The position numbers and the translations under genes were made by a program. A stretch of DNA of 64,000 nucleotides from Guillardia theta CCMP2712. Lineage: Eukaryota > Protista > Cryptophyta. The stretch's first letter is position 1; the number at the start of each line of letters is the position of its first letter. The stretch lies in NCBI RefSeq assembly GCF_000315625.1, contig NW_005434458.1, forward strand, positions 1-64,000. Direction: 5' to 3'. Positions 1 through 64,000 of the stretch are shown piece after piece. The notes beneath the pieces are model-generated. The model had not been told where the DNA came from. It saw only the letters and a program-made list of their open reading frames with translations, and did not search any database.

Positions 1-913
1 GTAGTACACGAGTATGGCGTGGCATCTGCCTGTTCTGAAGACCTTTATAGAAATCGGCTATCTGAACGTCGAACTTTCTCCTGTACGTTTTGGTCTTGTG
101 GTGCCTTCTATAGAAATGCCTAACACCTGATCTCAAAGCTACGTATGACGAGAATTTCAACTTTTTTTTCATCATGACATTTACCACATAGCTGGTCCAT
201 TGCTTGTATGAGAACCTTCTCGTGTTGAATGGTAACAATTCTCTTCTCTTCAACAATTCTTTGATCTTCTTGGTAATTGGACCACGATTTCTGGGTTCGT
301 TGTCTAAACAACTCTTGAATTCGTGATTCAAACAAAATGGTTTGGTTTCATACAACCATGCAATCAGCTGACTTACAGAACTGAAGTAACATGCCTTCGA
401 ATTGTCCGAGAGCATCCTGTCTTTGACAGACTCGATTTTTTCTCTTGTTTCTTGTTCGTCCTCGCCTTCCATTTCCTCCACTTCCTCGTTATCGTCCTCG
501 TCGTCGTCTTCTTCTTCGTCTTCGTCTTCGTCCGAGGCTTCGTCTCCGCCTACCTCTCTCTCTGCAACTCCGTCTGCGTCGTGATCGTTCTCCTTGTTGC
601 ATACCCGTCTAGTTCTGTTAGTCCCTGAAACGTATTCCACAATTGATTCCGCGATTTGTTCTTCAGAGATGGAAGGAACAACTTTTGGGGTTTGCTGCTG
701 CGCTGAAGTTTTTGGTCCCTTTGTTCCTTTTGGGTTGCGAGTCGAGCAACCACAATCACTCCACTCTTCACTCCATTCACTAGCACAAAGATGATGAAAC
801 ATGTTTGAGCAGACAGTACATTGATACAGTTGAGCTGCGTCGTCCCTAACCTTGCATCGTGAACCGAACAAGCATTTCTGACGGCTACCTTGTGATCCAG
901 CGGCTGTGGCCAT
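1..913 (-). mobile_element. Crypton-type tyrosine recombinase ORF, N-terminal part (PHD-like Zn finger, acidic linker, core-binding domain); runs off window start
   Basis: Manual translation from ATG at 913 is open to base 1 (absent from the ORF track because there is no stop): MATAAGSQGSRQKCLFGSRCKVRDDAAQLYQCTVCSNMFHHLCASEWSEEWSDCGC...(D/E-rich)...LSDNSKACYFSSVSQLIAWL...FSSYVALRSGVRHFYR...IADFYKGLQNR. The SYxxLRSxxxHxYR...FYKGL pattern resembles Crypton YR N-terminal domains. Catalytic domain lies outside the window. Confidence 0.7.
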
Positions 914-1843
914 GCTGAGCGATTTGCGCGGGTTGCAGGTATGAAAGGGGGGGTGGGGGGTGGAGGGGGCCGGGGGCTGCAATAAACTACTACGCAGGAG
1001 GCTCAGGATTTAGGGGGTAGGAGCAATTAGAGGTCCAGAGTTGAGTGAAAAAAAATCTCTAATTGAAATTTCCTGTTTTGGTCATGATGTTTTTCAATAA
1101 ATTTTTACAAATAAGACATCCCCTCTGTCAACCCGTAAAAGTAGGGGTACTCAGATTCCGCACCCCTAAAATAGTTTTAATAAAGTTTGGGATTTCAGGA
1201 AATCCGGCGGACAGGAATTTGAACTAGGAAAAATCCTGAAAACGCTAGCTAATTGCCTTTTGATCGGGGGCAAGGGGACCTGTGTTTCGGTGGCACCCGT
1301 AGGTATCCATACAAAACAACCGGTGTAGAAAAAAAAGGTTTCCGTTGCTAGCTGGCATACGACTCCTTGATTTGAAAACAAAAATACTTATTGGCTGGAT
1401 TTACTACACTCGTCAATGGCTGACACTAATAAGATTTCATGAGCGTGTATCGAAATATACGAATAACCCTACCCCCTCCATATCAGACAACTTACCGGTA
1501 CACAGGGTAGAGAGCAGCCAAGAGGCGTGTAAGCCGGAACTCAAATGCTTAAAACAAATATAAAAGAGTACTGAGTGGTACAAATCATTCTGGTACAAAA
1601 TTGACTAAAAACTGTATGCTTATGATCAAATTAACAGGTACAAGTGTTTGTTAAAAGGATATAAGTTTATAATTGGGCATTAGTAAATGCCATGGAATGG
1701 TGCCTGAGCGGCACCCGCCTCCTCAGGGCGGGTCAGCGCGGAACCCGCGGCGCTCGCACCGTCCGCTTCTCGACCGGGACTATCAACCATCAGAACAGCC
1801 TGATGATTGACGAGCTTTTAGAGAAGACCAGCTCTTGGTAAGC

Positions 1844-2992
1844 ATGAATAAACCTCTTTGTAAGAAAGACATCTGTCAAAGTCAGAGTATAAATGACCGC
1901 TTTCCGTGCATGTCACATGCTGGTCCTATGGTCAGGGGTGAGACGAGGTTCGAAGAGGCAGAAACTAACCCTCACGTGTTGCAGGCTCTTTCGGATATGG
2001 GTAGCCGGACTGACCTTGATCTACAACTGTTCCTACAGAGGGATGCACCCAGGCGTGTCTACTTCCCTCGCGACAGCTCGGAGAAGACGACAAGGCACTG
2101 GGGGCAGAGAAAGCTTCTGATGTGTGAGATCAAGTTTATTCTAGATCACTGCAACCCTGGCATCCGTGAGGTGCTCTACATCGGAGCGCACCTCCTCGTG
2201 ATTGCTGATCTATTTCCTGATCTTCATTTCACCCTCATTGACCCTTCACCGTTTCACAGTGGCATACTGGCCATGAATGCAAGATTCAGGGTCATCAACA
2301 GGCTTTTCGATGAGTCCATGGCGGAGGAGTACAAGGGGAGGACTGACCTTCTGGTCATATCCGATATCCGCTCGGCAAACTACAGGAGGGAGTCGACCGA
2401 TGAGAACGAGTTGAAAATACACCGCGATATGGCGCTACAGGCGGTCTTTGTCAAGATTATCAATCCAGCTGCTGCCATACTGAAGTTTCAGCTGCCATGG
2501 TCGGATGGAAAGACCAAGTACCTGGATGGATACTTGATGCTACCCATATGGGGGCCCTGCAGCACCACGGAGTGTAGGCTTGTGGTGAGGAAGGATGCGG
2601 GCCTTCGCCTTTATGATAACCGAGAGTATGAGGAGCAGCTGTTCTGGTTCAACACAGTGCGGAGGGTTGCGCGCTACCGGCATGAACAAGAGACCAATCC
2701 TGCCTACCCTGGGTACGACCACTGCTTCGACTGTGCGGCGGAAATAGCAATCCTGACCGAGTACGTGACCAAGCACGACGCCTGCAAGGGAGAGCCTGTA
2801 ACTTCGGCTGTGCAGAGGCTGGCGTCAAGACTAACCAGGGTACTGAGCAAGACCCGATGCCTGAGTCACCGTAACCTCTCGAAAGAGTCACTGTATCAAG
2901 CCATTACGGAAAGGCAATGCGGTTTGAAGAGGAGGAGAGACTGGGAGGATCCAGAGAAGGGGTCGCCCCTCCCAGCGTCGAGCACTCTATAA
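1844..2992 (+). CDS. Poxvirus VP39-family cap-specific mRNA 2'-O-methyltransferase / poly(A) polymerase regulatory subunit homolog; SAM-binding loop appears shortened
   Basis: Intronless ORF with HWGQRKLLMCEIKF, VLYIGA, LIDPSPF, LLVISDIRS, LKFQLPW, YLDGYLMLPIWGPCSTTECRL, YDNREYEEQLFWFN and DHCFDC. The K-D-K-E tetrad is present. Confidence 0.88.
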   Translation: MNKPLCKKDICQSQSINDRFPCMSHAGPMVRGETRFEEAETNPHVLQALSDMGSRTDLDLQLFLQRDAPRRVYFPRDSSEKTTRHWGQRKLLMCEIKFILDHCNPGIREVLYIGAHLLVIADLFPDLHFTLIDPSPFHSGILAMNARFRVINRLFDESMAEEYKGRTDLLVISDIRSANYRRESTDENELKIHRDMALQAVFVKIINPAAAILKFQLPWSDGKTKYLDGYLMLPIWGPCSTTECRLVVRKDAGLRLYDNREYEEQLFWFNTVRRVARYRHEQETNPAYPGYDHCFDCAAEIAILTEYVTKHDACKGEPVTSAVQRLASRLTRVLSKTRCLSHRNLSKESLYQAITERQCGLKRRRDWEDPEKGSPLPASSTL

Positions 2993-3041
2993 AGCAGCAT
3001 CAAACGCCGTCTTTCCCGAACTTCGGAACGGGAAGGGGGGC

Positions 3042-4733
3042 ATGGTGAGATCCTGGCTTCCGCTGACCCTGGCGGTGGGCCTTGCCTCTGTCTGTTGCCT
3101 GCCCGTGTGCGCGGGCCAGGGCTTCATCCCCGTGTATGATAATGTGAACGTCATGACCACCGCCACGCTGCACTCGGCCTCGTCGGTGACTTTCGACTAC
3201 GCCGGCCAGCTCTGGTCGATGAAGTTCACGGTCCCGGCGATGCAGCCGGGGGAGGTCTATGCCGCCTTCGTGCTGGACCAGCGGCAGCCCACCGGTCCGA
3301 GCTACAACTTCCTGACTGAGCAGGCGCCGTGGTGCGGGATCACGATGTCCTACTGCTGCTACGCGGACCTTCTGAACCGTACCCACTACTTCAACGACGC
3401 GCTCTCCGGGGCCGTCGCAGGGCTGGGGGGCGGTGCCTCGAACATGGACGGCTGGGCCCTTGCGCTGTCCAACCTCACCGCCTTCGGTCAGGTGCGGGGC
3501 TCGGAGGGCATCCGCTTCGATTACCCCTCCGGCACCCTCTTCGTTCCCCACACCTCGGCCCAGCTCTACGGCTTCGAGTACCTCGACGAGAAGAAGAACT
3601 ACGTGATAGACTTCCGGTTCCTGGTCGTGTACCAGCAGTTCAGCGGAGGGGTGCTCGACCTCGTCTTCGTGCCGTACCAGGCGGTGCTCCTCCGTGACAT
3701 CAACGACCTCTATGCGAGGAGCTACTCGGACGTGCAGCAGTGCTCGGTCTCGAGTCGGGGCTCTACAGCCCTGCCAACAGCTTCTGGCTCGCGAGGTACG
3801 AGAGCCCGGAATCCACCGCCAAGGTTTGCCAGTGGTTCTGCAGGCAGGGCTACTACTCCTTCCCCATGCATGCCGACCAGAGCGGGGGGCCCGGGTCGGA
3901 GGGCGCCACCTGCCTCCCCCCTCCCTCCCTCGGCGTCGCTGTCGGGTACACCTTCTGGCTGATCCTCAACACGACGGAGCTCTCGCAGCAGTTTGGGGTT
4001 CCGGTGGTGCCGCAGAACCTGACGCTCCAGTCCGCCCCCGGGGTGGGGGCCTGGGTGGACAGCCTGTCGTCCAACCTGAGCCTGGCTCTGGGCAACAGCC
4101 TCGTTGTGATCCATGGGAGCAGGACACCCGTGCGGACGGTGGCCCAGCTCCACAACAGCCAGTACGCGAGGGAGTGGAGGGTCTACATGCAGACTCTCCC
4201 GTCGATCTACCTTCCTCCGGCAGCAGGTCTCTACCCCCTACCGCTTTCCCGAGTGGCTGCAGCGCCTGGGGGTGTTCAATCAGGAGGGGGTGATCGACGT
4301 CCGGACTGCGGCCGCCTACCCCGTCGTGAGGAGGTCGGGGGGCAGGGTCAGGGTGCCGATGGACTCGAGAAGGCAGATGGCCCCGCCGCCGGTGGACGCG
4401 GTGGCCCTGGAGGTGGTTTCGTACCTTGACGCGCAGGGCCTGACGCTCACGGACGTTGTGAACGCGATCTTCGAGTCTACTGTGTCCCTAGTCAACAGCA
4501 CCTCGGTGAAGGGTGTGTGGGGGGCGGACATCTTCATCCGTGACATGACGGTGAGGGTGCAGAACGTCGGGCCCGGCTTCAGCTCCGCCTTCCTCCTGCT
4601 TCTCGCCTGCATGATCTTCGCCGGCTGTCTCGTGTGTGGGCTGCTGATCCAGGCCTTCGTGGTGCCGGCCAGCTCCGGGGGGTACGCGGACATCACCCAG
4701 ACGGGGCACGTCATCGAGGAGCTTGCCATCTGA
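3042..4733 (+). pseudogene. Intronless type I membrane/secreted Cys-containing protein with two frameshifts (~3742, ~4238)
   Basis: Signal peptide MVRSWLPLTLAVGLASVCC. Coding-like sequence passes from ORF 3042 to ORF 3740 (LGLESGLYSPANSFW..CQWFCRQGYY) and then to ORF 4113 (YRFPEWLQ.., C-terminal TM AFLLLLACMIFAGCLVCGLLI). High GC3. Confidence 0.7.
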
Positions 4734-4870
4734 GGGCCTGTGTGTGTGTGTGTATGTGTATGTGTGGAAATGTGGAAAGTAAAAGATTCAGACCCTGCCC
4801 GGCCACTCCCGCCCCAGCGCTGTGGTGTGCCGCATCATCTCTATTTAGGTCGGAACCGAGACGGGACGGC

Positions 4871-5760
4871 ATGGTAGCACTGGGATACATGTCTTCGAAC
4901 CGACCGTCGGCGCAGCGCCCCGTGATTGCCAAGGACAGCTCGCAAGCTGCCAGCACCGGCCCCAACAGCACACACAGCTATCACAACCTGCAGACCTTCC
5001 AGAATGAGGCGGTCGCGACCACGATCAACGCGGTGCTGAAGGACGGCCTGCTGACGCCCATGAGGTCGTTGAAGCCCTCGGAGTGCCAAACCCTCATCAA
5101 GTGCGTCCTGAGCAAGGAGGAGCCCGAGGCGGCGCTCATCGGCACCGCGATGGTGAAGATCCCGAAGGGCCTACCAAAGGGCGGGGACTGGTGTGCCTAC
5201 GGTTCCAGCGCTTCCATCGTTCTATCCCCCTGCAACACACTCTTCGAGGACCTCCAGCAGCTCAGGGAGGCGATGCTGACCCACGTTCGAGCCCTGCACG
5301 CCAAGGACAGCAAAGCCGAGAGGCCGGAGGATCACTCGCCGGTGGACGAGCGGATCTCCAGCACTCTCCTCCCCTGCTCGGTCTTCCACGGCTTGAGCAA
5401 GGTGAGTGACAAGGTCGGGGGTTACCAGATCACCTCCCGCTTCGGCAGCGTCTTGCTCTCGGCCAGGGACATGGTGAGGTGCAACGCCGCTCCCCCGAGC
5501 TCGAGTGGACGACGCAGGCACAGGCCGTCAAGGCCGTCTCGAAGAGCATGGAGGAGTCCGGCCTCTCCACGAGCAGGCACTGCATCCGCGCCAAGGGCAA
5601 GGACGGTACCTACGTGCTGGACCTGCTCTACATGCCCTCCCCGGAGGGATCGTCGCAGGCCCTGGCGGCCAGCGTGGTGCTGCTTAATCATGCGTCGAGC
5701 ATCCTCCGTGGAGTCAAGGAAGATGCATATCTTGGACCCGTTCCACGAATCGGTGTTTTC
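4871..5760 (+). pseudogene. Intronless hypothetical protein, one frameshift (~5495), 3' end lost in a (CCCT)n microsatellite
   Basis: High-GC3 coding from MVALGYMSS switches at a C5 run into the ORF 5479 frame (PELEWTTQAQAVK..YLGPVPRIGVF), then runs into simple repeats. Confidence 0.55.
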
Positions 5761-5853
5761 CTCCCTCCCTCCCTCCCTCCCTCCCTCCCTCCCTCCCTCC
5801 CTCCCTCCCTCCCAGGCTGTCTCTGTCTCTGTCTCTGTCTCTGTCTCTGTCTC
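5761..5853. repeat. (CCCT)n followed by (CTCTGT)n microsatellites
   Basis: Directly visible. Confidence 0.95.
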
Positions 5854-6129
5854 TCACATAAACACACTGCTTGCTCTCTCTCACTCTCTCTGTCTTTCTG
5901 TCTCTGTCTCCCTGTCTCAGTCATCATCAGCTGTGGTCTCCGGATTTGGGGTTTAGGGCCAAAGGACGATGGCAACAGCTGCATGGTGAGAGTCAGCGCC
6001 GGGCCCGGCAGCCTCAGGCGATCACAGACTGTCAGAGTCTGACTCATTGGGAACTTTTGAAGGGACAGAAGGGATCGGATCGGATCGCTGCTCTCGGATA
6101 AGAGGGTTTTGTTTTCTCGAGTGCTGCCG

Positions 6130-9100
6130 CTACACAGTGACAGTAACAGGAGAAGGGCAGCTGGACGAGGAGCTGCAGGCGCCGGTAAGAGTGGAGAGAG
6201 GTACAGAGAACTTGAGGAGAGGAGAGGGTTGCTGCTCCGCCAGCCTGTAGGGAACAGGAAGGAACGCGAGGAGACCTGTGCAGGCGGGTGAATCAGCCAG
6301 AGAGGAAGAGCAGGAGGGAAGTAAGGGAGGCTGGGCAGGAGTGACTGGAGCAGGAGGAGGGGAGCAGGAGGGCTTGGAGTAGGAAAACGAGGACATCGAA
6401 CAACTGATGGCAATCAGCGAATGAGGATCACGACCTGGACTGAGGTAGACGAGGAGGACGAGGGGGAGGAAGAGAGGAGAAAGTGGAGGAACCGAGGAGG
6501 GGTAAACCTCTCACCTCTCCGGCGGTAGCAGAAGGTCATTGTGCTGGTAGAGTTGTCCGTCAGGAGCAGCTGGAAGGTGGAGATCGACGTTGATCCTCGC
6601 GAGTATCGCTGGGTGAGGGAGAAACCCCCCGTTTGCACCTCCAGCACCTCCGTGCCGGGCACCATCTGAGAATACTTGCACCGATCGACAGGCTGGGCTG
6701 TCCCGTCGTCCACCACCATCTTCAGCTGGTCACCTGTTGAGAGCAAGCCGCGCATGGTAGCGAGCACGGGTGCGCCGAGCGGGAGAGGAGCGACGGGTAG
6801 CTCCACCACAGCCTGCGACAGCGGGAAGCTGAGCCCCCTCTCCGGTGCCCAGGGGACGACCCGGAGAGTCCTGTCAAGCAGGCTGCCGCTGAGGATGCAG
6901 AGCTGGGCTTGCTGCTCGTCGGTGAAGTCAAGTGCGAAATCTTGGGTGTGGAGCTCTGGAGTTCTGATGAGGAAGGGACCACCCCCGGGCAGCACTGACT
7001 GACAGTCTCCAACGCGCGTGATCTGCATGCTGTCGTTCACTCGCACCCCCGAGCCCAGCAGGGTGAGGGAGAAGTACACCCCGCGAACAAAGGATCCTGG
7101 GCTGATGGGCAGGCTCTCCGGCAGCCCCAGCACGGTGATGTTGTCGTCCCACACTGAGAATTGAACGTCGTCAAACATGTCCACTTTGCGGGCCACCTGG
7201 AACGGCACGAGTTCAAGCCAGTACCAGCTTGTCTGAGGCTGGGGTATCCCCAGGCCCTGAAGGTTGAAGGGGGCGAGGAAGGAGACGGCGCCGGAGGTCA
7301 GGTCAATAAGGACGAGGCGGGTGCTGTAGAGGAGGAGGTAAAGCTTGTTTTCGCTCAAGCACGAGGGTCCTCCCACAAGGTCTGCCTCCTGCTCCGCCTC
7401 CATGACTTTAAGAACCTTGGTTGCCCTCCCGCTGTACGAGTTCAGGCTGAAGAGCGCGACTTCCGTCCCTCCTAGCGTGCTGAGCCCTAGCAGGCCATCG
7501 TCGCCGCTAGCCTTGAGGCTGCTGTGTCCCGCAAACTGCAGGGAGAAGAATCCGTCGAAGTTTGACACGTCGGGCTGCCAGCTGGCATGGGAGAGGGTCT
7601 GTCCCGTGGTGGAGTCAAGTGTGAGGAGGGCAAGGAAAGAGGCGCTGAAGTAGAGGCCAAAGGTTGGACTGAAGGCTGAGAGTCCTCGCTGGAGAGAGCA
7701 CTCGATCGAACCGCAGCTGGGAATCACAGCGAGCCGTGTGACGTTTCCAGAAAACCTGTTGGAAGGAGAAAGCAAGAGGATATTGAAAGGAGGAAGGAGG
7801 AGAAGAAAGCGAGCGAGAGGACAGCAAGAGGAGCAGAACAAGAAGGGAAAGAGACAAGGAAGAAAGATTCGTGAATGGAGAAAAAGAGGAAAAGGAGAGA
7901 AAGATAGAAGGAGGTTGAGAGGAAGATGAGGAGAAATAAAGTCAAGCATTCTCAAAACACAACTGTGCATTTGCTGCTCACCTGTCAATGGCGCAGTAGT
8001 AGGAGCCATCGTCCATGATCGCTATTCCCACCAGTCTCTCACGCTCGACATCCCAGCGCATGGAGACGAGCTCGTTGACGAGAGAAGCGCCGCTCTTGAG
8101 GAGCACGGTGGTAATCTCATGGGTGTTGAGGTCAAAAGAGACCAGGGATATGCTGTCGACGAAGAAGACAGAAGAGAAGGAGGCATCGACTGCTGAGATC
8201 TGCTGCGCAACCTCCTGCTGGCTGATGTTGGCAACCTGTACAGCCTGCAAACATCCAAGTCACCATGCAAGACATTCGGGATCTTTATGTTGCTGGTGAA
8301 TTTCGCCAGGTCTTGACAAACCCGTTGTCCTTCTCTCCTCCTCTCGTCCTCTCCTGCTCTCCTTGTCTTCACTTTCGCTCTTCTCTCCATTTGCCTTCCT
8401 CCCCTTCTTCCCTCCCCTACTCCCCTGCTCCCCTCTTTTTTCTCGTCTCGCGTCCTCCATTTCTTACCTTATCGGGACTTGAAGCGTCCAGGGCCACCAG
8501 GATCCCATTGACCAGCGCCAGCGCAAACTGATGAGAGTCGCTGCTGGGGCTGGTGAAGTCGCTCTGGTCGATCAGCTGGTTGTCCTGACTTGAGATGGTC
8601 TGCACGACAAATTCCTGCAGAAGCCCAGCTGTAAGACCACGAAAACAGGTCAAACAGGTCGTCAGGACTTACGGGGAGCATCGGTGTAGTCTGTAGGAAC
8701 GTGAGGCCGTCCAGTCTCATGGCGGCAGTGAACGGCTGGTCGAGGCCCCTAACGCCTTGTGGCTTGAGCTTGAGGATCTTATTACCTCCGACCGAGATCG
8801 AAGTGCCGGCGATGACAAGGTTGTCAAAGGGCCCGTCGAAGAAGCCGATGCTCGCCTGCTCGAGGTTTGCTGGGGTGCTGTAGAACTCGATGCGGACCTC
8901 AGAGTCAGGAAGCAGCGGGTTGCTGGAGCTGAAGCTGACGAGCAGGGAGCTGGGCACAGGAGAGATGAAGGAGGGGAGACTGAAGACAACGTCGGACATC
9001 GTGCCAGGGAGCAGGTGGACTCCGTTGACCTGCATGTTCATCTCGATCATCTCGTAGCTACTCACAAGGGTTAGCAGCTGGAAGGTGCCGCTGAATCCGC

Positions 9101-12100
9101 TGAAGCGTCTTGACCGCACGCGGGGAATGGTGAGGTCAATGGTGTCTAGCTTTCTGTACTCCTTCCCTCCGTATCTCTTGAGCAGCAGCGTCGTGCTTTG
9201 CTGCTGGGCAGGGAGGCTCGATGGGTCGGGGAGGAAGACGCAGTTGTAGGGGGAGAGGTAACCTTCGGCAAGCCGTTGCGGATCGCATGCTCCTAACTGG
9301 CTAGGGGAGGAGGAAATCTCGACAGGGTATCCATCCAGCTCGGTGTAACGAGGAAGATCCGGAGAAAAGAAACCAGCTGGGAGTCTGACAACGATCCAGG
9401 CGTCAGGAGGGAGGAACGAGCGAGTGGTGAAGGTGAGTGTAATGTCTGACTCGCTGCCGCAGCGGAGACTGGCGAGCTTGTACTGGGCGTTGGCAATGAC
9501 CGTCGCAAGCATGTACATGTTGTTGCTCAAGCCATGGTCAATCTCATAGCCGTCCTTAGTCAGAGTTGTCACCTGGACTGCTGGGACTCGACCGGAAAAG
9601 AGCTGGGAACCGAAGCCATGGAAGGTCAAGTTTACCCACGACTGCGCGGGCATGGCTGAACAATTCGACTCCCTGCTGGGGACCCGTTGGAGGCGGATGC
9701 TTAGACCGACGACGTCAGTGATGGCGATGGAGCAGTCAGGCCCCGAGAGGTTGGAGGTCGCAAACGAGGAGAGGACGGAAAAGGTGCTCGGAAGGTCGAT
9801 GGAAAGTCGCGCGTCCCTCGGGAGTGGGTTGCGGATCTGGACCGCAAGGTTCAGCTGGGGTTGACTAGCAACGACATAGTTGTCAAGATTGGACTCCACC
9901 CTCAGGAGTGCATTGGGCTTGTACGCGATGACGTAGTTTGACCTGTGCGAGCTCTTTGCGGTAACGGTTGAGTTGAGGGACACAATGTAGTTGACGCTGA
10001 AGGCCCCGGCCGGGTTCAAGACATTGAGGAGTTCAACCGTGTTGACTGTGCTCTCCGGAATAGTCTGTGGGGCCACATACTTGACAAGCAGCAACCCCAC
10101 CTCGTACAAGACTTCCCAGCCAGCTGTGGCTGAGCTGGGCGGGAGGTAATCGGAGAACTCCAGCCTCTCCTCGGTGATGTTGATGGTAAGGACGGCTCCG
10201 GTGTGGACTGGGCCGCTGACGGAGAACACGACAGTCATGTTTGACTTGGCGCCTGACAGCAGGCTTGACTTGATCATTCTGATCAGAACAAAGTTTGCAG
10301 CGTGGACAGACAGCTGGGGGATTAGGGAGAGGTCGACCTCCTGGTTGTCACCGTTCAACGTCCTGATTGTCGCTGGCCCCGTCCCTCCCTCGTACAGCTG
10401 AACTATCACGTCCGTGATCTTTAGTTGGAGCACGTGGCCCAGCTCGACCTCCCTGCCATTCCCTTGTCGCTGGATCCTGAGAAGGTTACTCTTCATGTAC
10501 GTCGAGAAGTTCCCGTCCAAAATGCCAGTAGCAGCGCGAGCTGCGAGGTCAGAGCCGATGAGGCTGACGGGAAAGACTTGCGAGGACGGAGAGAGCGCGA
10601 AGTCGTGGTAGAGGTCCAGGTAGATCCTCCCATCAACTGGGAGGGGGTTGGAGAGGATGAAAGTCAAGGTCGCCTCCACGACCTCGCCAGCTCCGGAGGA
10701 CGTGAGGGAGATGCTAGGACTGACGCAAAACGGGGGGCACGCGCCGCTCATGGTGCCATGGACGACTTGAACGCCCTCGACGCTCAGGTCCTGGTCGATC
10801 GCGACATTGTCAGCGGTCAAAGTTCGGACTTGGAAGGTCCCAGACTTGCCGACGTAGGGCTGCGACTTGACGCGATCGACGACCATGGAGAAGGGGCGGA
10901 GAGGCTGGACAGTGTAAAGGCTGTCTAGAATCTTAACGGTCAGGACGTTTCTCTTAAGTACGCGGACTGCCAGGCCCCGGCCGAGCTGGTGCGAGTGGAG
11001 AGCCGTAGGAGAGTAGACGTTGAGAAACTCGATGACCGAGGAGTTGTCAAGTACTTCGAACCCGCCGGGCAGGACGATCGCGATGGAGGAGGAGGGAGGG
11101 AGCAAGTTGGCGGGGGTGAAGGAGATGTGGAGCTGGGACGAGGAACCAGCGGTCGTCTCACTCATGGCAGCACGCACAAGAATGGTGGCGGGTTTGAACT
11201 GGAAGCGAGCTAGCTCGACGTTCTGGTCCAGGATGAGGCCGTCCGGGTTCTCAGTGAACAGCTGGAAGAATCCTGAAGGCCCGGAGAACATCTGGTTGCG
11301 GACGAGATTGAAGGTGAGGGAGAAGCAGCCCACTGAGTTGTCATGCAAGCGCATTTCGATCACGTTGCCGTTGCCTGAGACGTTCCCTGCCACCTCCCTC
11401 GCCAGCACGTTGACCTGCTGCGAGGAGGAGGCGTTCAGCTCCTCGCAGAACTGTAGGGAGTGAGACGATACCAGCTGGAGGAAGGTGTAGTCCTGCTCTA
11501 GTTCGACCGAAAATGACAATGGCATCACCAGTCTAACTCGGCCTCCAGCTGGAATGACGTTGTCAACCCCGAACAGCAACAGCAGGGTCGAGTTGTCCCC
11601 AGCTACGTCCGAGCTCAGGGACATGATGGAGCGGAGGAAGCGGTTGGGGCGGATGTCGAACCCGGGATCTCGAGCTTCGTCGACCACCTGGAGGTTCGGG
11701 TTTAGAGTCGAGACGTTGAAACTTCCGCTGGTTCCACTCAGTCGGGGGACTCGAACGTTGCTGAACATCATCAGCAGCAGAGCATGAGGGCGGAGGGGCG
11801 GTAGCTTGACCCTGAGGAGGAGACTGTCCGTCTGAGAGGCAGAAAAGAGCTGGAGGGGAGAGGAGTAGTTAACGGCGCACGAACAGCTCGTGCAGACCGC
11901 CTGACATCTCCGGGCGTCGCAAGAGGCGTTGAGGAGACATGCGGAATCGTTCGCCTCCCTTATCGTCAGAGACGTCAGGAACGGGTCGCTGACTATAAAG
12001 GTTGGAGGTAGCTCAACTTGCGCCCAGGAGCCGTCCACAAGCGCGTTCTTGACCTGCATCTCGACCGTCAGCCCGTCACTGCCCGCCAGGGCCTCCTTTG

Positions 12101-15100
12101 CTCGCACTGCAGCCCGGAGCAGCTGGTCTGGGACCAGCAAGCTTGGCAGGAAGGTGGAGGAGGGAGCAGGGCACTTGGAGGAGGAGGGAAAGCATTCCAT
12201 AAGCACGGGGCCTTGGATGGTGCAGAGCTCGAAGGAGCCCGAGGGGCCAGAACGAGCTGGAAGCCGGACACCCTCCAGCTGCATGGCCAGCTGACCCTGA
12301 TAGAACTGTGGGAAGTTTGCGGCGGGGGTGAGGACGGGGTTCAGGTAGATGTACATGTTGTCATGTGTCACGGCGATGAGGTCAGTCGAGGTTCCCCTCC
12401 ACCTGGCCGTCAGCTGCTCTTGGATCGGCATGTAGTCTCCCGGAAGCTTCAGCCGCACTGTGCTGCCGGCAGGCAGTGGGAAGGAGGGGGAGAAGTCGAT
12501 GAGAAGGTCCGTCAGCCCTCCGGCCACCGAGTTCCGGAGACTGACCACCGAGTCGGAGAGGCAGGAGGGGAGGAAGATTACAGCTGGAATGCTCCAGTTC
12601 GCGTCGACCTGGACACCGTTACTGCGGGTGGTGACTTGGTAACGCCCTCCCGAGCCGCTCACGAGGGGATTTCTGACGTTGCTGAACGTCAGTTTGACTT
12701 CCGCATTGCTGCTGATGTTGAGCTGGCTGGCACCAACAGTCACCTCGTTAACGTCAAGTCCAATCAGCTTGAAGGAAGCGACTTGGCTGCCGTCAACCGT
12801 CACGTCAAGTAGCGAGAGTTGGTTGATGTCCATGGACGACGGGAAGATGATCTTGAAGGAAGGGAAGTTCCATAGAGAGTTTCTAGTCGTGAATGAGAGG
12901 CTGACGTTGCTCAGATCGCCGACAAAGGACGAGGAATGGGCAGCAACAGCATCCAAAAGAGCCGCCGGTACGATCGAAGGACCTCTTACCATTGTCTCGT
13001 CGATGACTCTGTTTGCTGCGTCCAGCGTTCGCAGTCGAACGTCGCCGGTGCTGCCTGCCAACGGTCGATTGAGGAGCAGGCCCTGGAGGGAAATGGAGAA
13101 GGAGCAGGAGAGAGCTGTTCTCCGCGAGATCGCTTTCTCCGATGGGAAAGAGAACAACTTGAGATCCCCTGCTAGCTCGCAGAATGTCGCGCTGGAACAG
13201 TCTGAGGAGTGGGTGATGGTGAGGCGGACATGCCTGAACTCAAGGCAGTAGCTCAAAGCTCTCACGTAACTTTGATTGTACGCGATCACTTCCTGGTAGA
13301 CTGGGACGAAGTCAACGCCGTCGGCCGAGGCTGAGAGTTGAAACCTGAGGGTCGTCGGAGCGCTGGCACACTGGGATAGGGAAGAAGGATTCATGTCCAT
13401 GGCGAACCCACAGATCAAGATTCGCGCCCCGAAGTCTCTCGTGATATTCTGCTGGACGACAGGCGTGCAGGACGAAAGGCAGAAGTAGTCAGGAAGAGTC
13501 GCCAGCACTCGAGCCCGGGTCGTCGCTCCTTCTCCAAGCTCGACGAGGCTGTTTACCTCCACCCCCTCCTTGCAGGGCGTGTAGACCGTGTCCGTGAACC
13601 CCCCGACCGTCACTGTGTGATCAGCGACGTTGGCAGAGAGACTTAGAGGCTGCAGCTGGGGCAAAGCTGGATCGAAGAACTTGAAGGAGGAAGCGTTGGC
13701 TGCTTCGACCGCTCCCCAGTCGAAGTCCGCGGCTGGGAGGGTCAGGACGATATGACCATCAGAAGGCAATGGGTTGGAGATGATGAAGTGAACGAGCAGG
13801 CTGGTGGACATGCCAGCCTGCGGATCTTGAAGGTGGAGGTAGGGGAAGAAGAGATTGCCGGGAAGAAGGAGGACGGGAGGGACGTTGAGGTCTTCTTCGA
13901 AGACGATCTCCTCCGACAGGATCGTCCTAAGCTGGAAGGTGCCAGTGGCTCCCGAGACCTGAGGGTTCCTGACGCCGTAGTAGGAGAAAATGCTTTCCTT
14001 CCATGCCGGAATCCTCAGCCTGACCTGCGTCCGGCTGTCGAGCACAGGAGCTGATGTCACGGTCACGTCGATAGCCATCCGCCTCGCCCCCCGCATGCTG
14101 ACGCTGCAGTTGCCTGCTAGCAGCGCGTCGACCACCAAGCACGTCGGAGCGGAAGAGAAGGGGGGGGGAAGGCTGTTGGAGAAGGAGAAGCCGTCTGGGA
14201 GGGCGAGCTCCACGGTGAAAGTAGCAGGGAAGGGGTTGAAGTTGGAGAAGGCGAAGTCGAAATCAGTGATGTCTCCTGCTTTACGGGACGCAGGGAGGAT
14301 TGCAGTGTCCAGCAGGCGGCCTGCCGTCAAGCGGACAGTTGGGAGTGTCACGTTGTCGTTGATGTCGATAAGGTTGACGTCCTGGTCAGACGATCGGATC
14401 TTGAAGGTGTTGCCGCACCTTACGGAAGGTACGAAGGTCTCGAAGGGGAACTGTACTCCCTGCAATGTGAAAGAGAAAGGAGTGAAGGCAGGGAGCGTCT
14501 CGCCCACGTTCTTGAGCGAGATCGCGAGCTTGGCACCGGGAAACATGTCCGTATTCTTCGAGCTGAGCTCGAGCTGAAGTTGGCCCTGCTGGGATACCAC
14601 CTGGAGACCTGTCTTGATGTAGACCGAGTTTCTCCTGCTCTCGTCCAGCAGCTCCGTGTCAAGTCTGAACCCGTCGGGGAAGGCAAGGAAGAGGTACCCT
14701 CCGTGAGGGATCGGGTTGGAGGTCGCGACCTCGATCTTCACTTCTCCTCTTGCCCCGACAATGAGAGGGTGAAGGGCAACAGAGGCGTTCAGGAACGAGG
14801 GCTCCAGCAGCGAGCCAGCGATCGCGGAGCTCTCACTGATGGTCAAGTTCCCCCTTGTGGCTGTGATCAGATAATTGCCGGTCAGGCCGTCATGTTGCGG
14901 CAACCGGATGTTCGAGACATAGAGGTTTACCGGCAGCTCTCCAGCATAGAGCTCAGCTGAAGTAGCTGACACCGACCGCAGCTGAACTGTCTGCCCGGTG
15001 GTCGACAGCTCCAGGTCCTGCTGAGTTTGGAGGGGCAGGTTCTCTATGATAACCTGCAATCTTGCTCCATACGCGTCTGCTTGCCACTTGTTGCGCATTT

Positions 15101-18100
15101 TGAAGGTGATCCTGAGCTGGGCCCTGGCCATGACGACGTCTGTACACGTCAGCACCAGCCTGCTGTACTCCTGGAAGTCGACGCGTATGTTTCCGACTGT
15201 CTCCACCATTTCCAGCGAGTTGTTGGAAGAGGAGAACCCGTCGAAGATCCCGGAGAGAGTGATGGTTGTTGAGTTTGCAATGACAAAGTTGGGTTCCATG
15301 TCAATGGTGACTGTCGCGATCGCCCCGATGACATCTGAGCTTGAGGAAGCAGAAAAGCTTGTCAGGCCAGGCACGCGGGCTGCATGGAGGAGGCAAGGGC
15401 CGTTCATGAGCTCCTGCTGCTCTTGGTTGACTTGGATGCTTGCAAGCTGCGAACACTGAGACGCGTGGGAGGGGTTGCGGAGGAGGAAAGAAAGGACTGT
15501 CTTGTTGCTAGATCTCATCGCCTCTGAAAGAGTGAACAGCATGCAGCCGGAACCTGTCGTCTCCTGCTTGACCCACTCAGCACTTGTGACCTCGATGTTC
15601 GACCAGAGACGGAACGGGAACGATTGGTCGGCGGAGAACGAATGGGAGGACGTTTGTGAGAACTGGATGTCGCAGATGGAGATGTTGGACGCTGGTTGGA
15701 GGTCCTTTCTTGGCTGGAGAGTAACTGAGATCAAACTGAGCGATCCGAAGGCGTCAGAGGAGGAGGAGATGGTCTTGACCGTCCACGAAGAGGCGTTGTC
15801 CATCTTGGCGACGGTGGTCACTGCCAGCTTCTCGCAGGAGAACACGTAGGGCGTTCGGATCAGAACCGTCGCAGCCTCCAGCGCCCTCAGGTCTTGAATG
15901 TCAAAAGAGACAACTGTCAGAGCATCGCAAGGGAGTTTCCTCCCTGCCAAGAGGGTCAGCGACACTTTTCCCTGCTCCTCGTCAAACGTTCCTGTCTCCC
16001 CAAACTTCTCTGCGTCCTTGTTGTACAGCTGCAGCGTCCTCGTCCCCACCCCCCCCGTGACGTTTGTACCGTTCCCGACGAGCAGCTCGATCACGACTGG
16101 GGAGTCGATGTCGATAAATGGGAGCAACTTGACAGTGAAGCTCTTCCAGCTAGACGACAGCTGGACATTTAGGTCCTTGACCTGCCAGGATGACAAGTCC
16201 GGGTTGACCTCCACTCGCTGATTATCCACCAACGTCGCCACCGTCCGGCTGCACTTGCGGATCACGTGGTACGCCGGGCCTACCAGCGAGACAGGAGGGA
16301 AGGTCGCCCAGTTGTGCGGCTCCTCCAGCACAAGGACCGGTCCCTGGTAGGTGTTGGCCCAGGGGTTCCCCTCGCACGTCACGTTGCCGCAGGTCAACAC
16401 CCGCGGGTTGTAGGGCCTGTGCATGAGGGCGATGAACTCGTAGTCGGAGAGGTTGACCCTGACGTTGCTGTCCGCGTTCCGAATCTCATAACTGAAATCA
16501 ACTTTCACGTTGGCGCTGACCCTCTTCCCCGCTATGACCGTGAGGCTCATCAGGTTCAGCGTTGGGTCCCAAATGGCGTCGTTGAAGATCGAGGCGCTGG
16601 GCCCCCACAGCTGCTTCACCTGCTTCTCGCACGTGCAGTAGTCCCACAGGGACCCGCGAGACTGGCTGATCCAGACCGCCTCGTCCCCATCTGCTACAGC
16701 CTGTGCTTGCTCCGAGAAGAGCTCGCTGGTGGCACACCAGGCGCGTCCAGGGATGAAGGGATAGTCTGTTCCCATGTACGCCTCGCTCACGCAGCTCGTG
16801 TGGTTTTTGCCGCGGAAGAAGAAGGGGAAGACGCACGGCGATCCGGTCAAGCTCGTCCCGTTGCACGTGCTAGGAGCAGAGAAGTCAGCTGGGAGCTGGT
16901 AGAGGAGGATCTTGGAGCCCTCGAGCAGGTTGACGTTGACTGTGAAGCTGATGCTGACCGAGTTGTTGCCAAGCGCTATCAGCGAGCTAAATGTGATGCT
17001 GGGAGAGCTAAGCTTCGCCTCCTCGGACACCCGCAGGACAACTCCTTCCATCTCTCTCCAGCTGTCAAAGCCCGTCGCTGCTGCCATCACCCGCGGTCTC
17101 ACACCCTCGGACAAGCCGGGGGGATTGCGAAGGTTGAAAGAGAAGATGAGGTCAGCATCGTGCAGAGTGAGCTGGGAAACTGTCGGAGACACTCTGACGG
17201 TCAGCTGGCCACTCGAGGCGTTCCAGGTGGCCGATGGGTCGAGGAGGTTGGATGGCTGATCGAGAGTGACGTCACCGTCGGGGGTGAGGGAAGACGTCAA
17301 GTTGCCAATGTGAATGTAAGTGCCTGGCCGGAGGGCGAAGGTTGACCGCAGGGTGACTGTGATGACGTTGGTGACGTTGCCGACGTCGCAGTTCTGTGAG
17401 ATGGTCCTAGTGATGAAGGTGAACGGTTGAGCCTGGCAAGTGCCGTTGATGCATGTGGCTGCTGGCGCTGCCAGCGAAATCAGACTATCCCATGAGGTCG
17501 AGCTCGGCCTGACAGTGACGTTCAAGGGAGAGGAAAGGAAAGGAACATCTGCTGCTAGAATGAAAGAGAAGGACAGCGTAGTCGCGGGATCCAGAGAATC
17601 TGGGAGGATCGCTAGCGAAATGCTGCCGGCTTCTGGGTCAACAGACTTCACCGTCAGCTGTCCAGCTGTAGCGACGAAGTCGGAGATGTTGGCAGCTGGT
17701 CTGACATTCAGGCCCGAGAGGACAATTTCATGTCTGGATGTCAGCAGGAAGTTCACTTGGATCCAGACTTTGACCTCGAACAACTCGGCTGGTTGTACGG
17801 TCCGATACATCACTGAGTTCTGGTAGAAGGAAGGCGGTCTCGTGACCGACAGCTCTCGACCTGACAGCCTGCTAACTGGCAAGCAAAGACCTTCAAGGCA
17901 AGACGGCAAAGCCACTTCCATGAGGGGCTGACAGAGGGCCGTTGAGAGTTGACTGGAGACGAGGAGGTAGAAGGAGAAAGAGAGTGGTTGTCGTGCCGAG
18001 ATGACGTCATTAACAAGAAGGGACAAGGTTCCTTCGTCTCGAGACCAACTAGAAGTCGCGGAGAGTGCTGGCTGGAAGACTGTGGTGAAGTTGGTCGAGG

Positions 18101-21100
18101 AAGGTGTCTTGCTGAAGTTCATGCATGAGATGCGGACGCTTGTTCCCTTCTCGATCTCGAAATTCGTCGAGAACCTGACGACTATTTTTAGCTGATCTCC
18201 AGCTACGAGATCACTCTGACTCTCCGATGACGACTCGAAGTAGAAGTCAACGACGGCAGGAGGAGTCAGCGAGCGGCCGAGGAGTCCATTAGCAACGTTG
18301 GTGCTCATAGGACTTACGTCGAGCATCGCTTGCGACACGTCAAACCCTTCAGGGAAGTTGAGGTTGAAGGTTGTGTCCCAGCCCATGGAGTGCGGAGGAA
18401 TGAAACTGACAAACACCGGTGTAATCTCCCCAGCTGACCTCCCGACTGGGTCGATGATCGCCGACGACAACCTGCTGGCAGTAAAGCCTGACAGATTGCG
18501 TACCGCAAAGTCAACAATAGGGCCGTCAGGCAGTCTCGTCCGCACTGAGAATGTGAAGCCCTCTGACCTGACCTTGGGCATGCGGAGGCCGAGTAGGGAG
18601 ATCGTTGTCTTGCAGGCGGAGGGCTCCTGGAGGAGAGGAAAGGAGCAGCGAGGAGTTATTGCCTCTCGGGTCGCCTCGGTCTCAGGCATCGACACGTTGC
18701 ACGGATGCAGAGAGGAGTCGAGAACCCACGTGACCGTGTTGTTCACGACAGCTCGGACCTTCTCGACCCCGTTCATCTCCAAGGAGAACGATGCGGGCTC
18801 AATAATGAAGCCGAGCGGAACGTCAATCTCAATGGATCCGTTGACGGGGATCGGGTTGACAACCATGAGCTCGACCGTGATATCTCCAATAGTCCAGGAC
18901 TGGCTTGAGCTGGTCCTGATATAGCAGTTGTGCAAGTTGGCCGGCTCAATGAAGACTCTGGTGTCAAGCTCACCTATGTCGATAAGCTGGTCACCGGCTG
19001 AGGTCTGAAGGCGGTGAACTCCGTTGACCCCCGAGAACCTCTGGTTGCGTACTCCCGACAGGTTGAACCGAGCAACCACCCCAGCAGGGATCGAGCTGCC
19101 ACCAATCCTGACGAGCTCCAGCACGTGGGCGCTCAAGTTGCTCCAGTAGACTAGCAGGTCGCCGTCCAAGTTGTGAATGCCGTGAGCGAGAAAGGGAGGA
19201 GTCAGTTCCTCCTCAGCTGGAAATTCCAGGCGAATCCTCGCACTGCCGGGGAGAGGGTTGGCAGTCCGGAACGATACGATCGTCTCCCCCAGAACTCCAG
19301 CAGAAGGATCGACGGGTCTGACCTCGAACTCCTCGATGACCCCTGGATGGATGCAGGGCACATGTATCGTCGCCGTGACTTGCAGCACGTCTGAGTCCGA
19401 GAACACCCGCAGCGAGCTGGATGAGGGGATCAAATAGTTCTCAGCTGGCTGACAGTCGGAGATCGGCTTGTTCTTCAGCCCCGCCAGGCCAATCCCCACC
19501 TGAGCATTAGCTGGAATATCAGAGCCGCCCTTCCTGCGAATGACAAGGGAGCTTCCGCGGAACGAAGGGACCAAGACGCCATCGATGCCAAAGTTGAGGC
19601 CCGAGAGAGGGGCAAACCTGTTGATCTCAAAACCTCCTGGGATGTCGAGGACGAAGTATGAAGAGTTCTGAAGGATCGTGGTGGTGGTGAAGGTGAGAAC
19701 GGCCCGCCCCACTGAGCCAGCTGTCAACCTCTCCAGGTTCAGCTGAAGGTTATGGAAGTGAGAAGCATTGATCAGGAAGGACTGATCGCTCTGGTGGGCA
19801 CAAGCAAGGGCTGAGAATGACGAGAGAGGATCGCATCCCTCCATCAGCTCACCGTCAGTTGACAACTTGGTGTTGACAAGAAACAATCCAGTCCTGCCGC
19901 TTTCGACCTGAACCCTCAGCCGCGGGATCTCGATGCCGATGGTGGAGTACTCAGGAATGCTGTGCTGGAAGGATGTCACGACAATCTTCTGGCAGGAGGA
20001 AGAGGAGAAAGACGAGGTTTGGTTGCAGATTTGTACCCTCGAGTAACTCGCAGTGACTCTCTGACCCGTCTCGTACAGCAAGACTGAAGTACTCGAGGAC
20101 GGTGGCCAGTCGAGTGTCTGGAACCCGTCGGGGATGACGATCTCCACCGTCCCGTCGGGAGGGATCGCGTTGGTGATGGTGAGGTTGACGAGGAGAGACG
20201 TCTCGTCTCCTGCGTACAGGCTGCTGAGCGTCAGGGAGATGCCTCGAAACTCGTGGGAGAGGACTCGGAGGAAGAGCTGCCCCAAATCCACCCGAGCCCC
20301 AGCAGGATTGAAGGACGTGACAGTCACAGTGACAGTCTCCTTCACGAACTGCTGGGCTCGGAAACCCTCGCAGTCCACCTGGACCAGCGAGTCAGGAGGG
20401 ATGTCGACGACGATAAGCACGCGCGATCCTTGAAAGACGTTGGAGGAGGCAAAGGCAGGGAGAAGCACACGACACCCCATGCTCGAGACGTTGAAGGACT
20501 CCGGGAAGTCAACCTGTATGGCTCCATCCTGCGGGACCATGTTGGTCGTGTAGAACTTGATGGTCAGATTTTGTACAGCTCCCGCAAACAGATCGAGTGG
20601 AGAGCCCAGCACGAGCCCAGGTCCCTCCTGAACATCGAGGATGTTGCTGGCCGCCTGGAGGCGCTCGAAGAGGAGAGCAGCTGGGACGATCTGGATGGAA
20701 GAGCACGAGGAGCTCAGGAAGACTTGACTTCTCCCCATCTCCTCTCCCACCAGCTCCAGCAAGAAGCCAGCTGAGGCCTCGCCGTGATTGGAAACTTCGT
20801 ACTGAGGGACACGAACGTTGACGACATTGGTGGTGAAGCGCAAGGGAGAGGAAGGGGAGGAGAGAAAGCGTTCGTCGATCTCCATCACCTGCTGCGACAC
20901 GACGGCCTTGCAGTCCTCACGATTACACGACGAGCGGGAGATGTCGTAGCCCTGAGGAAAGTGAAGCCTGACCGAGCTGAGGTTTAGCTGGAGGGTGTCG
21001 GAGTAGAAGGAGAAGGACATGTCTCGCCACTCCCCTGCTGTGGCTCTGTCTGGGGATATAGTAGCAACACATTCTTTGAACGGCCTGATCGCTACTGCTG

Positions 21101-24100
21101 TCTCTCCCATGGCTGCCACGTCATCGTTCCATGCTGACATGTTGTTCAGCTGTCTGCTGCTGTCTTTGATCCGCACAAGGACGGGGTAGAAGCCCTGCAG
21201 ATGGCAGTTGACGATGCCATGCACCTGTAACAAGAAGTGCCGGCCTGACTGCAAGCTAAGCTGAGAAACTACTTGGAGGTAGTCCCCTGTCACCTTAACT
21301 GTTGTAGAACGGTTGACACAAGCGGAGGAGTCGCAGGACTGCGCGATGACAGGCTCGACGGCCCTGAAGCAAAGTGGAAGGAGCAAGACAAGAGAGCAGT
21401 CGCAGTTGAGCTGATAGTCGAGGAAGAACGAGATGTTGTAGGTCGTCTTGACGCCGATGCGGTCGTCAAGGGGGATGACACTGACGTTTGCAATCACACG
21501 CGCGAGGTAGTCCTGAGTGAACCATGCAGCCTCGATGACTGATGAAGCTGAGACAGACGATGTCTCGATGAGGAAACGTGCAACTCCCGAGGCGTTTCTG
21601 CCAACGAGACCACGGCAGGCAAGAGATACGAGCTCCCTCGCGCCCAGAGGCTCCTGAAAGTGCAGAACGAGGACGGTGGGGGATGTCAGCGAGGACGAGA
21701 CGTTCCGCCCGTCGCTAGAGCAGCTGGCATCATCCAGCATATACGACTCAGGTGACAGACAAGTCAGAACAAGAAAATCTCTCGAGATGTCAAGTCGGCC
21801 AGTGTAGAACGACAAACTGACACCTACTACATCCCCGACTTGGTCCGAGCTGAAGCTGAACAAGAACTCTCCGAGAGAGTCGGGCCTGGCGATTGATAGG
21901 CTAGCAGCCCCCAGTTCGATCATACCTTGGGAGACAATCGTTGCTATCGTCACGTTGGAACTGTTTGCAAGAAATCCAACGACGTCAACGTTATGAATCT
22001 CCACCTCGATTCTAGTCATCGCTGGGATCACTTTGACCTTCCTCCTTACCACATGCAGTACCCCCTCCTCCAGCAGCGAACAGGACCCCCCCGCTTCGTA
22101 CACCACGTTCGAGTTCGGCAAAGTTCCCACTTTGACAGAAGAAGAGACAACTTTCCCCACCTGCACGAATGGAGGAAGAACAACCTTGAAGGAGCCGTCA
22201 GCTGGGATCAAGTTGAGGTTGCGGAAGGAAAACTTGAGAGGCCCGTGATAGCCGTTGACCAAGCTGGAGGGTGTGACGAGCAACCCCAGCAGAGAGGACG
22301 GAGACGACGAGACTACAAAGCTCACACTGTCGAGCAGAAAAAAACCAGCTTGACTGAAGTCAATCGAGCTTAACCTGAGCTTGAACTGCCCCGCAAAATT
22401 GGGGTTGACCAGGCCCGAGATTTTCAAGCTGACCTCCTGCTGAGGAGGCACATCGAAAGCGCTTCGGACTCGTCGCAGCAGTACCGTGCTGTTGGGCTCC
22501 AAGTCGACATCTCCATCCATCCCGGATATGACGGTAGCATGCGACTGATCGAGCGTCGCAAACTCAGGCGGCAGCTCAAGCTCGAAGCCTCCCCCTTCCG
22601 CTAAAACCTTGCTCTGAAATCTGACGCGCACGACGAGCTCGGACGTCGCTCCTGCATGGCTGGGGATCAGCTGGGCAGAGAGGAGCGACGCCTGTCCTGG
22701 AAGGATGTCGATGCCTGGGAGCGAAGACTGCAAGCGCAAGAGTCCCTGATGCTCCTCCGCCTTCACTTCAATGGCTTGACTAAGTCCAGCTCGGGTCGGA
22801 AGCAGCACGATTGAGACGTTGATGACATCAGAAGAAGAGACAGACTCAGCAGAAGGAAGCAATGTCAGTCTCCTGCCGTCCCCAGAGGCCTCGCCGAAGG
22901 CAAAACTAGAGCAGCAATCAGGAGGAGCCATGAGGGAGGGAGGCAGAGTGATGGAGATATTGCAGGAAGAGAGGTTGCGAGCTCGAATTAAGAATCGGAA
23001 TCTCGCCGACTGATTCACTCTGATCTCACTCTCAGGAATGAGTTTTGCATATGCGAGATGCTCCTCCCTCAGCGCGACACCAGCAACCACATGCTGGGCA
23101 TCGATCGAGGTGCCGTCTTCCATGAACGTCGAGATGTCGAACGAGTCCAGCTCCACCCCCTTGAACGGTTCCTTCTTCAAGTTTGTCACAATAAATGAGA
23201 TTGAAAGGTCGGGAGGGATGCGATCGCCCAACACCTTGAGGACGAGGAAGCAGCCCCCCGAGCACACCCCATTTGCATCCTGAGGGTAGAAGTCGTCCAC
23301 CAGCAGCTCTGCCGACATCCCTCTTGTGTTTCCACTGCAGGTCGGTTGATACAGCTGGACGTCAGCTGGGAATTTGATCATAATCAGCCCGTTCTGCGGG
23401 ACCTCGTTGGACAGTCGCAAGCGCATGGAGGCAGAGGAGCGGAATCCTTTCTCGGCTACCATGATCTCCATGTCCGCCTCGGGGATTGGTCCAGCTGTGA
23501 TGGAAGAGAAGTTGAAGAGTTCACTAGCATCGATCTCCTGTTCGAGGCCCGTCAGGGTCCGAACGGTCAAGGCCAGCAAGGGCCCAGCATGAGGTGGGAG
23601 AACAACGCCGGGAACAAGCAAATGCAAAGTTCTCCCTCCAGCGAGTCCCTCCAGCTTGTCAAGGCCAAGGAGGGAAACCACAGCTCGGCTCGTGCTCGAG
23701 GTGACCAGGAGCTGCTTAAAGAAGATGTTGACGCCAGAAGTGTTGACACAGACGTCAGACCGTTGCAGCTGGGGGACGATCCCAACGCCCTCAGGCATCT
23801 CCAGCCTGATGCTTCCTCCAGCTGGTAGAGGGTTGGTGAGCTCGAGGCTGAGCTGGAGGGAAGCGACTGCCCCCGCAACGTTGGGCGTCAGAATTGCATC
23901 GAGGTTGTTGAGGACGTTCGAAACGACCTGCAGCGTCTGAGAGAAGCAGTCGACTGGACGGCTGGTGGAGCTCCAGTGGTAGGACGTGCAAACATGCAGG
24001 CTGACAGTCTCGATGAAGGGAGAGAGCTTGACTGCCGACATCAGCACTGACAAGCTCTCGGCAGGCTCAAGAGTCCGGGTGCCCGTGGGGACAAGTCGGA

Positions 24101-27100
24101 TAGAATTCTGACCGGCGAGGAGCAAAGAGAAGTTAGAGGGGTTGCTGGAGGAGAGCTCCAAGATTGAAATGTTGAAATTTGGCGGGAAAGTGATGTCGAT
24201 GCTGCCGTTGCAAGGAATGGGGTTGAAGAGAGTCATGTTGAGCGCTACCTCAGTTGTGTCTCCTGCTCTGAGACTGCCGAAAGTGAAGAAGGATTCGTTC
24301 AGCACGTGCCTGCCCACCAAGATCGAATGACCCACTGAGGAAGATACAACGAGGTCGGTGAGTTCCGTCGAGCGGTAGAAGAAGACGTCAAGCTGGTATG
24401 ACCCTGAGATGGGAGGCAGTCTGGTGTCTTGAAATAGCACGTCAAACTCCAAGATCTCGATCAAATTCTTGCACCTCTTGGTGATTGGACAGATTTCGCA
24501 CCCTGTCAGATCCTCCCAGGACTGCAAGAGCGAGAGGTTGTGGAAAGTCACCACTGAGTCCTGCACTGAGACGAGCCCGGGGCTCACCAGCATGTCTGCC
24601 CGTCTGACTGCAATCATGCTGACGTCAACTTGCGCCTCCACTGGGAAAGTCACGACGAGAGCAACGGGGAAGGGATGCGAGCGGCTTATCCGCAGATGCA
24701 GCCCAACTGTTAGGGGTTACGTAAGCGGTTACGAATACTTCAGTCAACTAGCTGTCTTATCCGGTCGGTTTGGTTGGTTTGGTAGGTTTTGGTCGAATAA
24801 AATGGATCCGAACTTTCTATACGTTCAGTGAGCGCGATTGTGTTGAGGTTCCTGTTCGCTTGTTAACGCAAGTTATCAAGTTGGTTCAAGTTCACAGAGT
24901 CAAAGCACATCATCAGGATTGTCAATCCCTAACATTGGTAGCGTAAGGTTTGGTTTTTGTTCGAAGTAATTGCGGATTGCGACAATTTGATTTGATTTGA
25001 TCGACAAGGAGCTTGAAAGGTAACCTCTGGATATGCAATCGGATGTAGAAAGGATAAGAAGGTCTCCTGGAGATGGTCCTCTTGGAAGTTCAGGCTTGGC
25101 AGTCATGCTTGACAACTTTAGAAGGAGTTTCGATGAGGAAACGTCTGAAGACAAGACGATGAGGGAAGTTACGACGGTACCTTCTACCTCAGAAGAGGAT
25201 TCGAACGGAAATCAGCGAGACGTCGCGGGATTTTCGAGGATTAATATACCTTCTTATGATGGATCGGTCACGCAACAAGTGCGCGACAGGGAGGGCGCAG
25301 TGGACTTGGAAATTTCCAGGATTGCGTCTCCGGCAGGTTCGACCCGGCCGAGGTTCGAATCAGTGCAGTTTGAAGAATTGGTCGCTGCAAACAAGAAGTT
25401 GCGAGAAGAATTGCAACTCGCAATGGACATGCAAGTAAAGTATGAAGCTTTCGTCAAGGAAGTGATGTTTCGTAAGGAAAGAGAGCTCGTCGAGACAAAA
25501 CAGGAAATCTCTGTCCTTAGGGAAGAAAATAAAAAAAATGTTCGAGGAAATGATGCAACGGTTCAGATTAAATGAATCAGGAGCAGTTCAATACCTTCCG
25601 ATCAAGGAACCAAGAGGGGCTGATGCAACGTGCAAGCAAAATGATACGAGCATGTCGAATGACATGTCAAGTCAGCATGTCAAGCAGCAGTCTTCCCTTG
25701 TGAAGTTTCATTCCAAGGATATTTCTCGATTTAATGGAGAAATGACTCTAGAATATTCCGTTGCAAGTTGGTTTGGGGAGCTTGAGTTTCAATTCCAGCG
25801 TCAAAGAATTCCTCCAGATCAAAAGGTTGACATCGCTGCAACATTAGTTGGTAATCGTGTGAGGAATTGGTTGCAAACATTGCGTGGCGAGGATAGATTA
25901 ATTTCCACACAAGGTACTTGGGAATCATTCAAATCGTTGCTGGTGAAGGAATATTTGTCGTTGTCGCACTTGCAGTATATTCTGGGTGAGATTCAACGTA
26001 CGATACAAGGGTCAGAGGAAAAGACTTCGGATTTTGTCAACAGGTTTTCAGCTTTAGCAAATCATTTTATTGCTTGTTGCATGGTATTATTTCATGGACA
26101 AGGACAAGTCGAGACAGCTTGCACGAGGTTTGGTCTTGAACGGTATTTCGCACAGAATTTGTTCGATGAGGTGACCGCGAGTTTCGTCATGAAGTTGTTG
26201 ATTGACTTGGAAAAGCAAAATGTGAACAAGACTTTGAGTATTGGGAGTTTGTTGCCAGCATTGTATCGAGAAGCTAAGTCCATGGATTTGACAACCGATG
26301 CGTATAGGAATGACAGGTCAACGCATCATGAGGTTTCGTACGATGATGAGTCAGTGGAGGATACCGACGAAGATTCTCAGCATTCATCTTCGACTCAGGA
26401 TGAGCAGGACTTACGTGAATAACATTGGCCCAATGCACTTCGCGCTACTCAATTGAAATGACTTGAGTTGGCTGCCGTTTTCTTGTTATGCAGTATTTTA
26501 ATGATCAGCGAAGTTCATAGAGATGTTTCTCAGATGATAATGCGCTTGGGAGCGTATGTTAGGGGTTACGTAAGCGGTTACGAATACTTCAGTCAACTAG
26601 CTGTCTTATCCGGTCGGTTTGGTTGGTTTGGTAGGTTTTGGTCGAATAAAATGGATCCGAACTTTCTATACGTTCAGTGAGCGCGATTGTGTTGAGGTTC
26701 CTGTTCGCTTGTTAACGCAAGTTATCAAGTTGGTTCAAGTTCACAGAGTCAAAGCACATCATCAGGATTGTCAATCCCTAACACCAACCGTCCTGGTATC
26801 CCCAGCCGAAGCGTTGGTAACCTGGAAGCTAGCTTCCATGCTCAGTAGGCCTCTAGTAGAAGGAGACTGCTCGCTCGCGTGGGGGTCGACAGGCACGAAG
26901 TTGTCGAGGGAGGAAGACTGGAAGTTGGTGAAGCGAGAAGGACAAAGTTGATCGTAAACAATGTCAACGAGCATCAGCCGGTCCAGACCCGCGAAACGAC
27001 CAGCGAGCAGCGAAACATGGACGTCCATCAAGACTGACAGGAAGCTCGTGACGCCTTCACCTCTTGGCACGTCGAGCAGCGTCAAGGAGGCCGTTGGACC

Positions 27101-30100
27101 CGCCAGACTTACCTGAACCTCAAAAGAGCTGGTGATGTTGTTGACTGAGACGTTGCCAATGGTGACGTTGTCAAGTCGGATCACAACCTTGGTTCCGATC
27201 GGAATCGTCTGGTTGAACTTGAGGTCAACCTGCAAACTGGCATGGGCAGAGTTGCCCACGAGCGGACGGGAAACAGGTCGCTGACAAGCGTCCAAAGTTC
27301 CTTTGTGGCTCAAAGAGAAGTTGCCCTGCACAACAGCGGGAGGAAGGAGCAGAGCATCGAAAACAACCTTCAGCCTGGTGTTGAGCTGGTGGTTGTCGAA
27401 GGAGATTGCGAATTGAAAGGAATCCTGACATGACTCCTTCTGAAGGTACCTCAGGTCTAGCTGAAACCATGAATCAGCCTCGATGGAACCTAAGAAAGTG
27501 CACTGCAAGCTGAGGAGCTGGGAAGAGACGTTGGAACTTTGACAAGTCTGCGGTTGACCGTCGATGTGAAGAACGACCTCGGTCTGTCCGAGGAACAAGA
27601 GCGGGCTGAGAGACTCTATGAGGATGATGGAGGATGGCTGGACTGGTTGGCTGATGCGCCCGCTAACGTGAGCATGGATGAGCGAGGGCTCCATGGCTGG
27701 AGTGAGAGCAGCTGAGACGTTGATGCAGCAACTCTCTTCCATCTGCAGCTGCACATCCTGACAGAGAACAGCTTCTGAGCCGCAAGAGAGAGATGGAAGA
27801 ACTTCTGTCATGAGCTGTCGACCTTCCAGTCTAGGGTCGAAGTTTGTAAAGTTGTACACATTCATCATGACAGCAGTGTCGCCGTCGCAAGGGATCTGTG
27901 TCAAGCTCCAGTCACTCTGTGAGGAGTTCCCAGGGTAACGAACTCGCAGCGACTGATTGCCGCAGCATCGACTCAACTTGCAGGCATCGATCAATAGGGA
28001 GAAATTGTTCCGAGCAAAAGGCAAGAGGATGCTAGGAGAAGTTTCGAAACAGTTCTGATGCAGGAATGGCCCGGAAACGCTCAGGTTCCAAGACACTATC
28101 CCATCCACTGACGTTTTGCTGTACGTGTGCTCATGCAGAATGACTTGAAAGTCTCCAGCATATCCAGTGCACAGACTGTTACGGATGTCAAACAATGCGA
28201 ACGAGAAGGGAAGGTCGGACTGAATGTCCTTTGACACCTTGAGGCTGACGTGACCATCGTTAGCCTCAACCAGCTCTAAGGCATTTGTGTTGTTGGCGAA
28301 AGCCCCTCGAGCATTGAAACCAGTAGGAAAGTAGATCGAGAACGTCTCGTTAGCTCTCAGATCAGGTTTGGTGATTGTAACCCACATAGAACCCGTCTCG
28401 TTCACTATAGGATTGTCAAAATGCAACTGACATGTCAAATTCCGCGGCCAAACCCTCAGCTCCCCACTTGACCTGCCCCGTCCAACGATCTTAGAAGTCT
28501 GATCAAAGATGGTGAAAGAAAAAGGATCAAGAAGTTGCGAGCTCCTGGGATTCAGAAAGCCACATACGGCAAAGGAAAGATTGAAAGGTCTCAGATCACT
28601 GTACCTCTTGACGTAGTTGATCTCTATCGCAAAACTTCTGGGAGATGACAAGTTGGAGGAAGGAGTCATGGAGCAATTATCGTCCATCATCATGTTTGAA
28701 CAAGAGATATTCTTTGCACCAGTTTCGGTTCCGTCCACATTCGCAGTAAAGAAGAGATTCGAATCCGACAGACATAGATCCGATAGTTCCAACAGCCTGA
28801 ACCAGAAAAACTGTAAACCGACAGGAAATTCGAGCCGAATTTTCGAAACGACGAACAAATCTTTCAGAAAGAATGAAAACTTGGTCTCTGAGTCCACCAA
28901 TAAGTTCGACCAGCGAGTAGAAACGTTGTATGTTCGAGTTGCCAGCGAAGCACTTTCTACTCTAGAACCGAAACATCCCAGATTCGGGTAGCATGCAAAG
29001 ACCCTAAAAAAATACTGTTTGCCTAACTTGAGATTGCAGCTCACGACACCGTCCAGGTTGCTGCCGTAAGAGTTCCCAAAGAACATATGAAAAGTTGCGT
29101 TGGATAGGTTATATTGCCTGATGAAACCACCCGACGAAACGCCCTTGCTGTCCAAGAAGGTTTTCGGGTCGTAGGATACAATGAATGAATTTGGATCGAA
29201 TTTACAGTAAGTGTCGTTTGTTGAAACATTACAAGAGTCCAGGATAGCTTGATTGGGAGAGATAGAATTACATAGACTTGAATTGCACACCGTGTCGTTG
29301 AAAGAATATAAATTTTGTTTGCACATTTCGCGGAAGTTTTGAATCTCCTTGGATGACGAGCATCCATGGAGAAGGTGCGATTCTCCCTGTCGTGATACGC
29401 TCTGAATGCTCACACAGGAATCTCCAGCGGGACATATTTCAACCCCGCACGTGCGACATCCCTCCGGAAGGAAAATTCCTCTGGTCGTGTAACATCTCAA
29501 CGCGAGCATTCCCGGGTCAAACGAACTTTCACTGTCTGCAAACTGCAACATGAAGTGCGAGGGCTCTTCGAGAAACAATGGCCTACTCCATGCCAACTGC
29601 AATAAAGACACGCCATACTGCGAGAGCATTGGCTGGTAGGGAGGATTAGGGTTGATGGTGAACGGGCCGACGGAGAACTTGGCTCCAACTCTTGTCTCAT
29701 GAAACGCAAATAATGATACCTCGTAAAGCGTAGTGTCTAGCAAAGAATCGAAGACATATTCCGTGACATTCAAGGTCAGTTGTACCGTCGAACAATTCTC
29801 AGTAGCCAACCCCTCACAGCGCATACTTCCTTTGCCGGTCCCCACGTATAGAGTCAAGCTGAAGCCTCTTGCAGACCCGCATGGGTCGCAAGCACAAGAA
29901 GAGTTTGGCAAACCATCCAAGGATGCGGGACAATCCCATCGCACCGAGAGTGAGCTGTTGTCCAACCGATACAACCTCACACGCTGCGGAATCGTTGGAG
30001 CATTCAACATTTGAAAAGCGACATGATTTGATCGTTTTGTGATCAAGTGAGAGATGTTCTGGTTAACACTCCTTACAAGTGCGACTGAAAGATTGTAGAA

Positions 30101-30418
30101 CTGACCGAGCTCCAAGTCTGCCAATTCGAAAGTGACATCATTGCATTGACAAGATTCTAACCATTGAATCTGGGTAGATAGCAGAGGAAAACTTTGAAAC
30201 GATGAGTTTGAACCTTGCGAGGCATCATTGTAAATGTGAACAAGTGTATCGTTATAATCCCAGACTGTCAAGTTCTCCAGCTGAAAATTCAGTACGACGG
30301 CAAGATCCTTGTACTGTTTCACTCGTAGATTGACGGAATCGAAAGATATCGTCCTCTGTGACCAAGACACTTGCAGGGACAATAGGAGACAGAGGAACGT
30401 CGAAACCCCGTGTTTCAT
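6130..30418 (-). CDS. Giant secreted/surface repeat protein (>7,100 aa reconstructed), interrupted by an LTR element
   Basis: Signal peptide from ATG 30418 (MKHGVSTFLCLLLSLQVSWS). Exon 1 = 30418-26784 joined to 24702-8673 (6,555 codons after removing the insertion). Phase-compatible exons follow at 8614-8468, ~8244-7982 and 7755-6515; the last exon and stop are uncertain. Recurrent ~140-170 aa units: AG..(F/L)..xNP(L/I)PxxGx(I/V)x(I/L)xxPxGF..VxN..GxxGxFx(I/L)xT..ID. Confidence 0.85.
13150..13460 (-). other. Discoidin/F5-8 type C-like module inside the giant protein
   Basis: DFGARILICGF..LRFQLSASADGVDF..EFRHVRLTI resembles the SxDGxxW/F..RYVRL motif. Confidence 0.45.
16630..16870 (-). other. 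Fibronectin type II domain inside the giant protein
   Basis: TGSPCVFPFFFRGKNHTSC...RAWCATS...WDYC matches the FN2 consensus CxFPFxxxG..C..WC.T..W.YC. Confidence 0.85.
24708..24934 (+). repeat. 5' LTR
   Basis: TG..CA ends, 8-bp terminal inverted repeat, no difference from 26557-26783 seen by eye. Confidence 0.97.
24936..24948 (+). promoter_or_regulatory. Primer binding site, probably for initiator tRNA-Met
   Basis: TGGTAGCGTAAGG starts 1 nt after the LTR and is complementary to a tRNA 3' end ..GCUACCA (A1-U72 pair typical of eukaryotic iMet). Confidence 0.65.
25033..26422 (+). CDS. gag: Gag (coiled-coil N-terminus plus Ty3/gypsy-like capsid), split by one extra A in the A8 run at ~25531-25538
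   Basis: ORF 25033-25575 joins ORF 25538-26422 as EENKK-MFEEMM if one A is removed. Capsid motifs: RFNG..VASWFGELE..QKVDIAATLVGNRVRNW..TWESFKSLLVKEY..IQGSEEKTSDFVNRF (MHR-like). No CCHC knuckle. Confidence 0.85.
26557..26783 (+). repeat. 3' LTR
   Basis: Copy of 24708-24934, preceded by a short weak purine tract (TTGGGAGCGTA). Confidence 0.97.
28930..30005 (-). other. Two FN3 domains; the second carries a Ly6/uPAR-like Cys-rich insert (~29260-29500)
   Basis: FN3 motifs APTIPQRVRL..SLSVRWDCP..LLDTTLYEVSLFA and PPYQP..LQLAWSRP..LKLGKQYFFRVFAC. Insert reads LRCY..CPAGDSCVS..HGCS..C..CNSSLCN. Confidence 0.65.
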
Positions 30419-31029
30419 GCAAGATCCTCTCCTTGTGCTACTCCTCGCGTCTTGATCCCTTTGATTTGCTTGATGACAACTCATACTTTGACTCGACGCT
30501 GATTTCATTGCTGCAGAGCAGTCTCCCTTACCTTCCCTCCACCCTCGTTTTTGAAAGCTGTGTCCTCCCTATCTCCGTTAAGCTTGCTCCCTCTGGATGA
30601 GTTCGCTCTTGCTACCTCTCGTAGCTGCCCCAAAGCTTCGTTCGCTGCACTGAACGTGTCACTCCCTGAAACAATTTCGGTCTAGTCTTTTACCTTAGAC
30701 ACACTCAAGCTTCGACTATTCCTGCAGATGCATAAGTCATGGATGCTTTATCTGCTCGTCTTTCTGCATGGATTCCTCGTCTCTTTCTTCCTTCGCCCCT
30801 CCTCTCCATCGCGCCGCTCGTCCCCAACAGCCATTCCACCGACTCGGAAATCCACTATCTATCACCCCCCATCCCGCCTTGCTAATTGTACCACCCCATC
30901 AGCGGGTACCCACTCACCCAGTGCATTGAACATTTCATCATCTTTGTAGTGGGGGTGGGGGTAGTGACCCCCGGTGAGTCAATGACAATCGTGAAGGAAG
31001 AGCCGTCAAAATTATGTAGCCCTCATCTC

Positions 31030-31530
31030 CCCAGTGACCCGGGCCCGGCGGCGAGAGCAGGGCGAGAGCAACTGCGAGAGCAACTTGAGTCCAAACTTAG
31101 GTGACACGGCCTCAGACTGCTGAGTGACTGAGCCCGGCCCGGGCTCCAGCCGGCCCCGCGAGCCGGCGGTCAGTCAGGCTCAGCGGCAAGTTACGGGGGA
31201 GGCACAGTGGACCGGGCCACCCTATTAAACTTGTGACAGTGTTTAACACTGAGTCTCGGACACTGGCCGTCACTGGCACCGTCAGTGTCAGTCACCCGGC
31301 CCGATCATCGGATGCCATGATCGGCCCGCCGCGCCGGCATCGTAAGGGCGGAGCGGCAGCCGCCGCCGTCGGGGCCCGCCGCGCCAGCCTGCCTGGCTGT
31401 CACGCCGGCCGGGCTGCCACCCGTGACCCGGCGTCACGGATCTCGGACCCACCGCCGACGGTCATGAGGCGAAGTTGGCCGCAGCGTTAAAGTTGCCGGG
31501 GCCGGGCCCTACTACGGTACAGCTGTGAGT
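31030..31530. other. GC-rich non-coding patch built from CCGG/GTCAC/GAGTC/CCGATCA motifs
   Basis: Same vocabulary as 52700-53130; both contain GAGCAACTTGAGTC. Confidence 0.6.
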
Positions 31531-31634
31531 ATCGGGACTTTAGGCCTTCACAATACTAAGAATTACTCAATCTTTTGACGAGTAAAAATATGAAGAAGAC
31601 TGAAGTGACGCTACTACGGATAGCAACACGGCCG

Positions 31635-31842
31635 GGGGGGCATGAGGGAGTTCGGAGGGAGAGGGAGGGAGAGGGAGGGAGAGGGAGGGAGATCGGAGGG
31701 AGATCGGAGGGAGAGGGAGGGAGGCCGACGGCGGGAGAGGGCGAGAGAGGGACGGAAAGGGAGGGAGAGGGCGGGAGAGGGAGGGAGAGAGCGGGAGAGG
31801 GAGGGAGAGGGAGGGAGAGGGAGGGAGAGGGAGGGAGAGGCT
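31635..31842. repeat. Purine-rich (GGGAGA/GGAG)n low-complexity tract
   Basis: Directly visible. Confidence 0.9.
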
Positions 31843-32199
31843 GAGCCTGGAGAGGAAGTATACAGGAACATGGAAGCTCGAGAAGGTCAGACCGGACCTG
31901 AAGAAGAAAGAGTCCAGGAGGCGAAGAAAGTGCATGGAAGCCCTCAAGGGGGAAGAAAGTGGGAGTAAAAGGGACGAAGAGGAGGAGGCTGAGGCAGTGC
32001 GATGATGGTCTTCAGGGCGGAAGGGAGCAGAAACAAATGCAAACTAGAGGAACGAAGGAAAGACGTTGATGGAAAGTGACGTGAATAGGAGAAGGAGCTA
32101 GAGGGAATGGAAAGAGTCAAAATCAGGAGGAGCACGCAGGGAAGAGAAGTGAACAGGCGGGTGTTGATATATGGAGACAAGACAGATGGAGATGCAGTG

Positions 32200-33420
32200 A
32201 AATGGGCTGCGACACATGTCTAGCAACCTTACGTCATCTCACCTAATTTCAAGTCAATCTGCTTTGACGTTGTCAACTCTGTTCTTGTTGCTGTTTTCTG
32301 GTGAGAGAATCACTGTCAGGGTTCGACGTGCTTGGATTGAGTCGAACTGAATCAGCAGCCATTGGGGAAATGACTTCCTTCCTCTCGTGCTGCGTCAGGT
32401 GATGCTTTTGACTATCATCCTTCTACTCACTTGACTTCGTCATCATCTGCTGACCTCATCTTTCACAGCTCGCGGTCGTCAAACAGTTTTATTTCTTCAC
32501 AGGTGACTTGTTTCCTTCTTGATGTGTCAGACCTAAAGGGAGTGCGGAGAAGGGCCTCGACGTGGAGGAGAAGAGCAAGAAGTGTGGAGTCGGGCTGGTG
32601 TTTCGACCTACCCGAGCTGCAGGTGGGCCCGGGCAAGTTTGTGCTGCCGTGACGCTTGTCAGATGGTCGGGTTGAGCTCAAGGTGTTCTCGCTTATCCCC
32701 AAGAGCCCAGCTGACATGTGCGGGATGATCCGACCCGACGACACGCTGACACGTGAGAACTTTTGACGCCCTCGAGGTCGCGAGGCTCACAGGACGCGCA
32801 GACGTTGATAACATCGACGTGAGTGACTTCACGGTGAACGAAGGTGACGGATCTCCTCCCTCCCCGTCCTCCTCCTCCTCACCCCTTGCAGTCGCGCCGC
32901 TCGTGGTCGGAGAGCGAGGATCGGAAGTTCGTTTGACCTTCAGTCGTGGCGAGGAGGTAGAGGAGGCGAGGACGATTGACTGAGACTGACCTGCTCACTC
33001 TAGGAGTTTCAAGTGACAATCTTGAGGGTGTGGGGGGGTAAGTGAGGGCGACGATGCTGAGAGAGCGAGCACGAGGGCATGAGATGTAGGCGAGCGAGGA
33101 AGAGGTTGCGGGTACACCCGTCCTGCTTCCAGCAGGCGTTTGATGGCATTTGACAAGTTCAAAAAGTAGGTTGTACACAAAAAATAATGAACAGGAAAAG
33201 AGCAGGCGGGCAACCCGACACCTGCGGTCAAACAATGATCTAGTGTTTGCCGAAGAACTCCAGCGAGTCTGTCACGTGACTTCTCAGCTCCTGGGCCCCT
33301 CTTGCACCCAATTCACCTGCTGCTTCCTTGTACTGGCTAGCGCGAGCCGCGAGGGTCTTGACTGGCCTCTCAATGGTCGGCAGGTTGGGATCCTGAGGTT
33401 AAGTCAGACAGACGGCAGGG
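32200..33420 (+). CDS. Multi-exon PDZ domain-containing protein (boundaries approximate)
   Basis: Spliced reading KCGVGLVFRP..VELKVFSLIPKSPADMCGMIRPDDTL..VDNIDVSDF..VAPLVVGERGSEVRLTFSR..EFQVTILR fits a PDZ fold. Confidence 0.65.
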
Positions 33421-33482
33421 TGAGAGCGCAAACTCACCTTGCCGAAGATTATCTTCTCTCTGTCCATCACCTGCCCAGCACG

Positions 33483-36400
33483 TCAGGACGCTGGAGAGTA
33501 GAGATCGTCACATACAGGATGTAGCGCTTGCTGGGAAGGCTGAGGAGCGAAGTGATAGCCCTCCTGCCTCAGGTGCTTCTCCATGGTAAGGAAATCGTTG
33601 AGTTGCCCGACCACTCTCCTGCCCGACTGTGAGAACAGCTCCACAAAGATCTTCTCTTCTTCACCCTCCGTCGCGCTTCCTCCCTGCAGCCTTCTGCTCC
33701 AACTGTCAGCACATGGAAGAAGAATGAGAAAGTCGCACCATCTGCTCATTCGTCATGGGGCCACTCGATCCCTGTGCACGAGGCTGAGCTGAGACGGGAG
33801 GGAGGACGTGAAAACCCACCATGCTCTGAAGCGGCTGGGAAGTTTGCTTCGTGATAGGCCCGCTCGAACTCTGGCGAGGAACGTGAGAAGACCAAAGAGG
33901 GGAGCAGGACGACAAGTACCAGGTGAGAGGAGGGCTGAGAAGTCTGGAGGGTGATCGGTCCACTAGAAGCCTGTCAGGCAGGATGAGATCGGCTTCTCCA
34001 AGACTCCAAGAAGCTCAGCCGTTGAACTTACGTCACTTCCCAATGGCTGACTTGTCTGACGAGTTATCGGCCCACTGGAGCTCTGAGTAGGAAGTCACGG
34101 CCGGACAAGAGACGCCCACAAGCGTCAACCTCACTGTCAAATGGCTGCGACGTCTGCTGAGTGATGGGCCCCCCACTGCAGGCTGTCAGACCACATGGAA
34201 GGAGAACTACAAGCGAACCTGCTCATGCTGTCCAATGGCATCTTAGTGTCCTTCGACGCCGGTCCTCCCCAGCCTGCAAGAATCCGACGGTCAGTCCGCG
34301 CGTTCACTGGACAGTCGATCCTCCTTCTCACCCGCTTCGTTATCTCCTGGGCCGGCATCTACCGTCTGCACTGACGCTGGTCCACCCCAGCCTGTTGACC
34401 TAGTGAGTAGCGACTTGAGACGCGTATCTCTTGCACCAGCTTCGTTGTCTCCCGGACCCGCTTCCACAGTCTGTACAGATACAGGGCCACCCCATCCTGA
34501 CCCTCCAACGTCATCCACTTCGGCTTCCGAGCACAAGCATCACCTGCTTCGTTGTCGCCTGGCCCGGCGTCCATGGTCTGAACCGAGGCGGGCCCTCCCC
34601 ACCCTGCGATGAACAAGGGAAACACGAAACGAGTCAGCCCAAGAGATGCGACAAGATGCACGTCAAGCTTCCGAAAGCTCTCTTTGACTTTATGCTCACC
34701 AGCTTCATTGTCGCCAGGACCTTTGTCAATCGTCCGAGTTGAGGCTGGACCCCCCCATTCGACCTGAAAGCATCGTCAGGAATTGGTTGAGATCGACTTG
34801 AATACTCTACCTCCATGCTTGAGCTAGCAAGCTTCTGTGGCCGAATGCTCTTGCTCACCCTCCTGCTCCGACCCATCAGACTCAGTGGCACTGCAGCGAC
34901 TTCTTGTCACTTGAGTATCTTCCCCTCAATCTGCTTGCAGTTTGGCGTGTTGCAGTCCAGCAGGGCCTGCAGATAAACTTGACGAGAGAACAGACGAGGG
35001 GCAAAGGCACATACCTGGCTCAAGGTGGAGTCCATTCCTGGTATAGCTTCTCTCAAAGACTTCTGCTTCTGCTGTGCCGATTGATTCGCAGTGCCAGCCT
35101 GTGGGGGGTGAAGGCATCAAGACATACTCAATCTGTACTTTTTGATCATTCACACCTTCTGTTTCGATGCTTGTTTTAACATCTGCAGGGGAAGTCAAAC
35201 GTTTTGATCTCAGACTTACAACTCCACCTTGAGCTGCCTCTCCTTCGCCAGAGCATTCTTCGCCTTCAACACAGAGAAGTTTGGAAAGTACGGCTTCTTC
35301 ACTTCATCCCATCTGGGGGCAGCGGCTAAGAAAGGAACAGGAAGGAATCAGGTACCTTTTCGCTCCATTGTCGCCAACATAATAATATCGCATGCTGACT
35401 GGGTCGTAGTGCCTGGTCCACTTGACCTGGAGGTCGTCAAGAGACTCAAGATGATCGGGAGACCTTACTGGTATGCTTTGTGCCTCAGGTTGTGCCCGAG
35501 GCAGCTGAGACTGACTGTCAGGCCTCGTGACCAGCTGCTTCGATTCATCATGCTCCACTTCCTGCGCCTGTTGTGCTTCTTCCTGATGAACCTGCTCGGC
35601 GTGGGCCACTTGGACAGCTCTGTGTGCCGCGTGGCGGTGTAAGGACTTCGTGATCGAGACGGCACCATGAGGACGCTTCACTTCATGTTTCATAGGCATG
35701 GTTGACTGCCTGCAAGTCCTACAGTTCACCACCACATGTCGCGGACGAGCCACAAGCGCCCACCTGCGTGATAGCTTGTTCTCAGCTCCGCTGCTGCCCA
35801 GGGAATCAAAGAACGAGTCGAAATCCTTGGAAGCCTAGTGGCACATAAGCGGCGCATCCACAAACGTCACCTACGACAACCTCCTGGGATGACAAGGCTC
35901 CCTGATCCCCGAGGTAGTACTGCGACAACTCTTGGAGTCTCCCAGGGGTCTGCAACGTCAAACTGAGGTCAGCTTTGCGGAGCCGCGTCACCACCATCAC
36001 CTTGGATCTGTAGTTTGCTGGAATGAAGCTGGGCTCACCGTTGAAGGCGATGGGATACCTACCAAGCTCTCCCTGCAAGAACGTTGAGCAGCGTCTTCCA
36101 CCATATCCGTCTGCCAACCTGGGCAGGACCAGAAACAGAGCTCGGCCAGACGTCGGGGCCTCGGGCTGTCTCTGCCTCAGCTCTCCTTCAACATACCAAG
36201 ACCTTTACCTGGATACGCATTGAGACTTGCTGGTCCCGGGCCATTGTAGATCGCAGTTGACTGCACATCAGTGTCATATCCAACTCTCGGTGGTTTCTGT
36301 TCCCCTTACCTTGGCCCCTCCCTCGTCCTCAGCCCTCGAGTTTTCCTCCAATGCTTTCGCCGCACACATGAGAGGATCTGCTCACGGATAAGAGAATACA

Positions 36401-36984
36401 CTAAGAGAGCAGCTGGATCAATCGGCAACCTTGCATGCACTCCTTTGTCGGCGGAGTCTGCTCGTTCAAGTATCCATGCAGACATTCAGGGCTCTGTGTG
36501 TGTGTCAGACATCAAGTTACATTCAAATGACGTTCTCTTCTCCATCATACCTCCGCGTCCCAATCTCTCCAAGACCCAAAGACAGGTTTGCACTTGCTTG
36601 CTAACGAAGTCTACCAGGAGTGAGATTGATCAACCAAGACACCATTTTCACCTTAGAGCTTGCAGAAGATAAGCTTCGGGATAGAAGGATAAGGCCAAGC
36701 GCAGACAAAGCGAGGCAGCAGATGATCTTGTGCTGTATATTGAATCACGTCATCTCAATTGCCAGGATCCTTTCAACATCCCACAGCATCGAGACTCACA
36801 CATAGCAATTCACTGCCCCAACTCCGATACCGTGTTGAATTCGTTTCTGCTCTCCTTCCTGCTGACAGCATCTTTCTTGTCTTATCCTCCCTCTTCTCTT
36901 CTATCCATCTCCTCCTCTGAATTCTTCTTCCATCCTTCTTCTCCATCCTCGTCGCTCACTTACCATCATCTTGTTCCTCGCCAT
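33483..36984 (-). CDS. Multi-exon hypothetical protein: N-terminal signal anchor, WW-like motif, exon-encoded peptide repeats
   Basis: Hydrophobic IICCLALSALGLILLS (~36680-36730); WTRHYDPVSMRYYYV (~35375-35425); repeats GWGGPxSVQTxxAGPGDNEAG and GPITxQTSQP(L/F) at 33830-34610. Exon structure approximate. Confidence 0.5.
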
Positions 36985-38949
36985 GCCGCGAAGAGCCATA
37001 GCGCTCAACCCCCCGCCTCAGTCAACCTTCGCTCAGTCTCCTCAGGTTCACCTTGATCATCTGGAGACAACCTACCCCATCATTTGAAGCTCTTTTTGAG
37101 TATATAGTACCCCTACTTGATACAACCCACCCCTGATCTGTCCTCAACTGATCGCTGCCCAATCAAATTTCTTTGATGCTTCCTAATACATCAAAGAAAA
37201 CCTTCTTAGACCTCTGAGGTCAGCCCAGAAAACTCTCTTCTGAGGCGAGCTGGTGAAGTTAAAACATTATTGAATAAATCATTTTTGATTATACATCTGT
37301 TTTAACTTCACCAGCTCGCCTCAATGAAGCGATAGCAATAAGCAATGAACTACCCACCATCTCCAACAATCGAACATGCAAAAGTACCCCTTCTTCTCTA
37401 TTCCTCAACCCCCACATTTCATACCACCCCACTGTACACCACCACTCTTGTCCCCCAAGACCCTCTAAGTGTCGCAAACGGCATTTTTTTTTAAATGACC
37501 CTACACGCCAACGACAACCCTACGGTAGCAAGTACCACCCCCTTTTTCTCTTTTGCCTACCCCGTGGTCTCGCTTTCCCCAACAGATAAAGTCTTTGTTG
37601 GTAAAAAAGAAACACCCACCCTTGCTATTGGGGAAAACAACCCCTACAAGTACCCCTGATGTAAAAGCTATGGCGGTGACCCCCCATCCCCTCTCGATCT
37701 CTGGTAGTTTTTCCCTATTTCTGAACGAATGTGGATACCTACCCCACCCCGTGGTTTGATGGGCTGGACGCACCCGTCTTCAACTGCACCAATAGAAGAA
37801 CTCTCCAGATTCCATTCTGCCGTTCCAAAGGCAGTTGGCGTCCCATTCTCACCATGATTTACTCAACTGTAAAAGGTAAAATGATCTTCTTCGGAAACTG
37901 TATCAAAATTTAACACATTTTATAACTTGACTGAAAAAGGTCGGAGTGATATGATACACACTCTCTCTATATATTTGAAATTAAGTATTTATTTGATACT
38001 AATATAAGTCAATATACACTCAAATATTTCATCTATATTGAATCCTACAATACTTGTATAATCCGCCAACTGGACGTGTATGAGTTCTGCAATGCCGGGT
38101 TGTGTGTCAGTCCGAACGGATGGAGGGAGAACGAGAGCAGGAGGAGGAGGATGTGGGGAGGAGAGGGAGCAGGATAGAAGAGACGAGCGGAGCAGAGTGC
38201 TGGAGTGATACAAGAACAGCTGTCAGACTTCGTCCTGAGCTTGAGAAGCGCTTGTCATGTGGTTGGATGAAAACGTGTGTCGCATGAGTCGCATCCGTTG
38301 CTGTCACGAGGAATGGCGGAAGGGACAGTGAGGCGAGGAGTGGAAATGAACTTGATTACGATCTCTATTATGTTCTTGCATCAAGTTTTGGTGTTCGCGA
38401 AGGTGTTATCCACGCAACGCACCATTGTTGCATCCACAAAGTACATTACTACGTTGTTCTGCTGAGGATGATCTATAGCTAGATAAGCAGCAGATAATTC
38501 TCAAGGTCGCCTTGCACTGAAGCGTCTTAGTTTAGCCCAGTTCCTTGCCATAGACTTGATATCATCGCGCTATGCTCTTCTGCATTGATCGCCTTATGGC
38601 CTCCGCAGCTGCCACAGTTTGTGATGGTTTCTTGCAGGGTAGCCCACTTGTTGACACCAGAGGCTCTCGGTGTGCAGATGGAAATGGCCAGCGACTCGTC
38701 CAGGTGATGTTCTAGCACTACATTGACCCTGGATAGCATGTCAAGAAGCTGACATGGCTCGTAGTGTTCTAGACGACTCAGTCTGCAACAGCAGCCCGGA
38801 AACAGCCAACAACACTATGTTTTCTTCATTGAGCCAACGTTTGCAAAGGGGAAAGGTAAGATAATCAGTCATACATGTTGAACTGCTGGATCTCTTTGCG
38901 GATGTTGCGGCCTGATGACTTGTGAATGAGCAGGATGAGCTCTCTGCCT

Positions 38950-41310
38950 ACCTCAATCGCAATCATGTGCAGGTACAATGCTCAAGAAATCATCACCCTC
39001 TTGCTTGTCCTTGACGTCTCGTTTCTTGTCATCACAGAGTGCTGGATTGCAGTCTAATTTTCGCCGGAGCTTGCCTGTTGAATCTCCCCTAGAATCGTAC
39101 GGCAAGAAAGGGCGCGACTTGCTGCTTTCTGCGCAGAACCTAGTCAGTTTCATATCTCCGACCTCGAAAGAAGGGTATTCTTCCAAGAACGAAGTCTCCT
39201 CCTCAGATCTTATCCTCCGCATCGAAAATTTGGAGGTTTTAGTCGTTCCTTACCTGCTTCAGTCCTGACCTCAGGCATAGACAAGAAATGCCAGACTTGA
39301 AGCTGAAATTCAAGAGAAGGTAGAGTGCTCGATTGAACTGAATTTGTTGAGTTGAGATGCTCCTTTGACAGAACAAACTGCTTCATGAGCAGCGACTTGA
39401 TATATACAGGAGGTCAGAAGTTGTTGCGTGAAAGTGACTCTTTGGTGTAACTCGTGGCAACAGACGTGAAGAGGAGGAAGACGTGCGAGAAGATCTCTTG
39501 AAGCGATGTCGCGTCGCTGAGGTACTCAGAGGTGTCGATTGTGATCTTATCTGATCTGAATTCAGGCTTTGCGAGATGAAGCTCTCGATTCTTTTGATGA
39601 AGCAATATCGCAATTGAAAGTAAGACTGTGGTTTATCATGGTCATTTTTGATAATGCCTTCGATCAGTTTTTGGAAAGGAAGTTCAAAGATGAAGCTTTG
39701 AGAGCGGATGAAGAATTGCAGAGGGTACAAGAAGAGTCAGGTATGCGCGATGCCAGACATGTGGATCTGCTTACAGATCGGGACAGATAATCTTTTAAGC
39801 TCCAAACAGCTTGCGATGGAAGCTATGAAGTCCACCCTACAGGTTAGCTAGCCGTACACTTGTAATCTTCGACATGCACATGACCGTCTACTTAGCGCGA
39901 AATTGAGGAGTTGAAATCAAAATGTGCTGAGCATAGTCTCACCATCCAAAAGCTTCAGGACGAGAGCAAGAAGGTTGTTTTGATAGTTGTCAATCCAATG
40001 GTGACAGGTGCTTTGGTCCAGGAGGAGTACGAGAAGCTGCAGAAATTGAGCGAAGATCAAGCAAAGCAAATCGAGTCACTCAGGACCGAATTGAAGAAGG
40101 TTGTCGTAATGACCACAGACTCAGCACTTGACTTACATTTTGATTCATCACAGGCTGACAACTTCTATCTTTCTCGTGCAAAATTTGATGCTCGACTTCG
40201 CGGTTGTGATTTTACAATATGCAAGCACATGGGTTGTTGATATTTATTTAGAGGAGGCGAAGAAAGCCAATGAAGAGAAAGAGGCCCTTCAGAGCATGGT
40301 TGACTCTCTCAAGGCCAGAGAAAAGTGGGATCGTGTCAATGTTGCTGTAGTGGCAGCCTCTGAGCGTTTGACAGCGAGCAGCATGGCATCATGAAGAAAC
40401 AGATAGAATACATCTTGGACAGGGTAATGCGAACAGATGCTTCGTCACTTGCTTTCAGAGAGTTGACTTGACATGTTCAGGTCCAAGGATCATTACTCGA
40501 TTGTATCGCCGTGCAAGATTGCGATGGCAAGGTACTGAGGATGATTCATCTCAAATGGATCACTTCATGCTGAAACTTGACGTAGGGATTAGAGCTGGTC
40601 GAGATGCTTCGTTCGGAAAATGTGTGTGAACTGCAGTGAAGCCTCTGATTTGTAATCCTTGCACTCTTCAGAGCAAGCTCACAGCAGACTTGTCCGCTCT
40701 GACTGATCAGGTAAAATGTGATAATTTTTCGTTCCTTCTAGGCCTAAATCGTTTAAAGTTGGAGGGAGAAAGACGGGGTCTTCAAGGCGAAGCCTCCAAG
40801 GTCAAGAGTTTTCTTCGTAGAAACGTAAAAAAACAATGTCTGACACGAATGGTGCAGAATATATCCATGAAACGAGAAATAGAAGCGCTGCGTAGTGATC
40901 AGAGCAAGGTCTGCATGATCTGTGGATGATACGATGAGGCTAAGCCTTTCAATCAAGCTCGTCTTGGAGAAAGAAGCAATGAGCAACAAGATCAGCAGGT
41001 ATGTCTTTTTTTTTTTCCTGGCTCCCAAGCGAGTACCTTTTGACTCGTTTCCAGTCTTGAGGTGGAATTCAACGAGCTACGAAGCAATTTCTCCGAAGTG
41101 AAGTATCTTGCTGATCAACGGAGGAAGGTAAGGGATGGTGTTCGAGGACTAGTTCTCATGTTGACTTATCGGTTTAGATCCTTGAGTCAACCTTGGAGCG
41201 GTTGTCGATGAAGGCGACGGCGGAGGATAAGGAGGAGAAGGCGCGGAAGGAGTGGGAGGCAGAGGTTGTTGCTCTCCAATGTGACCGCCAGTGTTTGAGA
41301 TGAGGCAACT
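38950..41310 (+). CDS. Multi-exon coiled-coil protein (start uncertain)
   Basis: Many short exons with E/K/L heptads (EEYEKLQKLSEDQAKQIESLRTELKK; ILESTLERLSMKATAEDKEEKARKEW) separated by ~50-bp GT-AG introns. Confidence 0.6.
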
Positions 41311-44100
41311 CAGCATAACAAGCTTCAAGCTCACCTCGCTATCGTCGCGCTTCCTCCCGTGGGCCCGTGCATTCATGCCAAGGTAGTCGTAGCTGCTGCT
41401 GTGGGGGAGGTTGTGACCTCGTTCAAGGGCGGAGCTGCTGGAGGAGCGACTGACATCGCGATTGAGCATGAACCCGAACTGCCGGAGATTGTTCCCTTCA
41501 AGGTTTGTGATGTCGTGATGGTACCCGTGTGAAGAGCTGATCTCGTGGCAGAATGAGAAAGGAACGATGATCGCCATTACAGCGTCTTTCATGGGGTACG
41601 TCGCTCTTCAGACCCCTTGAGTTGCTCGTGTCTGACTGGCGTGCAGTCGAAAACGGCGCAGAAACGTGGATGAACCTGTTGAAAACGATATGAATGAACC
41701 AGAACGAAAGTCTCAGGTCAGTCTCCTCTGATGTTTCTCTCTTCTGCTAATGTCCACGGTATCAGAACGAATCAGGGTCGTGGCTGGGAAAGATCTTCGG
41801 GAAGTAGATGTCTGATTCATGTTTGTACCATTTAAGCCTTTCTGTATGTAATTCCCCGACATGGCCCCGAACTTCATGTCTTGTGCGATAATTTTGAACG
41901 CCAGCGGCGCAAACGATTTTCTTTGTAAACGAAAGTTACAAGTTGGTTGGAGGAACCCGATTCCGCCGCGACACTCGCTGGCCTTGTCGCCCTCCCCCTG
42001 TTCAGCAAGTGAGAAGGAGAGTCGGCGATGACAGCGCGACCTGACGGCTGTTGCATGCATGATGTGTACCAGGCCTCTACCTCCTCTCCTCTTCTCCTGC
42101 CATGCACGTTCAAGGTCTCAGCATCAGATTCACCTCTTCACCTTCGGTAGCGATAGACTGAACCATCGCAGAGCCCGTTGTACATGCCGTCAGGACATCG
42201 ACTGACGGCGCTCCTGCTCAGAATAATGAGACAAAGGGAGGAGGAAAGGAGGAGCGCGAGACCTTCCGGGCGAGATGTCATCGCATACCACTTGGGACCC
42301 TCCTTGTTGAAGGAACGACAGCGCCATGGGGTTGCGAACTTGGCAGTACATGCTGAGCACGGGAGGAGAGTCAGCCTCGTCGGGCATGTTCTTGCAACCT
42401 GTCGAGAGTCGAGTCGCCCTTGGCGCATCTGGCGGAGCAAGACTTGTAGAATTCTCTATGAGGACGTTAGGCTCGCCTCAGGGGAGCGGTAGGCTGAACC
42501 TGACGCGGCTCGCCATCTCCGGCTTGTACCTGACGCAGTAAGTGTCATGTCAGAGATCAAACAACTAGTGTCATGTCAGAGATCAAACAACTAGTGTCAT
42601 GTCAGAGATCAAACAACTAGTGTCATGTCAGAGATCAAACAACTAGTGTCATGTCAGAGATCAAACAACTAGTGTCATGTAGGAGATCAAACAACTAGTG
42701 TCATGTCAGAGATCAAACAACTAGTGTCATGTCAGAGATCAAACAACTAGTGTCATGTCAGAGATCAAACAACTAGTGTCATGTCAGAGATCAAACAACT
42801 AGTGTCATGTAGGAGATCAAACAACTAGTGTCATGTCAGAGATCAAACAACCAGTGTCATGTAAGAGATCAAACAACCAGTGTCATGTAAGAGATCAAAC
42901 AAGACAAGTTACCAGAAGTTTCCATCGCCAACTCGCTTCGAAGCTCGCTTGATAGCTCCTGCTCCTGGTGTATTGCTGTCGCAATGCTGCCCGTCGCCTA
43001 AAATAGAATCATCATTATCATTCACCCTATCCTATCAGTTACACCAACCTTGAAGCCAAACCCTTGCAATGTCGTTGGACATGAGACACCTCAAGGACAA
43101 GCAGATCAACACAGCGCAAACAGAGGAAGTGAAGCTCTTACATATCCAGCGAGCTCTGGTAGGTGTCTGCGTCATCAGCGCATGTTGGCACACAAGTCCG
43201 GTAGAACTGACGTCGAATGTCACAAGGGCACGCGAGAGGAGAGAAAGGGGGTGAAAAGATGAGAGGTTGGGGAGAGGAAGGGGGGTGGAAGGAAGGGGGG
43301 TGGAAGGAGAGGGAATGAGGAGGCAACTGGAGGGGGGTGGGGTGGGTTGGAAAGGGACAGGAGAGGGAAGGGGCGAGTTTTACCTCTCGGACAGCTTCCC
43401 TGTCTTTCGGGTGGTACCAGAAGTTGCTGAAGCTATCCTGCGAGACATACTGAGACAAGGCAGGTCAAGTCTTGTACTTCACTTCGCTCTTTCTCAGGAT
43501 TTTCGCTCCTTGCCACAAGTGTCACGAGAGAGCAACCACGGGTAAGTTACCTGGCATGTTGGGGGCACACATGACCCAGGAGTGTCGGAGGAGGTAGGCG
43601 TAGGCATACTTGTTGCCCATCTGCCTTCTCTCAGTCGTCGTCGATCAAGAGAGATCTCACCTGGCATCGACGCGCCTCCGCATCATACATGTCTTCTTGA
43701 TTCGCGCACATCGACCCTGCGCAGCATTACACGCGAACATCGAGGAGCTCGAGCACCAGCTGGAATGAGATGCCCGACTCCGACCTTGTCATCCTTGAGG
43801 AAGATCTGCAAGGCGATGAGATCAGCAAGGCGATGAGATCAGCAAGGCGATAAGATGAGCACTTCAGCTTCACCGTATCCTACCTGCATGGTGGAGAAGA
43901 CGAGGCCGACGACAAGCACCAGGCCTAGGATAGCGATCGGCTGCCCCTGGCTCAATGCCGACTGAAAATGAAGTCATGGGGATCAGAAGAGGGTCGACCG
44001 GTAGGGCTTGCCTGCCATACTCGAAGGTAGTCCTGCAACGAGCGGAGGAAGCGCCGCGTCTGCCAGCAGAGTCACCCCCCTCACACGACATGTTCATGTG
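41310..44100 (-). CDS. Multi-exon hypothetical Cys-rich protein with N-terminal TM segment
   Basis: Exon IAILGLVLVVGLVFSTMQ (~43885-43945) and exons CPCDIRRQFYRTCVPTC and RCPDGMYNGLCDG. Boundaries approximate. Confidence 0.4.
42541..42902. repeat. 26-bp minisatellite (AGTGTCATGTCAGAGATCAAACAACT), ~14 copies, probably intronic
   Basis: Head-to-tail units with a few variant copies and no spacers. Confidence 0.97.
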
Positions 44101-44539
44101 TAAGAAGAGATACCTGCATGACGAGGGTAGTTGAGCTTAATGATAACGCTCACTCATCTCCACCGTCTCCTTTGAAAGCTGCAAGGAGAAGAATAAGCTC
44201 TTAAACACACTTCTTGTCTGCATGGACTTCTAGCTAGCTCTCTTGCTTGTCTCTTCTTGTCTCTCCCAGTCGCTCCTACGCCATACCGACGTGTCGGTCG
44301 GAGCAATCCATCAGGGGGTTTAGTGAGGTTCAGTTTTATTAATATAAAGTTTAGTTATAGTTTAGCTCTTGAACCTCGTTGGAAAGGAGCCAGTGCTGTA
44401 GATCGGAACATGGAGAGGAGCGGAGAGGAGCGGAGAGGAGAGGAGAGGAGAGGAGAGAGGAATTCATAAGTAGGTGGAGCAGGAACTTTGCCATGCCCAA
44501 ATCTCTCCTGGGTTGATCAAGGACGGGAAGACAAGAGAC

Positions 44540-45642
44540 ATGCAGCTTAGGCTTGGACTTGCGTTATTCGTTCTCCTCCTTCTCTCGCTCGCTTCTGGTC
44601 GGTCTGCCCTCAAGGTCACTCGCTATGAGCCAAGAGGCGTCACCAGGAATGCTTCGCTCGCAGCTTACAGGAGGCACGAGGTCAACACTAGCCTGGTAAG
44701 CTCGATGACGACAGCAGTCCTCTCCATACCGAGATCACTTTCCCGTGTCTTCTTGCATCAAATGCATCAGAATTCATCGACGATGATGCGAGAAGAGACG
44801 TCGAGCTTGGACTATTCTCATCGTTATGAGAGGGTGGAGTGGAGCGAGAGCAGCACGTTTGTTCGGTCTGAGACGCATGCGCAAGTCAAGTCCAACATGG
44901 TCAGGACGGTAGAGCATCAACACGTACAGCACACGCAAATCCGCCACGAAAGTTTCTCCTCAAAAGTCTCCTCTCAAGTCTCCTCCTATGGTACCAGCTC
45001 CTCCTATGGTACCAGCTTGTCGCGGTCTCGTGAAGCTTCTGGATATGCAGCGAGTAAGGTCAGGAGCGGCGAGGTTTTGAGCCTCGAGGACGGGCAGGAC
45101 AAGGAGAGCGCGAGAGAAGGAGGTAGAAGACATGCTTCCCTTGCTCTGTTTCATTTGACGGCCCTTACAGTCTCTTCTTCAGCAAAGAAAATGTTGGAGG
45201 AAGAGATGGCATGTGGCAAATCAGCTTGTAGACCTTTGAGAGCACAACAGAACAGCCTTGCTCATCCGGAGCCAGCAACACAGCAACACAGCCTTGCTCA
45301 TCCGGAGCCAGCAACACAGCAACACAGCCTTGCTCTGCCAGAGCTGGCGAAGCAACAAGCTTCTCCTGTTTCATCTCCCAACAACGATGCGCTCAAGAGC
45401 AACGAGACGCAGCCAGCAGGTGAAGCAAGTTGTCATGTTCTATCACTCTGCATCACTCAGTCTCTCTCTTTTCAGATGGCAGAGTGCGTTTGCTGGGTCG
45501 TAAGTTTGCAAGTTTGGTGAACCTGTCCTCACGGGAGCTCTTTAGCATGTATTGGACCAAGGTGTTAGCAACAGTTCTCATGTGTGTTTTATTCTTTTAC
45601 TCTCCGTTACTCTTCTTGGATGACGATCGCGATGTTGCATAG
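44540..45642 (+). CDS. Hypothetical secreted/membrane protein, Ser-rich, with QQ(H/N)SLAHPEPAT repeats
   Basis: Signal peptide MQLRLGLALFVLLLLSLASG; 36-bp tandem repeat ~45245-45345; probable intron ~45420-45476, then hydrophobic C-terminus VLATVLMCVLFFYSPLLFL. Confidence 0.6.
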
Positions 45643-45754
45643 CAAGCTATGTTAAAGTATGTACAAGTCTTTTTACTTGCAACTCTCCGACAGTTCCGCC
45701 CGCACTCAATCGTCATCTCGATCGAGATATCACCCGAAACATTCTTGTCATGAT

Positions 45755-46296
45755 ACCCAGCATATCAAAAGCAATTTGTGACGTCCTTGAAAAAGGCACC
45801 TTTTGAATGATCGTGGCAAAGAGTGGCTGGTCTTGCATTTGAGAGGAGGAACTTCAACGCAGTGGGCCGCCTGTCCTTACCGACAAGAGGAGGTTGAGAC
45901 TGTCACACGTAGAAAGGTGCTGATTATCGTGAAGATTGGAATCGAAACACAACCATTCTGCGTTTTCGGGCAGGATAGTGGTTGTTAGTAAACTCTATCA
46001 AGGCAACTGTGGATGTGAAAAGAAGCGTTGGCCTTCAGCAATCAAAGCAAGGCACACGTGCTTTTCTGTGGTCAGCTTGCTGGTAACTTGAAATATCTAA
46101 AGAGCAACAAGATAGATTAGTACAGGTGATCCTCTCCATTCGCTCCCGCTAGCATACACAAAGAAGATCATCTCATCTTATCATCGCTGCAATGAATTTT
46201 AAGACTTGATGTATTCCATTCGCGCACGATCTTCAATTCGTCTGTCCTAAACTCACGTGCATCCTAGTGACTTGATGAAGTCTCGATTACAGTCTT
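45755..46296 (+). repeat. ~540-bp direct duplicate of 49523-50070 (3' end of the REase-like gene plus flank); pseudogene fragment
   Basis: Near-identical from ACCCAGCATATCAAAAGCA to GATTACAGTCTT, with scattered substitutions and small indels. Confidence 0.92.
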
Positions 46297-47839
46297 CCAC
46301 CGTACGAGCCAACACTCAAATCAACTTCATGTAATGCTTCCCCTTCTGTCGAATCAAAGGCTGGCAATCATGTGGTGCAATCGATCTTGCCAAATCAACA
46401 TGGCGTATTTATTCATGACAGCTCGAAGCTCAAATGCCGGAATGTTGCAGTACACTACAATCGATCTGCTCTGTCACAGACTTTCTCCTGGATCCTGAAT
46501 AGCCGGGGCCACAAAGCAAGGCACCAAAACGTTGCCTCTTGTATCAATCGGTGGCCGTGGTCAGAGCATCCCTTGCAACATTAGGAAATCACTGCAAAAT
46601 GCTCGAAAAACTATGTATCGTTCACCAACGATGCTTGTGACGGAAGTGTAGGACTGAGAACGTTTCCCTTGCCGAAAAACATCGAAGGTGTCGCACATAC
46701 GTCTGTACGGTATGTTTCTCAAATGCCAGTAGTGAATCGTAGTTTACTTCTCTTGTCAGTGTTGGGACTTGAAGAGTTGTACGCAGTGACAGGCATGCAT
46801 GTGAACTCAGCAGTAAACATCAACGCCGATATCATGGAAGCATTTTGCATCTTACTAGCCGATGTGAACTGTCAGCAAATCAACCAGCATGACCCAGTTC
46901 CGACGATGCAGGAGCATCCTGTGTGTGACGAACTGGTTTTTTTTTCGCAGTGTCAGTGTTACTTGAATATTGCGAAACAATAAACTTCACACAAAATCTA
47001 AAGGAAAATTGTTGAACCCAACTCGAATCCTACCTGGAGACTCAGAGTTCCACATAAACTACGGTGAAACCTTATATGTAGTAGTTGTGAGAACGTCTTC
47101 GTTTTTCTTTTGGTGTCAGGAGTGCCAAGTTTCACGCGTGGCCTCGGAGGTTCAGATTCCCAGAGCTCGTCGTACTAATTTTACTCAATAAATTTGAAAT
47201 CATCTGGACCAATGGTATATAAGAGAATTTTATTTCCAAAGGTCGAGATGGTGAACCGTTGTGGTCGAGTTTGTCAGCAGGGTGATTGCACCCCCACAGG
47301 GGCCCACCGGAGGTGGGGTACTGACCGGACCATAAATGTGCCTAGCCCAAGCTCCATTCCGTTCTATGCCGTGATACATATGATGGTATTTATAGAAAAT
47401 ATCTAACCCTTCCTATACCACCCAATTAGTAACGGCGACGGGCTGGGGAAAAGACCGTGACACGATCGTGACAATTTCACATTTAAAAACATGTATATTT
47501 GAAATAGATTTCAAACAGGTTCTGGGAATCTGGACCTCTGCGCCACGCGTGAAACGCTCCGAGTGGCTTCAGTCAGGGGTTGCCCCGGCAGCATGCTACC
47601 GCAGGTAATCGAGAGGGAAACGAAGCTTGATAAGCTTGATAAGCTTGATGTTGAGCACCCGATGTCTTGATAGCCTGATAGCTTGATCTTGAGCACCTGA
47701 TGTCTTGATCGCCTGATAGCTTGATCTTGATCACCTAGCTTTTGATGTCTTGCTGGTTGCCAGGCTTGATAGCTTTGATAGGTTGATAGCCTCATTGCCT
47801 TGTTTGCAAGATTTGCTTGCTAATCTTCAGATCAGAGCG

Positions 47840-49757
47840 ATGGATGAAACCCATGGCCAAGGCTGGAGTGATGTGGATGACAAGATTGCAAGTCTCCGTC
47901 AGAGAATCGTACAAGCGAGGGACGAGTGGTTTGCTATAAAGGATGGCGGACTGGAGAAGAAACGGGCTCATTTGCGGCTTAGGCAGGCAGAGCTTGATCT
48001 GGCCGGGCTCGAAGAAGACGAGAGGAGAGAAGCGAAAGCTCGTATCAGGCTCTTGCGGACAGAGCTTGATCTGGCCGGGCTCGAAGAAGACGAGAGGAGA
48101 GAAGCGAAAGCTCGTATCAGGCTCTTGCGGACAGAGCTTGATCTGGCCGGGCTCGAAGAAGACGAGAGGAGGAAGGCAGAGGCTCGTATCAGGCTCTTAC
48201 GGGCAGAGCTTAGTCTAGCTGAGCTCGAAGAAGACGAGAGGAGAGAAGCGAAAGCTCGTATCAGGCTCTTGCGGGCAGAGCTTAGTCTAGCTGAGCTCGA
48301 AGGAGACGAGAGGAGAGAAGCGAAAGCTCGTATCAGGCTCTTGCGGGCAGAGCTTGATCTGGCCGGGCTCGAAGAAGACGAGAGGAGGAAGGCAGAGGCT
48401 GATGTTGGGGACGAATACTCTTGTGATGAATTGCGAACAAGTCTCACGAATCTCTGTCCACAGTCGTGAGGGTGCACGAAAATTGCTTTGCCTCACACAT
48501 CGCTCTCTTCCTCCATACGTCCTGCCGTCAGACCAAGCCGCAGAGGCCATGAACAGGATTTTCGGAAGTGCAATGGTACCCAAGCTACTGGAGCATGTAA
48601 ACCCATGGCTATGCTCTCAATTCCTGGAAGTGGTCAACCGATCAGAACCTGCCGAGCGACACGTACAGCTTAGGGCAGCCTCGCACAAAGTTCATATGTC
48701 AGTCAAGCAAGAGAAACCGAACTGGAGAGATGCGTCCATATACTGTATGTTTCAGATTGCTGCGTACGAATCTCTCTCTCAGCTGCACATCTCCCAAGGT
48801 TTTGCTCTTCTGAACTTGTGGAGAGGAGATCCACCAGTCCGAAACAGTGCAGCCTCAATCCTTGATGTAACGTTCCAGGACGGGAAAGCTTCTCTGATGG
48901 GAACGGCTCTTTCTATGCTGACCTCGAGGTTTGCTTCTCCAAGGCTGGATCCCATTACCATAGCTGTTTGTGCTGGAGGGGGCCGGCCTTTCTCTGACCA
49001 TGGCTCAGCGCTTCATGTCTTGCAGAAATTGTACAGAGAGCACATGTGCGCCAGTTATGATCCTGTGAACGCAGATGCGGTCAAGCGGGATGGAAATCAG
49101 CTTGAGTCGTTTGGGGCAGTAGTCATGATGATCAGCAGCTGGTCTCCCCCCCAGGACCTGCTAAAGAATATTGCCTTTCATTGCGGCGTGGAAGACACGA
49201 GAAGCTTGGACGAAATTCTTGCTTCTGTTGCAAGCAAGGAAATCTTCGTGGAGATGCTGACATCGTGCGTGTGTAACCTGGTCCCTCTGAAGGAGAGCGA
49301 GCGGGAGCATTTTCTGTCCGGCGCAGTCTTGGGCTTCTACACTCGTAACAGGGATTTACAAGGGAGGGACGGTACTTTTGCAGGGCCGACTTTATCAGGC
49401 AAGAAGAGATGGAAAGGGGGAGCGGAGTTCAAGAACTGGTCCTCGCCTGTTACGCCGAAACAGCTTTCAGACGTGATCTCAGGTCTGGTGTCACACGATC
49501 TGGATATCCATGTGTTCATGGCACCCAGCATATCAAAAGCAGCTTGTGACGTCCTTGAAAAAGGCACCTTTTTGAATGATCGTGGCACAGAGTGGCTGGT
49601 CTTGCATTTGAGAGGAGGAACTTCAACGCAGTGGGCCGCCTTTCCTTACCGACAAGAGGAGGTTGAGACCATCACACGTAGAAAGGTGCTGATTATCGTG
49701 GAGATTGGAATCGAAACACAACCATTCTGCGTTATCGGGCGGGATAGTGGTTGTTAG
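47840..49757 (+). CDS. 24-aa tandem-repeat N-terminus plus putative PD-(D/E)xK (REase-like) C-terminal domain; Crinkler/RHS-effector-like architecture
   Basis: ORF 47840-48469 joins ORF 48354-49757 via a probable intron ending TCCACAG (~48463) or a frameshift. C-terminus has GRDGTF..GGAEFKNW (D..ExK). Confidence 0.5.
47986..48400 (+). repeat. 72-bp coding tandem repeat, ~6 copies (ELDLAGLEEDERREAKARIRLLRT/A)
   Basis: Period 72 (AGAGCTTGATCTGG at 47989 and 48061); two variants in order A-A-A-B-B-A. Confidence 0.95.
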
Positions 49758-50074
49758 CAAACTCTACCAAGGCAACTGTGGATGTGAAAAGAAGCGTTGG
49801 CCTTCAGCAATCAAAGCAAGGCACACGTGCTTTTCTGTGGTCAGCTTGCTGGTAACTTGAAATATCTAAAGAGCAACAAGATAGATTAGTACAGGTGATC
49901 CTCTCCATTCGCTCCCGCTAGCATACACAAAGAAGATCATCTCATCTTATCATCGCTGCAATGAATTTTAAGACTTGATGTATTCCATTCGCGCACGATC
50001 TTCAATTCGTTTGTCCTAACTTGACTCACGCGCATCCTCAGTGACTTGATGAAGTCTCGATTACAGTCTTGCGA

Positions 50075-50310
50075 TTTCGCGCTCAACTCCGAAGCTGCTG
50101 ACAAGCAACATGCTCTCTTCTCACACAGCAAAGTAATCAGTTGGCTTACAGAACTCCAAGACTCGGAGGTCTTCGGGTTGACCAATCTCTTACAGATCCA
50201 ATCTCTTTCCCATCCAATCTCTTACAGATTCCACTTACTGATTCTATCTGCCCTCTTACATCTTGCTCTTCTTCTTCACATTCCCCAAAGGCACCCTTCT
50301 TCTCCGTACG

Positions 50311-50357
<47 letters not shown>

Positions 50358-50682
50358 GTTGCATGTGCTCCAGCTCGTGCTCCACCACCACCTCCTCCTC
50401 AGCATCATCAAAATCACATCATCATCATCATCATCCACTCTTTGCCATGATTAGATCCTTCTACATGACTTCTTGCAAGCAAGTGCATCTTGAGGAATTG
50501 ATGGAATGGCTGTTTTCCCACGTTGCTCACACTCACAGCTGGTGTATCCTTCCGAATCAACATGTTCATTCACGCAAAGATGATGGCACATCAGGCTTGC
50601 ATCTTCAGCATTGATACAATCGAATGCTTTCATCATGTACCTTGCATTGATTGCCAAACAAGCATGTGTGTGAAGAAGCCAT
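50075..50682 (-). pseudogene. Degenerate N-terminal half of a PHD-finger Crypton, homolog of ORF 1-913
   Basis: MASSHTCLFGNQCKVHDESIRLYQC*RCK/LMCHHLC..TSCEC, an acidic DE run, QIESV and SSVSQLITLLCEKRACCL align with ORF 1-913. Contains a stop and frameshifts. Confidence 0.8.
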
Positions 50683-51338
50683 GAATGGCGCGAAGCTGTT
50701 TGTGGAAGGGGGTGGGGTGGGGCCACACATTTCTATAAAAGATCGGACAGTGCAGGTTGTGCTACCCCTACTTAAAGCCTTCAAGTACCCGGTAAAATTA
50801 TGCCCTGCTTTCCAAAGGTATGTTTTTTAGCACTCATTGAAGATGCAGGACAAAATATTTACTCAACTTTGCCCTCCCTGCCGGACCAGACCTTTATGCT
50901 CGTGTCCGGCAACTGTCAGACACTTCAAACTATAAATTGGACTGAGCGAAAATTCATGCCGGTGGCGATGGAAGGAAGATAGATCATCGGATCGCAATTG
51001 TTCTCAGTATGCTATTTGTTCCTGACAAACCAAACAATGCATAACATAGGGAAATCATTTCTCCATCGATTTTCTGTCCTTGTATTCTCTAATTATGCAA
51101 TACGAGAGTAACAAACAGCATTGAACCTCGCTTGATAGAAGAAAACCTCTACGACGTAGGCTTGTTCTGAACCTTGTAGTCATCTGATCATGGCATGGGA
51201 CGTTTGATCGAAGCAATTCAAAAAGTTATTCTGGAAGCAATGCATTGACTTCCATGATCATGGCTGAATATCGACAATCGTTCAGCGTATTCAAGTACTT
51301 TTATTCCATGTTCAAAGAAAACATCATCCTGACTATTC

Positions 51339-52705
51339 TCAACGACTTGATGCAGACGAGCCTGAGTTCCTCTTGAATTTTTTCCTTAACTTCTTCACGA
51401 ATGTATTCCATTTCAATTGCCCTCTGCGGAAACTGTAGCCCGAGTCTACATTGATCCAACTGTAGAAAGACGACTCATACTTGACAAAAATCTCCTGCGA
51501 TTCCCTGAACATGCGCCTGACTCCGGTTCCTCTTTTCAACTCTTCAAACCTCCTTAGTTCTGTATCCCTCTCGTCTGCATCCTTGTCAGCTAGCACGTTG
51601 TTCATATGCTGCTCAAAACATTTCACGAGAAACTTCACGTCTGAACGTCGCTTTGTATTGCTTTCTCCAGGCTTCAACTCCCCTGCAGAAACATTTTTCA
51701 GAGGGGAATTTGTTTTTTCTCGTTTCCACAGAACCACAACTTCCATGCCGATAATGGGGTTTCCAGCTCTTGTTTCAAAAGGACTTCTTCCAGAGCCGAC
51801 GCGCTTGCCCCAACTGCTGCATCAATAGGACCACCCGGGTCTCTGCTCTCATTCACTCCAACAGTGTCCGAGGCTGCCGGTATTACGGTGCTCCCCTCTC
51901 TCCTGCGACCAGACTCAACAACACTCTGACCTGAAGCCTCGGGGTCCCTTTGCTGAACATCTCTCTGTGATCCACTTGCTTCCCCTCCCGTCTCCATAAT
52001 CACCTCCCGTATCATAGCTTCCAACTCATCTCGATTCTCTAGCAAGCCTTGCCGAAGGAAATCCTTCGCTGATTGTCCAGACTCATTTGGTATGAAACCA
52101 ACTTGTCGCCTCTCCGAACTTGAAACTCCTTCTGCCAATGCCTGGTTGCCCCGGCTAGATTGCTTGAACTCCAGAACTTCTCTTTGTATTTTTTCTAGGG
52201 ACGCAACAACCTTGTCATTGTGGACATATTGATGAACGTGTGGAGGAATGCCTGTCGCTTCCATTCTGCCCCTTGCTTCCTTTGGCATGCAGCAAACAAC
52301 CTTTGATTTCAAAGTATTCAGCATAGCTTCGTCCTGAAACAAGGTTGACTTCCAAAGAGGATGATTCCTCTGCAAATTCGTTCTGAGGAAGTCTGCATGG
52401 TATGACACGGATGCGAGTGCAAACTCCGCAACTCCATACATGCACATTGGTAATGTTGGGAACAGCATCTCAATCGCACTTGTGACCATCCCTGACGAGT
52501 CAGGCTTCTTTGAAATGCGGCGGAAGAATTGCAAACTCTGATGAGTCGATGGGAAGCCCTGTTATAGTCACGGCACTGCTCGAGGGACAGTGAGTACTGA
52601 CAGTGAGGGCCCGGATGAACAATAAGTTGCTGCCCCCTTCCTAATAGAGTGACTTCCAAGATCCTCTGCCAGTTGTAAACCGAGTGAACGCAGATGGGCA
52701 GTCAC
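51339..52705 (-). mobile_element. Crypton relic: C-terminal part of tyrosine recombinase plus GCR1_C-like tail, frameshifted
   Basis: LGSHSIRKGAATYCSSG (HxxR box); ITGLPIDSSEFAILPPHF; FALASVSYHADFL..HPL; GIPPHV; AWKLWFCG..PLKNV..KRRSDVKFL..QLKWNTF. Frameshifts at ~52510 and ~51705. Confidence 0.85.
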
Positions 52706-53130
52706 TGTACACATCAGTGACTCGGATGCCCCCGTGCGGCGTGCTGAGTCACGTCCGGCCATCCGATCAGCATGTGACGCCGCCCGGTCAGTAATGCCCG
52801 GGGCCGGGGATGATCCGCCGGGGCCGAGTCGTGGCACCCAGTGGCACGGCACCGACAACGTCCGATCACGGTCCCGGCGACCGCCCCGGCCCGAAGTCCG
52901 GCGGCCTGGCCCGGCCGCCGGGCCGCGGCCGCGTCCGAGTCAGTGACAGTGCGGCGGCGGCGGGCGTACCGTGCTGGTCACCGGGTGACCTGACGGTCAC
53001 CGTCCCGGGCCCGGGTCACCAAGTTGTGCCGGCGGCCCTCAGAGTGACGGTGTCCGCCGTGACTCATCAGACGGTGAGGCCGCTCCCACCGGGGCCGGAG
53101 CAACTTGAGTCACTGGGCCCGGATGAAACT
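52700..53130. other. GC-rich CCGG/GTCAC-motif patch abutting the truncated Crypton
   Basis: Same composition as 31030-31530. Confidence 0.6.
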
Positions 53131-54862
53131 TGAAAACCACCCCTCACTCCGGTCACTGTACCCCACTTTACAACTCACCCCTCAGTCGTTTACACAATTC
53201 CATCTTGTCTGCATCACCCCTCTTTTTCTGCTTCAAACCACCCGTCCTGGAATTCATCACCGAACCACCTGGACCACCCTCAGACCCCTCCACTACCCAC
53301 CCCACCCGTTCAAACGACCTTTTAGTCAGTTGTTTTTGCTACAGCGTCACCCGGAGTCCTTGAGGGCGACTGTACCCCACCCCTGGGGTTAAAACGACCT
53401 CAAACACCACCCCCCTGAATTTAAAACGTATCCCTACCCCATTTGTCAACTTCAGTACAATCTTCGCACTTTCACCCCCATATTTCTCCACCACCCCCTC
53501 CTACTCCTCTTGAATGTCCTACCGGTGGTGGTAGCTAAATCAAACATTTCACTCAACTTTTTTTCTTTTTAACTCAAATTTTCCCGGGAACAACATCACT
53601 ACCCCGTCTACTTCCCAATCGATGGCGTACCAAGTACCCCACCCTTCAAATGATAGTCATCCACCCCGGTATGTCCCCAGAGAAAATCCATCCCCGTGAT
53701 ACCCACCCAGTCTCTGAGCTGTACTTTGTACCCACTACCCTACCCACCCTCAGATTGGGTCTTCCCGGGAACTAGTGAACTACCACAGTCGCAACGCTGT
53801 ATCCCACCACCCTACCTAGGACGTTGAGAGTTTCCCTCGAATACCCCCTCTGACTCTGTCATACTACCCGTACTGTTGAAGTACCCTCCGGCCGTCCTCC
53901 ACCCCATCTTTGCAGCACTCTACCATACCACTCCCGTCGTCCTTCAGTTCAAGTACCCCTACATCATCTAAAAACACCCCACCCCCGGTCAAACTCTTAT
54001 ATATATTATCTACCCCTGACCCAGCGGCATCTCCTCCGACAGATCTTTTCATTCCTCTCCTCTCTCGATGACCCCACCCTTGCATTTAGTACCCACCCTA
54101 CTCATCCTACACACCCCTCCCAATTCGGTTCACTTATCACTATTGTGTACCCGTCCTATTCAATTTTTTCTGCACCCTACCTACGGCTAGGAATGTCAAC
54201 CCCCCGGTTAACAATAACCATTCTCATCACGAGGGTGGGGTGAACATTGACAGTACAAGGTTGGGGTGGTTTTTGAGAGAATGAGGTAGGGTAGGGTGGG
54301 TCTCTCGGATTAAATTTCCGTAGGAGGACGGGGTCATTGGTCGTACTTGAGTATTCCGATTGTGGGTGGGTGTTGACCTTAGGTAGGGTGAAATTCGATA
54401 AGGGGATTAGGGGGTAGGGTGGAGTTGATGACATTGGAGACGGGGTACTTCGGAGATGGGACCAAAAGGGTGGTAGTTCAGCCCAAGACTGGCTTGATTG
54501 GTGGAGGGGGGGGGTGAGAAGGGGGGTACGAATAATGTTGTGCTCAGGGGTGGGTTCTACAAATCACCTCCGGGTGAGCAAGTTTAGACCAGGGGTGGTG
54601 GTACATGGTTGTAGGTGTCGCAGTGGAATAGGAAATGGGGGGTAGTCCGAGACAGGAATCCATGGGGGGTGGTGAAGTTTTGAGGGTGGATGTACTAAAG
54701 ATAGGGGGTGGGGTGTCCCGCAAATCACAGGTGGGTAGGTGGAAGGCGTAGGGATAAGGGGGAAGGCGTACAGGTTGGGGGGTCAAATTTTTGGGTGGTT
54801 TTCCCCATGATTTCGGTGGTGGGGTGGCAGTGGGATTAGGGTTGGGTGGGGGTAGGGGGTCC
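53130..54862. other. TACCC/CACCC-rich tract that flips to GGGTA/GGGTG-rich near 54225; G-quadruplex potential on both strands
   Basis: Directly visible strand-skew inversion; no credible ORF. Confidence 0.7.
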
Positions 54863-56196
54863 AATCCTTGCTATGCAATGGCGCCGAGGGTTCCAATGGA
54901 AGGAGCGACGGGGCATGAGTGGAGGGGAGTCGGAAAGAGAAGCTTGTCTTCATGAAACCGTCCCACCTTTCTTACACTCTTCTCCTGCCCTTCTCTCTAC
55001 TTCTAGAGTCTCCTGGTAGATTGAGCGGGACGAATGTTTGTCTTCGGCTTTGTTGGAATGTAGGTAGTTTCAGGAGTGAGATTCAGAGCAGGTGGATTTG
55101 AAACCCGCAAGTAGGAAGGGAGCAATGTTTTAATTGCAATTGGAATTCGATGTCAGACTGTCTCTGGTGCGGGTTTCCGATGATTCCTCTGCCTTTTAAC
55201 GACAGTCGCGTTCTTATAGCCGTGTTGCATTCTATTTGTAGTTATGAGAATTCTGTCTTCATCTCTGGAGAAATATCGAGAAATATTTGTGATTTTATCT
55301 TTGCATAGTCAAACATCGTCTGTCATGATGGTTTTTATAGCATGTCCTACACAAGTTTGATCTAGATTGACATAAGACTCAAAGCTCTGCTCTGCAATAG
55401 TTTTCAGCTGAAGGTCCTATTTGTCCTCCTATATGGCGAGCGAGAACTCCTCGAATGCTTGATTTGACACATGTTTTGTTATGCAGATCAGCTGCAGCAA
55501 CAAAAGAGCTTTCTGTTGCTTCATCCATTCCTGGCAATCTAATTTGTCCAGGGTCAACGCAGTCAAGAGATTATGAGGAATTGTTCTCGATCTTGAACTG
55601 TTGATCCAGAAGCAATCTACTGCATTTCTTGTGCATCTATGCCAGGATATTAAGCAAACGAAGTCAGGAGGGATCCGTCGGAGCGTTTCAGTTGATTGTG
55701 ATAGTAGTATGCTCCACAGGGCGTTGTGAGGTGAATCTGGTGGAAGGTGAACTTCGAGAGTCGTCGAGATTCAGATAGACGCGCTAGCGTCAGATTCTGT
55801 GTGGCTTCATCATGGAGACGTTCGGAAACGATTTACTACATGGTCTCTCTGAGATCTCAGCCACGGATAAATCCGTAGTCATTCAAGACAACACAAAGGA
55901 TAACGGGTACAAGAGCAACGAAAGTTGCGACGTTGTTTGATGACAGGTCCGCAGTTTGCCGAGATCTTTGCAGCAAGATCCAAAGGAGAATCATGATAAC
56001 CAACCCACAGAAGCGACTTCCCATATGTTTTCGGGCAAAGGTGATCTCCACTTTGCATGCGACCCGTAGACTGATCCAACCCATTGCAACAGATGCCTCA
56101 TTTCCGGACTCAGGCAATGTGCCCGCAAGCTTCAGTGAAGTGGAGAGCGTAGATGCAGATGAGCTGTCGAGAGGTGTGTGAAAGTCTGATGAGAGG

Positions 56197-57620
56197 ATGA
56201 GGAATGGGGTTATGATTGTCCGAGGAATGAGGGTGATGTCAGGAACCAACGTCGATGACGGTTGCGATGGATCCGACAGCAACTCGAGGGATGGCCGTCC
56301 AGCTGGGGACACGACCTACAGAAAGTTATTTGTTGGTGGGCTAGCATGGCAGGTGATGGGCAGTGGCAGGGTGAGGTTGAGCCATGACGTCTTGATGTCC
56401 AGACAACAACCGAGACCCTGCAAAACCATTTCCATGTCTATGGAGAGCTGCAGGAGGTAATGAAGTTGATGACAGGGAGAGTTCATTGTTGTCTCATTTC
56501 AGTTTCTTTTGTGCAGGCGGTTGTCATATGTGACAAAACAACTGGTAGATCGAAAGGATACGGATTTGTAATTATCTCGATGCTTTCCTCTCATCGACTC
56601 TGACTGGCCGGTTTTCTTTCCTTTCCAGGTTACATACAAAAGGGATGAAGATGCGCAACGGGCTGTGGCCAACAAATCTCCGATCATGTACGTCAACCCT
56701 CTACTTGTTGTGGTCGATGCATTGTGAATCCTTGAGGGTGAAAGAAATCATTCATCATCCCTGGTTACCTTCGCTCCCCCTGTTGTCTTCATTCTGTGTC
56801 AGATGAACTATTCCTTCAATGTGATTGGGCCCCTCGCAGAGATGGAAGAAAAACGAACTGCAATTTGGCTGCGCTAGGGGTCAAGAAAGGTATGTAAGAT
56901 TGCTCTTCGAGCCAACGTCTCAAGCTCCGTTCGTAGAAGGCAAGCGAGGCAAGAGGAATCACAACGGGCATGGGATGGGACAAGAGAGAGCGATGGGTTA
57001 TCCCAACCCGATGATGCCCAACGATATGAAGTATCTTCCTCCTCCTGCCTTGTCTTCTTCCTCTTGCACTGTCCCTGACCCCTCCCTCCCTCCTCCATCG
57101 CTGTGAGCTGACCCAGAGGACTCAGCATGCAGATGATGTATCCTATGTACCTCAGAGACGGCGGCTACCCTGTTCCTCCCTCTTTCGTCGCCCCTGCTGG
57201 GCAGGCAGGCTACCCGGGCATGCAGGGATACTACTTCCCTCCCAACTTTGCCTACCCGATGATGATGCCGGGCCATGTAGGACGTCTGAACTGAACTGGC
57301 TGTCGATCCCCTGACAGTCTGGCAGTTTCCAGCGCAAGGGTGGAACGGAAACCCCAACATGCAGGGCGGCAACGTGCCGCGGAATCAGCCGGCACCAGGA
57401 ACGATAGTTTTCCCGGGGATGATGTATCCGAGTGCGTTGGAGCTGTGGGTGAGGTAGTCTGTGACCTGACGCTGCCGCAGACAACGATATGATGTTCAAC
57501 ATGAGCCAACAGCCCCCTTCTGCTCCAGGTGAGGACGATACGGCACATCTAGAGTCTCATGCTGGTCCTGGTCCTGTCAGAGGCTCAGCCGCCGGGAGCA
57601 ACGATCAACGAGCTGAGCGA
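56197..57620 (+). CDS. RRM RNA-binding protein, RBM24/RBM38-like, multi-exon with Pro/Gly/Met/Tyr-rich tail
   Basis: Spliced [82 protein letters not shown] (RNP2 and RNP1). Confidence 0.88.
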
Positions 57621-57739
57621 GGAGCAGGAGTAGAGCTGGGGATATCAATCGTATCTACTAACACCCAAGATGTCGGCGCAAATTACTGCGAGTAAAAATC
57701 GGATGTCACGAGCCCCTTCCAGGCTTCGGGCCTACGAAG

Positions 57740-59897
57740 ATGAAGTAGGTACGTTGGCGCTGGCCACCTCGTACTTGCCGGAGAGATCTGCAGGAGACTT
57801 CTCAGCTCAGGCAGAGCGAAATGGGCATGCCTCACAGCTCTGGTAGGGGACAGAAGAGGTCGAGTAACGGCCGGAGGTGTGGATGCTGGAGCTGCGCGAG
57901 TGAGCGGCGGAGAGGGGAGGGGAGGGGAAGGGGAACCTGGTGGCGATGGAGCTGGTGTAGCTGGAGAGCTGCGTGGTCAGGCTCTTGATCTGTGACTCGC
58001 AGCTGATGTGGCGAGCGCTGCGGAGAGCATGAGGGGGGACAAGGGAACATCGGAAGTCCCAGCTCACCGGAACTGCTCGTACTCGCTCTCGAGCTTGATG
58101 CGTCTCTCCCTTTCCTGCCAAGAGGGTCAGCTTGACCCCAGCTCACGAACCAGCCGGCAGAACCTGCTGGAACTGGTTGCTCAACTCGACGTTCTCATGC
58201 CGCAGGTTCTCCACCTGGACAGGAATAAGACAGACCTATCAGAAGTAGGGAGGGAAGAGGAGAGGAGAGGAGAGGAGAGGAGATGGAATGGGGTAGGAGG
58301 ACTCACTTGGCCGGTCAAAGTCCTCACGCGCACTTCTTGCTCACGAAGCTGCAAGGCAACAACGATGATCAGGGAGCGATAGAACTGAACGGAGGAGGTG
58401 GGCTGCCTCTGCTCTGGCGGTGGCGAGGTGCGACTCAAGCATGCTCCTGTCAGCAGAGATCTGGGAGATGGTGTCCGAGAGCTCAGAGTTCCTCTGCAGC
58501 TCCACTCAGTTCCTTGATGGCTGCGCAAGTCCCCTCCTCCTCCATCCCTCTCTTCCTCCTCCTTTACTCTCCCCCTCCTCACCTTCTCGTACTGGTCGCA
58601 CTTGTAAATGATGGGCTCCAGCTGCCTGGTCGTTTCTTCGTACTGGCAATGCATGTCAACATTCCCCTCCTTTCACGTGAATCCATCCCTCCCTCTCCCT
58701 CTCCCACTCCAATCTCCCGCTACCCCTCCTCCTGCTCAGACCTTGGTGATAGTCTGTAGAGACTGAGCCTGGATCATCTCGCGCTCCTGGAAGACCTGGT
58801 TCAACCTGGGTAGGACTGTCATGCACAGAGATGCGACGAGCAGCTGCTACCTGTTGAGAAGATCTGCCTTCTCAGCCTTGAGATTTCCGTTCTCCTGCTG
58901 CAGCACCTCCACGCTGGCGATCTGGATCATCATGTTCTTGGTTTGGTCCTCGAGCTCAGCAACACGGATGCGGTAGCGATCCATCTATAGGTCCGCATCA
59001 GCGAAACATTGTCCTCCTTCTCCTCCTCCTCCTACCTGGTAGCGGATGGTTCCGTGCTCCTTGCGCAAGGCCTGAAGGTGAGAATCCTGCATGACAGAGT
59101 AAGTTGGCGGCGGCGGCAAATGCTCACGTCATGCCATGGGCTCCATGCCGCTCGGCTCCTGCTCAGCAACGAGTCAGAGAAGCCCCGGCTAGCTCAGAAC
59201 CCCTTGACCTGGTTGACACGGATGGCAGAGCTGCTGGCGTACATGCTGGGGAGAAGGTGAGGAGAGAGGGTCTCGAGTGGGGCACGAGGATAGGAGGAAC
59301 CTGCCAGTTGACAGAGCGTCTGTGGAGCGGTACATCATGGAGACGTTGCCATACTGGACCTGAGCAGCACGACAGTCAGCCTGACTGCAGCGGACAGAGG
59401 CACAAAGTTCTCACCGGCATGGAGACGAACTCTTGCGAGACAGGGATCACTGCAGATCACAAGCATGTCACGAGGGGGGCAGGGCTGCGTGCTGGGTGCA
59501 GGTCTTACTGCTGGGCTGAGGGAACATGGCTGACTGAACGTTGTACGCTCCTCCGCCATAGCTGATGACTTGAGGGATGGCGAAAGCGCCAGGGCCCATG
59601 GCCTGCAGCTCCTGTCAGATGCCCCGAGCAGCAGGCAGCCTGGACGGTACCTGCGAGCTGACAACCGGCTGGCTCACAAGGATCTGCTGTCCCGACATGA
59701 CAGGGCTGACAGGAACTGGAGCCTTGCCGGAGGACGGAGGAGAAACAAGCGCGCTGGTAGCATTCACGGCCGGGGACGTGGCAGACGTCAGAGGGACGAT
59801 GACGGGGGAGCTGCCTGATGCGAGCGATGAGAGGGAGAGGAGCGGACAGGAGTGGACCTTTGGCGGCGTTCAAGGCGGGGGAGTTCTTGGCTGACAT
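57740..59897 (-). CDS. Multi-exon protein with low-complexity N-terminus and coiled-coil C-terminus
   Basis: Exons ELQAMGPGAFAIPQVISYGGG, MDRYRIRVAELEDQTKNMMIQIASVEVLQQENGNLKAEKADLL and QLREQEVRVRTLTGQ, with short introns. Confidence 0.55.
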
Positions 59898-60233
59898 CCT
59901 GTAGAGCTACATGTCAGAAGGAAGCTTTCAGTTGAGGAAGAGAAGCGTTGAGACAAACACGCAGAGGAAAAGGCAAGAGAATGGATAGAAGAGGGGGAGG
60001 AGGGTGCGAGGAGAATGGAATGAGTAGATTAGGAGGTGATACGTTCGGAGAGGATTATGGCAAGAATGCATTAGAATATGTTCACAAGAAATCAGCGCTC
60101 CGAGCACCAGCCGTTGAACAGCAATAGGACAGAAGCAAGGCACAAACGCTTCCCTCTCTCCTTTGTATTCTCCTCGAGCCCCCGTCTACTCTCATCATGA
60201 TTGCAATAGCACCTGTTCTGCGCCAAGTTGTTC

Positions 60234-60300
60234 TGCCCTGCCCTGCCCTGCCCTGCCCTGCCCTGCCCTGCCCTGCCCTGCCCTGCCCTGCCCTGCCCTG
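60234..60300. repeat. (GCCCT)n microsatellite
   Basis: Directly visible. Confidence 0.95.
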
Positions 60301-61457
60301 TCCCTGTCTTGTCCTCTGCTAGTGCAGTTCTCTCCTTGAGGTCTCCTCCGGCTCCCCCTCCTCTCCTGGACTTGCGCGTCACAACTTGCCCGGCACGCGG
60401 CATTGACTAGACTAGCCGTTATAAGGGCACGCGAACTTGGTACAAAGTTTAGAATACCTTTTAGAGTTTACAATTATTTAAACGTTGAACTGTCCGAGTA
60501 ATATTTCATAATACTTACACAACATTTCAAAACAAATAAAGAAGAAATCAAATGTCTGCAGGAAGTGGCCTTCAGCATTTCACCAAGGACGATACCAAGA
60601 AATATTATTAAATAGTACCATATCTCTATCTTCTCTATTCATCTGTTCACAAACTACGGAAATTAGTACTGGATCATTTCGAATTTATAATATTTATAGT
60701 TTAATATAAATATAGATACAGTAATTTTAAAACTCGTCGGATCGCATTGCCGACACGGTGCCACCCGGTTCCCCACCCCACCCCAAGTACTCGAATACAA
60801 TAGACCCCTACCACCTCTTAATCCCTGTTTTAACCTATTTTATGGGGTTTCTGGTGGTCATTGGCTCACTACCCTACCCCCCATATTGCTCTAACAGTTC
60901 CTGGCAGCGCTTCCGGGGGGAAGCGACGCTAAAACTCTCACAAAAGATCAAAATATTTCATAATTACACCTATAATTTCAAATTTGAGAAAGGAATTCGA
61001 GGCTCCCGAGAGCAGCATTTCATCTCACTCAGCAAACCCGGGGCCGTGGAGGAACATCAGGCCGCACGGCCCGAGTCTAGGCCCGGATATGAGGGGGATG
61101 ATCAGTGGATGAGGGGGATGATGAGTGTATGAGGGGGATGATGAGCATGATGAGTGGATGAGGGGGATGAAGAGGAGATGAGGGGGGATGAGGCAGGGAG
61201 AAACTCGATGCGATGAGACATGCGGGAGGTAGGAGAGCGGCGAGGAGGGGGAGGGGGAGTAGGTGAGGAGAGAGAGAGAGAGAGAAGAGGAGCGTAGCAG
61301 AGCAGAGAATAGTGCAGAGGTGATAGAGAGGGGAGGAGGAGGGGAGCGTCGCGAATAGAAGAGGTGCGGAGTGAGCAGGCACACGAAGAAGGTCTAGTTG
61401 CAAGCAGAAGGCTCTCACCATCCGCGAGGAAGCATCGAGGAGGTTCGAGGGCTGAGC

Positions 61458-62591
61458 ATGAACATGAATATGCACTCAAGTGCGATGAGCGGTGGAATGG
61501 GTGGAGGACTCGGAGGAGGTATGGGCAACGTGGGCAATGTAGTCAGCGGCATCCACAGCATCGGCCTGCATAGCGGGGGAGGAGGGTTATCGGGAGCGTT
61601 TCACAACGGGATGCACGGTGTAGGGAACCTTCAGCATGCATCAGGAGCGAACATCCAGAGCTTCCATGGCTCGGGCTTCGTGGGGAGCTCCAGTGCGGTG
61701 CACGGCATGGGCCAAGTCGATATCCCCCACAACCTGTCGAGCATTCTTGATTCGGTGGCTGCCGGGGTTAAACGGCCCACAAGGAAGACTTGGACGGATA
61801 GCGAGAAGAAGGCTGTGCTGGAGCTGCTGAGCTTCAACGGGGGGAGTAAGAAGAAGACGCTGGACGCCCTTCAGGCCAAGTACGGAAGCGCCTTCCAAAC
61901 CATCAGCCTGCAGACCCTCAAGCGATGGCAGAACGCGATGCACCGTGCGGACCTGCAGGCGGCAGAGACGGGCGAGCCGGTGAAGCTGAACAGGAAGAGG
62001 GGGAAGAAGACTTGCACCCCCTTCGAAGAGGACCTGTTGAACCGTCTCCTCCAGGAGAACCTGGGCGATGTGTCGCAGATAGCAGGGCACATCCCGTACG
62101 CCACCGTCATCAACGCTGCGAACGCTCTGAGAGCTGATCCTGCATGGAGGGAGGATGAGAAGGTCAAGAAGCTCAGGTTCAGCAACACTTGGGTGCGCTC
62201 CTTCCTGCTGCGGAACAACCTGAAGCCCCCAGAGACCGTGGAGGTCCCGCGGTATGGAGGTGGGAGGATGGAGGAGAGGGGGAGACTGGCGGGGACGAGG
62301 AGGAAGAGGAGCGAGATCAGCAGCGCGAGAGGAAGGCATATGATGGAAGGTTCTCCTCCTCCGTTGCGTGAGCGAGGAGTGAAGATGCGTCGACTAGAGA
62401 ATCAGGTGTCGGTGCTCAAAATGCAGCTCGAGGAGGAGCGGAGGCGGAACTCGTTGCTAGAGCAGCAGCTGTTCCAGTGCCAGCGAGGAGGAGAAGGCGT
62501 GGGGAGGATGGAGAGGTTGTGGAGCGGGCAGGGGATAGGGGGAGTCGCTCCCCAGTGGAGCTCCGACATGATCAACCAGAGACCGATCTGA
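61458..62591 (+). CDS. Intronless protein with tandem HTH + CENP-B/Tc5-type HTH DNA-binding domain and C-terminal coiled coil; no DDE domain
   Basis: RKTWTDSEKKAVLE..ISLQTLKRWQ..RKRGKK..FEEDLLNRL..IPYATVINAA..LRFSNTWVRSFLLRNNLK (FSxxWxxxFxxR motif). Gly/Met/His-rich N-terminus. Confidence 0.75.
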   Translation: MNMNMHSSAMSGGMGGGLGGGMGNVGNVVSGIHSIGLHSGGGGLSGAFHNGMHGVGNLQHASGANIQSFHGSGFVGSSSAVHGMGQVDIPHNLSSILDSVAAGVKRPTRKTWTDSEKKAVLELLSFNGGSKKKTLDALQAKYGSAFQTISLQTLKRWQNAMHRADLQAAETGEPVKLNRKRGKKTCTPFEEDLLNRLLQENLGDVSQIAGHIPYATVINAANALRADPAWREDEKVKKLRFSNTWVRSFLLRNNLKPPETVEVPRYGGGRMEERGRLAGTRRKRSEISSARGRHMMEGSPPPLRERGVKMRRLENQVSVLKMQLEEERRRNSLLEQQLFQCQRGGEGVGRMERLWSGQGIGGVAPQWSSDMINQRPI

Positions 62592-63006
62592 AGTAGTTTG
62601 AGATCCGAACTGAAGTAGTTTGAGATCAGGGGGAGGACAGGAAGCAAGAGAGTAAGCAAGCGAGGAAGACAGGAAGCAAGGAAGCGAGCTGAGAAGGTCG
62701 AGGGGAATGAGATGATGCCAACTGTGATCATTTCTTTCTCGTCCATGCACAAGTACAGCATGAGAAGCAGCAGCAGCTACTTACTCTTGTAATGAAGGTT
62801 CAACAATAAACATGGAAGAAGCGCAAACGATGTACAAGGAGGGAAGGAAAAGGCGAGGCAAGGTATTTGACGCATGATGCAAACTTGCGAATGACACTGA
62901 ATAGGATCGAGTGATGGAGAGGGTGGAGGGGGAGGGGGGAGGATTCAGTGAAGGGCAAGGAGATTGAAACGAGAAAGAGAAGGAGGAAGAGCATGGAAGG
63001 ATGGGA

Positions 63007-63106
63007 NNNNNNNNNNNNNNNNNNNNNNNNNNNNNNNNNNNNNNNNNNNNNNNNNNNNNNNNNNNNNNNNNNNNNNNNNNNNNNNNNNNNNNNNNNNNNN
63101 NNNNNN
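63007..63106. other. Assembly gap (100 N)
   Basis: Run of N. Confidence 1.
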
Positions 63107-63359
63107 AAAAAATTTCAAAATCCACAAGAGAGAGCGGGAGAGGAACAATATTGGCGGGGTGAAGTACAAGGAGAGAGAGAGGAGAAGAGAGAAGGAGAAT
63201 GAGAGGAGAGAGGAGGGAAGAGGGAACAAGCCAGAGTACAGAGGAGAAGATAGAGGAGGGGAGGGGAGGAGAGAGGAGAGAGGTTGTTGATTGAGTCAAG
63301 CAGTCAGGAAGGAGAAGAGCCAGGGAGGGAGAGAGCGAGGGGAGGGAGAGAGCGAGGGC

Positions 63360-64000
63360 ATGTGGAGGAGCTTGGAAGCAGCCTGGGAGCAGGACGAGTC
63401 TGAGGGCCTTCACGCCCGATGTCCCTCAACCTGCAAACTGCAATCCCTGAAGCCTCCCTGCGGAGCTTGCAGAGAGTACGTGGAGCACCTCCTCTGCCTC
63501 CTTCACGACGACGTCCACAGCTGCAAGCAGTACCTGGACGACTCAGACGCGTCTCGGTCCTCGACGCTGGAGCGCAGATCGGAGGAGTCGGTGGGGATCC
63601 GAGATTTCCGGCAGCTGGTAGAGGAACTTCGAATGAGGGCACAGGAGAGCTCGCTGGTGTGCAGGAGGCTCGGGGAAGAGAACGAGGCGCTTCAGAGCAT
63701 CGTGTTGATGGAGAAGAGTGCGAGGGAGGAGGCGCTGCTGGAGTTTGTTCGGGCGCACGAGGAGCTTGCGAGGTGAGAGAGGAGCCGCCGGTGGAGCGAT
63801 CTGATGGCGGGTTGAAGGGAGAGCAAGAGGAGGAGCGACGCTGAGCTGGAGCTGATGGAGGTCAAGAGCGAGCTTGCGGCTCTGCGGCGGGAGCAAGAGG
63901 AGCAGTCGAGAGAGTTGGAAGGGATGAAGCGACAGGTAGAGCAAGGAGAGGAGGTGAGATCGATCGGCAGGTTGTACATTCCTGTCACTGACTGATGAAT
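63360..64000 (+). CDS. Coiled-coil protein, 5' part; continues beyond the window
   Basis: MWRSLEAAWEQDE..FRQLVEELRMRAQE..LGEENEALQ, an intron at ~63773, then EQEEERR..ELAALRREQEEQ. Confidence 0.5.

Follow-up and report, generated by a model that had tools for sequence, protein, structure and literature searches.

A gene for a ~7,150-residue Ig-like-repeat protein in Guillardia theta, split by an apparently very recent LTR retroelement

The minus strand of a 64,000-nt stretch of Guillardia theta CCMP2712 DNA (the window) carries two exceptionally long open reading frames, ORF1 (26771-30508, 1,245 aa) and ORF2 (8469-24653, 5,394 aa), with an LTR retroelement at their junction. This raises the question of whether they are two genes or the pieces of one giant gene and, if the latter, what kind of protein it encodes. 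When the element and one copy of its GTTGG target-site duplication were deleted, the two ORFs fused in frame (...AGDTRTVG-LHLRISRSHPFPVALVV...), leaving a ~19.7-kb residual frame without any stop codon. Exon 1 of the fused gene measures 19,665 nt without the element, and the joined product is 7,153 aa counted from Met31, or 7,183 aa counted from Met1. Met31 lies at 30418, the upstream in-frame Met at 30508 and the stop codon at 6130-6132. The original prediction of an interrupted gene running from 6130 to 30418, with a single exon of ~19.7 kb and a product of more than 7,100 aa, thus agrees with these figures, its two ends being the stop codon and Met31. We put at roughly 70% the probability of the reading developed below, in which a single gene of a giant family encodes an exported fiber of Ig-like repeats and the sequenced strain carries an element-cut, probably null, allele of it.

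Two relatives of the locus bear on whether it is one gene. Because a Hanusia phi orthologue and a G. theta paralogue are both unbroken across the insertion point, their alignments show that ORF1 and ORF2 belong to one gene, as had been claimed. The orthologue, P0001 (6,173 aa, 5'-partial), matches ORF1 aa 1001-1243 and then continues without a break into ORF2, to which it is 68% identical over 5,353 aa. One uninterrupted frame of 6,784 aa makes up the paralogue (C84:139092-159443); it opens with a signal peptide, lines up in order with aa 56-525 of ORF1 and aa 372-5277 of ORF2, and has a Hanusia orthologue of its own, P0005, which is 64% identical to it over the full length. That ORF1 and ORF2 are instead independent, adjacent genes that happen to be in phase, with the element sitting in the spacer between them, seems very improbable to us. 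It would fit the fact that ORF1 has its own public model (P0002, 1,079 aa, spanning ORF1 aa 167-1245 only), while no model of at least 2,967 aa was returned from the window for ORF2. However, removal of the element and one duplication copy brings the two frames into exact contact and leaves no spacer; orthologue and paralogue are continuous across the junction; and ORF2 has no start codon of its own bearing a signal sequence. The single-gene model corrects the public one: instead of a protein of 1,079 aa and sequence left split or unannotated, there is one gene of ~7,150 aa, which ranks with the largest of this model cryptophyte.

All parts of the gene lie on the minus strand, and its ORFs and exons were queried one by one in database searches. 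The 5' part of exon 1 (26789-30418, from ORF1) contains Met31, the signal-like MKHGVSTFLCLLLSLQVSWS, an N-terminal module and diverged repeat units, and its 3' part (8673-24707, from ORF2 to the first splice donor) contains ~34 repeat units with inserted modules and is colinear with P0001. As had been predicted, introns occur only at the 3' end: there are four short ones, of 58, 223, 226 and 239 nt, all with GT...AG ends and phase-compatible downstream exons, and the exons after intron 1 add ~600 aa. P0001 aligns through all four joins. Removal of intron 1 (8615-8672, 58 nt, GTAAGT...TGCAG) gives TTPMLP/EFVV, compared with SSPTLP/EFLV in P0001, and leads into exon 2 (8468-8614, 49 aa, 63% identical to P0001 5583-5631). 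The joins across intron 2 (8245-8467, GTAAGA...TTGCAG) and intron 3 (7756-7981, GTGAGC...CAACAG; AIDR/FSGNV) are likewise colinear in P0001, and between them lies exon 3 (7982-8244, 88 aa including a split Arg codon, 65% identical to P0001 5632-5719). Exon 4 (6515-7755) encodes 413 aa of a C-terminal nonrepeat domain and is 72% identical to P0001 and to P0162, a Hanusia phi EukProt entry that equals the C terminus of P0001 apart from a retained intron. This is intron 4 (6276-6514, GTGAGA...GCACAG), spliced in P0001 and retained in P0162. A search of metagenome contigs with P0162 gave no matches. Exon 5 (6130-6275) supplies the last 48 aa and the stop codon and has no hydrophobic tail.

The element itself is inserted on the plus strand, antisense to the gene, at 24708-26783 (24703-26788 with its target-site duplications). 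It is 2,076 bp long and is bounded by 227-bp LTRs (24708-24934 and 26557-26783) that are 100% identical and have TG...CA ends (TGTTAGG...CTAACA); GTTGG, as read on the gene strand, is present on both sides, at 24703-24707 and 26784-26788. Its 1.6-kb interior has a weak Retrotrans_gag match (E = 6.6e-4, 20.3 bits against a cutoff of 24.1) and no pol. It is an LTR retrotransposon, putatively nonautonomous and gag-only, with other full copies in the genome at 100%, 99% and 98% identity. Since the LTRs are identical, the copy at C114 is 100% identical and the residual frame is still free of stops, the insertion is, judged from sequence, very recent. The assembly contained no insertion-free allele, the copy at C6 being only an internally deleted fragment, and metagenome contigs yielded no match to a 24-nt probe designed for the junction without the insertion.

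In the sequenced strain, translation would halt three codons into the LTR of the antisense element, which probably leaves a null or truncated allele that is still undecayed. An allele so freshly disrupted would be a natural knockout for comparison with isolates free of the insertion. We considered whether the element might instead be tolerated and spliced out as an intron, which appears improbable. On the gene strand, GTGTTAGG...CCCTAACAG arises where the LTR TG follows the final G of the target-site duplication and the LTR CA precedes the initial G of its other copy; removal of the 2,078 nt so defined would, on paper, keep the frame and add one Val (...TRTVVGLHL...), with ...ACGGTTG joined to TTGGGCTG... 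at the predicted junction. However, the candidate donor GTGTTA is unlike the GTAAGT, GTAAGA and GTGAGN donors of the four real introns, and the candidate intron would be ~10 times longer than they are.

What the gene encodes is, for the most part, a single repeat. With an iterated HMM, ~34 units were found in ORF2, each with an E value between 1e-9 and 1e-32, and the whole protein comprises ~35 to 40 tandem units of ~125 aa that are strongly diverged (~20% identity). In the HMM domain table, they fall into a first array (17931-24302, also traced by alignment) and a second array (8820-15344), each of ~16 units of ~125 aa. Between the arrays lies a middle region (15345-17930) with shorter variant units, a fibronectin type II (FnII) domain and ~325 aa of Cys-containing modules. 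The shorter units had been considered a second repeat type, but on iteration they converged on the main repeat and are treated as a variant of it for that reason.

An AlphaFold2 (AF2) model of the unit at 10785-11174 had nine strands and a pLDDT of 86.6, and the repeat is, as modeled, a nine-strand Ig-like beta-sandwich. The structures closest to the unit model were Ig-like domains from YcnI, pilins of Gram-positive bacteria, the macroglobulin receptor-binding domain, cohesins and MSCRAMM adhesins, with Z scores of 7.3 to 10.1 and a TM score of ~0.5, a level common to many beta-sandwiches and carrying no functional information. Pfam searches with 21 single units gave nothing consistent, NCBIfam gave no match, and comparison of the repeat profile with PDB sequences produced one chance-level match (E = 0.15). 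The dozens of diverged, beta-rich units of the original prediction were recovered by the repeat HMM. Its proposal of a possibly unnamed Ig-like repeat is supported by the fold of the single unit and by the searches of Pfam and NCBIfam, in which the repeats matched no well-characterized family.

Several modules interrupt or terminate the arrays. The FnII domain (16710-16835) lies inside a repeat unit and matched PF00040 above the cutoff (E = 3.4e-6, 27.4 bits against 22.2), as well as PDB chains of MMP-9, MMP-2 and fibronectin (E = 1.7e-7 to 1e-3). Profile positions 1 to 35 of 42 aligned and positions 36 to 42 did not; by eye, three Cys residues are usually spaced and the next candidate Cys follows ~37 residues on. 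In its above-cutoff Pfam match and its direct matches to solved domains it is like the FnII domains of fibronectin, MMP-2 and MMP-9, but the algal copy, unlike those of animals, is single and embedded in a repeat unit. Another repeat unit is split, as seen from a gap in the HMM map, by a 94-aa insert (13251-13538) that had language-model feature matches of 0.91 to 0.94 in the Atlas, mostly to F5/8 type C clusters, and no Pfam match (E ≤ 0.1) or PDB sequence match; it is possibly a discoidin or galactose-binding-like module. Ligand-binding-type modules had been predicted, and the claim holds for the one FnII domain, the discoidin-like insert being a lead only. The C-terminal nonrepeat domain comprises ~600 aa from four small exons. 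Exon 4 is all-beta by prediction and 29% identical to the C-terminal exon of the C84 paralogue; its AF2 model, built from a four-sequence alignment, had a pLDDT of 32 and was discarded, and an Atlas search with it gave only subthreshold TIG and beta-propeller leads (0.76 to 0.85).

At the other end, the N-terminal module (ORF1 aa 56-525, 28934-30343) is kept in the G. theta paralogue and in Hanusia phi. It is 26% identical to C84 aa 25-493 over 470 aa (E = 2.6e-33) and 25% identical to P0005 (E = 9e-33), and had no Pfam or PDB sequence match. The 5' ~3 kb had been described as AT-rich, and the 5' 2.7 kb indeed has a GC content of 0.45 to 0.48 and a GC3 of 0.51 to 0.57, against 0.57 and 0.72 in the remainder. 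The accompanying suggestion of parts of different origin is not supported by this composition: the paralogue at C84 carries a module homologous to the N-terminal one, and its GC content follows the same gradient from 5' to 3'. Because the repeat is common to giant bacterial proteins, the gene may nevertheless be of mixed origin in another sense.

We looked for the repeat in other protists and in prokaryotes, as the original prediction had proposed. The repeat profile matched 1,996 clusters, and every named carrier was either a cryptophyte (Guillardia, Hanusia, Teleaulax) or a bacterial MAG (Omnitrophota, Deltaproteobacteria, Dehalococcoidales), the top matches being mostly unnamed metagenome proteins of unassigned taxon. 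One of 201 sampled Planctomycetota genomes had it; three bacterial loci related to P0053 did not. The repeat is thus a large, unnamed, uncharacterized family of ~2,000 clusters, found in cryptophytes and in giant bacterial proteins, and it links these algae with poorly known bacteria such as the Omnitrophota.

This distribution, with named members in cryptophytes and bacteria only, makes it conceivable, at rather less than even odds, that the repeat region is bacterial, a giant surface-protein gene having been acquired by an ancestor of Guillardia, Hanusia and Teleaulax and eukaryotic parts having been added later. On the HMM of the present gene, the units of three presumed-bacterial proteins (P0053 from a named bacterial MAG, P0003 and P0013 assigned to bacteria on features of their sequence or contig) outscored those of the C84 paralogue (medians of 46 to 55 against 21.5 bits), and the repeat region is uninterrupted by introns, forming a single exon, compared with four introns at the C-terminal domain. 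However, tandem duplication of a unit that lacks introns can likewise produce an intron-free array; in a unit tree, which has no outgroup from which a direction could be read, the cryptophyte units lie apart from the bacterial ones instead of mixing with them; the sparse bacterial distribution would also suit a eukaryote-to-bacterium transfer or an old shared domain; and most top matches are of unassigned taxon. The candidate eukaryotic additions under a bacterial origin would be the signal peptide, the FnII domain and the intron-bearing C-terminal exons. Such an origin concerns the past only and is compatible with an extracellular fiber.

Of the models in Pfam, only DUF2808 (PF10989) recurred among repeat carriers, with P0029 (33.7 bits) and P0062 (29.3 bits) above the cutoff of 25.3 and weaker matches in P0036, P0043 and P0037. 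In the gene itself, the first half of ORF2 scored 13.8 bits (E = 0.059) against that cutoff, the second half had no match, and neither did any of the 21 single units. DUF2808 is cyanobacterial in range, and the four papers found to mention it all deal with cyanobacteria; since it has no known function, the link does not name the repeat.

The ~780-kDa product is encoded by a nuclear gene of a small giant-gene family, and it had been predicted to be secreted. Its N terminus is a hydrophobic leader, with Met31 aligning with the initiator Met and signal peptide of the C84 paralogue; the signal peptide was assigned by eye and from this alignment. No 19-residue window reached transmembrane-level hydrophobicity outside one beta-rich stretch, and there was no surface anchor in the form of a membrane helix or a GPI-type tail, the C terminus not being hydrophobic. 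Both observations agree with secretion. The protein has 121 N-glycosylation sequons and ~2% Cys. Plastid targeting was also considered and set aside, as by eye no obvious transit-peptide-like stretch seems to follow the leader.

An export signal and a long, tandem Ig-like stalk give the protein the architecture of the fibrillar adhesins of bacteria. Like them, it is a very long, secreted chain of Ig-like units interspersed with a few modules of other kinds, probably for binding; its unit model can be superposed on domains of pilins, MSCRAMMs and cohesins (Z = 7.3 to 9.2), and giant bacterial proteins carry the same repeat. Unlike them, it comes from a eukaryotic host, lacks a cell wall sorting signal, membrane anchor or secretion-system domain, has an FnII domain, many sequons and ~2% Cys, and is built of units that matched no named adhesin-domain family. 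From this architecture, the product is most likely an extracellular fiber or coat protein, the rod-like adhesin or surface filament of the original prediction being a plausible form of it. We suggest that it would be exported, glycosylated and then released or held noncovalently, that its Ig-like units may form the stalk of a long, rod-like structural or adhesive fiber in the cell covering, and that the inserted and terminal modules are candidate binding or assembly sites.

To our knowledge, next to nothing has been established about the molecules of the outer covering of cryptophyte cells, and the gene family supplies concrete, testable candidates for it. A specific possibility, which we consider unlikely, is that the family (the split gene, its relatives at C84, C85, C234, C77 and C95, and the Hanusia and Teleaulax orthologues) encodes secreted, self-assembling polypeptides of high molecular mass in the periplast surface layer, built on a beta-sandwich from giant bacterial surface proteins. 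The sequence of the surface periplast polypeptide of Komma caudata was not found in the papers searched. This polypeptide comes from the same algal group, and the giant product, itself secreted, very large and without a membrane anchor, is comparable with it in size, secretion and taxon only. The giant gene family is also shared, in conserved form, by different cryptophyte genera.

Two long open reading frames emerged from an ORF search of the minus strand of the window, ORF1 (1,245 aa; 26771-30508) and ORF2 (5,394 aa; 8469-24653). Between them lies a 2,076-bp LTR element (24708-26783), delimited by its terminal repeats and the duplication around it. Its terminal repeats, 227 bp each, show 100% identity to one another, start with TG, and end with CA, and GTTGG (gene strand) is present on either side. 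ORF1 reaches its stop three codons inside the LTR (...TRTVG-VRD-stop). When we removed the element and one GTTGG copy, we obtained ...AGDTRTVGLHLRISRSHPFPVALVV... in a single frame, the join that the original prediction had described.

A word-based protein search with ORF2 found a single relative, P0001 (6,173 aa; 5'-partial, on an 18,598-nt contig). Residues 1-243 of P0001 align with ORF1 aa 1001-1243 (56% identity), and the protein then passes unbroken into ORF2 (68% identity across 5,353 residues) and is colinear with exons 2, 3, 4, and 5, reproducing all of the predicted joins. Its C terminus is that of P0162, a EukProt entry from Hanusia phi, except for one intron read through in P0162. 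These alignments, together with the shared C terminus, identify P0001 as the spliced version of the Hanusia phi orthologue. The closest relatives of proteins at the locus are also from Hanusia phi (64-72% identity).

We then searched the G. theta assembly (87.1 Mb, 669 contigs) with a repeat profile and found paralogous giant frames. The one on contig C84 (C84:139092-159443) is an uninterrupted frame of 6,784 aa that begins with a signal peptide; ORF1 aa 56-525 (E 2.6e-33) and two stretches of ORF2, aa 372-2745 and 2894-5277, align with it colinearly. It has a Hanusia orthologue of its own, P0005 (6,738 aa; 64% identity over the full length). Two independent comparisons, with the orthologue and with the paralogue, both continuous, indicate that ORF1 and ORF2 are one gene, and they bear out the structural reading put forward earlier. 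The same repeat occurs in at least six other G. theta loci (C84, C85, C234, C77, C95, C19, C15), whose open frames of 2,890-6,784 aa form a giant-gene family.

After ...TTPMLP the frame meets GTAAGT, and from there four GT...AG introns follow on the minus strand: intron 1 (58 nt; 8615-8672), intron 2 (223 nt; 8245-8467), intron 3 (226 nt; 7756-7981), and intron 4 (239 nt; 6276-6514). They separate exons 2 (8468-8614), 3 (7982-8244), 4 (6515-7755), and 5 (6130-6275). Phase-compatible 3' exons had been predicted, and every join is present in P0001. Without the element, exon 1 is 19,665 nt, and the full spliced protein has 7,183 aa if counted from the first Met and 7,153 aa if translation begins at Met31 (30418). 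Met31 is the likely translation start: a hydrophobic leader, MKHGVSTFLCLLLSLQVSWS, directly follows it, and the protein counted from it aligns in register with the N terminus of the C84 paralogue (MKAFLFLIFFVLQVAG at its start). ORFs and exons were queried separately in database searches; the public model of the locus, P0002, spans only ORF1 aa 167-1245. Just past the stop codon (window 5760-5930) lie two long microsatellite types, (GGGA)n and (CAGAGA)n.

The interior of the LTR element contains plus-strand ORFs, one of which weakly matches Retrotrans_gag (E 6.6e-4); pol was not found there. Further full-length copies are present in the assembly at C114:210345-212420 (100% identity), C408:6294-8368 (99%), and C51:67448-69521 (98%). 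Such similar copies, along with the identical LTRs and the lack of pol, indicate that the element belongs to a young non-autonomous LTR family that has been mobile recently, and that its insertion into the gene is very recent. This gag-only family seems to have been recently active despite having no pol of its own.

With the insertion, translation ends after 1,245 aa in the sequenced strain. The G. theta assembly contains no insertion-free copy of the locus, so the allele is probably a recent null. Formally, the element could instead be removed by splicing, as an intron. The LTR ends and the GTTGG duplication do make an in-frame GT...AG stretch, GTGTTAGG...CCCTAACAG (window 24707-26784, minus strand), whose excision would leave the frame intact with one extra Val, but the putative intron has a weak donor and an atypical length. 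The creation of GT...AG is general for TG...CA elements whose duplication begins and ends in G.

Iterating an HMM on the gene's own sequence detected ~34 units in ORF2 and a single clear one in ORF1, each of ~125 aa and with a mutual identity of ~20%. The consensus is AG....l.F...N.lP..g.i.i.lP.gF ... GVrNp.fSG..G.F.l.T......iD. A shorter unit variant, which joins the main profile upon iteration, fills the middle region. AlphaFold2, given an alignment of 21 internal units, predicted a confident nine-strand beta-sandwich (pLDDT 86.6, pTM 0.78). Foldseek with this model returned only weak matches (E ~1e-3, TM ~0.5) to cohesins, BslA, CBM3, ClfA, and pilins. The best match from an exhaustive structural aligner was YcnI (Z 10.1), below which the ranking was flat (Z 7.3-9.2), with Gram-positive pilin, macroglobulin receptor-binding, and MSCRAMM domains and cohesins. 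These matches put the unit with Ig-like sandwiches of the adhesin type, with no specific family named. No match to the units was found in Pfam, NCBIfam, or, with the unit profile, PDB sequences, in keeping with the proposal of an unnamed Ig-like repeat.

An exhaustive search of cluster representatives, queried with the unit profile, returned 1,996 clusters at E <=1e-3, 688 at <=1e-10, and 168 at <=1e-30. Taxa were looked up for 30 of the 1,996. These 30 included cryptophytes (Hanusia phi and Teleaulax amphioxeia) and bacterial MAG proteins of 2,700-4,700 aa, from several Omnitrophota, one deltaproteobacterium, and one Dehalococcoidales bin; one was an unnamed EukProt entry, and the others were metagenome proteins without names, of which some lie on contigs of 195-510 kb. 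The top match, P0003 (5,426 aa, 29 units), has zero Cys and a typical bacterial leader and, on these and its other listed features, was taken to be bacterial. Units of proteins taken as bacterial scored higher with the gene's HMM (medians of 46-55 bits) than those of the G. theta paralogue (median of 21.5). Among 201 sampled Planctomycetota genomes, one carried the repeat, in two frames of ~1,745 aa (G040:C1:33180-36524, E 1e-13; G040:C63:6594-9935, E 2.5e-11). The summed Pfam score for DUF2808 exceeded the cut-off in several members of the repeat family but was under it, at 13.8 bits, in the G. theta gene. DUF2808 is uncharacterised; the four papers found to mention it all deal with cyanobacteria. 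The profile matches indicate that the repeat, although unnamed, is not an orphan and belongs to a large uncharacterised family common to cryptophytes and bacteria. The gene is therefore a variant of a familiar sort, the giant surface proteins with tandem Ig-like domains. In a quick, effectively unrooted tree, cryptophyte units stood apart from bacterial ones and same-position units of different cryptophyte proteins clustered, a hint that the array is old and not lately expanded.

Ligand-binding-type modules had also been predicted, and a fibronectin type II domain was confirmed (PF00040 at 27.4 bits, above the cut-off of 22.2; chains of MMP-9, MMP-2, and fibronectin also match), although its C-terminal part is atypical. 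It sits inside a repeat unit, after the N-terminal strands and before the remainder. The HMM map showed a second unit interrupted by a 94-aa insert. Language-model features pointed to galactose-binding-like domains of the F5/8 type C kind, and no profile or sequence search matched the insert to F5/8 type C; we regard this resemblance as a lead only. The N-terminal 500 aa and ~325 aa of the middle region could not be assigned to any domain family in our searches. The C-terminal domain in exon 4 is conserved (72% in Hanusia, 29% in the C84 paralogue).

The 5' 2.7 kb of the gene is more AT-rich than the rest, as had been noted. In each ~20-kb exon (window 8673-30418 and C84:139092-159443), GC climbs steadily 5' to 3', from ~0.46-0.49 to ~0.60 (0.485 to 0.61 in C84 alone), and GC3 rises from ~0.51-0.56 to ~0.75 in both giant paralogues. 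Since C84 shares this gradient and has a homologous N-terminal module, the AT-rich start is a family trait that does not point to a recent foreign graft, and it lends no support to the parts of different origin suggested earlier.

The predicted protein has a leader and a distinct C-terminal domain, and its Ig-like sandwiches form a very long chain with one or more inserted modules of binding type. It contains 121 N-glycosylation sequons; neither a membrane-spanning segment nor one of GPI type was found in its sequence. We infer that it would enter the secretory pathway, be glycosylated, and exit the cell, where it may make up or decorate a fibre or layer outside the cell. The repeats would act as a rigid spacer, and binding or self-assembly would fall to the other modules. 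Passages in PMC12223506 and PMC6212826 that cite 1997 work describe the surface component of the cryptophyte periplast as proteinaceous; no sequence for it was found in the literature searched. The giant repeat-gene family is a reasonable candidate source of this component.

A partial, internally deleted duplicate of the gene lies at C6:347492-352522 (loci L018, L017, and L002). In it, ~0.95 kb corresponding to window 14793-15738 (95%) is fused to the 3' 3.1 kb, window 6304-9394 (93%), plus the 3' end; its exon 4 shows 98% protein identity. An environmental sequence, P0161 (ENA contig, 4,760 nt), is 96% identical to exon 4, matches neither the gene nor the C6 duplicate exactly, and may derive from a different Guillardia strain or a closely related species.
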